This document shows, one piece after another, positions 1 to 64,000 of a stretch of DNA of 64,000 nt; positions within the stretch are counted from its first letter, which is position 1, and each line of letters opens with the position of its first letter. The position numbers and the translations under genes were made by a program. The notes under the pieces were generated by a model. The model had not been told where the DNA came from. It did not search any database and saw only the letters and a list, made by a program, of their open reading frames with translations. Source of the stretch: Clostridia bacterium (GTDB lineage: Bacteria; Bacillota; Peptococcia; DRI-13; SM3-B62); contig JAHDSQ010000004.1 in assembly GCA_018432615.1 (NCBI GenBank), positions 16,203-80,202 on the forward strand, in the 5' to 3' direction.

Positions 1-1201
1 TGGAGTTCTTAATTCAGTGGAAGAAAACAAGATTTCTGATGAGGGTTTTTTAAAGAATGGAATAAAATTCATTATCAATGAAGTGGTTGATATTGATCGG
101 AAAAATCGGACGGCGGAGTTTGCTGACGGGAGTAAAATAAAATATGAAAGGCTAGTAATGGCCGTTGGCTCAAAGCCGATGATTCCGCCTATTGCCGGTA
201 CAAATCTCAGCAACGTATTCCCTGTTCTTAAGGATCCTGCATACCTGCAAGGGATAGAAGAATCCTTAAAGGAGAGTGAGGATGTTGTGATAATCGGCGG
301 GGGCTTTATTGGTGTTGAAATGGCGGAACAAATCAGGCACAAGGGTAACTGCAATGTGACGCTGATAGAAGCCTTGCCTCGTTGTTTAATGTCTTGTGAA
401 GAGGAAATTGGGGTCAAGATAGAACAGGAGTTGAGAACTTTGGGGGTTGACGTTCTTACCGATACCTTGGTAGAGGCCATTTCCGGAGACGGGAAGGTGA
501 AAGAGGTTCGGCTTTCCGATGGAAGAAGTATCAAGGCGGATGTAGTGATATTAGGGATTGGCGCTGTTCCTAACATGGAGTTGGCGGAAAAAATCGGCCT
601 GAAAGTTGATAAAAAATTAGGGATAGTTGTTGATGAGTACATGAGGACAAATGATGAGAATATTTTTTCTTGCGGAGACTGCTGCACAAAAGTTTCGGCC
701 ATTACCCACAAACAGACGCCCGTTCGTTTGGCTTCTGTTTCGGCGCTGGAGGGTAAGATTGCTGGCAGTAATTTGTACAAGCTAAATCAAAAATCCCGCG
801 GGGTTGTAGGTGCTTTTACCACCAAAGTAGGCAATATATCGGTGGGGACGGCGGGCTTCACGAAAAAAATGTGCAAAGATAACAATATCGACTATTATGA
901 GGGAGAAATAACAGCGCCTGATCGACATCCGGGATATTTACAGGGCTGTACGGCCGAGACAATAGTTAAATTAATATTTGAAAAGAAAACCGACGCACTG
1001 ATCGGCGGACACGTCATTGGAGGGGTACAGGCCGCAGACATGACAAATATTCTGGCCCTGGCCGTTCAACAAGGCGTGACGGTAAACGAGATATCCTGTA
1101 TTCAATATGCCACTCATCCGCTGCTTACAGGATCACCGTTGGTGTATCAAGTGATGTGGGCGGCGGAAAATGCTCTACTGACCCAGCAAAAAGCGATTTA
1201 G
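1..1201 (+). CDS. FAD/NAD(P)-dependent pyridine nucleotide-disulfide oxidoreductase (NADH oxidase / CoA-disulfide reductase family); 5' end lies outside the window
   Basis: The reading frame is open from nt 2 to the window edge. It has the NAD Rossmann motif VVIIGGGFIGVEMAE, the FSCGDC FAD-end motif and a C-terminal dimerisation-type domain. Confidence 0.8.
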   Translation, partial: GVLNSVEENKISDEGFLKNGIKFIINEVVDIDRKNRTAEFADGSKIKYERLVMAVGSKPMIPPIAGTNLSNVFPVLKDPAYLQGIEESLKESEDVVIIGGGFIGVEMAEQIRHKGNCNVTLIEALPRCLMSCEEEIGVKIEQELRTLGVDVLTDTLVEAISGDGKVKEVRLSDGRSIKADVVILGIGAVPNMELAEKIGLKVDKKLGIVVDEYMRTNDENIFSCGDCCTKVSAITHKQTPVRLASVSALEGKIAGSNLYKLNQKSRGVVGAFTTKVGNISVGTAGFTKKMCKDNNIDYYEGEITAPDRHPGYLQGCTAETIVKLIFEKKTDALIGGHVIGGVQAADMTNILALAVQQGVTVNEISCIQYATHPLLTGSPLVYQVMWAAENALLTQQKAI

Positions 1202-1210
1202 CATATTCTA

Positions 1211-1219
1211 TGGTATAAT
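1211..1219 (+). promoter_or_regulatory. Extended -10 promoter element TGgTATAAT upstream of the sigma-54 activator gene
   Basis: TGGTATAAT sits 38 nt upstream of the GTG at 1257. The -35 region is weak. Its position argues against the ATG at 1218 as the start. Confidence 0.4.
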
Positions 1220-1256
1220 GAAAGGCAAAACCTCAGCCCCCATTAGGAGGGATATC

Positions 1257-2996
1257 GTGAATAAGGAAGAGTATCTGATAGGCGTAAAAGCTAAAGACGC
1301 GGTGATCAAAGATGTTGTTAAGGTAGGCTTGGATACCACTGTTGATGAGTTGAAGGAAATTATGCTGTTTAAGAGCAAAGAAGAGGTTCTGGTAACGGAT
1401 GCGGAAAATATTGTCGGTATCATTACAAAAAACGATTTAGCCAGAAAAATAGCGGGGGGGATAAAACCGAGAACAAGAATAAGCCGTTTAATGACAACAG
1501 ATGTTTTTAAGGTACATCCGGAAAGCAACATTCAAGAGGTAAGGCAAGAGCTGGCAGAAAGAGATATTAGCAGAGCTCCGGTGATTGATGACGACAAAAA
1601 GGTTGTCGGGATGTTGACGGTAAATTCCACCTGTGACTGCTTTTCAAAACGGCTGGAGGATGCGGTTAGGTTTTTACAGACTGTGTTTGATGCTATAAAC
1701 GAGGCTGTTTTAGTACTTGACGACAAAGGAAGGATCAAGTACTGGAATAATACAGCTACGGAAGTGTTGAGAGATAGCATGTTGCTCGACAACCATGTAA
1801 AAGAGTATTTGCCGGAGGAAATTATAGAGATCATACTCAATGCGGAGAGACCAACAAGTAAATTGTTTTTTCATGATAAAGCCGATAAATATTATATATT
1901 AAGTGTGCGTTCCACCGGCAGTTTGAAAAACTTTAATGGGATAATAGTAAACTTCAAAGATGTAACCCAGCTTTTTGAATTGAAACATAAATTAGATAGT
2001 ACAAATGGGAAATTAATGTATATTGAGGATCAGTATGAGAGGATTATTCACGATTCTTCAAGCTTCGGCGAGCTGATTTATATCAGCAAAACAGTAGAGG
2101 ACATAGCGGTGCTGGCTGAAAAGGTTTCGAAAACGGATGCCACGGTCCTAATCACAGGGGAGAGCGGGACAGGGAAAGAACTGTTGGCGAATGCTATTCA
2201 CCAAAACAGCTTGCGTGCGGATAAGCCGTTCATTAAGATCAACTGCAGCACCATTCCTCATAATCTTGCGGAAAGTGAGCTTTTTGGCTTTGAGAAAGGC
2301 TCGTTTACCGGTGCAATCGGGAAAAAGAAAGGGATATTTGAAGCTGCGGATCAGGGCACAATATTTTTGGATGAAATCACAGAAATGCCGTTAGATATGC
2401 AAGCCAAGCTTTTAAGAGTCTTGCAGGAAAAAACCTTTTTCAAAGTTGGCGCTATTCGACCTCAGGAAGTAGATGTCAGGGTAATAGCGGCTACAAATAG
2501 GGAACTGGAGGAATTAATAGCTAAGGGTTTATTCCGAGAAGACCTTTTTTACCGCTTAAATGTCATAAAAATAAATATCCCTCCGTTAAGAGAACGCAAG
2601 GAAGATATTCCATATTTGATAAGCGAGTATTTGAATTACTACAAAAAGAAATATTCAAGATGTGTTGACTCTATTCAGCCGGAGGTAATAAACATCCTTG
2701 AAAACTATCATTATCCGGGAAACGTCAGGGAATTAAGGAACATAATGGAAAGAATGACCATCCTGGCTGAGGATGGTGAAATAACAGTCTCTTTGCTGCC
2801 GACCTATATACAACAAAACCAAGGGGCTCCAGGGAAGGGAAGAGAGATTTTTAAAGTTTCGGTTGTAGAAAATGAGAAGCTGCAGATAAGCAATGCCCTG
2901 AGGCAGGCAAAGTATAATAAAACAAAGGCGGCCGCAAGCCTGAACATCTCCAGAGGCACACTATATAATAAAATGAAAAAATATAATTTAACCTAA
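1257..2996 (+). CDS. Sigma-54-dependent transcriptional activator with CBS pair, PAS, AAA+ and Fis-type HTH domains
   Basis: Walker A GESGTGKE, sigma-54 contact loop GSFTGA, and C-terminal HTH KAAASLNISRGTLYNKMKKY. The N-terminal part looks like CBS repeats. I chose the GTG at 1257 because AGGAGGG lies 6 nt upstream; the longest ORF starts at 1218. Confidence 0.9.
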   Translation: MNKEEYLIGVKAKDAVIKDVVKVGLDTTVDELKEIMLFKSKEEVLVTDAENIVGIITKNDLARKIAGGIKPRTRISRLMTTDVFKVHPESNIQEVRQELAERDISRAPVIDDDKKVVGMLTVNSTCDCFSKRLEDAVRFLQTVFDAINEAVLVLDDKGRIKYWNNTATEVLRDSMLLDNHVKEYLPEEIIEIILNAERPTSKLFFHDKADKYYILSVRSTGSLKNFNGIIVNFKDVTQLFELKHKLDSTNGKLMYIEDQYERIIHDSSSFGELIYISKTVEDIAVLAEKVSKTDATVLITGESGTGKELLANAIHQNSLRADKPFIKINCSTIPHNLAESELFGFEKGSFTGAIGKKKGIFEAADQGTIFLDEITEMPLDMQAKLLRVLQEKTFFKVGAIRPQEVDVRVIAATNRELEELIAKGLFREDLFYRLNVIKINIPPLRERKEDIPYLISEYLNYYKKKYSRCVDSIQPEVINILENYHYPGNVRELRNIMERMTILAEDGEITVSLLPTYIQQNQGAPGKGREIFKVSVVENEKLQISNALRQAKYNKTKAAASLNISRGTLYNKMKKYNLT

Positions 2997-3140
2997 TACC
3001 CGAATGTCAGAATCGACGAGTTGGTTGAACTGTTTAACGAATTATATCCGTGGGTTTGTGTTAAAGTTTGAGGAACTGGGACTGTTGAGAGGACAGAGAT
3101 ATGGGAACAAGATAAATTACAAAGTAAAGTATTGATTTCA

Positions 3141-4025
3141 TTAATTATCATGTATCTCCAGCGGATTAACATGAACCATGCAATGCTTCACCTCTTTAAA
3201 ACCCTCTTCTATCACATCATGTACCTGTTTGGCAATTTCATGGGATTTGCCCAGTGTTAATTCACTGTCCGCAGCTATCTCAATATCAACATAAATTCTT
3301 GAACCAAAGAGTCTTGTTTTTATGCTGTCTATTCGCAGTACACCCTCCTGGTTGAGGACCAATTCTTTCATGCTGCTTACTGTTGTTGCATCACAGGATT
3401 TATCAATCATTTTATCTACCGCATCCTTAAAGATGTCAAGAGCTACTTTACCTATCAAAAAGCAGATGAGCACACTGGCGATAGAGTCCATGACCGGGAA
3501 TCCCAGCCTGGAACCGGCTATGCCTACCAGTGCGCCAACCGAGGATAATGAATCTGAACGATGATGCCAGGCATCTGCCATCAATATACCTGAGTTGATT
3601 TTCTTGGCCGCTGCTTTTGTAAACCAATACATCCATTCTTTTACCCCTATCGAAATGATGGCGGCAAATAGTGCTATTATTCCCGGGACTGCCAGTTCCC
3701 CGTAATTGCCGGCAGCTATTTTTTCAATACCCTTAATACCAATACCAACGCCTGTAACAAAGAGAATAACCGCCAAAATTATTGATGCTACACTCTCCAA
3801 GCGTTCATGACCATAAGGATGCTCAATATCCGCTTTCTTATTTGATAGATTAACACCTATCATCACAATAAAAGTGCTGAACACGTCGGATGTCGAATGT
3901 ACGGCATCTGAAACCATGGCGCTTGAGTTGGCAATAATACCTACTGCCAACTTTATCAGCGCAAGAACAAGGTTCACTATAATGCTTATTACCGAAACCC
4001 TCATGGTAATTATTTTATTATCCAC
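3141..4025 (-). CDS. Cation diffusion facilitator (CDF) family divalent-metal efflux transporter
   Basis: Six predicted TM segments. Paired H-x3-D motifs (SDAVHSTSD and ADAWHHRSD) and a C-terminal cytoplasmic domain. GTG start at 4025 is preceded by GGAGGAG; the longest ORF reaches 4070. Confidence 0.85.
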   Translation of the reverse strand: MDNKIITMRVSVISIIVNLVLALIKLAVGIIANSSAMVSDAVHSTSDVFSTFIVMIGVNLSNKKADIEHPYGHERLESVASIILAVILFVTGVGIGIKGIEKIAAGNYGELAVPGIIALFAAIISIGVKEWMYWFTKAAAKKINSGILMADAWHHRSDSLSSVGALVGIAGSRLGFPVMDSIASVLICFLIGKVALDIFKDAVDKMIDKSCDATTVSSMKELVLNQEGVLRIDSIKTRLFGSRIYVDIEIAADSELTLGKSHEIAKQVHDVIEEGFKEVKHCMVHVNPLEIHDN

Positions 4026-4091
4026 GCTAACTCCTCCATAATTTAATAAGGCAAGAATGCTCCCTATCACTTATTATGTTGTAATGGGATA

Positions 4092-6071
4092 TTATATGTT
4101 TTTCGTACTCAATGCTCTGATGGCATTGAGTATTACTAAAATGGCAACCCCCACATCCGCGAAGATAGCCTCCCACATTGAAGCATGTCCGAAGGCACCC
4201 AAAATAAGAAAGACGGACTTAACGGCCAGTACAAACACTATATTTTGCAAGACGATACTGCGCGTTCTTTTGGCAATTCTAATGGCTGAGACAATCTTTG
4301 TCGGTTCATCGGTCATAATGACAATATCCGCAGCCTCAATTGCGGCATCGGAACCTAATCCTCCCATAGCAACACCAATGTCTGCTCTGGCAATGACCGG
4401 CGCATCGTTTATCCCATCTCCAACAAACATTATTTTACCGTTGGGGGATTTTTCTGTTTCCAGCCGTTCAATTTTGCCGACTTTATCAGTGGGGAGAAGT
4501 TCTGAATAAATCTCAGCCAAACCTAACTGTTTGCCGATTTTATCCCCAACAGACCTTAAATCGCCGGTAAGCATGACGATTTTCTTAATGCCGAGCCTTT
4601 GAAGCCCTTTTATCGCTTGCGCGGAATCTTCCTTTATTTCATCTGAAATATGAATATTACCGGCATATTTCTTATCAATTGCCACATGAACCAACGTTCC
4701 CATTGCTTCAACGTCATTATATTCGATATCCTCTTCAGTCATTAATCTGGTGTTGCCAACAAGAATTTCTTTGCCGTTGACATTAGCCTTAATGCCGCGG
4801 CCCGGTTTTTCCTCGTAGTTTTTGATCCTCTTCTTATCTATTTCAGCATTAAAGGTTTCTCGAATAGAAAGAGCAATCGGGTGGTTTGAATAGTACTCCC
4901 CATATGCGGCATATTCTATCATTTTTTCATCGGAATATCCATTTTGAGAATTGATCTCTGTTACCTTGAATACCCCTTTGGTTAAGGTGCCGGTCTTATC
5001 AAACACAACTGTTTCTACATTATTCAGGGCTTCGAGATAATTTCCTCCCTTAACCAGTATACCTCTTTTTGAAGCCCCGCCAATACCGCCGAAGAAACTC
5101 AAAGGGATGGAGACTACTAATGCACAGGGGCAAGATATTACCAGGAAAACCAACGCTCTGTAAATCCATTCGGAGAATGTGGCTTCCTGAATCAAAAGGG
5201 GAGGGATAATGGCAAGTGCCAAGGCTCCCCAAACTACAACCGGAGTATAGTATTGAGCAAATTTTGTGATGAAATTTTCGGTGGGAGCTTTTCGACTGCC
5301 GGCATTTTGAACTAAATCCAGAATTTTAGAGACAGTGGATTCGGCAAAATCTTTTGTTACTTCAACTGTCAAAACACCATTTATATTGATGAATCCGCTT
5401 AAAACGTCCTGACCCGGTTCCAATTCACGGGGCAGTGATTCCCCTGTTAATGCAGATGTATCAACCAGAGAAGTCCCCTCTACTACCACGCCGTCCAGGG
5501 GGACTTTTTCCCCCGGCTTAATCACAATAATATCGCCGATACTCACATCTTCGGGGACAACTCTTCTCAGCTCTTCGCCAAGCTTCAAATTTGCATAGTC
5601 AGGTCTGATATCCATTAAGGCACTGATTGACTTGCGGGAACGATTCACAGCCATGTTCTGAAACAATTCACCGACCATATAAAACAACATGACTGCTACA
5701 CCCTCCGGATATTGACCAATCAAAAAAGCACCGATAGTGGCAACGCTCATCAGAAAATGTTCGCTATATACTTGGCCTTGAGTGATCCCTTTTATTGCTC
5801 GAAGAATAACACTTCCTCCGACTACAAGATAGCTTGCCAAAAATATTGCGAGTTTCAGCCATCCTTGAGAACTAAGCATAAGACCTAAAGCAAATAAAAG
5901 AGCACCAATTACCAGCCTCATGATCTCTTGCCGAGTGTTGTTTCCGGAGTCGGTGTTATTAACGGTTGGCTGTGTTTTGGCATTACAACACGCACAATCG
6001 TGTACTTCGTGGGTTATTGCATCTTTTTTTTCGTTTGTTTTTTCCGTTTCATTGTTGGCATGTTTTAGCAT
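4092..6071 (-). CDS. cadA: Heavy-metal translocating P1B-type ATPase (Cd/Zn/Pb type)
   Basis: Motifs TGES, CPC (VISCPCALVVS), DKTGTLT and GDGINDAP, plus D-x-G (ADVG) in the last TM. The N-terminus is a short His/Cys stretch (HEVHDCACC) rather than a GMTCxxC HMA domain. Confidence 0.9.
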   Translation of the reverse strand: MLKHANNETEKTNEKKDAITHEVHDCACCNAKTQPTVNNTDSGNNTRQEIMRLVIGALLFALGLMLSSQGWLKLAIFLASYLVVGGSVILRAIKGITQGQVYSEHFLMSVATIGAFLIGQYPEGVAVMLFYMVGELFQNMAVNRSRKSISALMDIRPDYANLKLGEELRRVVPEDVSIGDIIVIKPGEKVPLDGVVVEGTSLVDTSALTGESLPRELEPGQDVLSGFININGVLTVEVTKDFAESTVSKILDLVQNAGSRKAPTENFITKFAQYYTPVVVWGALALAIIPPLLIQEATFSEWIYRALVFLVISCPCALVVSIPLSFFGGIGGASKRGILVKGGNYLEALNNVETVVFDKTGTLTKGVFKVTEINSQNGYSDEKMIEYAAYGEYYSNHPIALSIRETFNAEIDKKRIKNYEEKPGRGIKANVNGKEILVGNTRLMTEEDIEYNDVEAMGTLVHVAIDKKYAGNIHISDEIKEDSAQAIKGLQRLGIKKIVMLTGDLRSVGDKIGKQLGLAEIYSELLPTDKVGKIERLETEKSPNGKIMFVGDGINDAPVIARADIGVAMGGLGSDAAIEAADIVIMTDEPTKIVSAIRIAKRTRSIVLQNIVFVLAVKSVFLILGAFGHASMWEAIFADVGVAILVILNAIRALSTKNI

Positions 6072-6074
6072 CGG

Positions 6075-6149
6075 TTAAATCTCCTTTACATGAGTTAAGC
6101 CCTGATTGAAGATTCGTTTAACAAACATCCGGCAAGAAGTCTCTCGCCT
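6075..6149 (-). pseudogene. Displaced 3' fragment of cadC (ArsR-family alpha5 helix coding remnant)
   Basis: Translation RRETSCRMFVKRIFNQGLTHVKEI* resembles the C-terminal helix of ArsR/SmtB repressors (..IFxQGLxHVxE). Its TAA lies 3 nt upstream of the cadA ATG, within and just after the AAGGAGA RBS. It is in the same frame as the cadC body if the IS is removed. Confidence 0.55.
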
Positions 6150-6249
6150 CTAAGTCACCTTGCTCACGCAAGTGAGGGCGTATGCGGGAGATGAATTACC
6201 TGCTTCACTTCTCCTTAAAAATAAGTGTAACACACAGAGTAAAAAAAGC

Positions 6250-6278
6250 TTGAAAAACATATCCTGATGGGATAAACT
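6250..6278 (+). promoter_or_regulatory. Putative sigma-A promoter for tnpB inside the IS left end
   Basis: TTGAAA, 17 nt spacer, TAAACT. Confidence 0.35.
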
Positions 6279-6345
6279 AGTATCAGAACACACGTTCGTT
6301 TGAAGGTGATATCCTATCGGAAACAAAGCATATAAGTATCGTCTA

Positions 6346-7443
6346 ATGCCTAACACTGAACAGGAATTGCTAATCAAAAAAACATTCGGCTGTGTAAGAT
6401 TTGTATACAATCAAATGCTGACAGAAAAAAAAGAGCAATATGAAAAAAATCAAAGAGATAAAGAAGCCTTGGAAAAGCTAAAAACACCAACCCCTGCCAA
6501 GTATAATAAAGAATATCCATGGCTCAAAGAAGTGGATAGCCTGGCTTTGGCAAATGCCCAGCTAAACCTGAATACAGCTTACAGAAACTTCTTCCGTGAT
6601 AAGAAAATCGGCTTTCCAAAATTCAAAAGTAAGCGCCATGACAAAAAATCTTACACCACCAACAACCAAAGAGGAACAATCCGGCTGATAGACGCTAAAA
6701 CAATTCGACTACCTAAGCTAAAGAATGTACGAATTAAGCTGCATAGACAACTACCAACCGATGCAGTCATAAAATCAGCCACCATCAGTCAAACACCTAC
6801 AGGGAAATATTATATATCCATACTGATTGAGAATGATGCCAAAATCACACCGAAAACAGCAAAACCTGAAACAACGCTGGGTTTGGACTACTCCTCGAAA
6901 TCGCTATATATAGATAGCGAAGGAAACAGCGCCCAATACCCCCGATATTATCGACAAGCAGAAGCAAAACTAAAGAAAGCCCAACGTAAATTATCCAAAC
7001 GCAAAAAGGGTAGTAAAAATCGTGAAAAGCAACGACAAAAAGTAGCGAAACTCCATGAAAAAGTAGCCAAACAACGAAAGGACTTTTTGCATAAGCTCTC
7101 AAGGCAGATAACCAACGCCTATGATGCAGTTGCAATAGAAGACCTAAACATGCGGGGTATTGCGCAAGGCTTAAAACTGGCCAAGTCAACAAACGACAAT
7201 GGTTTTGGGATGTTGAAAACATATTTGGCCTACAAACTGGCAGAACAAGGTAAGAAGCTGGATACCATAGATAAATGGTATCCATCCAGTAAACTTTGCC
7301 GCTTTTGTAAGCAGGAAAACAAAGAACTGACATTGGCAGACAGAAACTGGACCTGCCCCCATTGCAAAAGAGAACTTGAAAGGGACGTCAATGCTGCCAT
7401 CAATATCAAAAACGAAGGTTGCCGGATACTTGGTATAGCCTAA
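6346..7443 (+). CDS. tnpB: TnpB (OrfB) RNA-guided endonuclease of the IS200/IS605 family
   Basis: RuvC triad candidates in TLGLDYS, VAIEDLN and ERDVNAAINI. Zinc finger CRFC..CPHC. The conserved N-terminal signature KAYKYRL continues upstream of the first ATG (open frame from 6310), so the true start may be a non-canonical codon at 6316. Confidence 0.85.
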   Translation: MPNTEQELLIKKTFGCVRFVYNQMLTEKKEQYEKNQRDKEALEKLKTPTPAKYNKEYPWLKEVDSLALANAQLNLNTAYRNFFRDKKIGFPKFKSKRHDKKSYTTNNQRGTIRLIDAKTIRLPKLKNVRIKLHRQLPTDAVIKSATISQTPTGKYYISILIENDAKITPKTAKPETTLGLDYSSKSLYIDSEGNSAQYPRYYRQAEAKLKKAQRKLSKRKKGSKNREKQRQKVAKLHEKVAKQRKDFLHKLSRQITNAYDAVAIEDLNMRGIAQGLKLAKSTNDNGFGMLKTYLAYKLAEQGKKLDTIDKWYPSSKLCRFCKQENKELTLADRNWTCPHCKRELERDVNAAINIKNEGCRILGIA

Positions 7444-7551
7444 TAAAATATATGAACCGTTGGGCGAACGGGGATAGCTTGGTAATTATACCGACGTTAG
7501 TTGGTACGTCCCAAGAAGCCCCTACCTCTTAAGGTGGTGGGAGTACGTCAC
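7330..7551 (+). ncRNA. Predicted TnpB omega RNA (reRNA) scaffold overlapping the tnpB 3' end and the IS right end
   Basis: In this family the guide RNA is encoded at the tnpB 3' end and right end. Several short stem-loops are visible at 7444-7551 (CCGTT..AACGG, GACGT..ACGTC, CUACC..GGUGG). The extent is a guess. Confidence 0.4.
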
Positions 7552-7857
7552 AGAATAATAAACGACTTTGCCTTCCCTTCTGGTTTTTACGAGATCAGCC
7601 TGTTTCAAAATCCTTAGTTGGTGTGAAATTGCGGATTGGGTCATTTTTAGTAATGAGGCAATATCGCAGACACACATTTCTGCTTCATATAAAGCCCACA
7701 AAATCTTTATCCTTGTGGAATCCCCGAATATTTTAAACAACTCCGCCAAATCATAAAGTGTTTCTTCAGGAGGCATTTTTTCCTTCACTTGCTTTACAAC
7801 ATCCTCATGAATAACAGTACAGTCGCACTGTTCAACCGGTTGAATATTTCGTGTCAT
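7522..7857 (-). CDS. cadC: ArsR/SmtB-family metalloregulator, CadC-like; native C-terminus replaced by IS-derived codons
   Basis: EMCVCDIASLL matches the ELCVCDL metal-binding/HTH motif. There is an N-terminal CDC cysteine pair and a wing REGKVVYYS. The final residues VTYSHHLKR are read from the IS right end. Confidence 0.8.
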   Translation of the reverse strand: MTRNIQPVEQCDCTVIHEDVVKQVKEKMPPEETLYDLAELFKIFGDSTRIKILWALYEAEMCVCDIASLLKMTQSAISHQLRILKQADLVKTRREGKVVYYSVTYSHHLKR

Positions 7858-7884
7858 ACAATCACCTCGCTGTTATGAATTGAA

Positions 7885-7906
7885 CATATGAATAAACGTT
7901 CATATG
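7885..7906. promoter_or_regulatory. Candidate CadC/ArsR operator: inverted repeat CATATGAA-N6-TTCATATG
   Basis: Perfect 8-6-8 inverted repeat 28-49 bp upstream of the cadC start. Its TGAA/TTCA cores are typical of ArsR/SmtB operators. Confidence 0.5.
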
Positions 7907-8010
7907 ATTTATAATAAACTCATGTTGCCTAAAATGTCAAGATTGCTATTGGAGTTAGATGCTGGTAATATAATATATACACATAAAATTAAAGTTTTGT
8001 GAGGTGAGAA

Positions 8011-9084
8011 ATGATTAAAAAGCATTTGATGCTGGTCATCAATCCCGGTTCGACCTCAACGAAGCTGGCTATTTATGAAGAAGAAAAATGTCTTGTAGAA
8101 AAAACAATAGCTCATTCTGCAGAAGAACTGGGAGAATATAAGTCAGTAAATGACCAATTGGGTTTCAGAAAAAACAGAGTATTAAAATTCTTGGATGAAC
8201 AGAATACTGACCTGGGAAAGCTTAGCTGTATTGTTGCCAGAGGGGGATTGCTTAAACCTGTCCCGGGAGGAACTTATCCGGTAAACGAAGCGATGTATTC
8301 CGAATTAAAAAACACCACAAGAGAACATGCTTCTAATTTGGGGGCTCTGATAGCCTGGGAAATAGCAGGTAATAACGGGTTGGAATGTTACATCGTCGAT
8401 CCCGTTGTTGTCGATGAAATGTTCCCTTTAGCAAAGGTATGCGGACTCAAAGGGATTGAAAGAAAGAGTATTTTTCATGCCTTGAATCAAAAGGCATCAG
8501 CTCGTGAAGCGGCAATGCGGCTTAATAAGGAATACGGTGAGTGCAATCTGATCGTTGCACACCTAGGCGGAGGTATTTCGGTTGCTGTCCATCAGGGAGG
8601 CAGGATCATTGATGTTAATAACTGCCTGGACGGAGACGGTCCTTTCTCCCCCGAAAGGGCAGGAGGGCTGCCCGTATCCGCTGTGATCGAAAGATGCTTT
8701 CATAGCGGTTTGAGTGAAAAAGAAGTATATAAGGGGTTTGTCGGTAACGGCGGGTTGGTAAGTTTATTAGGGACAAATGATGCAAGGCAAGTTGAAAAGT
8801 TAATTGATTCAGGGCGGGAAGACGCTCTATTAGCCTATGAAGCCATGGCTTACCAGGTGGCAAAAGAAATTTGCGCCTGTGGAGCAGTTTTAAAAGGAAA
8901 GATTGATGCAATCGTTGTGACAGGAGGTATTGCCAATTCAACCAGAATGGTAAACTGGATTAAAGAAAGGGTCGAATTTATGGCTCAGGTCATTGTTTTT
9001 CCGGGTGAAAATGAACTAGAAGCCTTGGTCGGCGGGGCATTGCGCGTGCTGAGGGGAGAAGAAGAACCGCAGGAATATATGTAG
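8011..9084 (+). CDS. buk: Butyrate kinase
   Basis: N-terminal LVINPGSTSTKLAIYEEE and overall acetate/butyrate kinase fold motifs; 357 aa. Confidence 0.9.
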   Translation: MIKKHLMLVINPGSTSTKLAIYEEEKCLVEKTIAHSAEELGEYKSVNDQLGFRKNRVLKFLDEQNTDLGKLSCIVARGGLLKPVPGGTYPVNEAMYSELKNTTREHASNLGALIAWEIAGNNGLECYIVDPVVVDEMFPLAKVCGLKGIERKSIFHALNQKASAREAAMRLNKEYGECNLIVAHLGGGISVAVHQGGRIIDVNNCLDGDGPFSPERAGGLPVSAVIERCFHSGLSEKEVYKGFVGNGGLVSLLGTNDARQVEKLIDSGREDALLAYEAMAYQVAKEICACGAVLKGKIDAIVVTGGIANSTRMVNWIKERVEFMAQVIVFPGENELEALVGGALRVLRGEEEPQEYM

Positions 9085-9101
9085 ATATGGCCAAAAAGAA
9101 A

Positions 9102-9143
9102 AAAGCGCTGAAAATGACCTTAAACCGTCATTTTCAGCGCTTT
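9102..9143. terminator. Bidirectional rho-independent terminator between buk and the convergent lipoprotein gene
   Basis: Perfect 17-bp stem AAAGCGCTGAAAATGAC / GTCATTTTCAGCGCTTT with an 8-nt loop. It is flanked by an A-run and a T-run. Confidence 0.8.
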
Positions 9144-9203
9144 ATACTTGGATACAACAGGTCGCCGGGTGGGATTTTAAGTGTTCGTAAAATGTTTGCT
9201 ACT

Positions 9204-10115
9204 TTAGCCCTCTGGTAATTCCGTCGGGAATTGAGAAGACAACATGCCGCTCAAATCCATAGCGTTGTTGATGACATCCTCGGGAATGACGATTTCAAAA
9301 TCATCATTCATGCCCGAATAGTGCATGGTCATAAAGGCTTCGATACCTTCAAGCATTGCTTGTTCTTCAGCATTAAGCTCTGCTTGTTCCTCCGCCGGCA
9401 GACCGGCGACAATGCCCTTGAGCATAGAGCCCAGATCCATTTCAAATTTTGTCATATAAAGGGTTTCCTTGTTCACCCAAGCCTTGTAAGATATGCCGTC
9501 CATAGCGGCAAACATCTGGTCAAAGAGGTCCGCGGAAGCCTGACCTAAAGAATAGGCTCCCATGATGTCTTTTAGCGCTTCTCCGTCTGCGGTTACTTCG
9601 ATAATGACAGTATCGGATTCATCGATTGTCTCATTGCCAACTATAGTAGCTTCTTTGATGAACTTTTCAGAAATGGCCAGACTGGTTTTAGGGTCCATCA
9701 TCTTCTTCATTTCTTCGTCGAAGGGTATTGTTACTTTCATCCATTGGTCTTCAGCTTCAGGAGTGCTAATGTATTCGGTCAGCGAATCGTCTTCCACCGT
9801 AAGATACATTTTCATGGGCATTTTTGTGTCGCCCATCTCCATGTCGTAATCGAAAGAAGCCAGTATCGGATCGACGCTGATAAGCCCCGAACCTTTCATC
9901 TCTATGGTGCCGACGGGATTATCCTCTGTGATCGGCATTTTCATAGTCATTTCCATATCAATTTCATATGTCTTTACATCTTGCATTGCTTCATTTGATG
10001 CCAGGATGATTTCTTTAGCCGACATTCCCTTTGTTAAATCATTCTTGTTGCATCCTGAAAAGAGCAAGCAAGTGACCGCCAGCAGTATAATCAGGACGTA
10101 AAAAACTCTTCGCAT
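9204..10115 (-). CDS. Putative secreted lipoprotein of unknown function
   Basis: Signal peptide with lipobox LFSGC, followed by an acidic Met/Glu-rich mature domain. Confidence 0.6.
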   Translation of the reverse strand: MRRVFYVLIILLAVTCLLFSGCNKNDLTKGMSAKEIILASNEAMQDVKTYEIDMEMTMKMPITEDNPVGTIEMKGSGLISVDPILASFDYDMEMGDTKMPMKMYLTVEDDSLTEYISTPEAEDQWMKVTIPFDEEMKKMMDPKTSLAISEKFIKEATIVGNETIDESDTVIIEVTADGEALKDIMGAYSLGQASADLFDQMFAAMDGISYKAWVNKETLYMTKFEMDLGSMLKGIVAGLPAEEQAELNAEEQAMLEGIEAFMTMHYSGMNDDFEIVIPEDVINNAMDLSGMLSSQFPTELPEG

Positions 10116-10203
10116 AACAATTCAACTCCTCTTTAAGTATCTCCATCCATTATATATGCACATTGGTAGAAGTCAACAGAGGGAAAATATGGCAGTTTGT
10201 TTA

Positions 10204-11448
10204 TCAACTGCTACCTATGAGTGCACAGAGGAGGTATGTAAAGAGAATCATTCCTGTCAAGGCAAAAGGATAGGTCGCACCATAACCAGCAGCCACATCG
10301 TTGGTAGAGGTTGCGTCAATTGCCGCTCCCAGCCCCGGCGTGCTGGTCATTCCTCCGCAGATAGCGCCGGAAAGCAGGATCCAATTGAGCTTGAAAACAT
10401 ATCTCCCGACAACAAAGCCGATAAGAATCGCAAAAATTGCGCTTGCCGCGGCTACCAACAGTAATGCTCCGGCGTTGTGTCCTATGCTGGAATTTATGGT
10501 GGTGTAACCGTATCTCAAACCGACGATGGTCAAAAACATTGCTAGGGAGATTTCCTTAATAACACCAAGAATCCGTGGATCCATTCGGAAGCTTATGGGG
10601 CCCATTTTCCCGAGATGGCCGAGGACAAGAGAAGAAATGAGGACGCCGCCGGTTGTGCCTAAACGGAAGTTGCCGCAGGAGACTTCGCCGAGGCACAGGC
10701 CGAAGAGACAGACGGAAAAGAAACCGACCAAATCAAAAAAGACCTGATTTTTGTTTGCAGCGGCAGGGGAACTTTCTCTTTCCTGAAGCTTCTTTTGCAA
10801 CTCGCAGGCAAACTCTTTGGTCTCCTTTTCAAGATCGAGGCGAAACAGCGCAGGGATTAACTGCATAGAAAGAATAACAACGATAACCCCTGGGATATAG
10901 CCTATGGCATAGCCGAAGCCAACCCGGCTGCCGGCGGCAGTTCCGTAAAAGGTGGTACTTTCCAGGGCCGCAGCCAAACCGGGGGAGCTTGTCAAGCCAC
11001 CGACGTATACGCCTAAAAGTTCAAAGGGGGTTTGAACGCTCCATAAAAATGTGGCGGCACCGATTACCAGCGCTCCGGAGAGGGGAATAAGAAAACCTAG
11101 GATAATCAGCTTAATACCGTATCTTGCATAAATCTTGCCGACGTCCTTGGCGGCAATCAGACCGACAGAAGCGATGAAAAGGATCAAAGAAAAAGAAAAC
11201 AAGGCCTCGGGGATTAAGCCGTTATTGATGATTGTACCCACTTTATCCGGGATATTATCGAGACCGATAAAGGGCAAGACGCACTTCTTGTACACATACC
11301 AGCCTAGTAAAAGTCCCGTAAAAAGACAGCCGGAGGTGGCAAGCCTATAACGGCCAAGCTTTATCTTTCCCAGGAAGAGTCCTGAAATAGCGGCAGTGAA
11401 AATCAAGAAGAAGGGGTTTAAGCAAAGCGACAAAGAGTTGAAGTTCAT
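10204..11448 (-). CDS. Membrane transporter with duplicated YidE/YbjL (aspartate:alanine exchanger, AAE family) domains
   Basis: Two homologous halves, each starting with a G-rich TM pattern (FLGKIKLGRYRLATSGCLFTGLLLGW; LGEVSCGNFRLGTTGGVLISSLVLG). Confidence 0.7.
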   Translation of the reverse strand: MNFNSLSLCLNPFFLIFTAAISGLFLGKIKLGRYRLATSGCLFTGLLLGWYVYKKCVLPFIGLDNIPDKVGTIINNGLIPEALFSFSLILFIASVGLIAAKDVGKIYARYGIKLIILGFLIPLSGALVIGAATFLWSVQTPFELLGVYVGGLTSSPGLAAALESTTFYGTAAGSRVGFGYAIGYIPGVIVVILSMQLIPALFRLDLEKETKEFACELQKKLQERESSPAAANKNQVFFDLVGFFSVCLFGLCLGEVSCGNFRLGTTGGVLISSLVLGHLGKMGPISFRMDPRILGVIKEISLAMFLTIVGLRYGYTTINSSIGHNAGALLLVAAASAIFAILIGFVVGRYVFKLNWILLSGAICGGMTSTPGLGAAIDATSTNDVAAGYGATYPFALTGMILFTYLLCALIGSS

Positions 11449-11477
11449 TTAGTCGGCCTCCTGTTTAGCAGCCAGGG

Positions 11478-12482
11478 TTAAAAGTCTATAACGGATTTGT
11501 TAATACTCTTGATATCCTTACACCCGGTTAATAGCATGGACTGTACTAACTGTTTATGGATACCCTGCAGGTATTCGCGGACTCCGTTTTCCTGATCGCA
11601 GAACACGGAGATACCGAGAGGTCTGCCGATCAACACCGCGTCGGCACCCAAAGCCAGCATCTTTAAAACATCGGAACCGGAACGAATCCCGCCGTCGACA
11701 AGAATTGGCACACGTCCGTTTATCCTAGCGGCTATGTCCGGCAGCACCTCGGCAGTTCCCTTAGTACCATCCAGGACCCTGCCCCCGTGGTTGGAAACAA
11801 CAATGGCATCGGCACCAATGGCAACTGCGGTTTCGGCTTCTTCGGCGTCCATAATGCCCTTGAGTATCACCTTTAAGGGTATCTTGGCCAGCAGTTTTTC
11901 CATTTCCGCCGGTCCTCTGAGGGGAATAGAAGCCCCCATGAGGTTAACTGTTCCTAAACCGATGGCGTCTATGTCGATACCGATTACTTGTGTTCCGGCC
12001 TTTTGGGCCGCGTCTATTTTATCGAAGAACATCTGATCATCCCACGGTTTAATGAAGGGAATACCATGTCCGCTAGCTTTTTTAATGGCCTCAAAGGCGG
12101 TTTGGTGGATGTATGAAGGGACACCGTCGCCGGTGCACCCAACGGTGCCTTCGGCACAGCAACCGTTGATAATGGCCTCGACGTAATCTTCCTCAGACAT
12201 CTTTTTACTCATATTAAATGAAACGCCGCCGATAGGAGCCGCCATTATTGGCATACTAAGCTTCATACCCAGTAATTCCGTGGCTGTTGTGGGTAAGCTT
12301 GTACAGTGTAATACCCGCATTTTTAGTCTTACTGCGGATAATGCTTCAATATTAGCGACGAAGGAGGTCCCGCTACCGGTGCCGCCCATACCCGGAACTT
12401 CCCCGGCACAAGCCTTGCCGTTACAGACGGGGCATACCTTGCAAAAGCCCTCCATCAAGCTTTTAGCCTGATCGGTATTCAT
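11478..12482 (-). CDS. FMN-dependent alpha-hydroxy-acid oxidising/dehydrogenase family protein with an N-terminal Cys4 motif
   Basis: TIM-barrel FMN motifs (VVSNHGGRVLDG, VDGGIRSGSDVLK). N-terminal CKVCPVCNGKAC. Confidence 0.75.
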   Translation of the reverse strand: MNTDQAKSLMEGFCKVCPVCNGKACAGEVPGMGGTGSGTSFVANIEALSAVRLKMRVLHCTSLPTTATELLGMKLSMPIMAAPIGGVSFNMSKKMSEEDYVEAIINGCCAEGTVGCTGDGVPSYIHQTAFEAIKKASGHGIPFIKPWDDQMFFDKIDAAQKAGTQVIGIDIDAIGLGTVNLMGASIPLRGPAEMEKLLAKIPLKVILKGIMDAEEAETAVAIGADAIVVSNHGGRVLDGTKGTAEVLPDIAARINGRVPILVDGGIRSGSDVLKMLALGADAVLIGRPLGISVFCDQENGVREYLQGIHKQLVQSMLLTGCKDIKSINKSVIDF

Positions 12483-12594
12483 CCTGCATCATCCTTTACA
12501 AAATACTATTTAATTCCATGATACTATGTTAATATAGATTGTAGTCAATTACAATTCGCAAATATAAAAACTATTCATAACAAGGGGCAGAGCA

Positions 12595-14496
12595 GTGATA
12601 GTTCTACAAACAAAGGGGTTGAAAAAATCCTTTGGTGTGCAAAACATTTTCCAAAACATAGAGATGGTAATACAAGAAAAAGAAAAGGTAGGTCTGGTCG
12701 GACCCAATGGTGCCGGTAAAACCACCCTGCTACGCTGTCTGACGGGAGAGGAACCGGTAGATGAGGGGCAGGTCGTTAAGCCGGAGGCGGTTACTTGGGG
12801 ATATATGGAACAGATACAGGCATACCCTGCAAAAATGACGCTCTTTGAAACTGTGATGGAAGAATTCGCCGATCTTTTGGCCCTCAGGAAAAGGCTGCGG
12901 CAGCTCGAGGTGCAGATGGGTGATAAAAACGAGAAGCGGTTGGAGCAAACCTTGGCTAATTATGCGAGAATCACAGAAGATTATGAACGATCAGGCGGAT
13001 TCAGTTGTGAGGCCATGGCTAGAAGAGTTATTGCAGGCTTGGGTTTCAATGAAGAAGACCAGTCAAGGGAAATCCAAACCTTCAGTGGTGGGGAAAAGAC
13101 TAAAGTGGGCTTAGCGAAAATTTTAGTAAGAAAGCCAGACCTACTGCTTTTGGATGAGCCGACGAATCATCTGGACTTACCTGCCGTTGAGTGGTTGGAG
13201 GGCTTTTTGAAAAGCTATACCGGGGCTCTGCTCGTGGTATCCCATGACCGTTACTTTTTGGATCAGGTGGCGGATAGGACATTGGAACTGGAGGCAGGCA
13301 AACTGGAAAGCTATCCCGGCAATTTCAGTCGTTATGTGCAGTTGAAAGAAGAAAAAACGGCAGCCCAGTTAAAAGCTTACGCAAAACAGGAAAAATACAT
13401 CAAGGAAACCGAAGAGTATATTAATAGATACCGAGCCGGAATCAAGTCAAAACAAGCCAGGGGCAGACAGTCCCAACTGGCAAGACTGGAGCGGTTGAAC
13501 AGCCCTAAGAACGCAAAGACTATAAGAATAGAGGTCCGGGGAGTAAAGGACAGTGGCAATATAGTCTTGAATGTGCGGGAACTGACCCTTTCCTATGGGG
13601 AGAAAAAACTATGGGAAAAAGTTAGTTTTAGAATCACCAAGCAAGAAAGAATAGGGCTAATCGGGCGCAACGGTACGGGAAAAAGCTCCCTTTTTAAGGC
13701 TATTACCGGGGAAATAGAACCGGATTGCGGAGAAGTTATCGTAGGGGCCAGGGTAAAACCGGGGTATTTTGCTCAGGAGTGTCAAGACCTGACGGAGCAT
13801 AACAGGATTATTGACGAGATACTGGGCGCTACGGAGCTTACGGTGGGTGAAGCAAGGGATGTGTTGGGTGATTTCCTGTTTCGGGGAGAAGAGGTGTTTA
13901 AGCAGGTTAAAGACCTAAGTGGAGGCGAGAAAAAACGGCTTTCCTTTTTGAAAAACATCTTGGGAGACGCAAATTTTCTGCTTCTTGACGAACCGACCAA
14001 TCACCTGGATATTGCTTCCAGAGCGGTTATCGAGGACTATCTGAGCAAATATGAAGGGACCATACTTGTCATATCACACGACCGTTATTTCTTGGATAGA
14101 ATAACTACCAGAACGCTGGAGCTAAGCGAAAAGGGGCTGGAGGATCATCCCGGCAATTACACTTCATACAAAGAAAAAAGGGCGGAAATCCGGCGGGAAC
14201 AGGAAAAAGAGGAAAAGACGCCAAGAAATGATAAGCAAAAGAAAGCAGAGGGAAAAAACAAGACTATAATAAATAAGGCCCGGACTCGGGAAGAAATTGA
14301 ACAACTGGAGGACAATATAGCTCAACTGGAGGAGCGGCTCCAAGTATTGGCGGAACTGTTGGCAGACGCCTCAACCTATCGCGCTGAGGATACTGCCAGA
14401 GAATATACCCTGGAGTACAGGGGCCTGGAGGAAGAAATTTCTCGGGGTTATCAACAATGGGAAAGGCTAATGAAACTATTAGTGGAAAGGGGATAA
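12595..14496 (+). CDS. ABC-F family ATPase (two ABC domains, no TM domain, coiled-coil C-terminal extension)
   Basis: Walker A GPNGAGKTT and GRNGTGKSS. Signature motifs FSGGEKTKV and LSGGEKKRL. Lys/Glu-rich tail. Confidence 0.9.
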   Translation: MIVLQTKGLKKSFGVQNIFQNIEMVIQEKEKVGLVGPNGAGKTTLLRCLTGEEPVDEGQVVKPEAVTWGYMEQIQAYPAKMTLFETVMEEFADLLALRKRLRQLEVQMGDKNEKRLEQTLANYARITEDYERSGGFSCEAMARRVIAGLGFNEEDQSREIQTFSGGEKTKVGLAKILVRKPDLLLLDEPTNHLDLPAVEWLEGFLKSYTGALLVVSHDRYFLDQVADRTLELEAGKLESYPGNFSRYVQLKEEKTAAQLKAYAKQEKYIKETEEYINRYRAGIKSKQARGRQSQLARLERLNSPKNAKTIRIEVRGVKDSGNIVLNVRELTLSYGEKKLWEKVSFRITKQERIGLIGRNGTGKSSLFKAITGEIEPDCGEVIVGARVKPGYFAQECQDLTEHNRIIDEILGATELTVGEARDVLGDFLFRGEEVFKQVKDLSGGEKKRLSFLKNILGDANFLLLDEPTNHLDIASRAVIEDYLSKYEGTILVISHDRYFLDRITTRTLELSEKGLEDHPGNYTSYKEKRAEIRREQEKEEKTPRNDKQKKAEGKNKTIINKARTREEIEQLEDNIAQLEERLQVLAELLADASTYRAEDTAREYTLEYRGLEEEISRGYQQWERLMKLLVERG

Positions 14497-14503
14497 AAAC
14501 AAA

Positions 14504-15454
14504 ATGTTTGAATCCTTGCAAAAATTGCGGGAAAATATAGCCCGGGTAGTGATTGGGAAACAAGAGGTGACCGATCTCTTACTGGTGGGGCTTTTGGCGG
14601 AGGGGCACATCTTGATCGAGGATGTGCCGGGTGTAGGCAAAACCTTGATGGCTAAAGCCCTGGCAGCTTCTCTCGATTGTAAGTTTCGGAGATTGCAGTT
14701 TACTCCGGATTTGACTCCCACTGATGTTACAGGGTTCTTTGTATTCGACCGGAAAGCCAATGAATTTACTTTTCGTTCCGGTCCGGTCATGACAAATATC
14801 CTTTTGGCCGACGAAATCAACCGCGGCATACCTCGTACACAATCCAGCCTCTTGGAGGTCATGGAAGAAAGACAGGTGACCGTCGATAACCACACCTTTT
14901 GTTTGCCGCGTCCCTACATGGTTTTGGCCACACAAAACCCCATCGAACTGGAAGGGACCTTCCCGCTGCCGGAGGCACAACTCGACCGTTTCCTGCTGAA
15001 AATTAAAGTTGGCTACCCTACGGCTGCGGATGAAGAAAGAATAATTGCCACCCACGGGAAACAAAGCGCCTTAGACTGCTTGCAAGCTGTTGCTAAGGGG
15101 GAAGACGTTTTGGCTTGGCAGGAACAGTGCCGGCAGGTACATGTAGAACAAGATTTGGTTAAATATATCATTTCCCTAATCAGAGCCACCCGCGAGCATC
15201 AGGCTTTGGCCTTGGGGGCCAGTCCTAGGGCCTGTTTGGCTGTTTACCGCGCCGTACGGGCTTATGCAGTGATTGAAGGAAGAGATTACGTTATTCCTGA
15301 CGATATCAAATACCTGGCCGGTTTTGTTCTCGGCCATCGTCTGATTCTGCGGAGAGAGGATCGCTTGCGCGGTCTTCGTGCCGAAAAGGTCTTGGAAGAT
15401 ATCTTGGCGGAGCTGCCCCTGGAACTTGCACAGGGGGCACAGAAATCATCATGA
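14504..15454 (+). CDS. MoxR-family AAA+ ATPase
   Basis: Walker A VPGVGKT and Walker B LLADEINR, followed by the typical MoxR lid domain. Confidence 0.9.
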   Translation: MFESLQKLRENIARVVIGKQEVTDLLLVGLLAEGHILIEDVPGVGKTLMAKALAASLDCKFRRLQFTPDLTPTDVTGFFVFDRKANEFTFRSGPVMTNILLADEINRGIPRTQSSLLEVMEERQVTVDNHTFCLPRPYMVLATQNPIELEGTFPLPEAQLDRFLLKIKVGYPTAADEERIIATHGKQSALDCLQAVAKGEDVLAWQEQCRQVHVEQDLVKYIISLIRATREHQALALGASPRACLAVYRAVRAYAVIEGRDYVIPDDIKYLAGFVLGHRLILRREDRLRGLRAEKVLEDILAELPLELAQGAQKSS

Positions 15455-16608
15455 TTCCCGGTCTGCGGTTTACCTCGATTTATACAAGCGGATTATTGCG
15501 GTTTGCTGTTGTTGTTGGGCTCGTCCTGCTCCTTGCGGGTGGGTATTACCTGCCCGCCTCATTGCTTTTTTTCTTACTGCTTACCGTAGAAGGTGCACGG
15601 CTATGGAGTATTGTCGCTTTACGGCGTTTGGAAATAAGGCGGATGGTAGAACCTTTATGCCTTTTTCCGGGAGACGAAGGGACTATGGCAATAAAGATTC
15701 GTAATTGCAAGAGGCTACCTTTTTTGCTCTATTGGTACCAGCTGTTTCCTCCCGAAATGGTCGAAGAGTGCGGGCAAGAAGAGAGAAAGGAAAGAGTCTC
15801 TTTTTCCGGGCGCAGGTTTATCAAATGGCACCTGGAGTTTAAAACTAAAGCGTCTTTTATTGCCCAAAAACGGGGCTTTTACAGGTTTCCTTCCCTGCAG
15901 TTGGCAGCCAAGGACGGCCTGGGCTTGTTTCATCAGGATAAAAACCATCAGGAAGAGACCCCTGTTATTGTTTACCCTCAGCTTATTCCCCTGCCGGAAA
16001 TAGGGCTGTCTCCCGACGATATTATCGGCGACCGGCGTGTCAGCCGTCCTTTATTGACAGACCCTACAAGAGTGGCGGGGCTTTGCGAATACACATCCGA
16101 CATGCCGGCCAGGCTCATTAACTGGAAAGCCAGCGCAAGCAAAAATGTGCTGCTGGCTAAGATTTTAGAACCTACGGCTAATCTGCAAATATGCCTGGCC
16201 ATTGATGTCGACGAATACCTGCTCCCTGAGGTCGATCTGGAGAGGTTTGAGACGGCTTTGTCTGTTGCCGCGTCGCTTATTTGCTGGGCCGATACCCATA
16301 ATATTCCTTGCGGATTGGTCTGTAACGGGCTGCAAAAGGAATTGGAAAGTCCAGTGGCGATTCCCGTAACCAGAAATCATAACCATGCGGCCGTGATGTT
16401 AGAAGCATTGGCTCGTTTGGAACCATGTGCAGAGCAGCCTCTGGAGAGCTTATTTAACAAGGAAGTTGTTTGCTTCCCCTGGGGGACGACTCTCGTCGTT
16501 GTCGGTGAAAGAATACCCCCTGCCGGATACGCCTATTTTCGGCACAGGGTGTGTTTTGACTTCCCTAAGGCGACGTCCGCCGAAAACAAACCCGGGGAGG
16601 AGGTGTGA
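15451..16608 (+). CDS. DUF58 domain protein (MoxR partner)
   Basis: Two N-terminal TM segments. Its start overlaps the MoxR stop by 4 nt. This is the usual position downstream of moxR. Confidence 0.75.
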   Translation: MIPGLRFTSIYTSGLLRFAVVVGLVLLLAGGYYLPASLLFFLLLTVEGARLWSIVALRRLEIRRMVEPLCLFPGDEGTMAIKIRNCKRLPFLLYWYQLFPPEMVEECGQEERKERVSFSGRRFIKWHLEFKTKASFIAQKRGFYRFPSLQLAAKDGLGLFHQDKNHQEETPVIVYPQLIPLPEIGLSPDDIIGDRRVSRPLLTDPTRVAGLCEYTSDMPARLINWKASASKNVLLAKILEPTANLQICLAIDVDEYLLPEVDLERFETALSVAASLICWADTHNIPCGLVCNGLQKELESPVAIPVTRNHNHAAVMLEALARLEPCAEQPLESLFNKEVVCFPWGTTLVVVGERIPPAGYAYFRHRVCFDFPKATSAENKPGEEV

Positions 16609-17933
16609 AGGCGTTGGAAATAAGTAAAACAACAATGACAACCTCTTTGGTGCTGGCGGAGTCATGTTATCTCTACCCTCTCTACCAGATAATTTGTCTG
16701 GGTGTAGAGGCAGAGATAATCGTACAGCCTTTTACGTTTCTAACCCTTGCTGTTTTTTCAGTCTTGGTAAACCTCGTCCTCAAAAAGGGTAGCTATCGTA
16801 ATGCCACCATTTTTGGTACAAACCTTTTACTGCTATTATTTTTATTGCTTATTGCCATGGGAGCGAGGACCGTTTTTGTGCCGCCACCGACGGGTGAATT
16901 TGCTGCCTGGGTCGGGTATCTTTTCAGCATTATTCTCGTTGCCCTTATCTGGTTAAGAGGACTTCGCCTGGCACGCCGGGAGGACATCGAAGTGTTCGGC
17001 CAATTTGATAAAAACATTGCCCTAACGTTTTTGCTGTTCCTCTTGATCAGTATGACAGGGCTGGATATCCCCGGCAGTAAATACTGGTTGTCATTTTCTT
17101 TTTTATTAAACCTTGCTGCCGTAGCTGTTAAGCAGTCGGCGGAAGGCAGCAGTTTGGAAATACCACAGTGGGTTGTGATAGGGCCGGCAGCAGTCTTTTT
17201 TGCAGTAGCGGTTCTTTCTCAGTTTTTTCTTCCTGCCTTACAGGGTCCGGCCCAGGTAGTGTACGATATTGTCACACCGGTGGCGAGCTTTTTTACCCGT
17301 GCCTTTTTATTTGTTCTGGTGGCAGTTTTAAGGGCCGCCCATATGGCGCCGCAAGCTTCTTCGGAGTCAAACGGGGCAGCTGTGATGAGCGGGGAAATGA
17401 GTGAAAGCGAGATGGATACGACCCTGTTGGACTTATTCCTTTCCATTATCTTTGTGGTATTTGGGGTTATCCTGGTCCTTGTCCTTTTAGCAATCATCAT
17501 CTATTTGTGCCGCTTATTTTATCTCTGGCTCCTAAAAAGACAAGAACCGGGTTTGCGAGCCGAAAAAGGCAGACGTAAGCTTTTTTTTCTACAAATCCTC
17601 AAAGAGGTTTGGCAACGGTTACTGGCAGGTCTGTATTATACCTTTTTGCCCTGGCTGCCGGCTGGAATGAGCGCGGCTTTGGCTTATCAAGCCCTCTTAC
17701 GGTGGGCAGCATACCGCAACTGCCCGCGGAGGGAGCAGGAGACCCCGTACGAATATTATGGACGGCTAAGAGAACGTTTCCCCAAGCATCGAGAGGAATT
17801 AAGGCAGCTGACGGAATATTACGTTGAACACAAATACGGTCAAAAAAAGAACCGGGATGGAAGGCAATTGAGGATATTAATGAGAAGACTTTATCTTTAT
17901 CACATCTTTTCGAGAAATAAGAAACTCAAATGA
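16605..17933 (+). CDS. Polytopic membrane protein with a C-terminal DUF4129-like domain
   Basis: Many TM helices. The C-terminal ETPYEYYGRLRERFP...YVEHKYG resembles DUF4129. GTGA start/stop overlap with the DUF58 gene. No transglutaminase Cys-His-Asp core was recognised. Confidence 0.65.
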   Translation: MKALEISKTTMTTSLVLAESCYLYPLYQIICLGVEAEIIVQPFTFLTLAVFSVLVNLVLKKGSYRNATIFGTNLLLLLFLLLIAMGARTVFVPPPTGEFAAWVGYLFSIILVALIWLRGLRLARREDIEVFGQFDKNIALTFLLFLLISMTGLDIPGSKYWLSFSFLLNLAAVAVKQSAEGSSLEIPQWVVIGPAAVFFAVAVLSQFFLPALQGPAQVVYDIVTPVASFFTRAFLFVLVAVLRAAHMAPQASSESNGAAVMSGEMSESEMDTTLLDLFLSIIFVVFGVILVLVLLAIIIYLCRLFYLWLLKRQEPGLRAEKGRRKLFFLQILKEVWQRLLAGLYYTFLPWLPAGMSAALAYQALLRWAAYRNCPRREQETPYEYYGRLRERFPKHREELRQLTEYYVEHKYGQKKNRDGRQLRILMRRLYLYHIFSRNKKLK

Positions 17934-17958
17934 CAGCGAGAAAAATAACTATAAAGAA

Positions 17959-17997
17959 GCTCTGTGTGTTTCCTAGAGGACACATAGGGCTTTTTTT
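17959..17997 (+). terminator. Rho-independent terminator after the MoxR operon
   Basis: 10-bp stem GCUCUGUGUG/CACAUAGGGC (with G-U pairs) followed by TTTTTTT. Confidence 0.7.
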
Positions 17998-18040
17998 ACA
18001 TCTTCGGTCTTATTGTAAGAAAGAAGAGTTAATACATGCA

Positions 18041-18058
18041 TGCGTTTCGATGAAACAC
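18041..18058. promoter_or_regulatory. Candidate upstream activator site (UAS1): TGCGTTTC-GAT-GAAACAC
   Basis: The palindromic core GTTTC-N3-GAAAC is shared with the large palindrome at 30143-30193. Its centre lies about 108 bp upstream of the -24 GG of the sigma-54 promoter at 18156. Confidence 0.5.
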
Positions 18059-18155
18059 TAATATTACAACTATTGTTTTATATGGAACAAAGCATAAAAC
18101 GCTATTGATATCGTGGGAGAGTTGATACTGCTACCAAAAACTATATATTACTCGT

Positions 18156-18171
18156 TGGCATGAATTTTGCA
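18156..18171 (+). promoter_or_regulatory. Sigma-54 (-24/-12) promoter P1
   Basis: TGGCATGAATTTTGCA matches TGGCAC-N5-TTGCA, 66 nt upstream of the ATG at 18237. Confidence 0.75.
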
Positions 18172-18236
18172 AAAGTATTTATATGTATTAACAATTGCTG
18201 TGGCGTGTATTTGAATCCGAAGCGGGAGGGAAGAGA

Positions 18237-19619
18237 ATGACTCAGAAACTTTTAAAACGCACCCCAACACAAAATTTGGCTGAGTTTCTGTGCTTATTGA
18301 ATTATGAGCAGATACCTGAAGGAGTCATTGATAGGATTAAGTGCTCTGTATTGGATGGAATAGCTTGTGGCTATTTTGGAAGCACATCGCCATGGGGAGA
18401 AATTATGAAAGAATTTGTCCAAGAACAAGAGAGTAGGCAAGAGAGCACACTATGGGCAACAGAAATTAAAGCTCAGGCAATAAATACCGTTCTTGCTTTA
18501 GGGACGTTTATACATGCGTACGACTTTGATGACTATCATAATGCGAAGGTACACCCAGGGGCTGTTGTGATTCCGGTAGCTTTGGCTCTGGCTGAGAGGG
18601 AAGGATTTTCAGGAAAAGATTTTTTGTTAGCCGTGGTTTGCGGTTATGAGACGATGATTAGAGTGTCTTTATCGGTTAATCCTAATTCGGCGCGGTCCAA
18701 GGGATGGCATTTGACAGGAACATGCGGCGTTTTTGGGGCAGCGGCAGCAGCCGGAAAAATCATGGGACTTAATGTTGAACAAATGACATGGGCGTTGGGG
18801 TTGGCTGGCACGCAGGCTTCAGGCCTTTGGGCATTTAATATGGACGGCGCAATGAGCAAACGCTTTCATCCCGGTAGAGCAAGTCAAAGTGGAATACTTG
18901 CCGTTGAATTGGCAAAAAAAGGGTTCTCGGGCCCTAAACATATTCTTGATGCAGAGGACGGAGGAATTTGGAGCGCCACCAGTAACAGCCCGAATCCGGA
19001 AGAGTTACTCTGTGATATTGGAGAGATATTTAGATGTGAGGAAACTAATATCAAACCTCATGCCAGCTGTGCAAGCACCCATTCAGCCATTGATGCAGTA
19101 CACGAAATTATGGATAAACAAGACTTTGAGATAGAAAACATTGAGGAAATAGTTATTTTAACCAGCGAGGGAGTTAAAACGCAAACAGGTTTTGATTATT
19201 TACCGGAAAATGTTCTTCAGGCCCAAATGAGTATAAAATATGCGGTTGCTTTAGCGTTGAAATACAGGACGATACTTCCATATCACATGGAAAAAGAGTA
19301 TTTTTCTTCTTCTGAACTGCGGGAATTAATGAAAAAAGTATCTGTAAAAATAGACCAGGAAATGGATGAAATTTATCCTAAACATTTTTGCAACAAAGTA
19401 CGTATACACATGAAGGACGGTAACAGTTATGAGTGTAAGGTGCTTGATCCGTTCGGAAGTAAAGAACGTCCTTTAAGTTGGGATAATGTTGTGGAAAAAG
19501 GAAGAGCCATAGTAAGTGGCACTTTACTCGAAGAACGTTTTGATGAAATGTTAATTAAAATAAACGGGTTGGAAAATGTAGAAAATATAAGCTCTGTTAG
19601 CGAGATATTAAAGATATGA
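18237..19619 (+). CDS. MmgE/PrpD-family protein 1 (2-methylcitrate dehydratase family)
   Basis: Family-typical size and motifs (DFDDYH.., HPGRASQSG..). The start at 18237 follows GGGAGGGAAGAG; the longest ORF begins at 18195. Confidence 0.85.
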   Translation: MTQKLLKRTPTQNLAEFLCLLNYEQIPEGVIDRIKCSVLDGIACGYFGSTSPWGEIMKEFVQEQESRQESTLWATEIKAQAINTVLALGTFIHAYDFDDYHNAKVHPGAVVIPVALALAEREGFSGKDFLLAVVCGYETMIRVSLSVNPNSARSKGWHLTGTCGVFGAAAAAGKIMGLNVEQMTWALGLAGTQASGLWAFNMDGAMSKRFHPGRASQSGILAVELAKKGFSGPKHILDAEDGGIWSATSNSPNPEELLCDIGEIFRCEETNIKPHASCASTHSAIDAVHEIMDKQDFEIENIEEIVILTSEGVKTQTGFDYLPENVLQAQMSIKYAVALALKYRTILPYHMEKEYFSSSELRELMKKVSVKIDQEMDEIYPKHFCNKVRIHMKDGNSYECKVLDPFGSKERPLSWDNVVEKGRAIVSGTLLEERFDEMLIKINGLENVENISSVSEILKI

Positions 19620-19826
19620 TTGAGCTGCAATGACTTGTGTGGGTAACTGGCAATTATGCTAATAAATTTGTGAAAACTTAAGTATGCCTTGGACAATGGA
19701 ATAATATGGGCAATCATTGAGTATCAAGTAGATATTTCTATAGGAGGTGAGGGGACAAACCAATACGCGGTAATGAATGTGATAATTTACTTAGGGTTGA
19801 GCAACGAATGAGAGGAGTTAGAGACG

Positions 19827-21077
19827 ATGCCAAAAACACTTGTGGAAAAAATATTGAGCAATAAGGTAAAACATGATGTAAAGCCGGGAGACACAATAGT
19901 TGCTGATGTCGATTTTACAGCATGTCATGACGGTTCAGGGCCATTAGCATTGCGTTTGATGAAAAAAAGAAACTGGGATGGCGTTTTCGATCCTAAAAAG
20001 GTAATGTTTTGTACTGAATTTGGGCCTAGTCCGGCGAAAGAGTTATCAAATGAGCACTCATTGATTAGAAATTTTGCTATGAAACATAACTGTTACTGGC
20101 ATGAAGGCGGTACCGGAAATATTCATACTCACCTGTTAGAGGATTATGTTAAGTGCGGTGACTTGATTGTTGCAGGAGATTCCCACACAACTACACACGG
20201 AGCTTTAGGGGCTTTCGCGACTGGTATGGGATCAACGGATATGCTTTGTGTATTGCGGATGGGCAAGACATGGTTAAAAGTGCCGGAGAGCTATTTAGTC
20301 CAAGTAGATGGAGAACTGCCCAAGGGCGTATACTCAAAAGAAATATTTTTAAAATTATTAAAGGATATTAAATCCGATGGAGCTATATATAAAGCGTTGG
20401 AATTTAAAGGAAGCACAATCGAGTCTTTAAGTATGGATGCCAGGTTCACAATTTCAAATATGGGAGTTGAAGCCGGTGCGAAAGTTGCCATAATGGAGAC
20501 TGATGAAACCACAGAAAAGTTCCTTGAAAAAATGGGCAGAAAAAATGATTACCAAAAAATCAAAGCTGACGATAACGCTAAGTATGCTAAAACGATAAAA
20601 ATCGATGCGACCAAGTTAGAACCGATGGTAGCGGCACCTCATTACGTTGAAAACGGCGAACTGGTCAGAAATATAAAGGACCTGAAAGTAGATATAGTCT
20701 TTTTGGGAAGCTGTACTAACGGCAGATTGGAAGATTTACACATTGCGGCTGATATCTTGAAAGGTAAAAAGGTTGCTCCATGGATTAGGTTTATAGTAAT
20801 CCCTAATTCGCATAAGGTTTATCTGGAAGCGTTCAAGGATGGTACTTTTACAACTCTTGCAGAAGCCGGTGCCATGATACAAGCTCCCAACTGTGGCCCC
20901 TGTATGGGTGTTCACCAAGGAATTCCGGGTGACGGAGAAATCGTTGTCTCAACACAGAACAGGAATTTTAAAGGCAGAATGGGGAATCCAAACGCATTTG
21001 TTTATTTAGCTAGTCCGGCAACTGCCGCAGCTACTGCTTTGAAAGGTTATTTGACTGATCCTAGGGAGGTGCTTTAA
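19827..21077 (+). CDS. Aconitase-family hydro-lyase large subunit (LeuC/HacA type, short form)
   Basis: 4Fe-4S ligand motifs GSCTNGR and NCGPCMG, plus GDSHT; 416 aa. Confidence 0.85.
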   Translation: MPKTLVEKILSNKVKHDVKPGDTIVADVDFTACHDGSGPLALRLMKKRNWDGVFDPKKVMFCTEFGPSPAKELSNEHSLIRNFAMKHNCYWHEGGTGNIHTHLLEDYVKCGDLIVAGDSHTTTHGALGAFATGMGSTDMLCVLRMGKTWLKVPESYLVQVDGELPKGVYSKEIFLKLLKDIKSDGAIYKALEFKGSTIESLSMDARFTISNMGVEAGAKVAIMETDETTEKFLEKMGRKNDYQKIKADDNAKYAKTIKIDATKLEPMVAAPHYVENGELVRNIKDLKVDIVFLGSCTNGRLEDLHIAADILKGKKVAPWIRFIVIPNSHKVYLEAFKDGTFTTLAEAGAMIQAPNCGPCMGVHQGIPGDGEIVVSTQNRNFKGRMGNPNAFVYLASPATAAATALKGYLTDPREVL

Positions 21078-21587
21078 ATGCTTAAAGGTAGATATGAAGG
21101 AAAAGCATGGAAATTTGGAGATAATGTCAGTACAGACTCAATCGCACCGGGAAGATTAATGCATTTGCGTTCAAACCCGGAAGAGTTTGCCAAGCATGTA
21201 TTGGAAGACGCAAATCCCGAATTCCCCAAGAACGTAAAACCCGGAGATTTTATTGTTGCGGATAGTAATTTTGGGTGTGGCTCAAGCAGAGAAATAGCCC
21301 CGCTGATTATTAAGCTTTCAGGGGTTGCGGCAGTGCTGGCCAAAAGCTTTGGGAGAATATTTTATCGTAATGCTATTAATAATGGGATGCTCCTAATCGA
21401 GTGCGATACGGGCAAAATCAAAGAAGGTGACATGCTCATTGTTGACTTTGATAAAGCAGAAATAACCAAAAAGGATGACAAAGAATTCAGGGAAACATTT
21501 AACTTACAGAAAACGGAAAAGGTTATAGTAAATGCCGGAGGGTTGTTAGATTATATATCTTCAAACAATTCCTTGGATGATATATAA
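21078..21587 (+). CDS. Aconitase-family hydro-lyase small subunit (LeuD/HacB type)
   Basis: GDNVSTDSIAPGR, NFGCGSSRE and FGRIFYRNAIN. It starts immediately after the large-subunit stop. Confidence 0.85.
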   Translation: MLKGRYEGKAWKFGDNVSTDSIAPGRLMHLRSNPEEFAKHVLEDANPEFPKNVKPGDFIVADSNFGCGSSREIAPLIIKLSGVAAVLAKSFGRIFYRNAINNGMLLIECDTGKIKEGDMLIVDFDKAEITKKDDKEFRETFNLQKTEKVIVNAGGLLDYISSNNSLDDI

Positions 21588-21661
21588 TCTATACCATATA
21601 TGTCAGATATTAAACGTAAATGAAAAAACATTAAGGTTAAGGATATGATGCAATGCGAAAT

Positions 21662-21707
21662 AAGTATTAGGGGGATTGTTGATAGAGGCTTTGTCCCCCT
21701 AATACTT
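21662..21707 (+). other. Intra-operon stem-loop (perfect 14-bp stem, 18-nt loop, no U-tract)
   Basis: AAGTATTAGGGGGA ... TCCCCCTAATACTT in the 230-nt spacer between the leuD-like and second prpD-like genes. Confidence 0.6.
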
Positions 21708-21817
21708 AAAAGATAAAGTGATTAAAAAAAACAGATGTATCCAGTTTGAAAAGAGGATCAGGAGGATTGGATAAAAGAAAATGTTGATGGACAAAAAACC
21801 TGAGCAGGAGGGAGAAG

Positions 21818-23197
21818 ATGGATAACATCACGCTTTCTGAAAAACTTGCGGATTTCACACTCGGGCTTAAATTCGAGGATATACCGAAAGAAGTTCTGGA
21901 ACATTCCAAATTACTCATCATGGATACTTTGGGTGTCTCCATAGCTTCTTATGATTTAGAGCATGCAAGGATTGTCAGGGATGCTGTTATGGGTTTACAC
22001 GGTTTATCTGAAAGTACTATCTGGGGGACCGGCACAAGAACTAATATGGCTGATGCGGTCTTAGCTAATGCAGCATTAATCCATGGCATGGATTATGATG
22101 ACACTCATGTAGCAGGAGTGGTACACCCCAGCGCCAGTGTTGTTAGTACAGCTTTTGTTGTCGGAGAGAAAACTAAAGCAAATATGGATGAAATTATGAC
22201 TGCTATTATTGTCGGATGGGAATGCATCGTTCGGCTTGCACTGGCTGCTAAAGGAGCTTTTCATGACCGCGGTTATCATGCAACAGGGATACTCGCTCCC
22301 TTTGCCGCCGCTTGTACAGCAGGTAGATTGTTAAAAGTATCAAAGGGTACTTTAATAAATACATTGGGATTGTGCGGGAGTCAAGCAGGAGCCTTGCAGG
22401 AATTTTTACATGACGGCTCATGGGTAAAAAAACTACATCCGGGTTGGGGGGCGCATGGAGCAATATATTCATTGATGATGGCTGAGAGGGGATTTAAGGG
22501 GCCGCAAAAGGTTTTCGAAGGTGAGTTTGGTTTATGGCAGTCGCATTTAGGTTTTGTAGAAGGATTGACAGAAAACTTTTCTGATTTTGGGGAAGTTTGG
22601 CGAATGTCCGAAATTACATTCAAACTTTATCCTTGTTGCCATTTTATCCATTCTTTTATTGACTGCATCCTTAAAATAAAAGCCGAAAACAGTTTTTCTC
22701 CTGATGACATTCAAAAGATAGAGTGCCGTATAGGTGTAAGGGGTTCCAAAATAGTTTGCGAGCCTATTGAAGCGAAAAAAAGACCCACCACAGAATATGG
22801 TATGAAGTTTAGCTTGCCATATATAGTTGCTATGGCATTTTTGGAAGGTAGAGTCAGTCCTGCGGATATTGATGTTGCACAGATTAAGAGGCTGGAAGTC
22901 AAAGCGCTGATTGACAAGATCCATTGTATAGCAGATGAAGCGGTGGATGTACCGGGACATTTCCCAGGCTGGGTAAAAGTTCATTTAAAAAATGGACAAG
23001 AGTATATAGAAGAGCAAAAGTATGAGCGAGGGTCACGGGCAAATCCAATCAAAAATGAAGATGTAATTACCAAATACCGTCAATGTGCAGCTATTGGGCT
23101 ACCTGAAAATCGTGTGGAATCGCTATTAAATAGTATAAACAATTTTAGCTGTTTAAGTGGTATAGAGGAAATCATCAGTAACATGGTTATGGAGTAA
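21818..23197 (+). CDS. MmgE/PrpD-family protein 2
   Basis: Second paralogue, 459 aa, collinear in domain order with protein 1 (HGMDYDDTH.., HPGWGAHGA..). Confidence 0.85.
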   Translation: MDNITLSEKLADFTLGLKFEDIPKEVLEHSKLLIMDTLGVSIASYDLEHARIVRDAVMGLHGLSESTIWGTGTRTNMADAVLANAALIHGMDYDDTHVAGVVHPSASVVSTAFVVGEKTKANMDEIMTAIIVGWECIVRLALAAKGAFHDRGYHATGILAPFAAACTAGRLLKVSKGTLINTLGLCGSQAGALQEFLHDGSWVKKLHPGWGAHGAIYSLMMAERGFKGPQKVFEGEFGLWQSHLGFVEGLTENFSDFGEVWRMSEITFKLYPCCHFIHSFIDCILKIKAENSFSPDDIQKIECRIGVRGSKIVCEPIEAKKRPTTEYGMKFSLPYIVAMAFLEGRVSPADIDVAQIKRLEVKALIDKIHCIADEAVDVPGHFPGWVKVHLKNGQEYIEEQKYERGSRANPIKNEDVITKYRQCAAIGLPENRVESLLNSINNFSCLSGIEEIISNMVME

Positions 23198-23242
23198 ATT
23201 ACAAACCGATACCTATACAGTTAAAAAAGGAGGGGAAAAATC

Positions 23243-23722
23243 TTGAAGTCTTTTTTAGACAAGCTATGTAGTTACACTGAATTGATTGGAGGAGTACTTT
23301 TTGGATTAATGGCAGCAGTTGTTTTCATTCAGGTCATAATCCGGTATCTCCTCGATTATTCATTGGCTTGGACAGGCGAATTGGCCACCTTTTTGTTCGT
23401 TTGGGTGACCATGCTTGGAGCAGCGATTGCGACACATCGAATCTCCCACATAAGCGTTACGGCGTTAAATAACGCAGTTTCCGAAAAGAAAGCGTTGATC
23501 TTAAGTATGATAGCACAAATCCTTATGCTTATTGTTTCTGTGATTATTTGTGCTACTGGATTTTCTTTTGCCGTAAAGAATATAAACAACATTTCTGTAG
23601 CATTACATGTTCCTTTTGTGATACCGATGCTGAGTTTATTTATTGGGGCGCTATTAATGGTGGTTTTCGGTCTCGGTGTCATATGGAGGCTCCAAGTCGT
23701 TAGGAAAGGGGATAATTCATGA
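23243..23722 (+). CDS. TRAP transporter small permease (DctQ type)
   Basis: Four TM segments, 159 aa. Its end overlaps the start of the large permease gene. Confidence 0.85.
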   Translation: MKSFLDKLCSYTELIGGVLFGLMAAVVFIQVIIRYLLDYSLAWTGELATFLFVWVTMLGAAIATHRISHISVTALNNAVSEKKALILSMIAQILMLIVSVIICATGFSFAVKNINNISVALHVPFVIPMLSLFIGALLMVVFGLGVIWRLQVVRKGDNS

Positions 23723-25008
23723 CAAGTTTAATCTTATTTGGCTCATTTTTCTTATTGATCCTGATTTCAGTGCCGATTTCCATATCTTTGATATTGTCGA
23801 CCATAATCACAATTACATTAACTACAGGTATTGACAGCTTGCCACTTGTTCTTATCCCATCGAAAATATATTCATCAACCGAATCTTTTTCTCTGCTTAC
23901 AATACCCTTTTTTATCCTGGCCGGAAACATTATGGTTGAGGGCGGGATTGCAAAACGATTGGTAAGATTTTTTAATTCTTTTGCCAGTGGAATAACCGGT
24001 GGATTAGCCCATGTATCTGTTTTGAGTTGTACGTTCTTTGCCGCGCTGTCTGGTTCATCAACTGCAACTGCTGCGGCCATCGGTAAGTCGTTGATACCGG
24101 AAATGAAGAAATATAACTATGAACCCAGTTTTTCGGCTGCTGTTATTGCTACCGGGGGAATCATCGGTTTTTTGATTCCGCCCAGCATCTCGATGGTCGT
24201 TTATGGAATGGTTGCGGAAGTATCAGTTTCAAAGCTCTTTATCGGAGGAATAGTGCCAGGAATATTGACGGCATTGGGAGTAATGGCTATTAGTTGGTAT
24301 GTGTCTCGCAAAAAAGGCTATTCAAGTGTAAAAAATAAATTTAGCATAAAAGAAGTTTTAAACTCCTTTGCTAATGCTTTTTGGGCCTTAACTATGCCTA
24401 TAGTAGTGCTTGGGGTTATTTACCTCGGCGTATGTACACCCACTGAGGCAGCAGCAATAGCGGTGTTTTACGGATTAATTATCGCAGTGGTGATTTATAA
24501 AGAGCTCAAATTTAAGGACATAATAAAATCTTTAAAAAACAGTTTGGTAGAAAGTGCAGTAATATGTTTTTTGATGGCTAGTGCTTCGCTATTTGGGTGG
24601 TTTTTAGTCAATGAGCGGATACCGCAGATGCTTGCGGAACTTTTGCTTTCCTTCTCTTCAAGCAAAGTGGTAATACTGTTAATGATAACCGTCGTCTATC
24701 TTATTGCGGGGTGCTTTGCAAATCCTAGTGCAGCGATTGTTTTGATAGTCCCTATACTATTGCCGGTAATGAATGAACTCGGAGTCGATTTGCTCTACTT
24801 TGGGATTTTTACTGTCTTTGTATTAGGAATCGGAGTAATCACGCCACCTGTAGGACCTGATTTGTTTGTAGTTACCCCAATCGCCGGTGTTCCGTTTGAG
24901 GAAGTTGTAAAAAAGGTTATACCTTTTATCTTTATGATGATCTTGCTTGCCTTACTCTTTGTTTTTGTACCGAGTATCTTAACGTTCCCTCTTGAACTGT
25001 TATTTTAA
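23719..25008 (+). CDS. TRAP transporter large permease (DctM type)
   Basis: A 429-aa polytopic protein with typical DctM patterns (PFFILAGNIM, GPDLFV). Confidence 0.9.
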   Translation: MTSLILFGSFFLLILISVPISISLILSTIITITLTTGIDSLPLVLIPSKIYSSTESFSLLTIPFFILAGNIMVEGGIAKRLVRFFNSFASGITGGLAHVSVLSCTFFAALSGSSTATAAAIGKSLIPEMKKYNYEPSFSAAVIATGGIIGFLIPPSISMVVYGMVAEVSVSKLFIGGIVPGILTALGVMAISWYVSRKKGYSSVKNKFSIKEVLNSFANAFWALTMPIVVLGVIYLGVCTPTEAAAIAVFYGLIIAVVIYKELKFKDIIKSLKNSLVESAVICFLMASASLFGWFLVNERIPQMLAELLLSFSSSKVVILLMITVVYLIAGCFANPSAAIVLIVPILLPVMNELGVDLLYFGIFTVFVLGIGVITPPVGPDLFVVTPIAGVPFEEVVKKVIPFIFMMILLALLFVFVPSILTFPLELLF

Positions 25009-25171
25009 ATAGAACAGAGAGTGAAGCAATCATGCTGAACCTTGAACACATATACAAAAACTCTTGTAATTTTCGAGAGAGCAATAATAAGGGAAGCGAG
25101 GTGAGTGCTCAGAATAAAGGATAATTTAAGCAGGCAAGTCGGTTATTATTAAAAAAATGGGAGGTCTCAAA

Positions 25172-26197
25172 ATGTTTAACAGAAAAAGTAAATCCGTAGC
25201 ACTTCTAATCTGCATATTAGTTTTCAGCATGATGCTTTTTGGATGCGGCAATAAAGAGGAAACCGGTACAACGGGAGAAGAGGAAGCAAAAACATATACA
25301 CTAAAACTGTCCCACCCTGCCAACACTAACCATCCGTATGATACAGGTGCATTGGAATTTAAGAAACTGGTTGAAGAAGCTACTGAGGGCAAGGTCGAGA
25401 TCCAGATATTCCCAAATAACCAATTAGGAAGTCCCAAAGAAGTTGCTCAAGCCCTTCAGCTTGGTACCTGCGATATGGGTATCTTAGGTACTGCATACCT
25501 TACGTCATATGTTGAAAAGTTTGGTGTACTGGATGTGCCTTTTATCTTTTCAAGTTACCAACAGGCCTACGATTTCCTGGATTCCGAATATGCTGCTAAT
25601 GAGCTGTACAAGCCTCTGGAAGATAAAAACATCAAGTTGTTATCCTGTTTTTCCGGCGGCTTTAGAATGATGTTTAACACTGTCAGACCAATAAGTAAGC
25701 CTGAAGATTTTGCAGGGTTAAAAATCAGGATAATGGAGAGCCAGGTATATATTGACATGATGGAAACATTAGGTGGCAAACCTGTAGCGCTTCCTTGGAA
25801 TGACTTATATACATCTATGCAGCAGAATATCGTTGACGCTGCAGAATCTGGTGTCGCGCAGATTTGGTCCCAGAAATTTTATGAAGTAGCCGAATACTTG
25901 AGCGTTACAAATCATTCCATAACAGTATTGCCTCTAATGATATCAAAACAGAAATGGGATGATTTGCCGAAAGAATACCAGGAAATAATACAGAATGCGG
26001 CAACAAAAGCTGCGGATGTTGAACGGCAAGCCTATGAAGACTCGGAAAAAGAAATGCTCAAAAACTTGGAAGAAGAAGGCGGAATGAAAGTTAACAAAGC
26101 AGATACAGCAACCTTACAGGAAGCTGTCCTGCCCGTCTGGGAAAAATACGGTGAAGCATTCGGACAAGAACTGATAGACAAGGCTGCAGGTAAATAA
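25172..26197 (+). CDS. TRAP transporter substrate-binding lipoprotein (DctP type)
   Basis: Lipobox LFGCGNK and a DctP-family body. The ATG at 25172 follows GGGAGG; the longest ORF starts at 25157. Confidence 0.85.
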   Translation: MFNRKSKSVALLICILVFSMMLFGCGNKEETGTTGEEEAKTYTLKLSHPANTNHPYDTGALEFKKLVEEATEGKVEIQIFPNNQLGSPKEVAQALQLGTCDMGILGTAYLTSYVEKFGVLDVPFIFSSYQQAYDFLDSEYAANELYKPLEDKNIKLLSCFSGGFRMMFNTVRPISKPEDFAGLKIRIMESQVYIDMMETLGGKPVALPWNDLYTSMQQNIVDAAESGVAQIWSQKFYEVAEYLSVTNHSITVLPLMISKQKWDDLPKEYQEIIQNAATKAADVERQAYEDSEKEMLKNLEEEGGMKVNKADTATLQEAVLPVWEKYGEAFGQELIDKAAGK

Positions 26198-26236
26198 AAA
26201 CAAATAAATTGCAAATCAAATAATGACTTGCTTACT

Positions 26237-26278
26237 CATTTACGAATGTCAAGTATATAGGCTTGGCATTCGTAAATG
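26237..26278 (+). terminator. Stem-loop after dctP (possible partial terminator)
   Basis: 12-bp stem CATTTACGAATG/CATTCGTAAATG with an 18-nt loop. Only a short TTT follows 4 nt downstream of the stem. Confidence 0.4.
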
Positions 26279-26353
26279 GAGTTTAAAGATTTCGAATCTC
26301 AATATTGAAAAGGTTTTTCCGAAATAATGTAGTTGGGTGGTGTCAATACAATT

Positions 26354-27640
26354 ATGATAGTTGACATTCCATATGGTATGCGAAGGATAAAAGCAGATAT
26401 TCCCAATTGTCTTGGGGTATTAGAGCCGGCATCTTACCGGCCAAGCAAAAAAGAAGAAGAGATCATTGAGGAAGCTGTTTTTAATCCGATCGGAACAAAA
26501 CGTCTAAAAGAAATAGCCGTTAATGGGAAAAATGCGGTCATCGTTGTCAATGATCTAACGAGACCTGATCCTGCCGAAATCATGGTGAAGAGTGTATTAG
26601 ACGAACTGTGGCAAGGCGGTCTGAAAAATCAAGATATAACTATAGTAATAGCTACCGGAAACCACAGACCTATGAACGAGGAAGAAATAAAAGAAAAACT
26701 GGGGATATCAACAAATAATCAAATCAAATGCCTCAATCATGATTGTATGGATCCTTCAAATATGAAGTATTTCGGAAGGACTAAAAGAGGAATGCCTGTA
26801 TATGTAAACAAAATTGTTGGCTCTGCAGATATCAAAATAGTTACAGGATTGATCATGCCTCATCAAAGCGCCGGGTTCAGCGGAGGACGCAAGAGTATTG
26901 TTCCGGGGGTTTCAGGTATAGAGACGTTAAAGATCCATCATTCATTTCCGATCAGACCGATTGAGCCGATAATGGGGGAAATTATTGATAATCCGTTTCA
27001 TGAAGAAGCAATGGAAGGCGCAAGGATGGTTGGCGTGGATTTCATGGTAAATACTATCCAAAATGAACGGCACGAAGTTATCTATGCGGTTGCCGGTGAT
27101 CTTGAAGAAGCCTATTACAAGGGAGTGGAGTATTCCAGAAAAATATGGGAGGTAGAAATCGCACGGAAAGCGGACGTAGTTGTTACAAGCCCGGGAGGAT
27201 ATCCGCGCGATATTGATTTGCATCAGGCCCAGAAAGCATTAGCCTCAGCTGAATTAACCGTTAAAAGTAATGGAGTAATAATATTGGTAGCAGAATGCAG
27301 AGAAGGTATCGGTAAGTTCGCGGATATTTTAAGAAATGCTAATACTCCTCTTGATGTTGTAGAAATGTTTAAAAGAGAAGGATATACGAAAAAGGCGACC
27401 TCAAAAGCGTTTATGTTTGCCCGGGCTATGTTGGATCATATGATTATTATTGTTAATGATGTATTGACGAAGGATACGTTGGAATCGATGTTTTTCATTC
27501 CTGCAGGAAGTGTTGAAGAGGCTATAAATATTGCTTTGAAAGAAATGGGTAAAGACGCGGAGTTTCTTGTTCTGCCGAGTGGAAGCGAAATAATACCTAA
27601 AGTGAAAGGTAGTGTTGGAGATGGGGAAAATCAGTGTTGA
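26354..27640 (+). CDS. LarA-like nickel-pincer (NPN) cofactor-dependent 2-hydroxyacid racemase/epimerase family protein
   Basis: It aligns by eye to L. plantarum LarA: NPIG, NDLTRP (Arg75 equivalent), ATGNHRP (His108), MPHQSAGFSGGRKSIVPG (His174, Lys184), IHHSF (His200) and QAQKAL (Gln295/Lys298). Confidence 0.8.
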   Translation: MIVDIPYGMRRIKADIPNCLGVLEPASYRPSKKEEEIIEEAVFNPIGTKRLKEIAVNGKNAVIVVNDLTRPDPAEIMVKSVLDELWQGGLKNQDITIVIATGNHRPMNEEEIKEKLGISTNNQIKCLNHDCMDPSNMKYFGRTKRGMPVYVNKIVGSADIKIVTGLIMPHQSAGFSGGRKSIVPGVSGIETLKIHHSFPIRPIEPIMGEIIDNPFHEEAMEGARMVGVDFMVNTIQNERHEVIYAVAGDLEEAYYKGVEYSRKIWEVEIARKADVVVTSPGGYPRDIDLHQAQKALASAELTVKSNGVIILVAECREGIGKFADILRNANTPLDVVEMFKREGYTKKATSKAFMFARAMLDHMIIIVNDVLTKDTLESMFFIPAGSVEEAINIALKEMGKDAEFLVLPSGSEIIPKVKGSVGDGENQC

Positions 27641-28187
27641 AGAAGTCAGGCAGTTGTTTCCGGAACTTGACTTGTTGGATAATCAAGAATGGGCAGAAAA
27701 AGTATGTTTAGTATGGAAGCAGGCATATGAGGAAAGCAACTGGAGAAATATAGAGGATGCACAGCACAATCACTTGACGCCGGGGGTATCTTTAGTAAAC
27801 CACAGTAGGTGTGTTGCCATCAATGCTCTTGACATGGTCGAAACTTTGTATGATGTTTTTAAGGTACAAGCCGATAAAGATGTTACAATTGTTTCAGGCA
27901 TTTTACACGATGTTTGTAAACTAATTGAACTTGAGCCAACTGAAGACGGTGGCTGCAGGAAAAGTGCAATTGGTAAACAATATCAGCACGGGTTTTTAAG
28001 CGGACATTATGCTTTGAATGCAGGTTTCCCGGAAAAAATCGTTGCAAACATGATAAATCATACCCCTGAGTCTAGGGTGATACCACGAACCATTGAGGGT
28101 CTAGCATTATATTATGCGGATTCAGCAGTAGCAGATTTCCAGAAGCTTATTGCCAAAGTACCTTTATTAGCTGAACGGCATAAATAA
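27612..28187 (+). CDS. HD-domain protein (metal-dependent phosphohydrolase superfamily)
   Basis: GILHDVCK HD motif. It overlaps the larA-like 3' end. The start is uncertain (27612-27618). Confidence 0.7.
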   Translation: MLEMGKISVEEVRQLFPELDLLDNQEWAEKVCLVWKQAYEESNWRNIEDAQHNHLTPGVSLVNHSRCVAINALDMVETLYDVFKVQADKDVTIVSGILHDVCKLIELEPTEDGGCRKSAIGKQYQHGFLSGHYALNAGFPEKIVANMINHTPESRVIPRTIEGLALYYADSAVADFQKLIAKVPLLAERHK

Positions 28188-28220
28188 AGACGTAGCGTTC
28201 GAAATATATTCAAAGAAAAG

Positions 28221-28251
28221 GGCCCTATCCTGGTGGGATAGAGCCTTTTTT
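28221..28251. terminator. Bidirectional terminator between the HD gene and convergent icd
   Basis: GGCCCTATCC-tggtg-GGATAGAGCC followed by TTTTTT. An A-run upstream serves the opposite strand. Confidence 0.7.
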
Positions 28252-28266
28252 GATCATTTCTTTTCG

Positions 28267-29475
28267 CTACATCATTTCATCGAGCCGGATTTTGATTGCC
28301 TTCAGAAAATCTTCTGTGCCGACCGCTTCTTTCTTTGATAACATAGATATCTGTAACAAGTCCTTAGTCATTACCCCATTCTCGATTGTCTTGATAGAAG
28401 CAGCTTCGAGTTTATCAGCAAAGTCAACGAGATCGGAAAGTCCATCGAGTTCACCGCGTTTTTTCAAGGCTCCGGTCCAGGCAAATATGGTTGCCATAGA
28501 GTTTGTTGAGGTCGCTTCTCCTTTTAGATGCCTATAGTAATGTCTTTGAACTGTCCCGTGGGCAGCCTCATATTCGTAATATCCCTTAGAAGAGACAAGG
28601 ACTGATGTCATCATAGCCAGGCTACCGAAAGCGGTAGCGACCATATCGGACATAACATCACCATCATAGTTCTTGCATGCCCATAACATGCCACCTTCAG
28701 ACCTGACGACACGTGCTACTGCATCATCTATTAAAGTGTAATAGTAATCTATTCCGGCTTCGGCAAATTTTTCTTTGAAATCACGTTCATATGTTTTCCA
28801 GAATATTTCTTTAAATACGGAATCGTAGGTTTTGGAAATAGTATCCTTGGTGGAGAACCACAGGCTGACTTTCTTATCCAAAGCGTAAGTAAAGCAAGCT
28901 TCGGCAAAGCTTTGGATAGATTCATCTATGTTGTGAATTCCCTGTATTATACCTTTGCCTTTGAAATTATGGATAATTGTCCTGGTTTCTTCGCCATTCT
29001 CTGATGTATAGACAAGCTCGGCTTTTCCGGAATTTTCCACTCTGTATTCCACGTTTTTATAAACATCGCCATAGGCATGTCTGGCTATGATTATAGGTTT
29101 TTTCCATGTTGGGATAAGAGGTTTAATCGAATCAATAGTGATAGGGGCACGGAAAACGGTGCCGTCCAAAATTGCTCTTATTGTACCGTTGGGGCTTTTC
29201 CACATTTTTTTCAAGTTGTATTCCTTGATTCTGTCAGCGTTCGGAGTTATGGTTGCACATTTTACACCGACCCCATATTTTTTTATTGCTTCGGCAGAGT
29301 CAATTGTGATTTGGTCGTCACTCTCATCTCTTGTTTTGAGGCCTAGGTCGTAATATTCGGTTTTTAATTCTACATACGGTGTAATAAGGATGTCTTTAAT
29401 CATTTTCCAAATGATCCGTGTCATTTCATCCCCATCCATCTCAACGAGTGGAACCTTCATTGCAATTTTTGTCAT
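28267..29475 (-). CDS. icd: NADP-dependent isocitrate dehydrogenase, subfamily II (eukaryote-like homodimeric type)
   Basis: The N-terminal [13 protein letters not shown]...KCATITPN and the 402-aa length are characteristic of type II IDH. Confidence 0.9.
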
Positions 29476-29504
29476 TATTAGTACTCCCCTTTCGTTTATA
29501 TATA

Positions 29505-30020
29505 TTAATTAACTTTTAAATCAGGATGGTTTTCCTTAACTATTAGCGTTGTGACAGGTGCTTTTGAGTATTCGGTAAATAAAATATCATGTCCAATGCA
29601 CAGCCCTATTATTATATTTAGATCAGTATTGCATTTATTTAATAAAAAGGCTTGTCCCTTGGGATTGCACATAGAATCATGCTCGTTGACATTTTTCTTT
29701 TTTACGCCGAAGACCGATTTGTCTATTCCTCCGTTTTTACAACACACGGATATAACGTCAAATTCACGGGCGAGTGTATTATGGATTATTTTAGACTCTT
29801 TCTTGTAAGTAACGCAATAAGCAAGACCTATTTTCTTGTAACCCATAATTCTACAATACTCCATAACTTGGTTTAATCTGGCAAGGCCTTTTTCCATTAG
29901 TTTAGAGGCAATCAATACATTCAAATCTTCACCAGTATAGCTTATATCCTTTGTACCGTAACAATCTTTTCCCCTTCTGCAGTCATTATTTTCACATAAA
30001 ACGCACTTTATAACGATCAC
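29505..30020 (-). CDS. DUF1847 family Cys-rich (putative metal-binding) protein
   Basis: [16 protein letters not shown]-terminus and further conserved Cys (VCCKNGG, MCNPKGQ, GLCIGHD). GTG start after GGAAAGGAA. Confidence 0.7.
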
Positions 30021-30046
30021 TTCCTTTCCAGCCTACTATTTAGCAA

Positions 30047-30062
30047 TGCAAAACTCGTGCCA
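30047..30062 (-). promoter_or_regulatory. Sigma-54 (-24/-12) promoter P2, driving DUF1847-icd
   Basis: The minus strand reads TGGCACGAGTTTTGCA, a perfect TGGCAC-N5-TTGCA. Its -12 end is about 27 nt upstream of the GTG at 30020. Confidence 0.8.
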
Positions 30063-30142
30063 ATCGACGGTGTTCGTTATCCATAAGCATTACAAGATTA
30101 CTGAGGTTTAAATGGTGTTTCAAACTGTGTTCCATGTAAGAC

Positions 30143-30193
30143 GAAATCAATCTACAATTGCGTTTCGTTGAAACGCAATTGTAGATTGATTTC
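30143..30193. promoter_or_regulatory. 51-bp perfect palindrome (24-bp arms, 3-nt centre); candidate bEBP binding site UAS2
   Basis: GAAATCAATCTACAATTGCGTTTC-GTT-GAAACGCAATTGTAGATTGATTTC. Its centre lies about 108 bp upstream of the -24 GG of P2, in the divergent region between the DUF1847 and activator genes. Confidence 0.6.
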
Positions 30194-30350
30194 TTATTTA
30201 TGTTAAAACAGCAAGAAGTTATCATATCGAAATTCGCCATATTCTGATAAAATAAAGAATAAGTATCGAATCAGGATTATTTTTCGGAAGAGACAAAAAA
30301 TGTTAAGTTTCATATGAGGCAAAATGGGAATTGATAGGGAGGCATTATTA

Positions 30351-32285
30351 ATGGCAATTTATAAAGGAACTGTAGGAATAATAGGACGGGAAGCATTTTA
30401 TGACACAATTAAAAAAGAGGTATCGAACAATCCGCGATACTCTTGTTTTGAATATATATACTTTCAAGATTTGTTTGATGATGCCTACAAACAAATCAAT
30501 CAGTTGGTTGATAAAATTGATGTTTTTATTTCCGGGCCCAGGCATTATCAATTCATCAGTTCATGGTTTCCGGAAAAACCCGTCGTAAAAATCAAACCAG
30601 TATCTTTTGATATTCTTGAGGCATTGAAAGAAGCCGCTGAAATTGACAATAATATATATATCCTGAGCCCGTATAACTTTAACGACTTGACCAATTTTAA
30701 GAATATATTCAGAAGCGATTTAAATATATTTCAAAATATTTTTACAGATATTAAAGATTTGAGGCGTTCTTTTCAGTATGTTGTGGAAAGAGGAGGAAAA
30801 GCGGTAGTGGGAGGTAGTTTGGTATGCAATATTGCCAATGAATATGGTCTTACGGCTTTTCATTATTACTCCAAAGAGACAATCAAACAAACGATTGACA
30901 ATGCAATCAACTTAATGTTGATCAAGCTTGAACAAAAAGCTATTCACGAGAAAATGAGGAAGGTTGTTGATTTCAGTGATGTCGGTTTGATAGTTGTGGA
31001 CAACAAAGGGGATATCGAATTTACAAACAGCCATGCTATCAGGTTGCTTGGCCGCACGAATTCAAACACATTAGGTTTCAATATCGACAAAATCACACCA
31101 TATAACACTTTAAAAAGTATTGACAATGAAAACAAGATACTTGTGATAAATGGAACAGAAGTATTATGCGATAAAGTCATTGCTAATGATGAAAGCATGA
31201 TTTATCGTTTCCAAGAAGTAACCCGGGTTGAAAAGGCTGGACAGGAAATCAGAAAACAAGCACTATTAAAACTAAAAAAGGCCAAGTATAATTTCAGTGA
31301 AATCGTGGGAGGCGGGTTAACTTCAACTATAGACATAGCAAAATCGTATGCAACATCGTCCGATGCAAATGTATTGATTATCGGTCCGACGGGGAGCGGA
31401 AAAGAGTTATTTGCTTCAAGCATTCATAATAGTAGCTCCAGGGCACAAAAACCTTTTGTCCCCATAAACTGTGCGGCTCTTCCGGAAAATTTGCTGGAAA
31501 GTGAGCTTTTCGGCTATGAGGCAGGTTCGTTTACCGGAGCAAATAAACAGGGGAAGCGGGGATTAATAGAACTTGCCCATCAGGGAACACTGTTTCTTGA
31601 TGAAATTGCAGAACTGCCGTATTCTTTACAAGCAAAAATGTTGCGGGTATTACAGGAGAAAGAGGTTTTACATGTTGGAGGTGAAGATCTCATTCCTATC
31701 GATATAAGGGTTATTGCCGCTACAAACCGTTCCCTGGAAGAATATATTTCAGAAGGACGCTTTAGGGCAGATCTTTATTATCGTCTTTCAAGTTTGATTT
31801 TGGAAATTCCGCCGCTATCGGTCAGGCGTCACGATGTGTTTGAACTAGTTGATTACTTTTTAAGGTTTAAGGATGTGCCCAGTATTACCTCGGAAATAAT
31901 CAAAAGTGTAATACTCGACTATTATAAGGAATATGATTGGCCGGGCAACGTAAGAGAAATACAGAATATCTTAGAAAGGGTCGTAACTTATATAAAATAT
32001 ACCAATAAACAACAAGCAACCGCAAAAGAGCTTAGTAAGGACCTGCATGACATGTTAGATACGTTCGAAAACATGTGTAAAATATCGGAAATAAAGGATT
32101 ATAGAAAAGGAAAGTTCCAGCAGTTGAGTATTGAAAGATTTAAAACAGAAAATGCGAATAATGACATAAGAAATGCCTTGGAGGCAGCTTTGGAGGCTGC
32201 CGGAGGGAATAAAACGAAGGCAGCAAAATTATTAGGTGTTAGTAGATCAACGTTATGGAGATGGTGTAACGAGAAAATGGGATAA
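30351..32285 (+). CDS. PrpR-like sigma-54-dependent activator (PrpR_N-like sensor, PAS, AAA+, Fis HTH)
   Basis: The N-terminal 190 aa are collinear with the PrpR N-domain pattern (..[30 protein letters not shown]..). Walker [15 protein letters not shown] loop, [19 protein letters not shown]. The ATG at 30351 follows TAGGGAGG. Confidence 0.85.
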
Positions 32286-32477
32286 ATTACACAGCGATTA
32301 TCTCTCGATTTTTTCTTCCTGCCTTACGAGGTTCAGTCCAGGTAACGTATATGGAAGTGTCATAAGGGCTGCCCACATAGCACCGCGAGTTTCTTCAGAG
32401 TAAAACGATGTGGCGGCAACAAGTGCGGAAAAGAGCTGAAAGCCTTAATACGAAAGCTCTATTTCCCCCGTTTCATT

Positions 32478-33686
32478 TCAGGAAACAGGAACCTGGGAGG
32501 TTGAAAGCCGGTGAGACAGAGGAAGCTCAATCCTGATAATCGTTCCTTCCTGTGGCTCACTCCAGACCATGATCTTTCCCTGGTGATTATCAATTATCCA
32601 TTTGGCGATGGCTAAGCCCAAACCGGTGCCGCCGCTTTTTTTTGTTCGTGATTCGTCCGCCCGGTAAAACCGGTCGAAAATATGGGGCAGGTCTTTGGCG
32701 GCAATACCTATGCCGCTGTCCGCAATACTAAGTACGGCCGCACCCTTTTTTTGGTAGGAATTGATGCGGATATGGCCCCCGGAGGGAGTATACTTTAAGC
32801 TATTGTCAATGAAAATCCGCAGGGCTTCTTTAATGAGTTTCCTGTCGGCATTTATCGTTACCACTTCGTTTTTCTCACTGTCAATGAAGTGGTTTTCATC
32901 AATTAGTTTTGTTTCTTTCAGGACTTCTTCAATCAGCTCGTTCAGGTAAAAATCCTGGGCCTCAATACTCTGAACATTTCTGTCTCCTCGTGCCAAAAAC
33001 AAAAGTTTTTCTATCAGCTCGCCCATGTTTTCAGCCTCGCCCTTGATGGCTGTTACTGCCTCGTCAAGGACGATTTTGTCGTCCTTTCCCCAACGGTCGA
33101 GCAGATTGGCATAGCCCTGAATTACCGCCAGGGGGGTCCTCAATTCATGGGAGGCATCTGATACAAAACGGTTTTGCTGCTCGACGGAAAGTTCAATTCT
33201 TTCCAACATGTCGTTGCACGTTTGGGCCAGGTCCTTCAACTCGTCCTTGGCACCGCCTACGTCAAGCCTTTTGTCCAGCTCTTGGATAGAGATTTCCTTC
33301 AGGGTGCCGGTCATGGTCTTAACCGGCAAAAGGTGTTTCCTGCTGGCTTTGGAGCCCAACAGGATAATAACAATGAGGCCGAGGAAAGTGAAAATACCAA
33401 GGATTTTTTCCAGAACCACAACATAATCTTGGGGAGAGCCGTTTTGCAGATGGTAGTCAAAGCTCATGACAATACCAACACTTATCAGGGAGAATAACAA
33501 AAGGAAGAGCAAGACATAAGTTGCTGTGATTTTAAAGGTTATGGAGAACCGCAGTTTGTTTATGACTATTCCAAAGAGTCGTCCCCAAAGAGAGAAAAGC
33601 AAGTTTACGACATAAAAAATGACGTAAAAGGATACCTTGATAATCTTGAAAAGGCTGATGAATAAAAACTTTAGCATCCTAATCAT
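32478..33686 (-). CDS. Sensor histidine kinase (2 TM, HAMP, HisKA, HATPase)
   Basis: H-box SHELRTPL and G-boxes DSGIGI / GGTGLGLAI. It overlaps the upstream response regulator stop. Confidence 0.9.
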   Translation of the reverse strand: MIRMLKFLFISLFKIIKVSFYVIFYVVNLLFSLWGRLFGIVINKLRFSITFKITATYVLLFLLLFSLISVGIVMSFDYHLQNGSPQDYVVVLEKILGIFTFLGLIVIILLGSKASRKHLLPVKTMTGTLKEISIQELDKRLDVGGAKDELKDLAQTCNDMLERIELSVEQQNRFVSDASHELRTPLAVIQGYANLLDRWGKDDKIVLDEAVTAIKGEAENMGELIEKLLFLARGDRNVQSIEAQDFYLNELIEEVLKETKLIDENHFIDSEKNEVVTINADRKLIKEALRIFIDNSLKYTPSGGHIRINSYQKKGAAVLSIADSGIGIAAKDLPHIFDRFYRADESRTKKSGGTGLGLAIAKWIIDNHQGKIMVWSEPQEGTIIRIELPLSHRLSTSQVPVS

Positions 33687-34363
33687 AATTTCAGTTGATA
33701 CCCCACTCCCCGGACTGTGTGTATCAATTTCACCTGGTATTTGTCGTCGATCTTACCTCTCAGATAGCGGATATATACATCTACGATATTTGTATCCCCC
33801 ATAAAATCATAGCCCCAAACCTTTTCCAGAATAGCATCTCTTGTCAGTACAATACCCTTGTTAAGAATCAGATACTCCAGTAAATCGAATTCCCTTTTTG
33901 TCAATTCCAGCTCTTCATCGCCGTAGGTTACCTGGTGCCTGTTTCTGTTCAGCTTGAGGCTGCCAATTTGTATAGCGGTTAAAGAGGGAGCATCGACCCT
34001 CCGGTGTTTTAGTGCTGCTCGGATACGGGCTAGCAGTTCTTCGATAGCAAAGGGTTTAGTCATATAATCGTCGGCACCGATATCTAGTCCCATAACCTTA
34101 TCCGTGATTTCATCTCGGGCCGTCAGCATAATGACAGGAGTCTGCGAGTTTTGTCTTAGCCTTCTTAAAACCTCCATGCCGTTAAGAGAAGGGAGCATCA
34201 CATCGAGGATAATTAAGTCGAAGTTCTTGGACAGGGCCTTATCAAGGCCTGAACGTCCGTCTTGCTCTTCTTCTACCGTATAACCTTCGTGCTCCAATTC
34301 CAGTTGAATAAAGCGCCGGATTTTCGTTTCATCTTCAATAAGCAGAATTCTTCCTTGAGACAT
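33683..34363 (-). CDS. OmpR/PhoB-family response regulator
   Basis: Receiver domain (LLIEDE..., DVMLP, KPF) plus a winged-helix C-terminal domain (LTKREFDLLEYL...TVRGVGY). Confidence 0.9.
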   Translation of the reverse strand: MSQGRILLIEDETKIRRFIQLELEHEGYTVEEEQDGRSGLDKALSKNFDLIILDVMLPSLNGMEVLRRLRQNSQTPVIMLTARDEITDKVMGLDIGADDYMTKPFAIEELLARIRAALKHRRVDAPSLTAIQIGSLKLNRNRHQVTYGDEELELTKREFDLLEYLILNKGIVLTRDAILEKVWGYDFMGDTNIVDVYIRYLRGKIDDKYQVKLIHTVRGVGYQLKL

Positions 34364-34445
34364 AAAGCAATCCCCCTGCTGACATCACAATTAACCAAGC
34401 TTTAAGTTAATTGTAATGTAACAGGGGATAAATACAAGAGATAAA

Positions 34446-34907
34446 TCAGGTCTTTTCGATTTCTTCGGCGACTTTATTCGTTAGAGAGTTGATTTTGTCG
34501 GCTACGGCGTCGATTGTTTCATTGATCCGGCAATCTTCCCCGTTTTTCCTCTTGATCCTGATGCGGCAACCGGTGATGAGAGCTAGGATCAAAGCTACGA
34601 CAACAAGAGGGAATGAGATGAGGGTCAAAAGCAGCGCCGGTACCAGCGGAAGGTTGAGGATGACGGTTTCCTCCTTGGTGATGGAAAGGGAGATCTTGTT
34701 CAGCCTAGCGACGACTCTTTTAAGCTTTTGTCCTAAAGTGCCCTCACAAACGGCTTCCTTTTCCGGCTTGATTTTTTTATTTTCCTCCAGATAAGCAAGG
34801 GCTTCTACGATATCGCCGTCACATTTTTCCAATACTTCTTTGGCCTCCTTGTAGCTGACACGTGCTCTTTTTTTCAAAAGATCGATTTGTTCTAAAGTAA
34901 TACTCAT
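34446..34907 (-). CDS. DUF4342-like protein with an N-terminal UBA/TS-N-like helix bundle
   Basis: ITLEQIDLLKKRARVSYKEAKEVLEKCDGDIVEALAYLEE followed by a hydrophobic segment. The ATG at 34907 follows GGAGGAA. Confidence 0.65.
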   Translation of the reverse strand: MSITLEQIDLLKKRARVSYKEAKEVLEKCDGDIVEALAYLEENKKIKPEKEAVCEGTLGQKLKRVVARLNKISLSITKEETVILNLPLVPALLLTLISFPLVVVALILALITGCRIRIKRKNGEDCRINETIDAVADKINSLTNKVAEEIEKT

Positions 34908-34991
34908 TATTAATTCCTCCATTTTTGGTGTTTGTCTTGTCTTAATCATAAAGAAGAGTGCTTAGAGGAAAATTAATGAAAAATTAAAATT

Positions 34992-35021
34992 GCATTAGAA
35001 AAATCGGCATTAGAAAAACTG
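34992..35021. repeat. Tandem 15-bp direct repeat GCATTAGAAAAA(TCG/CTG) x2
   Basis: Two adjacent copies about 85-115 bp upstream of the DUF4342-RR-HK operon start. Confidence 0.5.
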
Positions 35022-35104
35022 CAAAAAAAACCGCATGTTTATTTGACATACGGCAGAGGTGAATCTAGGATAGAGGAGAGGGAAATAATTCGAAAATGGG
35101 GTAA

Positions 35105-37312
35105 ATGACGATGAAAACACTGGTACTGGCGGAAAAACCTTCTGTGGCGAGAGATATTGCCCGGGTTTTGAATTGCAGGATTAGAGGTGACGGGTACTTG
35201 GAGGGAAGCCGTTATATAGTGACCTGGGCCTTAGGGCATTTGGTGACACTGGCCGAACCCGATGCCTATGATAAAAGATACAAAAGCTGGAGTATTGAGG
35301 ATTTGCCAATCATGCCCTCGACTACTAAGCTGATGGTTATTAAGCCCAGCAGTAAACAGTTTAATATTGTGAAAACACAGATGAACCGCCAAGACGTCGG
35401 CGAAATAGTCCTGGCCACCGACGCCGGTCGGGAAGGGGAACTGGTGGGCAGATGGATCATCGAAAAGGGCAGGATAAACAAGCCCTTGAAGCGGCTCTGG
35501 ATTTCCTCCGTGACGGATAAGGCCATTAAGGAGGGTTTTAACCGCCTAAAAGACGGTCGGGAGTACGAAAACCTCTTTGCCGCTGCCGTAGCCCGGGCTG
35601 AAGCCGATTGGTATGTAGGCATCAATGCCACTCGTGCCTTGACATGTAAGCATAATGCCCAGCTCTCCTGCGGTAGAGTACAGACGCCGACACTGCAAAT
35701 GATTGCCGCTCGGGAAGAAGAAATACGGAATTTCGTCCCCCGGGTTTTTTACGGCATCGTGGCTGAAGCAGGAGGTTTGAAACTGACTTGGCAGGAAGAA
35801 AAGAGTAAGGATACGAGAATTTACGATTTGGAAGAATGCGATAAGGTCCTGGCCAAGCTTGAGGGGAAAAAGGCCGAAGTCCTCAAGGTAGACAAAAGCC
35901 GGAAAAAAAGCAATCCTCCTCGTCTCTACGACCTGACGGAGCTGCAAAGAGAAGCCAACAGCCGTTTTGGCTATTCGGCCAAGGAAACCCTGAAAATCAT
36001 CCAAAGTCTCTATGAACGGCATAAGATCGTGACTTATCCCCGTACGGATTCCCGGTATTTAACTTCCGATATGACGGATACCTTAAAAGAAAGAATCAAG
36101 GCCTGCGCTGTTTATCCCTATACAAGGCTGACAAAAAAGGCTTTACAGGGACTTGAAACCAATCAAAAAAAGGCCTTTGTCGATGATAGTAAGGTTTCGG
36201 ATCACCATGCCATCATTCCGACGGAGCAGCCGGTTTCCTTAGGTGTGTTGGATGAGCAGGAGCGCAGAATCTTCGATTTGATTGTCAAGCGTTTTCTGGC
36301 CGCTTTATACCCGCCCTTCGTTTACGAACAGATGATTGTTACGGCAGCGATAGGGGGAGAGCATTTCATCGCCCGGGGCAAAACAGTAATCGATCAGGGC
36401 TGGAAGGAAGTATATGATAACAGTTATGAAGATGAGGACGGGGATACGGACGAAACGGAAGGCGTTGCGGAGCAAGTGCTTCCGCGGGTTGAAAAAGGCG
36501 AGGTTTTAAAAGTTTCAACGGTATCTCGCACCGAGGGGAAAACCAGGCCGCCGGAATTGTTCAACGAAGGCACCCTGCTTTCAGCCATGGAGAACCCTGC
36601 CAAATACATGGCTCATGAAAGTCGGGATTTGATTAAGACAATAGGCAAGACCGGGGGTTTGGGTACTGTTGCCACAAGAGCGGATATCATCGAAAAGTTG
36701 TTCAACAATTTCCTGATGGAGAAAGAGGGCAAGCATATCCGGCTGACGTCGAAAGGAAAACAACTTTTGGAACTCGTTCCGGAAGAACTGAAATCGCCGG
36801 CCTTAACGGCACAATGGGAGCAGAAACTGGAGGCCATCTCCCAGGGTCTGCTCAAAAAGGAAGAGTACATAGGGGAAATAAAGGACTATACTAAGGTGGT
36901 CGTGGGCGAGATCAAGAGTACGGACAAAAAATTTAGGCACGACAATATCACCGGTAACAAGTGTCCCCAGTGCGGTCGGAACCTGCTGGAGGTCAAGGGG
37001 AAAAAGGGCAAGATGCTTGTCTGCCAGGACAGGTCTTGCGGCTACCGCAAAGGAATCAGTAAAAACACCAATGCCAAATGTCCCAACTGTCACAAAAAGC
37101 TGGAGCTTAAAGGAGAAGGGGATGGACAGATATTTGTTTGCAAATGCGGTTACCGGGAGAAGCTTTCGGCCTTTCAAGAGCGGGTAAGTAAAGAAAAAAG
37201 CAGTGTTTCCAAAAGGGATGTGGATAAATACTTACAAAAGCAAAAAAAAGGGACAGAGGAGTTTACTAACCCTGCCTTGGCGGAAGCGTTGGCTAAGCTT
37301 AAGAACAAGTGA
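35105..37312 (+). CDS. topB: DNA topoisomerase III
   Basis: Toprim LVLAEKPS, active-site TYPRTDSRYL, and C-terminal zinc ribbons (CPQCGRNL..CQDRSC; CPNCHKKL..CKCG). The start may be the ATG at 35111. Confidence 0.9.
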   Translation: MTMKTLVLAEKPSVARDIARVLNCRIRGDGYLEGSRYIVTWALGHLVTLAEPDAYDKRYKSWSIEDLPIMPSTTKLMVIKPSSKQFNIVKTQMNRQDVGEIVLATDAGREGELVGRWIIEKGRINKPLKRLWISSVTDKAIKEGFNRLKDGREYENLFAAAVARAEADWYVGINATRALTCKHNAQLSCGRVQTPTLQMIAAREEEIRNFVPRVFYGIVAEAGGLKLTWQEEKSKDTRIYDLEECDKVLAKLEGKKAEVLKVDKSRKKSNPPRLYDLTELQREANSRFGYSAKETLKIIQSLYERHKIVTYPRTDSRYLTSDMTDTLKERIKACAVYPYTRLTKKALQGLETNQKKAFVDDSKVSDHHAIIPTEQPVSLGVLDEQERRIFDLIVKRFLAALYPPFVYEQMIVTAAIGGEHFIARGKTVIDQGWKEVYDNSYEDEDGDTDETEGVAEQVLPRVEKGEVLKVSTVSRTEGKTRPPELFNEGTLLSAMENPAKYMAHESRDLIKTIGKTGGLGTVATRADIIEKLFNNFLMEKEGKHIRLTSKGKQLLELVPEELKSPALTAQWEQKLEAISQGLLKKEEYIGEIKDYTKVVVGEIKSTDKKFRHDNITGNKCPQCGRNLLEVKGKKGKMLVCQDRSCGYRKGISKNTNAKCPNCHKKLELKGEGDGQIFVCKCGYREKLSAFQERVSKEKSSVSKRDVDKYLQKQKKGTEEFTNPALAEALAKLKNK

Positions 37313-37329
37313 TTCAACTTGTTCTTAAG
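37298..37329. terminator. Bidirectional hairpin overlapping the stop codons of topB and the convergent response regulator gene
   Basis: Perfect 13-bp inverted repeat CTTAAGAACAAGT-gattca-ACTTGTTCTTAAG. Confidence 0.6.
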
Positions 37330-38023
37330 ATCCGGAGTCAGATATTTTTACCAAACCGCTGGCTAAAGCTTTTGTAGCGGCTTGAGTACGGCTGCGCACC
37401 TGAAGCTTCTCTAAAATATTTCGCACATGGTTTTTAACGGTGTATTCGCTGATATACAATTTCCTAGCTATTTCTTTATTGCTCATACCCAGTGCTAGTG
37501 CCGACAGAATTTCTTTTTCCCGTGGTGAAATGTTGTAACCTTGGTTTGCGGCGGGGTCGTCACAAACCAAGCCGTCTGCCGGTGCCGTTAAATGGACGAG
37601 CATGTTTCTCGTCATCGGCTTGGACAAAGGGATTTTTCCCGTAATCAAACTATTCAGGGACTTGATGATGTCCTTGGAGTGCATGCTTTTGTTTAAAAAA
37701 CCATGGGCTCCTGCCCGAAGAGCTTCGGCGATGGTGTTATCATCTTCGTTTACGGTAAGGATGATGATTAACGTGGCGGGACATCTGCTTAAAACCCTTT
37801 TGGTTGTTTCGATACCGTTAAGTCCCGGCATATACAAATCCATCAGGATAATATCTGGTTTTGATTTTTCGACTTCCAGTAAAGCCTGTTCTCCAGTTGC
37901 CGCCTCGGCGATTTTTTTGATGCCGGCATCAGAAAGCACACGGTGTAAACCCTCTCTGAAAAGAGGATGGTCGTCTACCAGAAGATAATTTAATTCAGTT
38001 AAAGAACCAGTTGCTATTCCCAT
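37325..38023 (-). CDS. NarL/LuxR-family response regulator
   Basis: Receiver domain ([15 protein letters not shown]) plus a LuxR HTH ([35 protein letters not shown]). Confidence 0.9.
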
Positions 38024-39537
38024 CGTGATTCACCTTCATTTTTGCCGGGAAAGGTCAGGATGACCCGTGTTCCCTTTTTTTTGCCCGAAAGGATCTGCAA
38101 ACTCCCCCCTAGCATGGCGGCACGAGCGTGCATGATTCTTATGCCCTGGTGGATGGATTTAAACATATGTTGTTCGTCTTGATCAAAGCCTCTGCCGTTA
38201 TCCTCAATGGCAATTTTAACTTGCCGTCCGGTGAAGCTGACGGTTACTTTTGCTTCAGTGGCTTGGGAATGGCGTCTGATATTGGTCAAGGCTTCCTGAA
38301 CGATACGAATAATATGCAGCTGACTTTCGAATACCGGTTCAAAAGGGTCTCCTTTAATTTCTAAGGAGGTTTTGATATTTGTTAAGCGATAAAATTCTTG
38401 GATATATTCTTCAAAGGCTTTTATCAAGCCAAGGTCCTTCAATGTATTGACTCTCAAGCCGATTATCGCTTCCCTCACGTCGGCATAAGAACTGTCGACT
38501 ACCTTTCTCAGCTGAGATACCAATTCATAAGAATCGTCTATATTGTTATCTTTTAACCTCTTTTTTAAAGAATCCAAGCCCAGGCCCAAGTAGCCCAATG
38601 TTTGAGCAAGCCCATCGTGCATTTCCATGGCAAGTCTGTCTCTTTCCTGGAGAATAGCACTGCGCTGGGCTTCTTTGTAGTTAAGGGCATTGCGAATCCC
38701 GATACTCAACTGTACTCCGATGTTAGCAAATAATTGTTTGTCGAGCCACTTTTCATTCATGTTATCCCAAATAAAGATACAAAAACTATTGACATCCCCC
38801 TCGCTGTTCAATCCGGGGAAAGCTATAAAAAACCCGCTGCCAAATGCCTCCGTCAGAAAAGCCGCCGGAGGATCATTTTTCAGATGTCCCCAGAGGGTCT
38901 CAGAGGTCAAAGCTTTGTCTATTGAGCCGGGAATGGCTTGTGAATTCTTGATATCTCCAATGGAGGAGGCTAATTTAAAGGTGTTTTCTTTTGTTTTGAT
39001 ATAAAGGATACCGGCCTTGGCACCACAAGTCTGGGTCAATCTACGCAGGACGGTTTGGCCTAATGTCTCAAGGTTCAAGGACTGGCTGATGGCAGTTGCT
39101 GCGGCGTTTAAGAGATAGAGTTGAGTGTTTTTGCTTTCCAGTTCCTTCTGCAAATTTCTTTGATGGGTGATATCGGAATAAACCTCCACCCGTCCCAGCA
39201 AATACCCGTCGTCGTCGTAGACAGGTCCGCTGAAACGTTTCAAAACCCGTTGCCGTGGTATCACCACCTCGACTTCATCATTGGAAACCACCTCGGGATT
39301 GTCGTAGAGCCAAAATAGTTTCTTTTGAAATCCCTCCGGATCACTCACTCGCCACTTGATTTCTTTGGTAATAACCTCTCGCTTGTCCTGCTCGATAATC
39401 AAGGAGGGCGCGACCCCGAAATAATTCTGGAAGCGCTTATTACACATTACTACCTTGAAATCTTTATCTACCATTAAAATCGCATCATCAACGGAATCGA
39501 GAACGGCCCTTAGTCTTTGGTTGGTATGGACATACAT
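38014..39537 (-). CDS. Soluble sensor histidine kinase (PAS-GAF-HisKA_3-HATPase)
   Basis: No TM segment. NarX-type H-box [11 protein letters not shown]-terminal DNGRGF / GIRIMHARA. The ATG at 39537 follows GAGAGGGGTG. Confidence 0.85.
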
Positions 39538-39610
39538 AAAGAACACCCCTCTCGAAATTAGCATTTGATATACTAATTAGCGATAAGCTTTTAAAATACC
39601 TTTTTGACAA

Positions 39611-39708
39611 TAGTTCTTTGGAGCTAGACATTTAGAACTAAATTTCAGCAAAAACAAGTCTAAGAAGAACTATTTTAATAAACTAACGAAATAGTCTTAA
39701 AATAACTA
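39611..39708. promoter_or_regulatory. Cluster of five TAGT(T/C)(C/T/A)T heptamers in both orientations (candidate NarL/LuxR-type binding sites)
   Basis: TAGTTCT at 39611 (+), 39634-39640 (-) and 39666-39672 (-). TAGTCTT at 39692 (+). TAGTTAT at 39702-39708 (-). All lie in the divergent kinase/cynS intergenic region. Confidence 0.45.
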
Positions 39709-39795
39709 CTTTGGTGCATACATCTTTTCAATTCCCCGTGTTACATTAAGAATGCGGCCGCGGAACGCAAAAAATATTATTGAGGGGGAATTGAG

Positions 39796-40281
39796 ATGTC
39801 AGCTACACCAATGAGTAACCGTGATTATTTGTGGAATTACCGGGGAGAAGCTTTAGCGGTGGTTAAAAAGGCTAAGGCCAAAAAAGGTGTTACCTATGAT
39901 CAACTGGCAGAAAAATTAGGCTGCAGTTCAAGCTGGCTGGCCAGTGCTTTCGATGGTCAGCAGTACGTACCGCCTGCATATGCCGAAAAGCTCGCAACTG
40001 AGCTGGGACTGTCCCGTGAAGATGTGGCTGTACTGCAAGAGCATCCTTACAAAGGAAATGCCGACCCAATCCTCTATCGTCTGCATGAAGTATTCGATAC
40101 CTTTGGTCCGGCTATCAAAGAGCTTATCCATGAAAAATTTGCCGATGGTAACGGGATAATGAGCGCCATTGACTTCGCTGTATACGTAGACAGAAAAGAA
40201 GATCCTAAAGGAGATCGGGTTATTATCACCTTTGACGGAAAATTCCTGCCATACAGCTGCAAAGGAAAGTATCCTTGGTAG
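39796..40281 (+). CDS. cynS: Cyanase (cyanate hydratase)
   Basis: The C-terminal half aligns with E. coli CynS (HEKFADGNGIMSAIDF....DPKGDRVIITFDGKFLPY). Confidence 0.9.
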   Translation: MSATPMSNRDYLWNYRGEALAVVKKAKAKKGVTYDQLAEKLGCSSSWLASAFDGQQYVPPAYAEKLATELGLSREDVAVLQEHPYKGNADPILYRLHEVFDTFGPAIKELIHEKFADGNGIMSAIDFAVYVDRKEDPKGDRVIITFDGKFLPYSCKGKYPW

Positions 40282-40288
40282 AAAAAGC

Positions 40289-40324
40289 ATAGGGGAATGC
40301 CGGACTTGACCGGCGTTTCCCTAT
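40289..40324 (+). other. RNA stem-loop between cynS and the HPP gene (15-bp stem including two G-U pairs, 6-nt loop, no U-tract)
   Basis: AUAGGGGAAUGCCGG-acuuga-CCGGCGUUUCCCUAU. Confidence 0.55.
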
Positions 40325-40371
40325 AAGGAAACTTCATCTTTACGATATTAAGCCAAGGGAGGAGGGTTCTT

Positions 40372-40929
40372 ATGATTGAAGCCAAAGCATCTCAGCAGAC
40401 ACAGGAAGCAAAGGTTTCATATTTTGGGAAATGGGCGGGGAAAACCTTCAAAGCGGAATTGCCCGCACCAAGCGTGACAAGTGTTTTCTGGTCTTTTTTG
40501 GCAGGTTTTTTGGGGATTCTGGCTGTAGCGTATCTGGCGGAGGAAGCGGGGATATTCTCGTTGTTTGCGCCTTTTGGAGCCTCGGCGGTACTTCTGTACG
40601 GAGCTCCAACTGCACCCTTTTCTCAACCCCGTAATTTGCTGGGAGGACATATAATTTCGGCCATAATAGGTGTCACCGTTTTAAATGTTTTGGGAAATGG
40701 CTACGCGTCCATTGCTTTAGCCGTTGCCCTGGCAATAGCGATTATGCTTCTTACCAAAACCGTGCATCCGCCTGCCGGTGCTACTGCCCTGTTGGGAGTG
40801 GTTGCTTCCGGAGGAGGTTATGCCTGGGTCTTGGCTCCGGTTGGACTAGGTGCCGTTGTTTTGCTTCTGGTAGCACTTATCGTTAACAATATGTCGCCGG
40901 AGAGAATTTATCCGAGCTATTGGTTATGA
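40372..40929 (+). CDS. HPP-family integral membrane protein
   Basis: VHPPAGATAL signature and four or five TM helices; 185 aa. Confidence 0.8.
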   Translation: MIEAKASQQTQEAKVSYFGKWAGKTFKAELPAPSVTSVFWSFLAGFLGILAVAYLAEEAGIFSLFAPFGASAVLLYGAPTAPFSQPRNLLGGHIISAIIGVTVLNVLGNGYASIALAVALAIAIMLLTKTVHPPAGATALLGVVASGGGYAWVLAPVGLGAVVLLLVALIVNNMSPERIYPSYWL

Positions 40930-41002
40930 CCATCATATTATAAGGTGTTGAAACATGCAATTTTCAGCATCTTATAATATTTTTATGTAGGAGTGGTGGC
41001 TA

Positions 41003-41536
41003 ATGATAATTAAAGAAATGCTTGAGGCAAACAGGAGATTCAGCAGGGAAAGTGGGATAAAAACGTTTGAGGCAAAGAAACCGAGGAAATCTTTAGTGAT
41101 TCTAACGTGTATGGACCATAGACTGGTTGATTTTTTAGAGCCGGCCTTAGGTATTGCCAGAGGAGATGCGGCTGTTATCAAAAATGCAGGCAACACAGTT
41201 GCCGGTGAAAACAACGATGTTTTAAGATCACTGCTTGTAGCTCTTTATCTCTTGGAATGCAAGGAAATAGTTGTTGTAGGCCATACTGGATGCGGCATGA
41301 AAAAAACAAATACCGGTCAATTTAAAGAAAAAATGCTCCAAGCGGGTATTAAGGAGCAAAACATAGAAAACCTGGAATTAGACAACTGGCTTGGCAGTTT
41401 CGAATCAGAAAAGGGCAATATTATTGATACCGTTGAAAGATTGCGCAACTCAAAATACATTGCCAAAGAAGTTCCTATTCACGGGCTCTTGTTGGATTTG
41501 GGAACCGGAAGCGCAGAACACCTGGTTACTGTCTGA
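41003..41536 (+). CDS. Beta-class carbonic anhydrase
   Basis: Zinc/catalytic motifs C-x-D-x-R (TCMDHRL) and H-x-x-C (GHTGCGM). Confidence 0.8.
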   Translation: MIIKEMLEANRRFSRESGIKTFEAKKPRKSLVILTCMDHRLVDFLEPALGIARGDAAVIKNAGNTVAGENNDVLRSLLVALYLLECKEIVVVGHTGCGMKKTNTGQFKEKMLQAGIKEQNIENLELDNWLGSFESEKGNIIDTVERLRNSKYIAKEVPIHGLLLDLGTGSAEHLVTV

Positions 41537-41557
41537 GCAGCAATTAATCTTAGTACC

Positions 41558-42151
41558 TTACAAAAGCCCGGAAACTGACAAAGCACTGTACAACAGCAAT
41601 AACCCCATAATAATATTAAAGGGCCGGCGGTATTTTGCCAGGAATTTTTGGAATGCAGCACCGAATAAAGCCCAGCAAGAAACAGAGATAAAACCGATGG
41701 AGGCAAGAAGGAGTGAAAACAGCACAATATGAGGATATGAGTTGAAGTAGGGAAGAATGAATCCCGATGTTACTGTTATTCCGTACATTATAGCCTTAGG
41801 GTTGATGAATTGTAATAAAAAACCCGTTAAGAAAGAGTTTAAACGGGTTTTTTTCTTATCTTCCGATGAGGGTTTACTCGTCATGATCTTAACTGCCAGA
41901 TACGACATATAGAGTGCTCCGAGGATACCGATATATTGTTTGATTTGGGGCAGCAGGTTAAAGATGAAAAGATTAAAAAAGCTGCTTAGCAATAAAGTGA
42001 CAGCAAAACCTACAGCAACTCCCAGTGTGAAATTCAAGGTCTTCCGATAACCAAAGCGGTTGGCGAGTGCCATAGACATGATATTGTTCGGCCCTGGTGT
42101 GAAGGTTGTTACGAAGACATACGAGATAAACGGAAAGAAATTTGGTATCAT
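41558..42151 (-). CDS. LysE/RhtB-family amino-acid exporter
   Basis: N-terminal FTPGPNN motif and six TM segments. The ATG at 42151 follows AAAGGAG. Confidence 0.8.
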   Translation of the reverse strand: MIPNFFPFISYVFVTTFTPGPNNIMSMALANRFGYRKTLNFTLGVAVGFAVTLLLSSFFNLFIFNLLPQIKQYIGILGALYMSYLAVKIMTSKPSSEDKKKTRLNSFLTGFLLQFINPKAIMYGITVTSGFILPYFNSYPHIVLFSLLLASIGFISVSCWALFGAAFQKFLAKYRRPFNIIMGLLLLYSALSVSGLL

Positions 42152-42210
42152 TTCGGACTCCTTTATATTATGCTTCAAAAATTATTGTTCTAGAGCAGTG
42201 TCAGCCGGAG

Positions 42211-43911
42211 TCACTTCACCTGCAAAGTCCGCAAACGGTTAAGGGCTGCGGCCAACTCAATAGTACGAGGCAAGGCCAGATCCCCGGGGTGTTTACCGTA
42301 GTAGGGGGAAATTACATCCAGGCCTTTTTGGCTGATTTCATTATACAGCCTTTCAACAATAACCGATAGGTCGGTAGAACCGTCGGCCAGGTTGTTAGCG
42401 ATGTAACGAATCATTTCGGCGATGGCTCGCGTCTGGCTGGAATCAACGAGTTGTTCCACTAAGGAGAGATTGATGGTGTTGACTCCGTAAATAATGGTGT
42501 GCAACCCCTTGCAGTCAACCTTCTCTTTTCTGCCCCGGAAGGCATTGAAACTTTGGGGCCGGATGATTCTTGGTGTAATCGAGCCGAAGCTGTGTCCACC
42601 CTCCTGTTGCCGCAATTGGGTCAGGCTTTTGCTTATTTCCCTGGCCTTTTCTGTTACTTCCCGCGGTCGGTATTCATCCATCATAATAATGTGGTCGGCA
42701 ACGTCGAAATAGTCACCGGAACCTCCGATTACTATAATAGTTGAAACTCCGTAATCGGTGTAGAGCTGTCTCACCTTATCCACAAAAGGTGTGATAGGCT
42801 CTTTATTTTTACTGACCAACTCCTGCATTCGAGCGTCACGGATCATGAAATTGGTAGCGCTGGTGTCCTCATCGATTAAAAGAAGTTTGCTGCCTATTTC
42901 CAGGCCTTCGATGATGTTTGCCGCTTGGGAAGTGCTGCCGCTGGCATCATCGGAGGTGAAGCGTTCGGTATCCTTGCCAAAGGGCAGGTTATTGATGAAA
43001 GGGGAAATATTGACCCTTTCTATGCGGCGACCGTCTTCGGCCCTGATTTTATAGGCGGTACAATCGGTAATGACGTATTCTCTGCCGTCTCCGGCGATGT
43101 GGTTGTATACGCCGCGTTCAATGGCTTTGAGAAGGGTGCTCTTGCCGTGGTAGCCGCCGCCGACTATGAGACTGACCCCCTGGGGGAGAGCCATTCCCTT
43201 CAGAGGTTTGTCCTGGGGCAATGGTATCTCTATTTCCAGTGAGGGAGGGGATGAGAAGGGTACTACCTGCTGTCCACGCAGCGGGCGGTTACTGATGCCG
43301 CTTTCTCTGGGCAGGATGGAGCCGTTGGCGACAAAGCAAATATAACCGTGTTCTGCCAAAAAGTTCCGGATAAATTCCTGCTTGTCGCTTAAGCTGAGCT
43401 GGGCAGCTAATTTGGTACGGTCAAATTCCAGAGCGGCCTTTTTGATAAGCCCCGGAACGTATTGACACAAAAGGCGTTCTGCCTCTTTACCTAAGACGGT
43501 CCTGCCTGCAGCCGGCAGTCCCACAAAAAGGCGGAATTCTACCTTTTGCGGCGTGACCAAAACAGCGGTACGCGGCAATATTTCCTGTCCCGGAGAATCG
43601 ATATTGATCAAACCGCTTTTTCCGGTGCCCCTGATATCATTGCGAAAAGAAAACAGCCTTTGGGCTGCTTCCCTGGCCAAAAAATCTTCAAAGGCCGTGC
43701 GGCGGTGAGCTGGTTGAAAGCAGCTTTCGTCATACTTGATCGTTTCTCTCTTAAACTCTAGCCTTAAACGGGAAGGAGCGGCAAAAGGATCGCCCTGCAC
43801 ATAATCGATATGCAGTCGAAAGCCGCTTCCTTCGTAAGTTCCTTGAATGTCTTTGTATGCCTTATATCCTTTTTTGTCAATGCGTAAAAGGTTGGTTCTC
43901 AGTCTTTCCAA
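42211..43911 (-). CDS. ABC_ATPase-domain protein (predicted ATPase of the ABC class, PF09818-like)
   Basis: N-terminal YKAYKDIQG..DYVQGDPFAAPSRLR and Walker A GGGYHGKSTLL. Soluble, 566 aa, TTG start. Confidence 0.75.
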   Translation of the reverse strand: MERLRTNLLRIDKKGYKAYKDIQGTYEGSGFRLHIDYVQGDPFAAPSRLRLEFKRETIKYDESCFQPAHRRTAFEDFLAREAAQRLFSFRNDIRGTGKSGLINIDSPGQEILPRTAVLVTPQKVEFRLFVGLPAAGRTVLGKEAERLLCQYVPGLIKKAALEFDRTKLAAQLSLSDKQEFIRNFLAEHGYICFVANGSILPRESGISNRPLRGQQVVPFSSPPSLEIEIPLPQDKPLKGMALPQGVSLIVGGGYHGKSTLLKAIERGVYNHIAGDGREYVITDCTAYKIRAEDGRRIERVNISPFINNLPFGKDTERFTSDDASGSTSQAANIIEGLEIGSKLLLIDEDTSATNFMIRDARMQELVSKNKEPITPFVDKVRQLYTDYGVSTIIVIGGSGDYFDVADHIIMMDEYRPREVTEKAREISKSLTQLRQQEGGHSFGSITPRIIRPQSFNAFRGRKEKVDCKGLHTIIYGVNTINLSLVEQLVDSSQTRAIAEMIRYIANNLADGSTDLSVIVERLYNEISQKGLDVISPYYGKHPGDLALPRTIELAAALNRLRTLQVK

Positions 43912-43931
43912 TGTACTTCATTCCTTATGGT

Positions 43932-44825
43932 TTAGTTTCTGGTCAAGTAGTCTCTGATGGTGGAGATGTTCATGGTTATTTCCCTTGTAACCTCCGGCCT
44001 GTTCATGGTGTAAAGATGGATACCGTCGACTCCCCAGGACAACAAATCGATTATTTGTTCTGTGGCAAAGGCGATACCGGCCTCTTTTAAGGCCTCGGGA
44101 CTGTGTTCGTACTTATCCATCATTCTTGCCAGTTTGGGAGGAACAGATGCCCCTGTTAGAGAGGTCATCCGGTGGATTTGGTTTTTATTGAGGGCAGGCA
44201 TTACGCCGACGGTAACCGGAAGGTTGATGCCCATAGCTTTAGTCTTGTCCAAAAAATCATAGAAAAGCTCGTTATCAAAGAAAAGCTGTGTAATCAAAAA
44301 GTCTGCTCCCGCTTCGACCTTAGCCTTCAGGTGGTCTAAATCCTTCTGCATATCGTCGCATTCGGGATGGACTTCGGGATAACAAGCGGCACCGATGGAG
44401 AAACCGCCCCGATTTTTAACCTCTTTCACAAGGTCGCAGGCATAGTTATAATGGAGGGGATTGGGAAACTCAAAATCCGCCTCCTGGGGCAGGTCACCCC
44501 GCAGGGTTAAAACGTTGTGAATGTCGTTTTCCGCCAATTGGGAGAGCATTGTGCCAATTTCCTCTTTGGTAGACGTGATACAGGTCAAGTGGGCTAAGGC
44601 TTCGACCCCGTATTTATGTTTAATTAATGAAGCGATTTCCAGCGTCCGGTCCTTGGTACTTCCTCCGGCACCATAGGTGACGCTGATGTAATCCGGCTTT
44701 AAATCCTTTAATCCGTCCAATGTGGAATAAATGGCTTCGATTGAACCATCTTTTTTCGGGGGAAATATTTCAAAAGATATTACCGGTTTGCGCTGAGCGA
44801 AGATATCTTTAATGTACATTGTCAA
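43932..44825 (-). CDS. metF: Methylenetetrahydrofolate reductase
   Basis: ISFEIFPPK, VTYGAGGST and TCI motifs. The start may be the ATG at 44819. Confidence 0.9.
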   Translation of the reverse strand: MTMYIKDIFAQRKPVISFEIFPPKKDGSIEAIYSTLDGLKDLKPDYISVTYGAGGSTKDRTLEIASLIKHKYGVEALAHLTCITSTKEEIGTMLSQLAENDIHNVLTLRGDLPQEADFEFPNPLHYNYACDLVKEVKNRGGFSIGAACYPEVHPECDDMQKDLDHLKAKVEAGADFLITQLFFDNELFYDFLDKTKAMGINLPVTVGVMPALNKNQIHRMTSLTGASVPPKLARMMDKYEHSPEALKEAGIAFATEQIIDLLSWGVDGIHLYTMNRPEVTREITMNISTIRDYLTRN

Positions 44826-44990
44826 ACAACACCTCCATAGAATACCTAAATCACATCAATTTTAATATTTTTGAGCCCGGATGTATAGACAGTAAATTGA
44901 TAAAATGAAATATATTCTCAAGAAAAATATTATTTTTGCAGGGTAGGGGGCATAATCTTACGTCTTTATAAAGGGGAAAGGGGGGGAGGT

Positions 44991-45566
44991 ATGACCTATG
45001 ATGATGAACGTTTGGTAAAGCAAGTCTTAGCGGGGAATGACAATGCTTTTGCCTACATTGTCGATCGCTATAAGGCTTATGTTTTTGCTATCATTTTAAA
45101 TATTTGTCAAGATAGATTTGAAGCGGAGAATATCGCTCAAGAGGTTTTTTTACAGGTCTATCGATCCCTTCACCAGTTTAAGTCTCAGGATCTGAAGGCC
45201 TGGATCGGTAAAATCACCGTAAGAAAGACTGTTGATAATCACCGCAAGAACCTGAAATATTCCCGCGAAGGACAATTTACGACATGTCCGGATTTTTCAG
45301 CCTTTTCGGTAGCTTATGAAAACACAAACCAAGAAAGGGATAATCCGGAGGAGCTTGTCTTACAAAAAGAACAGAGGCAAAGGATCAGAAATGTTTGCAC
45401 GAAACTTCCCAAGATATACAGCAGGGTCGTGGAGAAACACTACTTTGAAGGAAAGAGTTATCGGGAAATTGCGGCAGAGGAAGGGATCGCCCCTAAAACC
45501 GTGGAGTCAAGGCTTTATCGGGCAAGGTTCTTGTTCAGGGAAAAATGGAGGGAGGGAGACTTATGA
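44991..45566 (+). CDS. ECF-type RNA polymerase sigma-70 family factor
   Basis: Region 2 (AQEVFLQVYRSL) and region 4 HTH (KSYREIAAEEGIAPKTVESRLYRAR). Confidence 0.9.
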   Translation: MTYDDERLVKQVLAGNDNAFAYIVDRYKAYVFAIILNICQDRFEAENIAQEVFLQVYRSLHQFKSQDLKAWIGKITVRKTVDNHRKNLKYSREGQFTTCPDFSAFSVAYENTNQERDNPEELVLQKEQRQRIRNVCTKLPKIYSRVVEKHYFEGKSYREIAAEEGIAPKTVESRLYRARFLFREKWREGDL

Positions 45567-46054
45567 AACATTTCGACAGGTCCGCATGGCTTCTTTATCA
45601 ACAGGGATTGCTGGAGAATGAAAAAAGTGACCGGATGGAACGACACCTGTACGAATGTGAAGAGTGTCAGGAAGTCTTTTTGTCCCTGGTGGATGAAACC
45701 CAACTTGCTGCTGCGGAAGAAATGCTGCCGGAGGATTTTACCGGGCGGGTAATGCATGACATTGCAGAAGAAAAAAGTGCCGCCAAGTCTAAGCAGCGAA
45801 TGAGTGAGAAGAAAAAAAATCTCCTTATTTACTATGTTGCGGCAGCATCCGTCACAATCGTCTTTGTAGCCGGGGGATTGTTTCAATCCCTTGTTTATAC
45901 CGGACCCCAGGTTTTAGCTTCTCTCGACAGCCGGTTTTCCATAACAAGTTTAGAACCGGATTTTAAATGGCCGGGAAAGATTGTAGATAAAGCCGCGAAG
46001 ATGATTAACAATTATGAAGTATACGGGAGGTTTGATAATGAAGAAGAAAAGTAA
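45563..46054 (+). CDS. Anti-sigma factor (zf-HC2 type) with one TM segment
   Basis: H-x3-C-x2-C motif HLYECEEC. ATGA overlap with the sigma gene stop. Strong RBS GGAGGGAGGGAG. Confidence 0.8.
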   Translation: MKHFDRSAWLLYQQGLLENEKSDRMERHLYECEECQEVFLSLVDETQLAAAEEMLPEDFTGRVMHDIAEEKSAAKSKQRMSEKKKNLLIYYVAAASVTIVFVAGGLFQSLVYTGPQVLASLDSRFSITSLEPDFKWPGKIVDKAAKMINNYEVYGRFDNEEEK

Positions 46055-46850
46055 GTTTATTGCCTTTATCCTTTCTTTCATACCGGGTTTGAGCCATGCC
46101 TATGTGGGAGCAAGGGAGCGGGCTTTGATATTCTTCAGCCTTTTTTTGGGCACCATTTGCGCGGTAACGGGGCTCTGCTTTTTAGCGGGGTCGGATGATT
46201 TTTTTATCGTATTACTATTCGTGCTTCCCCTCATTTGGTTTATCGCTATGCTGGATGCCATGTTTTTGACCGATAGGAGACAAGGTAGCGAAGAAAGCGG
46301 GCAGAACGGGGAGAGGGAGAATGGGAACGACTTTTCCTCGATCGCAAAAAGTAACGACAACCGCAAATTGCTGACCATTGCTTTTTCCTTCATTCCGGGA
46401 GCCGGACATATGTACCTCGGCTTGCAGCAGCAAGGGCTACAGTTTATGAGTTTGTTTGCTTTTACCGCCTTCTTAATGGGTTGGTTGAACATGAGCCTGT
46501 TCTTATTTGCCCTGCCGGTAATCTGGTTTTACAGCCTGTTTGATGCTTACCATCGGATCGAAGAGGATAGGAAGACGGATTGGGATAAGGGACTCCCTAT
46601 CTTTGGATTTTTAAGGACGCATCCCCAGTGGGTCGGTTGGGGCATGATTGCCCTGGGATGTTTGATTGTGTTGGAAAGAATAGTATCTCCGTTTATTAGT
46701 TACCAACTCCGGAACATCTTCCAAACCGGATTGGTTGCCGCAGTCCTGATTTTCTTTGGGATAAAACTTTTAAGGGGAGAAAAAATGCTTGAAGGGAAAG
46801 ACTCGGTTGAAGGCAAAGAGGAGGTTGAACAATGCGACAGCGCAGAGTAG
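46038..46850 (+). CDS. Polytopic membrane protein with an internally duplicated FIPG-x-x-H-x-Y-x-G module
   Basis: Two copies of about 75 aa each (FIPGLSHAYVG...LPLIWFIAMLDA and FIPGAGHMYLG...LPVIWFYSLFDA), plus a LiaF-like C-terminal TM region. Confidence 0.65.
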   Translation: MKKKSKFIAFILSFIPGLSHAYVGARERALIFFSLFLGTICAVTGLCFLAGSDDFFIVLLFVLPLIWFIAMLDAMFLTDRRQGSEESGQNGERENGNDFSSIAKSNDNRKLLTIAFSFIPGAGHMYLGLQQQGLQFMSLFAFTAFLMGWLNMSLFLFALPVIWFYSLFDAYHRIEEDRKTDWDKGLPIFGFLRTHPQWVGWGMIALGCLIVLERIVSPFISYQLRNIFQTGLVAAVLIFFGIKLLRGEKMLEGKDSVEGKEEVEQCDSAE

Positions 46851-47779
46851 GGACATTATCGATGGGGTTTTTATTGGTGTCTTCCGGTATACTGCTTTTG
46901 TATGCCCAGTTTAAGAAAGTTGAAGCCTTTGAACTCCTTGTGAAATGGTGGCCGCTGGTCTTTTTCTTGCTGGGTGCGGAGGTGCTGTTATACGCTTTTC
47001 TCCAAAAGGAGGAAAAGGGTAAAATATCTTACGATGTCTTCAGCATCTTTATGATCATGGTCATAATTTTTGTCGGTTCGGGCTTGTTTGCTTTGACTCA
47101 GACAGGGATTGCAGAAGGATTAAGCAATGTGGTGAAGGCACAGAGCTATAATCTACAGCTGCCGGAAAGGGAATTCATTCTGGAGGATTCGATAGATAAG
47201 ATAGTGATAGCTGCCGATCAGCAAATCAGCTTGGATATCAGGACCAGTACGGACAAAACCGTCAGCCTTTTAGGTGCCTGTTACGCCAGAGCCGATTCTA
47301 CGGAAACCGCCCGGAAGCTGATGAATGATCTGACGGTGGCTACTCACATCACGGGGGACGTCCTATATATTGCTTTCGATACAACAAGGTCGGCAGGGGA
47401 CATGAAATATTATGCCAGGGTAAATGAGTATACCGTTTTTATCCCCCAAGACAGAGGGGTTGAGATAGATGGGGGAAATTACGTGACAATTCAGGGAGAA
47501 GGTATCAAACGTGATTGGTTGGTTAAGTGTGACGGGGCTGTAATCACGATCCCTGCCGATAAAAAAACGGAAATCCTGGCCATTGTTAATGATCCCAATC
47601 GGCTTAAAGGCAACACTGAGTGGGAGATAACCGACAATCCTGAAACGGGGGAGAACATCGGCGATAATACAAATCGTGCCGTAACAAATAGTACTGTCAC
47701 GGGAAGGACTGGAACCGCAGACGCCGAAAACAAGCTGTCTATTGTATGTAGTGGAGATGTCGAGGTCAATAAAATTTAA
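46832..47779 (+). CDS. Membrane-anchored protein with a DUF4097/LiaG-like beta-rich extracytoplasmic domain
   Basis: N-terminal TM helices of LiaF/LiaI-like style, then a repetitive beta-strand region. Good RBS GAGGAGG. Confidence 0.55.
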   Translation: MRQRRVGTLSMGFLLVSSGILLLYAQFKKVEAFELLVKWWPLVFFLLGAEVLLYAFLQKEEKGKISYDVFSIFMIMVIIFVGSGLFALTQTGIAEGLSNVVKAQSYNLQLPEREFILEDSIDKIVIAADQQISLDIRTSTDKTVSLLGACYARADSTETARKLMNDLTVATHITGDVLYIAFDTTRSAGDMKYYARVNEYTVFIPQDRGVEIDGGNYVTIQGEGIKRDWLVKCDGAVITIPADKKTEILAIVNDPNRLKGNTEWEITDNPETGENIGDNTNRAVTNSTVTGRTGTADAENKLSIVCSGDVEVNKI

Positions 47780-47794
47780 GGGCACAAAAAAAGT

Positions 47795-47826
47795 CGCCAG
47801 TCTCTTTTGCAGACTGGCGGCTTTTT
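47795..47826. terminator. Bidirectional rho-independent terminator
   Basis: CGCCAGTCT-cttttgc-AGACTGGCG, flanked by AAAAAAA and CTTTTT. Confidence 0.75.
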
Positions 47827-47840
47827 CATTGGTTACATAA

Positions 47841-48653
47841 TTATGGCTCCGGCTGATAGCCGGATAAAACCTCGACCTTTACCTCTCCCAACCCGTGTGG
47901 CCTAAGGCCGATCTCTTCGGCTGCTCCCCGGGATAAATCAAGTATCCTGCCGGACACATGGGGACCCCGGTCGTTGATGCGGACTACGGTGCTTTTATTG
48001 CTGCCGAGAAAAGTGACCCTTAAATATGTATTAAAGGGTAAGGTTCTATGGGCGGCAGTAAAGCCATTTTCATCAAAGATTTCGCCGTTGTTTGTTTCTC
48101 TTCCGTGGAATTTTCCTCCATACCAAGAAGCTGTTCCTGTAAATGTTTCAACAACCCGATATTGAGGGGCTTCCCGCAGATCCCTGAAAATAGTGAAAGA
48201 AGCGGGTGTTCTTTCGGCCTGGAGGGTTTTTATTTCCTCATCCCAGGAAAAATCATAGTTCATAATCTTTTGGACGAGGCTTAAAGGTATATGGGTATGG
48301 GAATTAATCATTTTCAAAGCAAAAGTCGTGTTTTCATCAACAATTACCTTCAGATTGGCAAGGTCCATCTTCAGCAGGTATTCCTTCTCATCTGCTAGAA
48401 TTCTCGTCGCACCTTCGTGTGGACTCCATTCGATTTCTGCGCCAAAAACCCGAAAAAGCGCCCGGAGAGGAAAATATATCTCTTCTTTTTCTCGGAGAGC
48501 AGGTTGCGTGAAAACAGTAGCCTGGCCGTTGATTGTTACGGTGAACTGATTGATTAGCCCACCTTCTATAGTTTCGTTACCGGGATTTACATCATCAGCT
48601 AAGGCAAGTTGGGGTATCAGAAAGAAAAAGCAGAGCAAAACAAGTAATTGCAA
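47841..48653 (-). CDS. RlpA-like double-psi beta-barrel lytic transglycosylase with a copper-amine-oxidase-N-like stalk domain
   Basis: GTASWYGGKFHGRETNNGEIFD...VRINDRGP motif. Signal peptide present. Confidence 0.8.
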   Translation of the reverse strand: MQLLVLLCFFFLIPQLALADDVNPGNETIEGGLINQFTVTINGQATVFTQPALREKEEIYFPLRALFRVFGAEIEWSPHEGATRILADEKEYLLKMDLANLKVIVDENTTFALKMINSHTHIPLSLVQKIMNYDFSWDEEIKTLQAERTPASFTIFRDLREAPQYRVVETFTGTASWYGGKFHGRETNNGEIFDENGFTAAHRTLPFNTYLRVTFLGSNKSTVVRINDRGPHVSGRILDLSRGAAEEIGLRPHGLGEVKVEVLSGYQPEP

Positions 48654-48842
48654 TCTGAACTGTCTGATAATATCCCTCCTTTCGGAGTCTATAATACTTT
48701 ATTCAGCGATGATCTGTAAAGTTATTTTGGGGACAAACCATATTTTACCGTTTTTATGTGCGTTGCCACGGGTTCTCTACTGTGGTAATATATAACAGAA
48801 CTCGACAGGATACGACAATCTCTTTTTTGGGGGGAGAAGCCA

Positions 48843-50204
48843 TTGAAAAAGATACTGTTTATAATGCTTATAATGATTTTTGCGACCCTTTGTTTTAGCA
48901 CGAATGTTTGGGCGAATTCTTCCGTGGACAATGTGCAGGCAGCGTGGATGGCAACGGTTTTTGGCCTGGACTTTCCAAGCACAAAGGATGATGTGACCGC
49001 ACAGAAAAACGAGTACATAGTAAAACTGGAGGGATTACAGGCAGCCGGCATCAATACCGTAGTGGTTCAGGTACGGCCCAAGGCAGACGCCTTGTATAAG
49101 TCAAATATTAATCCTTGGTCCGACGTTTTGACAGGGACGCAAGGAAAAGACCCGGGATATGATCCTCTGGCCTTTATGATTGAAGAAGCCCACAAAAGAG
49201 GGATGTCTTTCCACGCCTGGTTAAACCCATACCGTGTGACCACCTCGGGAACAGACTTGAATGCCCTAAGTGAGAATCATCCGGCCAGGCTGCATCCTAA
49301 TTGGCTTATCAGCTATAATAATGCCCTGTACTATAATCCGGCACTGCAAGCGGTCAAGAAGCATATCGTCGAAACCGTACAGGAGATAGTAAATAATTAT
49401 GACGTTGACGCTATTCACTTCGATGATTATTTCTATCCCGCAAATTATCCCTTGCCGCCAGGTGAAGGGCAGGACGGGGTTATCGCCAACAACAGAAGGC
49501 AACACGTTAACGAAATGCTCCGGCAGGTGAGCGAGGCTATCAGAAGCCTTGATAAGGAGGTCTTGTTCGGCGTAAGCCCGACAGGAATCTGGAAAAACAA
49601 TTCTTCTGATCCTGTAGGTTCAGCTACCTCAGGCAACCAATCCTATTACACAGTATGTGCCGACACCAAAACCTGGATTAAAAACGAATGGGTCGATTAT
49701 GTTGTCCCGCAGGTTTATTGGGAAACAGGGCATAAAGCGGCCGACTATGAAACCTTGGTCAAATGGTGGGCGGAGCAAGTAAAAGGAACTAAGGTAGCTT
49801 TGTACATAGGGCATGGCACTTATAAGGAAGTAGTTGCCAAGGAGATCGATTTGCAATTGAAAATAAATCAAAAGTATCCAGAAGTTCAAGGAAGTTTTTA
49901 TTACGGACTAGGGAATCTTTTGGACAATAAAGCAGGCTGTAAAGATAAAATTGCCTTGTCAACAAAAACGACAAACCCAACAAAACCAACAAGCAGAGCC
50001 CTGCCAAGTGTTAAAATCGGAAACACCACTGCCAACGTGCTGAATATCAGAAGCGGGGGCGGATTGCAATATGCTGTTGTGGCCAAAGCAGCCAGAGGAA
50101 CCCAGGTCGCTGTTTTAAACAGTCAACAGGGGTGGTACAGGGTGATGTTGCCGGATGGGAAAGTAGGCTGGGCAAGCGCGGACTATGTCCGGGTGGTTAA
50201 CTGA
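48843..50204 (+). CDS. Glycoside hydrolase-like family 10 (GHL10/YngK-like) protein with a C-terminal SH3 domain
   Basis: Signal peptide, a TIM-barrel GHL10-like body, and C-terminal GWYRVMLPDGKVGWASADYV (bacterial SH3). TTG start after GGGGGGAGAAG. Confidence 0.75.
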   Translation: MKKILFIMLIMIFATLCFSTNVWANSSVDNVQAAWMATVFGLDFPSTKDDVTAQKNEYIVKLEGLQAAGINTVVVQVRPKADALYKSNINPWSDVLTGTQGKDPGYDPLAFMIEEAHKRGMSFHAWLNPYRVTTSGTDLNALSENHPARLHPNWLISYNNALYYNPALQAVKKHIVETVQEIVNNYDVDAIHFDDYFYPANYPLPPGEGQDGVIANNRRQHVNEMLRQVSEAIRSLDKEVLFGVSPTGIWKNNSSDPVGSATSGNQSYYTVCADTKTWIKNEWVDYVVPQVYWETGHKAADYETLVKWWAEQVKGTKVALYIGHGTYKEVVAKEIDLQLKINQKYPEVQGSFYYGLGNLLDNKAGCKDKIALSTKTTNPTKPTSRALPSVKIGNTTANVLNIRSGGGLQYAVVAKAARGTQVAVLNSQQGWYRVMLPDGKVGWASADYVRVVN

Positions 50205-50276
50205 GAAGGAATGGGGAAAGCTAGAGCTTAATAGATAATATAAACGGCAAGAGATAAACGGTAAAAGGAGAGCGGG

Positions 50277-51134
50277 GTGGATAAAAAAGCAATGAAAAAG
50301 AGAGACGGACATACGCATACGCATTTCTGTATGCATGGTTCAGGGGAAGATACAGAGGAATTTGTCATCAGAGCCATTGAGCTGGGGTTTGAAACCTATT
50401 CGTTTACAGAGCACCTTCCCTTGCCTGAAAGGTTTCTCAAGTCCCTCTCCTTTACTGCCGAAGAGGAAGATTCGTACCGTATCAAGGATAATGATACCGA
50501 TGCATATATCAAGGAGATGCACCGTTTAAAAAAGAAATATCAGGATAGAATTCAGCTTTTGGTGGGCTTTGAGGTGGATTATCTTCCGGAGGAATATGCC
50601 TTTCACACTAAGGAGTACCTGGGTGAGTACGGGGAGTATCTGGATGACGGCTTGATTTCACTGCACTTTATGCCGGGTGCAGGTGGCTGGTGTGCCGTGG
50701 ATCGATATATAGAGGACTTTGATATGAATATTCTCGGCAGGTATGGTTCCTTTGAGGAATTTCAACTCGCCTACTTTCGAACTGTAGGGGAGATTTTGAC
50801 AGCCGATTTGGGAGAATTTAAGCCTAAAAGGATTGGACACTTGACCTTATGCAATAAATTTCAGACCCATTTCAATCCCGACGGAATCCTGGGGGAAAAG
50901 GTAAAAAACAAAGTAAGGGAAATCCTTGCAAGGATTCGCAGCGAGGGCTTTGAGCTTGATGTCAATACAGCCGGACTGTACAAACCCCAGTGCCGGGAGA
51001 TTTATCCGGCTCCCTGGATTATTGAGCTGGCTAAGGAACAAGGGATTCCCTTGGTTTATGGCTCGGATTCTCATGCCGTGGAGGACGTCGGACGGGGTTA
51101 TGAAGAATACAGGAAAGAGCTTGACAAAGCCTAA
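50277..51134 (+). CDS. Histidinol-phosphatase, HisJ/PHP family
   Basis: PHP motif DGHTHTHFCMHGS and C-terminal GSDSH. Confidence 0.75.
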   Translation: MDKKAMKKRDGHTHTHFCMHGSGEDTEEFVIRAIELGFETYSFTEHLPLPERFLKSLSFTAEEEDSYRIKDNDTDAYIKEMHRLKKKYQDRIQLLVGFEVDYLPEEYAFHTKEYLGEYGEYLDDGLISLHFMPGAGGWCAVDRYIEDFDMNILGRYGSFEEFQLAYFRTVGEILTADLGEFKPKRIGHLTLCNKFQTHFNPDGILGEKVKNKVREILARIRSEGFELDVNTAGLYKPQCREIYPAPWIIELAKEQGIPLVYGSDSHAVEDVGRGYEEYRKELDKA

Positions 51135-51239
51135 TAAAATGGGTAGGATGGACAAAGTAAGAAAACTTAAAGTAAGAAATCTAACCATCAGGATGATCCG
51201 GTTGGGTTTCTTTTTCGTTTGAAGGGGGAAGATTTTGCG

Positions 51240-51686
51240 GTGACGAAAGAATCCCATGAATTCTTAAGCCTACTCCATGACTTTCTATGGATATACCACG
51301 AAAAGGTTGCGGCTGTTATTTATGAACATAAGGGTCTCAAACCGGCGTGTCATAAAAACCAGATCAGGACATTGATCATTATAGACAAAATGGGGACAAC
51401 AACCTTTTCCAACTTAGGGAGAAGGTTGGGTTTAAAGAAGGGGAGTTTAACGACCTTGATTGATTCCTTGGAGAAACTGACTCTGGTGTCGCGGCAGGAT
51501 GACCAAAAAGACCGCCGGAGAGTTTGGCTGCGGTTAACGTCTCAGGGTAAGGAGTATCTGGCTAAGATAAAAAAGATGGATGTGGACAGTTTTTCCGAAA
51601 TCGTTTCGAGCTTATCCCCGGAAGAAAAAAGGACAGCGGTTACAAGCCTCGAAAACTTGATTGGAATTATGGAAAAGATGAAATAA
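51240..51686 (+). CDS. MarR-family transcriptional regulator
   Basis: Winged HTH (TTTFSNLGRRLGLKKGSLTTLIDSLEKLTLVSRQDDQKDRR). The GTG at 51240 follows GAAGGGGGAAG. Confidence 0.8.
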   Translation: MTKESHEFLSLLHDFLWIYHEKVAAVIYEHKGLKPACHKNQIRTLIIIDKMGTTTFSNLGRRLGLKKGSLTTLIDSLEKLTLVSRQDDQKDRRRVWLRLTSQGKEYLAKIKKMDVDSFSEIVSSLSPEEKRTAVTSLENLIGIMEKMK

Positions 51687-51731
51687 AAGAATGCAACAAC
51701 ATTAATAATTACAGATTGGTGGAGACAACAT

Positions 51732-53084
51732 ATGGATCACTCTAAGCAGTTGGGTGTGGAGAAGGTTGAAAAGCTATTATTTAAGCTTTCCGTGCCCGCG
51801 GTAATCGCGATGTTGGTTAGCGCATCATATAACGTAATCGACAGAATTTTTATCGGCAGGGCAGCAGGTTTTTTAGGGATTGGCGGTATTACCATAGCCT
51901 TTCCTTTTATGCTCTTAATGATGGCCTTTGGAATGTTGATAGGATTGGGTGCTAACTCTCTTATATCCATCTCCCTGGGCGAGCAGAAGCAGGAGAAGGC
52001 GGAACTGGTTCTGGCAAACGCTGCGGTGCTGATTATTGCCGAGTCATTGTTTATCACGGTTGTCGGCCTTGTTTTTCTTGAACCCCTATTATACCTGTTC
52101 GGCTCCAGTGAGCAGATATTTCCCTATGCGAAGGCTTATACAGGAATCATTCTCTGGGGGGCTCTGTTTCAGGGCCTCAGCTTCGGAATGAACAATTGTA
52201 TTCGGGCAGAGGGGAACGCCCGTACAGCAATGAAAGTAATGTTGTTAGCGGCGATAGTAAATATTATTCTTGATCCCATCTTTATTTTTGTTTTCGATAT
52301 GGGCGTGGGAGGAGCAGCCTTAGCGACAGTGATCGCTCAGGGGATATCTTCCGTTTATGTCCTTCGCTATTATTTTAAAGGGCCGAGCGTTCTAAAATTT
52401 CGGAGGAAAAACTTCAGGCTGCAGACTTCCATAGTAAAAAGGATTCTTTCCATCGGCTCGGCTTCTTTTGCCAGGCAGGTTGCCACCAGCTTGATGAATG
52501 TCATTCTGAACAAAAGCTTAGTGACTTATGGCGGGGATCTTGCCGTTTCGGCGATGGGGATAGTACAGAGCTTGCTGACCTTCCTCTTAATGCCCACCTT
52601 CGGTATTAACCAGGGTGTCCAGCCTATTATCGGGTATAACTATGGAGCGCGCCAATACGAGAGGGTAAAGAAGGCTGTAAAGCTGGGAATCATAGTCGCG
52701 ACGGCGGTTGTTTGCGTGGGCTATGTTGTCATGCGAGTTTTCCCAGAGCAGTTGATTGGCCTTTTCAGTAAAGACGACGAGCAGCTTCTTTCTCTCGGAA
52801 TCTACGCTCTTTCCATTGCCTCGTTATTTACGCCGGCTATTGGGATACAGGTTATCGGCTCGGGGTACTATCAGGCCGTCGGCAAAGCCAGACAAGCGCT
52901 TTTTTTGGGACTTTCCCGACAGGTGGTGCTGTTGATTCCGGCTTTATTGATATTGCCGAAGTTTTACGGTTTGCAAGGGGTGTTTATGGCTACCCCTGTT
53001 TCCGATATTCTGGCGGTATTGTTAACGGGAGCTTTTATGTACACTGAAATGCAAAACCTTGGAAAAGCACAAGCAGCCAATTAA
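51732..53084 (+). CDS. MATE-family efflux transporter
   Basis: A 450-aa protein with 12 TM segments. The N-terminal LLFKLSVPAVIAMLV is typical of MATE. Confidence 0.9.
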   Translation: MDHSKQLGVEKVEKLLFKLSVPAVIAMLVSASYNVIDRIFIGRAAGFLGIGGITIAFPFMLLMMAFGMLIGLGANSLISISLGEQKQEKAELVLANAAVLIIAESLFITVVGLVFLEPLLYLFGSSEQIFPYAKAYTGIILWGALFQGLSFGMNNCIRAEGNARTAMKVMLLAAIVNIILDPIFIFVFDMGVGGAALATVIAQGISSVYVLRYYFKGPSVLKFRRKNFRLQTSIVKRILSIGSASFARQVATSLMNVILNKSLVTYGGDLAVSAMGIVQSLLTFLLMPTFGINQGVQPIIGYNYGARQYERVKKAVKLGIIVATAVVCVGYVVMRVFPEQLIGLFSKDDEQLLSLGIYALSIASLFTPAIGIQVIGSGYYQAVGKARQALFLGLSRQVVLLIPALLILPKFYGLQGVFMATPVSDILAVLLTGAFMYTEMQNLGKAQAAN

Positions 53085-53089
53085 GGCTG

Positions 53090-53272
53090 CTATCTTTTTC
53101 GTTTCGTATTTGCCAAAAATTCATAAATATCTGTAGAAATGATGGAGACTTTTCCACTGCCAGGGCTTTTAAAATTGCTGGCTATGACTTCATACCCTTT
53201 TGTTGCCTGGCGGACAATGTTGGGGAAATCTTGTTTTGCCGAACTGATGGATTTTTCATCAAAAAATTTCAT
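53090..53272 (-). CDS. Small Phd/YefM-like antitoxin-fold protein (orphan)
   Basis: The 60-aa pattern SISSAKQDFPNIVRQATKGYEVI....KVSIISTDIYEFL resembles Phd/YefM N-domains. Good RBS GGTGGTGA. Confidence 0.4.
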   Translation of the reverse strand: MKFFDEKSISSAKQDFPNIVRQATKGYEVIASNFKSPGSGKVSIISTDIYEFLANTKRKR

Positions 53273-53518
53273 TATAATTCACCACCATCTTTGCCACTGA
53301 TTATATTATAGACCAATATGACCATAATGTCGTACCTATCCAAAATGCTTCCTCCGCAGTGAGGCCAGTGCCTTTTTTGCATCATGCAGTTGACCGCTTG
53401 CAGCATATTCGGTTTCTGCTTCGCAAATAAAGCAAGGCCTTAAACATTTACATAAAAACAGGATAACAAACTAATACTAAAGACACCTATTAAGAAATAG
53501 CACGGAGGGTGTGCGGAA

Positions 53519-53998
53519 ATGAAGAGGAAATACATCGCAAGAATCCTTGTGGTCATGGTTGCCTTTTTATTGGTCGGAGCCTTTCTGTCGGAGGGGCTTA
53601 ACCCTTATAAAACGGTGGCAAACGGCAAAAATGGCGGAACGGTGTCAAGTAATGATGTTTATGTCCTGGCCAAGATTATCAGTGCAGAGGCCAGGGGGGA
53701 GTCCTATCTTGGACAGGTGGCGGTGGGAGCAGTGGTTGTAAACAGAGTCAAGAATGCTAATTTCCCTAACACCGTTTATGGGGTAGTGTTTGAACCGGGG
53801 GCCTTCGAAGCGGTTTCGGACGGACAGTATTATAGCAACGCCAGTTCGACTGCGCTTAAGGCAGCCAGAGTGGCTATCAACGGCTGGGATCCGACGGGAG
53901 GGGCTCTTTTCTACTGGAATCCGTCCAAGCCGGTGTCCAGATGGATTTGGAGCCGGCAAATCATCACACAAATCGGCAGACATGTTTTTGCCCTTTAA
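53519..53998 (+). CDS. sleB: Spore cortex-lytic cell wall hydrolase (SleB family)
   Basis: Hydrolase_2 motif AEARGESYLGQVAVGAVVVNRV. It is followed by ypeB. Confidence 0.8.
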   Translation: MKRKYIARILVVMVAFLLVGAFLSEGLNPYKTVANGKNGGTVSSNDVYVLAKIISAEARGESYLGQVAVGAVVVNRVKNANFPNTVYGVVFEPGAFEAVSDGQYYSNASSTALKAARVAINGWDPTGGALFYWNPSKPVSRWIWSRQIITQIGRHVFAL

Positions 53999-54016
53999 AA
54001 CTAGGAGGTCGAAGTA

Positions 54017-55381
54017 ATGAAAAGGTGGAGATCATGGATTACGACGGGATTGATTGTCTTGGCGGTTGTTGCCGTCGGATATTGGGGATATAGCGAGCAC
54101 CGGGTCAAGCAAGGGCTGCAGAACAGGGCGGAAAGCCAGTATCAAAGGGCTTTCCATGAGCTTTCCTGGCACGTTGATACGATTTCCGGGCAATTGGCTC
54201 AATTGCTCATCAGTGGGGCTAGGGAAAGGGATGTTTTGGGGCTGGCAACTGTATCAAGGCAAGTATTTGCAGCTCAAGCCAATCTGGGGTCGTTGCCTCT
54301 TGCACTTGTACCCCTTTCCAAAACGGAGAAATTCCTGTCTGATACGGGGGAGGTTTCTTTTGCCTTTTTGAATAAGACGGCCCAGGGGGATGTAGCCTTG
54401 GAGGAGGCAGATGAAGAAATCATTGAACAATTGTATCAAAGGTCCCTGGTTTTAAAAGGGGATTTGTCAGAACTGGCGGCGGCTGTTTTGAACAAGAAGC
54501 TTAGTTGGACCGAGGTTGAAGTGGTTGCTCTTCGCGGGAACAAAGATTTGGAGGACAACACGATTATCAACGGGTTTCAGCTAATGGAGAAAAAGATGGA
54601 AGAGTACCAGGAAATCAATCTGGGAGACGATTTTTCCAAAACTAAGCCTGACAGGAAAAAAGTTGAGGGAGAAAAAGAAATCGATCCGCAAGAAGCGGAG
54701 GAAATAGCACGGAAATGGTGGTTTCTGGAGGACGTGGGGCAGCGAGGCAAGTTGACTTATGAGGGAACAGGAGATATACCGACGTATGGAATAGAATTTC
54801 TTTCCTCAACAAATGAAGCCAACCCCATTTATATCGATGTCAGTAAGCTCGACGGTTCTGTGGTCTGGTGCATGAGGGACAAGTCCACGGGTGAAGCGAA
54901 AATTGCTCTTGCGGAGGGAGAGGAAAAATGCCGGGAATTTTTAGAAAAACGCGGTTTCCAAGACACGGTGCTAGTTGAGACCGAGCGGGAAGATTCAAGC
55001 GCTATTTATACCTTTGTTCCTTGCCAGGGAGACGTTTTGCTGTATCCCGAACAGCTTAAGATAGAACTTGCTCTCGATGACGGTGAAGTTGTAGGTTATG
55101 AGGGTTCCTTCTATTATATGTATCATCAAGAGCGAGAACTGCCTGAACCGGTGTTAAGCAAAGAAGAGGTAAGAGCAATGGTTAGCCCTCATCTCGAGGT
55201 GGAGGTTGTTCGCCCCGCTCTGATCGTGAATTACTGGGGCAAAGAAGTCTTGACCTGGGAAGTGAGAGGCTCTTATCAGGAAGAGAAGTTTGCCGTTTTC
55301 TATAATGCTGAAACCGGAAAGGAAGAAGAGGTGGCACGGCTTACCCCGTCCCCAAAATTCCTCTTTGATTTGATAGATTGA
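54017..55381 (+). CDS. ypeB: Germination protein YpeB
   Basis: An N-terminal TM anchor, a YpeB-type N-domain and C-terminal PepSY-like repeats. Conserved sleB-ypeB pairing. Confidence 0.8.
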   Translation: MKRWRSWITTGLIVLAVVAVGYWGYSEHRVKQGLQNRAESQYQRAFHELSWHVDTISGQLAQLLISGARERDVLGLATVSRQVFAAQANLGSLPLALVPLSKTEKFLSDTGEVSFAFLNKTAQGDVALEEADEEIIEQLYQRSLVLKGDLSELAAAVLNKKLSWTEVEVVALRGNKDLEDNTIINGFQLMEKKMEEYQEINLGDDFSKTKPDRKKVEGEKEIDPQEAEEIARKWWFLEDVGQRGKLTYEGTGDIPTYGIEFLSSTNEANPIYIDVSKLDGSVVWCMRDKSTGEAKIALAEGEEKCREFLEKRGFQDTVLVETEREDSSAIYTFVPCQGDVLLYPEQLKIELALDDGEVVGYEGSFYYMYHQERELPEPVLSKEEVRAMVSPHLEVEVVRPALIVNYWGKEVLTWEVRGSYQEEKFAVFYNAETGKEEEVARLTPSPKFLFDLID

Positions 55382-55400
55382 AGATCTGGCAGATTGAAGA

Positions 55401-55430
55401 TTGACAGCTTATGAGGCTCCAACATATAAT
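55401..55430 (+). promoter_or_regulatory. Sigma-A promoter upstream of argS
   Basis: TTGACA, 18 nt spacer, TATAAT. Confidence 0.6.
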
Positions 55431-55462
55431 TGTGGTGGCAGCAAAAATAGGGAGGACACTAC

Positions 55463-57136
55463 ATGAGCGTTATCACAACAGTCAAAGAACAAATCAGCCG
55501 GGAAATTAAGAATTCCTTGGAAAAAGCCAAGAAAGAAGGGAAATTATCATATGTCGACCTGCCCGACTATGTTATAGAAACGCCACGGGAAAAAGCCCAT
55601 GGGGATTTTGCTACAAACGTGGCGCTGCTTTTAAGTAAAGAGGCGAAAATGCCTCCTCGGGCTATAGCCCTGCTTATTGTGGAGAATTATGAGGATAACG
55701 AGAAGTTGATCGAAAAGATGGACATTGCAGGTCCGGGTTTTATCAACTTTTATCTAAATAATGAGCGGATGTATGAAGCCCTGCCGGTGGTTATCAAGGA
55801 GGATGAGAGCTATGGCAGGTCAAACTTTGGTAAGGGCGAAAAGGTTCAAGTGGAATTTGTCAGTGCTAATCCAACAGGTCTTTTACACATGGGCAATGCC
55901 AGAGGTGCGGCTCTGGGGGATACTTTAAGCAATTTGCTGGCAGCCGCCGGTTATGAGGTGACCCGTGAGTTTTACATAAATGATGCGGGAAATCAGATCG
56001 AAAACTTCGGTAAATCTCTGGAAGCAAGGTATTTGGAACTTTTGGGGCAGGAGGTGTCTTTCCCGGAAGAGGGTTACCACGGGGAGGATATCATTGTTAC
56101 CGTGAAGAATATTATCGACGAAGTCGGCGGCAAATATCTGAACATGGATGAAAAGCTGCGCCGGGAGTTCTTGATCCAGAAGGCTCTTGCCGAAAAGATA
56201 AATGCCATCAAGAGCGATTTGTCCCGTTTTGGTGTGGAATACGACGTTTGGTTCAGCGAACAAAGCCTGCATGATAGCGGGGCTATCAATAAAACCTTGC
56301 AGGAACTCAAAGAAAGAGAATATATCTATGAAAAAGAGGGTGCCCTTTGGTTTAAAACCACTCTTTTTGGAGAAGAAAAGGACGAAGTTATCGTTCGTTC
56401 CAACGGTTTGCCGACGTACTTTGCTGCAGACATTGCATATCACATGAACAAATTCGAACGAGGCTTCCAGAAGGTCATTAATATTTGGGGGGCCGACCAT
56501 CACGGTCATGTGGCAAGGATGAAGGGAGCTATGGGGGCTTTGGGCTATGAGCCGGAGCGTCTGCAGGTAATACTGATGCAGCTGGTACGTTTGTTCAGCG
56601 GCGGCGAAGCCGTTCGCATGTCCAAAAGAAGCGGTCAATATATTACGCTTTCCGAATTGATAGATGAGGTGGGCAAGGACGCAGCCCGGTACTTTTTCGT
56701 GATGCGCAGTTCGGATAGTCACTTGGATTTTAACCTAGATCTTGCCAAAGAAGAATCATCAGAAAATCCCGTTTATTATGTGCAATACGCCCATGCGCGG
56801 ATAAACAGTATACTTAAGGCGTTCTCTCATGACATGCCTACTGTAGAAGAGGTTGATTTCCGTCTGTTGCAGGAGGACGCTGAAATAGAGTTGATCAAAA
56901 AAATTGCAGCCCTACCTGAGGAAATTACCGGGGCTGCGGTCAGTATGGAACCCCACCGCATGACCAGATATGCCCATGAACTCGCCTCCTTGTTCCATAG
57001 CTTCTACAATAGTTGTCGGGTATTGACGGACGATGATGAGCTGAAAAAGGCCAGAATATTATTGGTTGACGCTGTTCGCATCACCCTGCGTAATGTTTTG
57101 GGCTTATTGGGAGTATCCGCGCCGGAAAGGATGTAG
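55463..57136 (+). CDS. argS: Arginine--tRNA ligase
   Basis: HIGH-type motif (LLHMGNARG) and KMSKS-type motif (MSKRSG); 557 aa. Confidence 0.95.
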   Translation: MSVITTVKEQISREIKNSLEKAKKEGKLSYVDLPDYVIETPREKAHGDFATNVALLLSKEAKMPPRAIALLIVENYEDNEKLIEKMDIAGPGFINFYLNNERMYEALPVVIKEDESYGRSNFGKGEKVQVEFVSANPTGLLHMGNARGAALGDTLSNLLAAAGYEVTREFYINDAGNQIENFGKSLEARYLELLGQEVSFPEEGYHGEDIIVTVKNIIDEVGGKYLNMDEKLRREFLIQKALAEKINAIKSDLSRFGVEYDVWFSEQSLHDSGAINKTLQELKEREYIYEKEGALWFKTTLFGEEKDEVIVRSNGLPTYFAADIAYHMNKFERGFQKVINIWGADHHGHVARMKGAMGALGYEPERLQVILMQLVRLFSGGEAVRMSKRSGQYITLSELIDEVGKDAARYFFVMRSSDSHLDFNLDLAKEESSENPVYYVQYAHARINSILKAFSHDMPTVEEVDFRLLQEDAEIELIKKIAALPEEITGAAVSMEPHRMTRYAHELASLFHSFYNSCRVLTDDDELKKARILLVDAVRITLRNVLGLLGVSAPERM

Positions 57137-57171
57137 TGAACTTTACGGTTCGCGATGAGGAGAGTGGCCTA

Positions 57172-57564
57172 ATGGATGACTACAAGGGTATTAATCCCAA
57201 GCTGGATGAGGTAGAGATCGCTTATCGGCTCTTAAAAATGGGAGGGCAGAGTCAGAATTTTCGCGAGTTGGCTCAGGATGTCTTTGAAATCAAAGGTATC
57301 AAGGATAAAACCCCCCAACAAATGGCGGCATTCCATACTCAAATCAACCTGGATAGCAGATTTGCTTCTTTAGGACAGGGCAATTGGGGTCTAAGAGAAT
57401 GGGGGAAAGGAAAGGTGATCAGGCGTAATATTTCGCATACTTCAAGTAAGGGGACGCCCTTTTATCGTCGTTCACAAGAAAATTTGATTATAAAAAAGGC
57501 AGCACTGCTCAAGGCGAAAAAAATGACACCTCCCAATGGAACTCGCAGTGATGTTGAAGAATAG
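57172..57564 (+). CDS. rpoE: RNA polymerase delta subunit-like protein (HARE-HTH domain) without an acidic tail
   Basis: FHTQINLDSRFASLGQGNWGLREW matches the B. subtilis delta N-domain ([24 protein letters not shown]). It occupies the conserved position upstream of pyrG. The ATG at 57172 follows GAGGAGAG. Confidence 0.7.
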   Translation: MDDYKGINPKLDEVEIAYRLLKMGGQSQNFRELAQDVFEIKGIKDKTPQQMAAFHTQINLDSRFASLGQGNWGLREWGKGKVIRRNISHTSSKGTPFYRRSQENLIIKKAALLKAKKMTPPNGTRSDVEE

Positions 57565-57660
57565 CGACAAAATGCAAAATGCGAACTTTAAACTTTATGG
57601 TGTTTATGATGTTGACTGTCAGAAAGGGGAAGTATAAAATTTAAAAGGTATGTAAATTAA

Positions 57661-59298
<1,638 letters not shown>

Positions 59299-59452
59299 CA
59301 ATACTAGTTTTTATCAAGCAGAAAAGGCTGTTTCCTACACGAATGTTCGCCGGGGGCAGCCCTTTTGTTGTTCGCCTTGAAGGACAAGCCGGATGAGCTG
59401 TATAGATTCGAAAATACAATGGTTAGAATAATGGATAATAGGGGAGGTCCTT

Positions 59453-60544
59453 ATGTACCACGCCAAGTTGATTGGACAAAAGGAAAAAAAATATTACAAC
59501 GACTTTGTCGCCGCCGCCGCCAAAGGACATATTCTCCAGTCGTATGAATGGGGTGAAATCAAAGGCAAGGGCGAATGGCAGCCCCTAAGGCTGTTGCTGG
59601 AAGATTCTGCCGGGAATCCCCAGGCGGCTATCAGCATCTTGCAGAGAAAAATTCCTGTGCTGGGTAAAAATATTTTTTATGCCCCGCGAGGACCGGTAGG
59701 GGATATTCATGATGAGGTGCTAATGGACAGCCTATTTGCGGAAGTCAAAAAGCTGGCCCAAAAACGTCAAGCGATTTTTCTAAAATTAGACCCGGACATT
59801 CCTTCAACAGATATGGTTTTTCGGAATTACCTCCAAAAAAGAGGATTTATTTCGGCGGAGAAGGGGGAGGGTTTTTCGGGAGTACAGCCGAAATATGTAT
59901 TTCGTCTCGATATTACTCCGGATGAGGAAACGCTTTTTGCCAACCTTCATCATAAAACCCGCTACAACATCAGATTGGCGCAGAAAAGAGGAGTGGAGGT
60001 CCGGGATGATTGCGGCAAGGACGAGCTGCCGGAATTTTACCGGATACTAAAAGAAACAACAGAACGAGATAAATTTTTGGTCCGTTCCTATGATTATTTT
60101 GCGGATCTCTGGGATTATCTGATGCCGGCAGGATATTTGAAGCTTTTTATGGCCTATTATCAAGAAAAGGCCATAGCAGGTACGCTGGCCTTTGTTTTCG
60201 GTGACAAGGCCTGGTATATTTACGGGGCTTCCTCCAACGAACATCGTAATGTGATGCCTAATTACCTGTTGCAATGGGAAATGATCAGATGGGCCCAAAA
60301 AAGTGACTGTGTCATGTATGATTTCCGGGGTGTTCCCGGCAATCTTTCCGAGGACAATCCGCTTTATGGACTCTATCGTTTTAAGAAGGGTTTTAACGGG
60401 GAGTATACGGAGTTTGTGGGTGAGTATGATTTGGTCTTTTCGCCCTTTTACTATAAGCTGTGGACAAACCTGGAACCGATATATCAGAAAAATATTCGCC
60501 GGCTCATCGGCTTGAAAAATCGGGTTAAACCAGCAGGAAACTGA
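59453..60544 (+). CDS. FemAB-family peptidoglycan interpeptide-bridge aminoacyltransferase
   Basis: N-terminal HILQSYEWGEIK and a duplicated GNAT-like architecture typical of FemX/FemAB. Confidence 0.8.
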   Translation: MYHAKLIGQKEKKYYNDFVAAAAKGHILQSYEWGEIKGKGEWQPLRLLLEDSAGNPQAAISILQRKIPVLGKNIFYAPRGPVGDIHDEVLMDSLFAEVKKLAQKRQAIFLKLDPDIPSTDMVFRNYLQKRGFISAEKGEGFSGVQPKYVFRLDITPDEETLFANLHHKTRYNIRLAQKRGVEVRDDCGKDELPEFYRILKETTERDKFLVRSYDYFADLWDYLMPAGYLKLFMAYYQEKAIAGTLAFVFGDKAWYIYGASSNEHRNVMPNYLLQWEMIRWAQKSDCVMYDFRGVPGNLSEDNPLYGLYRFKKGFNGEYTEFVGEYDLVFSPFYYKLWTNLEPIYQKNIRRLIGLKNRVKPAGN

Positions 60545-60583
60545 CGAGACAATGAGAATTCAGAAGAAAAGGAAGGGTAGAAA

Positions 60584-61789
60584 ATGGGTCTTTTGGCCAA
60601 AACAAAAAGCCGAGTCGAGATCGATCTGGATGCCGTAAAACACAATTACCGGGAAGTACAAAAGAAAGTCAAAGCGGAAGTAAAAATACTGGGTGTTGTG
60701 AAGGCGGATGCTTATGGCCTTGGAGCGGTGGAAGCCGGTCGGGTTTTGGAGCGTGAAGGCATTGAGATGCTGGGTGTGACAAATGTCGCAGAAGGCAAGG
60801 AACTGAGAGAAGCAGGTATTTCCGTGCCTATCCTGGTTTTTGGACCCTTTTTGCAGGAGGAAATGCGGGACATTATTGACAGTAATCTGACGGTCACAAT
60901 AGGGGCCAGAGAGGGCTTAGTCTTTTTAAGACAAGTGCCGGCAGGAATAAACCGCAAGATAAAGGTCCATTTAAAGGTGGAGACTGGTTTTGGCAGAACG
61001 GGGTTTTGGCCGGGGGAGGTTGTTGAGGCGGCCTGTGAGCTTAAATCCATGGCCGGGGTAGAGCTGGAAGGGGTGTATTCTCATTTGGCCACAGCCATGT
61101 GGCGGGAAAAAGGATATGCACAAAGCCAGTTCCGCTTGTTTAAAGAAGCGATGGATGCTTTGGAAGCAGCCGGTTTCCGAGATTTGATCAGACATATTTG
61201 CAACAGTGCGGCGCTGATTGAGCTTCCAAATATGCACCTGGATATGGTCAGGGTGGGCACTGTGCTTTTTGGACAGTATCCGAATGCCCATCTGCGGGAA
61301 AGTCTTTCCCTCCGGAATCCCTGGACGTTGAAGACAAGGGTCGTTTCTTTGCGGGAATTGCCGCCGGGACATAACGTAGGTTATAGCAAGGCATATAAAA
61401 CAAAACACAAAACCAAGGTTGCCGTTATATCTCTTGGTTTTGCGGACGGGTTGCAGGTAGAGCCGATGCTCAAACCCTCCGGTTTTATGGAATTGCTCAA
61501 AAGAATGCTCAAACCCCTTCTGCAATACCTTGATATTAAAAGAGCCGCTCAGCCGGTTTTTTTTGAAGAAGGCGAAGGTCGCGTTATTGGCAAAGCCGGT
61601 ATGCAACTGACAATGGTGGATGTCAGCAATGTGCCGGGGTTAAAGATTGGTTCCTGGGCTACGGTTCCTGTTCGGAGGACCGCCGTAAGTCCGCTCATGC
61701 CTAGGGTGTACTTTGAGAACGGGGAGATTAAATCCTTCAGGGAAGGAAGGATAATAACCACCGAGGCAAAAGGACTTGCCGCAAAATAG
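60584..61789 (+). CDS. alr: Alanine racemase
   Basis: PLP-lysine motif VVKADAYGLG and a C-terminal beta domain. Confidence 0.9.
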   Translation: MGLLAKTKSRVEIDLDAVKHNYREVQKKVKAEVKILGVVKADAYGLGAVEAGRVLEREGIEMLGVTNVAEGKELREAGISVPILVFGPFLQEEMRDIIDSNLTVTIGAREGLVFLRQVPAGINRKIKVHLKVETGFGRTGFWPGEVVEAACELKSMAGVELEGVYSHLATAMWREKGYAQSQFRLFKEAMDALEAAGFRDLIRHICNSAALIELPNMHLDMVRVGTVLFGQYPNAHLRESLSLRNPWTLKTRVVSLRELPPGHNVGYSKAYKTKHKTKVAVISLGFADGLQVEPMLKPSGFMELLKRMLKPLLQYLDIKRAAQPVFFEEGEGRVIGKAGMQLTMVDVSNVPGLKIGSWATVPVRRTAVSPLMPRVYFENGEIKSFREGRIITTEAKGLAAK

Positions 61790-61813
61790 CTTCAATGGGG
61801 GAGAGGACTGCCA

Positions 61814-62182
61814 ATGGAAACTGCTGATATGCTTCTGATTGTGGATGACCACGAAGGCATCAGAGGGTTATTGAAAGAGACGTGCTTATTGCTAGGATAC
61901 GAAGTGCTAACGGCGGCAAACGGCAAAGAGGCTTTAGAACTAATCGGCAGTAACGACATCAAGGCAGCATTGGTTGATATGGAAATGCCGGGACTAAGCG
62001 GACTGGAAACCATAGAAAGGATGTGCAGGATTGTTCCACAGATTAAGGCTGTCGTCATGACAGGGTACGGAGGGTCTCTGCTTTTAGAGGATGCTATCAA
62101 GCACGGGGCATGCGCAATGCTAAAAAAGCCTTTTGATCTTGAAGGGATCAAGAGTTTGTTGAAAAGAATATTGCAGCCATAA
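61814..62182 (+). CDS. spo0F: Single-domain response regulator, Spo0F-like
   Basis: It aligns along its full length with B. subtilis Spo0F (LIVDDxxGIRxLL, AANGxxAL, DMxxPGxxGxE, MTxYG, KPFD). The position upstream of fba matches Bacillus synteny. Confidence 0.65.
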   Translation: METADMLLIVDDHEGIRGLLKETCLLLGYEVLTAANGKEALELIGSNDIKAALVDMEMPGLSGLETIERMCRIVPQIKAVVMTGYGGSLLLEDAIKHGACAMLKKPFDLEGIKSLLKRILQP

Positions 62183-62306
62183 TAAGGTAAAACAGGGAGT
62201 ACAACTTTTCTTGCTGCGTGGAAGGAATTTAGCTGATGATGAAGAATACTTGATTGTAAACAGTTAAGATACCCAACGATTAAGCGGTAGGAAAGGAGGA
62301 GACGTA

Positions 62307-62969
62307 ATGCTAATATCTGCCCGCACGACAATTGCCTTGCGTTGCCCGAATTGCGGCAGATTAGTCTTGCTTTCCGTATCCCGCTTTGATTTTGGTCGAA
62401 AAGAGAGTATCGGTATGACCTGCGAATGCGGGGAAGCTGTTTTAGAAATAACGAAAAAAGGGAAAACACACTTTTGCTTGCAAGTTGAGTGTATAATGTG
62501 CGAAGCAAAGCATACTTTTACATATAAGTCGATAAACATGTGGAGTGATGAGGTAAAAACCATTAGCTGTGAAAATACAGGGATGGAGATTGGCTTGTTT
62601 GGGCAAAGAGATCTGGTGAAAGAAAATATAAAAGCCATTGATAAATCGGTGCGACAAATGCTTAAAGATGTCGAATATGACGGATATTTTTCCAACACCG
62701 GGATTATGAGGCGTGTTTTGGAATATGTGAATGATTTGAACGGACAAGGGCTTGTTTCCTGCAGTTGTGGCAACAACCGTTTAGAGGTGGAGGTGTTTCC
62801 GGACAGGATAGAGTTGACCTGTCCGCACTGTCAGGCTGTGGGGATTTTGTTTGCCGAGACTCCCCGGGATTTAAACCGTGTGTGCAATTTAGGAAATATC
62901 CTTTTGGAGGCCGGTTCATATAAGTATCTGGATGACAGCAAGCTGCGCAAGTATTGGCCTGTAGAATAA
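62307..62969 (+). CDS. Hypothetical protein with multiple CxxC zinc-ribbon-like motifs
   Basis: CPNC, CECG, CIMC, CSCG and CPHC. Strong RBS AAAGGAGGAG. Confidence 0.6.
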   Translation: MLISARTTIALRCPNCGRLVLLSVSRFDFGRKESIGMTCECGEAVLEITKKGKTHFCLQVECIMCEAKHTFTYKSINMWSDEVKTISCENTGMEIGLFGQRDLVKENIKAIDKSVRQMLKDVEYDGYFSNTGIMRRVLEYVNDLNGQGLVSCSCGNNRLEVEVFPDRIELTCPHCQAVGILFAETPRDLNRVCNLGNILLEAGSYKYLDDSKLRKYWPVE

Positions 62970-63140
62970 GCGACAAGAATTCGATAACAGCCGAATCAGC
63001 ATAGTCGGAGCAATGTTAAAGGCAGAGATAAAGCCTTTTTTCTTTGTCCCGGTGTAAATACTCATATAAATGGTGTTATTAGGAAAGAATTTACATCATA
63101 TAAACTTAATAATTAAAATACGAAAGAGGGGGTAATATTC

Positions 63141-63995
63141 ATGTCACTGGTAACTGTCAAGGAACTGTTGCAAAAAGCGGAAAAGGGCGGATACGCGGTA
63201 GGGGCCTTTAACTGCAATAATATGGAGATAGTTCAGGCTATCGTTCAAGCGGCTGAGGCCGAGAATGCCCCGGTCATTATCCAGGCCAGTCAAGGGGCCA
63301 TTAAGTACGCGGGGTTGGATTTTATCGTTGGTTTGGTCAATATTGCCGCCGGTAAAGCTACTGTCCCCGTGGCCCTGCATTTGGATCACGGCACGGATTT
63401 CGTCCAGGTCGTCAGGTGTATCAAAAGCGGGTTTACATCGGTCATGTATGACGGCTCGAAACTGCCCTTGGAAGAAAACATCATGATGACGAAAAAGGTT
63501 GTTGAGATAGCACAGGCGGTGGGGGTTTCCACCGAAGCAGAGCTTGGCAAAATCGGGGGTACCGAGGACGATGTGAGGGTATCGGATAAGGAAGCGATGA
63601 TGACAGATCCCCAGGAGGCTAAAGTTTTTGCCGAAAGCACCGGTGTAGATGCGTTGGCGGTAGCCATTGGAACCGCTCATGGACAGTATAAGTTTGAGCC
63701 GAAGTTGGATTTTGCCAGGCTGGTGAAAATCAAAGAGTTGGTTGATATACCCATCGTTTTGCACGGTTCTTCGGGAGTGCCGGACCAAGATATCAAGAAG
63801 GCTATTTCCTTGGGTGTACGCAAGGTTAATATAGATACGAATATCAGAGAGGCTTTTGTCAGAGGAGTACACGAGGTTGTCCGGAATAAGCCGCAGGAAA
63901 TAGATCCGCGGAAGATACTGGGTCCCGCCAAAGAGAAAATGGCGGAGATAATCAGGGAAAAAATACGTCTTTTCGGCAGCAGCGGCAAAGCTTAG
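63141..63995 (+). CDS. fba: Class II fructose-1,6-bisphosphate aldolase
   Basis: GAFNCNNME, LHLDHG and GTAHG motifs; 284 aa. Confidence 0.95.
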   Translation: MSLVTVKELLQKAEKGGYAVGAFNCNNMEIVQAIVQAAEAENAPVIIQASQGAIKYAGLDFIVGLVNIAAGKATVPVALHLDHGTDFVQVVRCIKSGFTSVMYDGSKLPLEENIMMTKKVVEIAQAVGVSTEAELGKIGGTEDDVRVSDKEAMMTDPQEAKVFAESTGVDALAVAIGTAHGQYKFEPKLDFARLVKIKELVDIPIVLHGSSGVPDQDIKKAISLGVRKVNIDTNIREAFVRGVHEVVRNKPQEIDPRKILGPAKEKMAEIIREKIRLFGSSGKA

Positions 63996-64000
63996 AAAAG

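Follow-up and report, generated by a model that had tools for sequence, protein, structure and literature searches.

The twelve-gene island described here, which lies in a 64,000-nucleotide stretch of a Clostridia bacterium contig (the window), on balance probably serves the inducible breakdown of a C6 tricarboxylate taken up from outside, one of the aconitate/isocitrate/citrate family, as judged from its sequence and that of its relatives. This substrate class is suggested because the module is linked elsewhere to TctCBA transporters, aconitase, TcuAB, PrpF and a citrate-lyase locus, and an exit from isocitrate to 2-oxoglutarate is suggested because isocitrate dehydrogenases (IDH) of two classes, as well as 2-oxoglutarate:ferredoxin oxidoreductase, accompany PrpD1-like genes. 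Candidate substrates are aconitate isomers, tricarballylate-derived acids, isocitrate epimers, hydroxycitrate and citrate. The initial annotation had proposed that a tricarboxylate is imported, converted to isocitrate and passed by IDH to 2-oxoglutarate; comparative genomics upholds this outline, but not the PrpD-type dehydration or the exact enzyme assignments. The two MmgE/PrpD proteins and the nickel-pincer LarA represent subfamilies with reactions so far uncharacterised.

Content and control of the island

Each of the twelve genes proved real, with the domains ascribed to it (Pfam and NCBIfam profile searches), which bears out the gene content given initially. The genes and their control elements are as follows:

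18042..18056, no strand: UAS1, putative activator site, palindromic core GCGTTTCGATGAAAC, centre 107 bp upstream of P1
18156..18171, plus strand: P1, sigma-54 -24/-12 element TGGCATGAATTTTGCA, 66 bp 5′ of the prpD-like 1 ATG
18237..19619, plus strand: MmgE/PrpD-family protein 1, 460 aa (MmgE_PrpD_N 2e-72, MmgE_PrpD_C 7e-34)
19827..21077, plus strand: LeuC/HacA-type Fe-S hydro-lyase large subunit, 416 aa (subfamily models, 512-524 bits)
21078..21587, plus strand: LeuD/DmdB-type small subunit, 169 aa (LEUD_arch, 183 bits, cut-off 109)
21818..23197, plus strand: MmgE/PrpD-family protein 2, 459 aa (27% identity to protein 1)
23243..23722, plus strand: TRAP small membrane subunit DctQ (DctQ 2.6e-25)
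23719..25008, plus strand: TRAP large membrane subunit DctM (DctM 4.5e-116; TIGR00786, 411 bits)
25157..26197, plus strand: TRAP solute-binding protein DctP (DctP 1.6e-92)
26354..27640, plus strand: LarA-family nickel-pincer 2-hydroxyacid racemase/epimerase, 428 aa from the ATG that is the database start (LarAH6 model)
27621..28187, plus strand: small HD/HDIG-domain protein, overlapping the larA stop (HD 3e-6)
28221..28245, no strand: intrinsic-terminator-like hairpin, bidirectional, in the gap where HD and icd converge
28267..29475, minus strand: NADP-dependent isocitrate dehydrogenase, type II, 402 aa (PRK08299 equivalog, 656 bits vs 335)
29505..30020, minus strand: DUF1847 Cys-rich protein (DUF1847 2.4e-44)
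30047..30062, minus strand: P2, sigma-54 -24/-12 element TGGCACGAGTTTTGCA, immediately 5′ of DUF1847-icd
30147..30189, no strand: UAS2, putative activator site, perfect palindrome with 20-bp arms, core at 30160-30176 matching UAS1
30324..32285, plus strand: sigma-54 enhancer-binding protein, PrpR_N-PAS-AAA+-HTH (domain matches and motifs)

The sigma-54 pattern TGGCAY-N5-TTGCW, searched with zero mismatch across 64 kb, has only two exact matches, P1 and P2. The stricter TGGCAC form, for which 0.08 matches would be expected by chance, is matched exactly by P2 alone. The palindrome core GCGTTTCG(A/T)TGAAAC (also written GCGTTTCG-N-TGAAAC) likewise occurs in the window only at UAS1 and UAS2, a count of two that was reached in 0/100 shuffles, and UAS2, with its centre 106 bp upstream of P2, falls between DUF1847 and the divergent activator gene, in a region that both share. 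The palindrome is a putative binding site for the island's own activator. The dedicated PrpR_N-PAS-AAA+ activator gene claimed earlier proved intact, with Walker A, the GSFTGA loop in AAA+ and a Fis-type HTH all present; its best model is PrpR TIGR02329 (375 bits vs cut-off 499), and by this score it is PrpR-like, not PrpR. Two other loci (L088 and L084) encode activators alike in architecture and score range, and there, as in Thermodesulforhabdus norvegica (L101), sigma-54 elements also accompany the PrpR_N activator.

As regards the two sigma-54 transcription units proposed at the outset, the promoters before prpD-like 1 and before DUF1847-icd stand, while the transcription of all nine plus-strand genes from P1 is a predicted part of the claim and further promoters may lie within the unit. 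Terminator-like hairpins were absent from the internal gaps of 208 bp (after prpD1) and 231 bp (after leuD). The hairpin at 28221-28245, with a 10-bp stem and T-run on the minus strand and a 7-bp stem and T-run on the plus strand, is predicted to close both units and to set HD apart from icd. The GC content is 0.37-0.40 in the island versus 0.44-0.49 in the flanks, i.e., 5-8 points lower. The host of the island is a spore-forming anaerobe. Neither larBCE, which are needed for making the LarA cofactor, nor rpoN were seen in the scanned parts of the 64-kb window. PrpF and TcuAB are absent from the window, though they are companions of the module elsewhere, and the substrate here may therefore differ from that of the relatives.

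The encoded proteins

Protein 1 scores 28-62 bits against the PrpD equivalogs of NCBIfam (cut-offs 458-950), and for proteins 1 and 2 the values are 62 and 48 bits, with cut-offs of 575-950. The nearest PDB entries of protein 1 are B. subtilis 'IRG1' and CAD, and the nearest solved relatives of the two proteins also include IDS-epimerase. Compared with CAD, protein 1 keeps the general family residues, but has Y, C and K where CAD has T97, H277 and Y318. An assignment of protein 1 as a PrpD or CAD orthologue was rejected on the sub-cut-off scores and these changes, and its sequence places it in an uncharacterised MmgE/PrpD clade. Since neither protein is a PrpD orthologue and the family also includes decarboxylases and epimerases (PMC12290011), the label 'dehydratase' is an assumption, and with at most 62 bits against the PrpD cut-offs the PrpD-type dehydration of the initial annotation was assumed only.

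The LeuC-type protein passes the subfamily models, while the HacA, LEU2 and aconitate hydratase equivalogs all stay below cut-off; its three cluster cysteines (C296, C356, C359) are conserved. The substrate loop of the LeuD-type subunit, GRLMHLRSN, contains a His and an Arg. Genuine aconitases of L084 and L085 have K-Y-R-S-N here, with which the R-S-N of the loop lines up, the reference motifs for this loop argument being ones that we presume.

The best model of the LarA protein is LarAH6 malate racemase (443 bits vs equivalog cut-off 500). The equivalents of R75, H108, H174, K184 and H200, i.e., catalytic and cofactor-binding residues, are conserved, and the specificity positions read Q, S, S, K, the H/Q specificity residue being replaced by Ser. 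Relative to malate racemase, the lysine that binds the second carboxylate is kept, whereas the adjacent residue is smaller (PMC11770544). The protein is malate-racemase-like yet falls under the equivalog cut-off, and it could be a plain malate racemase; LarA homologues have never been assayed with a tricarboxylate (PMC11770544). LeuD-LarA fusion proteins exist, with 51% identity to the window LarA, and one of them lies within a TctCBA-LeuC-(LeuD-LarA) operon. Moreover, LarA adjoins PrpD-family genes in three loci (L085, L088, L101), and the DctQMP-LarA-HD block recurs in L087. These fusions, neighbours and repeat, together with the intact residues, suggest that LarA acts in the pathway of the hydro-lyase.

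No specific ligand is assignable to DctP, since its nearest structures bind assorted carboxylates. The HD gene is kept beside TRAP genes in relatives, with 85% identity in L087 (after LarA) and 70% in L099 (after DctP, without LarA); a PDB search returned no relative of its product. DUF1847, the start codon of which is uncertain (the family consensus starts at 'IKC', three codons in), conserves about nine Cys, H144 and D145; its predicted structure (pLDDT 91) has no structural relative with TM >0.42. It is probably an alpha/beta domain that binds metal or Fe-S, and may be a carrier of either for the Fe-S hydro-lyase. For both HD and DUF1847 the role in the island is inferred.

Recurrence across lineages

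Relatives of PrpD-like 1, LarA, LeuCD/aconitase, IDH and the PrpR_N activator co-occur across unrelated lineages, namely Desulfobacterota, Syntrophales, Spirochaetota, Firmicutes and the cultured T. norvegica, so that the co-conservation on which the initial annotation had staked its reading is found. The module is highly modular, not Firmicute-specific, and widespread in sediment and groundwater anaerobes. A second occurrence of the same twelve-gene arrangement was not found in the comparative genomics search, and the literature yielded no characterised operon with this gene content, as had been supposed.

TctCBA genes lie immediately 5′ of PrpD1-like genes in most Desulfobacterota loci, and PrpF-family isomerases adjoin PrpD1-like genes in about 37/84 loci; the PrpF-like proteins score nearly equally on PrpF and 4-oxalomesaconate tautomerase models. 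A genuine aconitate hydratase (PRK07229, 875 bits vs 612) is among the neighbours, and in T. norvegica genuine tricarballylate dehydrogenase genes, TcuA (682 vs 369) and TcuB (364 vs 247), are divergent from a prpF-larA-mmgE/prpD-abrB-icd operon. Tandem pairs of PrpD1-like and protein 2-like genes occur in Firmicutes (Moorella mulderi, L002/L003 and a JGI contig). Type II IDH adjoins PrpD1-like genes in eight distinct loci. In Syntrophales that position is taken by a type I NADP-IDH that is not an orthologue (654 bits vs 567), with the alpha, beta and gamma genes of 2-oxoglutarate:ferredoxin oxidoreductase next in line; across loci, one and the same position is filled by IDHs of two unrelated classes. 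The organism may use the window IDH as its housekeeping copy. A citrate-lyase locus (L099) shares the TRAP-HD and DUF1847-icd backbone with the window, but lacks PrpD and LarA; it also has aconitase, and its DctP is only 50% identical to that of the window.

Proposed pathway and competing explanations

In the proposed pathway the PrpR-like activator would use its PrpR_N/PAS region to sense either the acid itself or an intermediate formed early on, and bind the common palindrome about 106 bp upstream of the two sigma-54 promoters, so that both units would be switched on together. The acid would be imported by DctPQM. The two MmgE/PrpD-family enzymes would perform enolate chemistry on a succinate-like substructure and, with the Fe-S LeuCD-type hydro-lyase, would hydrate or dehydrate at an aconitate-type double bond, or shift water from one side of it to the other. 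LarA would invert the C2 carbinol of an isocitrate-type 2-hydroxy-tricarboxylate to give (2R,3S)-isocitrate, which the co-induced NADP-IDH would oxidise and decarboxylate to 2-oxoglutarate for fermentation or central metabolism. We infer the substrate, each MmgE/PrpD reaction, the LarA substrate and the step order, and all functions in the island are read from family membership and neighbourhood.

Hydroxycitrate catabolism via oxalosuccinate has a small chance of being correct. A PrpD-type elimination (C2-H, C3-OH) would yield enol-oxalosuccinate and then oxalosuccinate, which IDH would convert to 2-oxoglutarate; in other lineages PrpF-family tautomerases might help with the tautomerisation, the Garcinia/Hibiscus diastereomers would be inverted at C2 by LarA, and PrpD paralogues or LeuCD would take the C3 configurations. 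2-Hydroxycitrate is the 2-OH analogue of 2-methylcitrate, which PrpR senses, and the sensor here is of the PrpR_N type; the C2-H carbinol required by LarA is present, the PrpF-like proteins score nearly as well on the tautomerase model as on PrpF or vice versa, and in L019, L029 and L036 IDH lies directly 3′ of PrpD1-like genes with aconitase absent within 10 kb. A bacterial enzyme converting hydroxycitrate to 2-oxoglutarate has been purified (gene unknown), and NADP-IDH is weakly active on the Garcinia isomer (PMC4945632). However, hydroxycitrate is a niche plant/microbial product, whereas the module is widespread, and its linkage to genuine TcuAB, aconitase and citrate lyase favours the aconitate/citrate family; the proposed hydroxycitrate chemistry is itself drawn by analogy. 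Plain citrate use through the oxidative branch, which we regard as unlikely, would combine TRAP citrate import, an MmgE/PrpD protein as Fe-S-independent ('AcnC'-like) citrate dehydratase, hydration of cis-aconitate to isocitrate by LeuCD, and IDH, with LarA, PrpD2, HD and DUF1847 accessory or unrelated. The TRAP-HD and DUF1847-icd backbone does have its closest relatives next to citrate lyase genes and an aconitase, TctCBA, the transporter in relatives' loci, is the classical citrate transporter, and PrpD of the E. coli type bears in NCBIfam the name 'bifunctional 2-methylcitrate dehydratase/aconitate hydratase'. Yet LarA is left unexplained because citrate has no C2-H carbinol, as are the LeuD-LarA fusions, the two MmgE/PrpD paralogues, and the swap of citrate lyase and aconitase for window genes; the low DctP identity also counts against this reading.

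There is also a slim chance that one regulator serves two functions, TRAP-LarA-HD acting in D/L-malate racemisation or tartrate epimerisation and PrpD1-LeuCD-PrpD2 with IDH acting separately. The LarAH6 match, the retained malate-racemase lysine, the activity of malate racemases on tartrate too (PMC11770544) and the DctQMP-LarA-HD unit in L087 agree with this, the missing neighbours of L087 carrying no weight because it is a 5.4-kb fragment; the sub-cut-off score and the Ser at the H/Q position speak against it, as do clade homologues fused to LeuD or set within PrpD/PrpF/IDH/TcuAB operons. An oxidative TCA branch that supplies glutamate synthesis, in an anabolic or housekeeping role and with no external acid required, would suit a standard NADP-IDH and a LeuCD-like aconitase, such as many anaerobes use, but it is highly improbable given the high-affinity TRAP importer within the operon, the dedicated sensor-activator and sigma-54 promoters, the lower GC of the island, and LarA and two MmgE/PrpD genes superfluous for glutamate synthesis. 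A variant 2-methylcitrate cycle for propionate catabolism is scarcely credible: the PrpR_N sensor, PrpR as the top-scoring model and MmgE/PrpD-family proteins beside an aconitase-family hydratase recall it, but Pfam domain searches found no methylcitrate synthase (PrpC), methylisocitrate lyase (PrpB) or PrpE in the island, the MmgE/PrpD proteins score far under the PrpD cut-offs and the activator under that of PrpR, and IDH, TRAP and LarA would be unaccounted for. The tricarboxylate module remains our preferred reading, and the island is a variant on known organic-acid catabolic operons whose enzyme specificities are probably new.

Organisation and predicted control of the island

All twelve genes placed at 18041-32285 by the initial annotation are present according to Pfam and NCBIfam models (bit scores are given against the cut-off of the respective model):

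18237-19619, +, MmgE/PrpD-family protein 1 (PrpD-like 1)
19827-21587, +, LeuC/LeuD-type Fe-S hydro-lyase, three cluster cysteines kept
21818-23197, +, MmgE/PrpD-family protein 2 (PrpD-like 2)
23243-26197, +, DctQ, DctM and DctP, all three TRAP subunits, adjacent
26354-27640, +, LarA-family protein
27621-28187, +, small HD protein, overlapping the larA stop codon
28267-29475, -, type II NADP-IDH (PRK08299, 656 bits vs 335, residues 1-402 of 402)
29505-30020, -, DUF1847 protein
30324-32285, PrpR_N-PAS-AAA+-HTH activator with intact Walker A, GSFTGA loop and HTH

The island is lower in GC (0.37-0.40) than its flanks (0.44-0.49), and neither an integrase nor a tRNA gene was found flanking it. A trio of MoxR AAA+ ATPase, DUF58 and DUF4129 genes (14504-17933, +) abuts its left side, and to the right lie an OmpR-type two-component pair, a DUF4342 gene and a topoisomerase gene. 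The window also encodes an IS200/IS605-family TnpB RNA-guided endonuclease (6346-7443, +; IS200_TnpB 374 bits vs 425, general TnpB model passed). Next to an AspT/YidE-type transporter gene there is a 334-aa ORF (11478-12482, -), which matches FMN-dependent L-lactate dehydrogenase models only along the C-terminal third of the models (residues 204-331) and could represent an alpha-hydroxyacid oxidase that is divergent or truncated. The search for RNA genes gave no Rfam match. Sequence searches of the PDB gave no relative for the HD and DUF1847 proteins, and no ligand was assigned to the TRAP transporter, since the structures nearest to DctP bind unrelated carboxylates or nothing.

The two sigma-54 elements proposed earlier were recovered as exact matches, each facing the first gene of its unit: in the 64 kb, TGGCAY-N5-TTGCW occurs only at 18156-18171 (+; P1, before prpD-like 1) and at 30047-30062 (-; P2, before DUF1847-icd). 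The palindromic core GCGTTTCG-N-TGAAAC is present in two copies only, a count that was matched in 0 of 100 shuffles, and these copies are centred 106-107 bp upstream of the two promoters, one each; the second forms the middle of a longer, perfect palindrome (30147-30189; arms of 20 bp). A bidirectional terminator hairpin is predicted at the end of both units (28221-28245). The sequence features that mark a sigma-54 operon are present in the island: a -24 GG/-12 GC element, an AAA+ activator with HTH and a putative upstream activator sequence. The AAA+ domain of the activator matches Sigma54_activat at 5e-65, and the whole protein stays below the PrpR equivalogs, NCBIfam models with their own cut-offs (TIGR02329, 375 bits vs 499; PRK15424, 356 vs 703). 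The division into two sigma-54 units is upheld by the promoters, palindromes and terminator, and for the remaining part of that claim we infer that P1 drives all nine plus-strand genes; no terminator-like hairpin was seen in the two gaps inside this unit (208 and 231 bp), which could hold promoters.

The ORFs scanned in the window did not include rpoN. That the host uses sigma-54 is suggested by a further sigma-54 enhancer-binding protein (1218-2996, +; closest model PrdR, 540 bits vs 795); its gene is preceded by that of a CoA-disulfide-reductase/NADH-oxidase-like flavoprotein (17-1201, +), and the surroundings of this second activator gene gave no exact -24/-12 element. The DUF1847 ORF (start region, 29996-30020) starts with a GTG abutting the Shine-Dalgarno-like GGAAAGGAAG, and since the family consensus 'MKC' aligns with an internal 'IKC' (ATA AAG TGC) three codons in, the start codon may be non-canonical or mis-set.

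Related loci in other anaerobes

The gene-neighbourhood comparison, for which 80 genome loci were taken with PrpD-like 1 as anchor, showed that the island's families recur together across anaerobe lineages, many of the comparison loci being MAG fragments from related lineages that are not fully independent. Burkholderiales loci were left out of the dissection owing to noisy ORF maps at high GC. The recurrence takes the form of modular relatives: neither the genome scan on PrpD-like 1 nor the metagenome scan on PrpD-like 2 returned the same island elsewhere. In Firmicutes, the nearest PrpD-like 1 homologues stand in tandem with a PrpD-like 2-type paralogue, and the neighbours of such pairs are TAXI-TRAP, PrpF, LeuCD, class I fumarase, malic enzyme or a glycyl-radical enzyme. 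The last is encoded, together with its activase, directly upstream of the PrpD2-like/PrpD1-like pair in Moorella mulderi (L001/L004, 1468-14247) and in a JGI contig; its nearest models are sulfopropanediol/hydroxyproline dehydratase and CutC, far below cut-offs, and the same loci carry TAXI-TRAP, a two-subunit class I fumarase and malic enzyme. Further loci, of which L085-L088 and L101 came from a search with LarA, are arranged as follows (L numbers denote loci from other genomes or metagenomes; percentages are identities to the window proteins):

L017, L018, L021, L084 (Desulfobacterales): PrpR_N-sigma-54 activator, PrpF, TctCBA, PrpD1-like, aconitate hydratase, type II IDH
L019, L029, L036: PrpF, TctCBA, PrpD1-like, IDH; no aconitase within 10 kb
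L006, L007, L016 (Syntrophales): TctCBA, PrpD1-like, PrpF, fumarate-reductase-like flavoprotein, Fe-S protein, aconitase, then type I NADP-IDH (654 bits vs 567) and 2-oxoglutarate:ferredoxin oxidoreductase alpha/beta/gamma
L085 (Spirochaetota): PrpF-aconitase and TctCBA-PrpD1-like-LarA
L086: TctCBA, NicX/M29-like, LeuC, LeuD-LarA fusion (10001-11863), GntR
L087: DctQMP-LarA-HD in window-like order, LarA 74%
L088: LarA, PrpR_N activator, PrpF, Fe-S protein, flavoprotein; LeuC 51%, LeuD 56%, IDH 68%, PrpD1-like 52%; sigma-54 elements before both units
L099 (GCA_032774505.1, 400-9217; DUF1847 search): DctM 74%, DctP 50%, HD 70%, DUF1847 73%, IDH 81%
L101 (Thermodesulforhabdus norvegica, a cultured sulfate reducer, GCA_900114975.1, 1-14371): sigma-54 element TGGCATAATGTTTGCT, then prpF-larA-mmgE/prpD-abrB-icd, beside a PrpR_N activator; on the divergent side TcuA (682 bits vs 369), TcuB (364 vs 247), TctCBA and AcnA

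Of 84 distinct loci, about 37 have PrpF in the vicinity of a PrpD1-like gene, and the aconitate hydratase of the Desulfobacterales type is genuine (875 bits vs 612). Because two unrelated IDH classes share the same slot, followed in one case by a 2-oxoglutarate-consuming enzyme, the selected function appears to be the conversion of isocitrate to 2-oxoglutarate. The flavoprotein and Fe-S protein of L088 and the Syntrophales had been considered 'TcuAB-like', a label that was dropped as NCBIfam places them as fumarate-reductase/TfrA-like and not TcuA; genuine TcuAB was found only in T. norvegica, whose operon offers a possible model for experiments on the system as a whole. L099 additionally has citrate lyase genes and a LeuC-like aconitase and is devoid of PrpD and LarA, and since it holds homologues of the TRAP-HD and DUF1847-icd genes, this backbone is common to the window and a citrate-fermentation locus. 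A phage-type integrase gene follows icd in L099, and several of its gene calls (DctP, citC, citF and others) are short or split, which suggests frameshift errors of MAG assembly rather than real pseudogenes.

Candidate enzymes and the proposed pathway

The two MmgE/PrpD proteins are only 27% identical to each other, and the PrpD orthology implied by their first naming did not survive the profile comparison: PrpD equivalogs score at most 62 bits with protein 1 and 48 with protein 2, against cut-offs of 458-950, so that PrpD-like 1 was rejected as a 2-methylcitrate-cycle PrpD. The nearest solved relatives (105-137 bits, about 25-28% identity) are the uncharacterised B. subtilis 'IRG1', cis-aconitate decarboxylases (CAD) and IDS-epimerase. 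The active site of human CAD consists of eight residues (D93, T97, H103, H159, K207, K272, H277 and Y318). By alignment, PrpD-like 1 keeps five of them (the equivalents of D93, H103, H159, K207 and K272), and T97, H277 and Y318 are changed to Y, C and K; a CAD-type role in itaconate synthesis was rejected for this protein. An invariant Cys is common to PrpD-like 1 and B. subtilis 'IRG1'. By alignment, PrpD-like 1 also retains the residues whose part throughout the family (CAD/Irg1, IDS epimerase, methylsuccinate isomerase and B. subtilis 'IRG1'; PMC12290011) is to bind a substructure resembling succinate and to stabilise the enolate. The acid/base pair of the methylsuccinate isomerase type is His102 and Tyr148 in P. 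aeruginosa numbering (PMC12290011); PrpD-like 1 has the His (H106) and a Ser four residues before H158, a position that is variable in its clade and never Tyr, and a Tyr/His epimerase was rejected for want of the tyrosine base. Since the family includes dehydratases, decarboxylases and epimerases (PMC9875883, PMC12290011), a dehydratase activity would be plausible for both proteins. Close relatives of PrpD-like 1 are few (best 62% identical; closest named, Moorella mulderi, 57%), and the metagenome scan anchored on PrpD-like 2 gave no close copy. In metagenomes, PrpD-like 2 is matched best (54-55%; L089/L090, 9995-19931) by proteins whose genes neighbour those of an aminotransferase and a carrier of the Na+/H+-antiporter family. 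Close by, a LysR-regulated set of three genes encodes an aconitase-family protein of 764 aa, a further MmgE/PrpD protein and PrpF, an arrangement resembling E. coli ybhH/ybhJ.

The hydro-lyase keeps its cluster cysteines (C296, C356 and C359 of LeuC), and both subunits pass subfamily-level models and fail every equivalog, for the large subunit PRK07229 (343 vs 612), HacA_Meth (438 vs 550) and LEU2 (428 vs 611), for the small one leud (159 vs 246) and HacB (153-158 vs 230). The LeuD substrate loop, GRLMHLRSN, aligns its R-S-N with the K-Y-R-S-N of genuine aconitases from related loci. This is suggestive, and only that, of a basic residue offered to a third carboxylate.

The LarA protein, the database start of which is 7 codons downstream of the start of the 435-aa ORF, keeps the equivalents of L. 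plantarum LarA Arg75, His108, His174, Lys184 and His200 (aligned with 5HUQ, 6C1W and 6D6Z). Among the models, that of the LarAH6 malate racemase scores best (443 bits vs 500), and LarAH5 reaches 367 vs 462, both cut-offs being missed. Malate racemases carry H/Q-K at the specificity positions (PMC11770544); at the positions of LarA1 W358/T359 the window protein has S-K, i.e., the distal-carboxylate Lys is kept and H/Q is replaced by the smaller Ser. No tricarboxylate assay of any LarA homologue was found, and the word 'citrate' is absent from PMC11770544. None of larB, larC and larE, for biosynthesis of the NPN cofactor, is among the window ORFs scanned. Two natural fusions (P0127 and P0132, 601-620 aa) join an N-terminal LeuD-type small subunit to a full LarA domain that is 51% identical to the window LarA, and no published description of such a fusion was found. 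About nine cysteines, together with a His and an Asp, are conserved in DUF1847; its confident model (pLDDT 91) has no structural relative above TM 0.42, only generic alpha/beta matches. In Methanolobus the neighbours of its gene are NifB-like and CbiA/ParA-type Fe-S genes. Our guess would be a role in carrying metal or Fe-S.

The evidence converges on a modular tricarboxylate system that is widespread among anaerobes, of which the window represents a variant with TRAP, two MmgE/PrpD proteins, LeuCD and LarA and without PrpF and TcuAB. The initial annotation had proposed import of a tricarboxylate and its isomerisation to isocitrate, which IDH turns into 2-oxoglutarate, and with functions past the family assignment drawn from the gene neighbourhood, we lean towards this general mechanism. 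The tricarboxylate would enter via TctCBA, TAXI or TRAP transporters and be processed by peripheral isomerising or redox enzymes (MmgE/PrpD clades, PrpF, LarA, TcuAB or the fumarate-reductase-like flavoprotein); an aconitase-family hydro-lyase would then pass the product to isocitrate, and IDH would provide the exit, often under a PrpR-like sigma-54 activator. The linkage to TcuAB, PrpF and aconitase favours aconitate isomers or tricarballylate-derived acids as substrates.

An attractive rival substrate is hydroxycitrate, the 2-OH analogue of 2-methylcitrate: its PrpD-type dehydration would be expected to give enol-oxalosuccinate, which is an IDH intermediate and would leave as 2-oxoglutarate, some loci have no aconitase, and a bacterial enzyme converting hydroxycitrate to 2-oxoglutarate was purified with no gene assigned (PMC4945632). 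Less likely is the methylcitrate cycle, given that the locus has no PrpD equivalog and no PrpC or PrpB: no citrate-synthase or PEP-mutase/ICL-family gene was found between 14.5 and 37.3 kb. The same grade is given to plain citrate use and to an anabolic role. For the former, the likeness to citrate fermentation loci (citCDEFXG) is that L099 holds the nearest DctM, HD, DUF1847 and IDH relatives (70-81% identity), but the window is without citrate lyase genes and has PrpD1-LeuCD-PrpD2 and LarA in that role. A separate malate-racemase function of LarA is also less likely. The protein shares with malate racemases the Lys/Arg/His cofactor ligands and the distal-carboxylate lysine (243 bits to Mar2, PDB 6D6Z), yet differs from them in a genomic context of tricarboxylate enzymes and in a clade that includes LeuD fusions.

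For LarA, inversion of C2 in an isocitrate-type acid made or used by the hydro-lyases would be the most economical role, because a C2-H carbinol is needed, LeuD fusions exist and IDH is a neighbour. A more daring and rather doubtful extension is that LarA is the first nickel-pincer tricarboxylate enzyme (an isocitrate or hydroxycitrate 2-epimerase) within a joint route of stereochemical correction. The MmgE/PrpD clades and LeuCD would hydrate or dehydrate aconitate-type acids to 'wrong' isocitrate epimers, and the route would feed trans-aconitate, tricarballylate-derived and other non-TCA tricarboxylates to IDH, bypassing canonical aconitase and PrpF; the LeuD-LarA fusions would stand as Rosetta-stone evidence and DUF1847 as a dedicated metal or Fe-S partner.

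If the proposed pathway is correct, anaerobes, i.e., the sulfate reducers, syntrophs, spirochaetes and clostridia in which relatives of the island occur, would have an unrecognised route for plant- or microbe-derived tricarboxylates (trans-aconitate, tricarballylate, possibly hydroxycitrate or isocitrate epimers). Large uncharacterised MmgE/PrpD clades would gain their first functions, the LarA nickel-pincer superfamily would extend to tricarboxylic substrates, and DUF1847 would be placed in a physiological setting. Both tricarballylate and trans-aconitate are of importance to the nutrition of ruminants (magnesium chelation, grass tetany) and to the turnover of soil carbon, and enzymes inverting isocitrate or hydroxycitrate stereocentres would be useful biocatalysts. 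With a homologous operon in the cultured T. norvegica, the question is directly testable.

Comparison with known systems

The statement that no characterised operon has the same content held in full-text literature searches, which also returned no description of the broader PrpD1-PrpF-aconitase-IDH-TctCBA module and no such operon for hydroxycitrate degradation genes, isocitrate epimerase, LarA+PrpD+TRAP, DUF1847 or TcuA+PrpF+LarA. The prpBCDE/PrpR system of Salmonella and E. coli resembles the island in its sigma-54 promoter and PrpR_N-type enhancer-binding protein and, at family level, in the tandem action of an MmgE/PrpD-family enzyme and an aconitase-family hydratase on a tricarboxylate; however, PrpC, PrpB and PrpE are missing from the island, its MmgE/PrpD proteins and activator fall below all equivalog cut-offs, its exit enzyme is IDH and not a lyase, and TRAP, LarA, HD and DUF1847 are added. 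In the AcnD-PrpF variant of Shewanella (PMC5690661) the likeness lies in PrpF isomerases, which also accompany the module in related loci, whereas no PrpF domain was found in the island itself.

The tcuRABC system of Salmonella is close to the role proposed for the island, as it brings an exogenous tricarboxylate through cis-aconitate to isocitrate, and TcuA and TcuB stand beside the homologous prpF-larA-mmgE/prpD-icd operon of T. norvegica. The tcu regulator is of LysR type, whereas that of the island is a sigma-54 enhancer-binding protein; moreover, the window lacks TcuA, TcuB and TcuC, and the island has extra isomerising enzymes. In tarR-tarAB of Bacillus velezensis (PMC11495376), likewise a Firmicute, an inducible importer and an isomerase convert a non-TCA tricarboxylate isomer to a TCA intermediate, but with one PrpF-type aconitate isomerase and one transporter, where the island has two MmgE/PrpD proteins, LeuCD, LarA and its own IDH. 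LarAH5, LarAH6/Mar2 and LarAH62 (PMC7583248, PMC11770544) share the fold and the catalytic His pair with the window LarA.

The island lies outside prp, tcu and tar because the PrpD, PrpR, aconitate hydratase, homoaconitase, isopropylmalate isomerase and malate racemase equivalogs fail, and also because PrpB, PrpC, PrpF and TcuAB are absent; it probably contains new enzyme specificities. By analogy, it would work like prp/PrpR, tcu and tar, as an inducible funnel for import and isomerisation that leads into the TCA cycle, while being a member of none of them.
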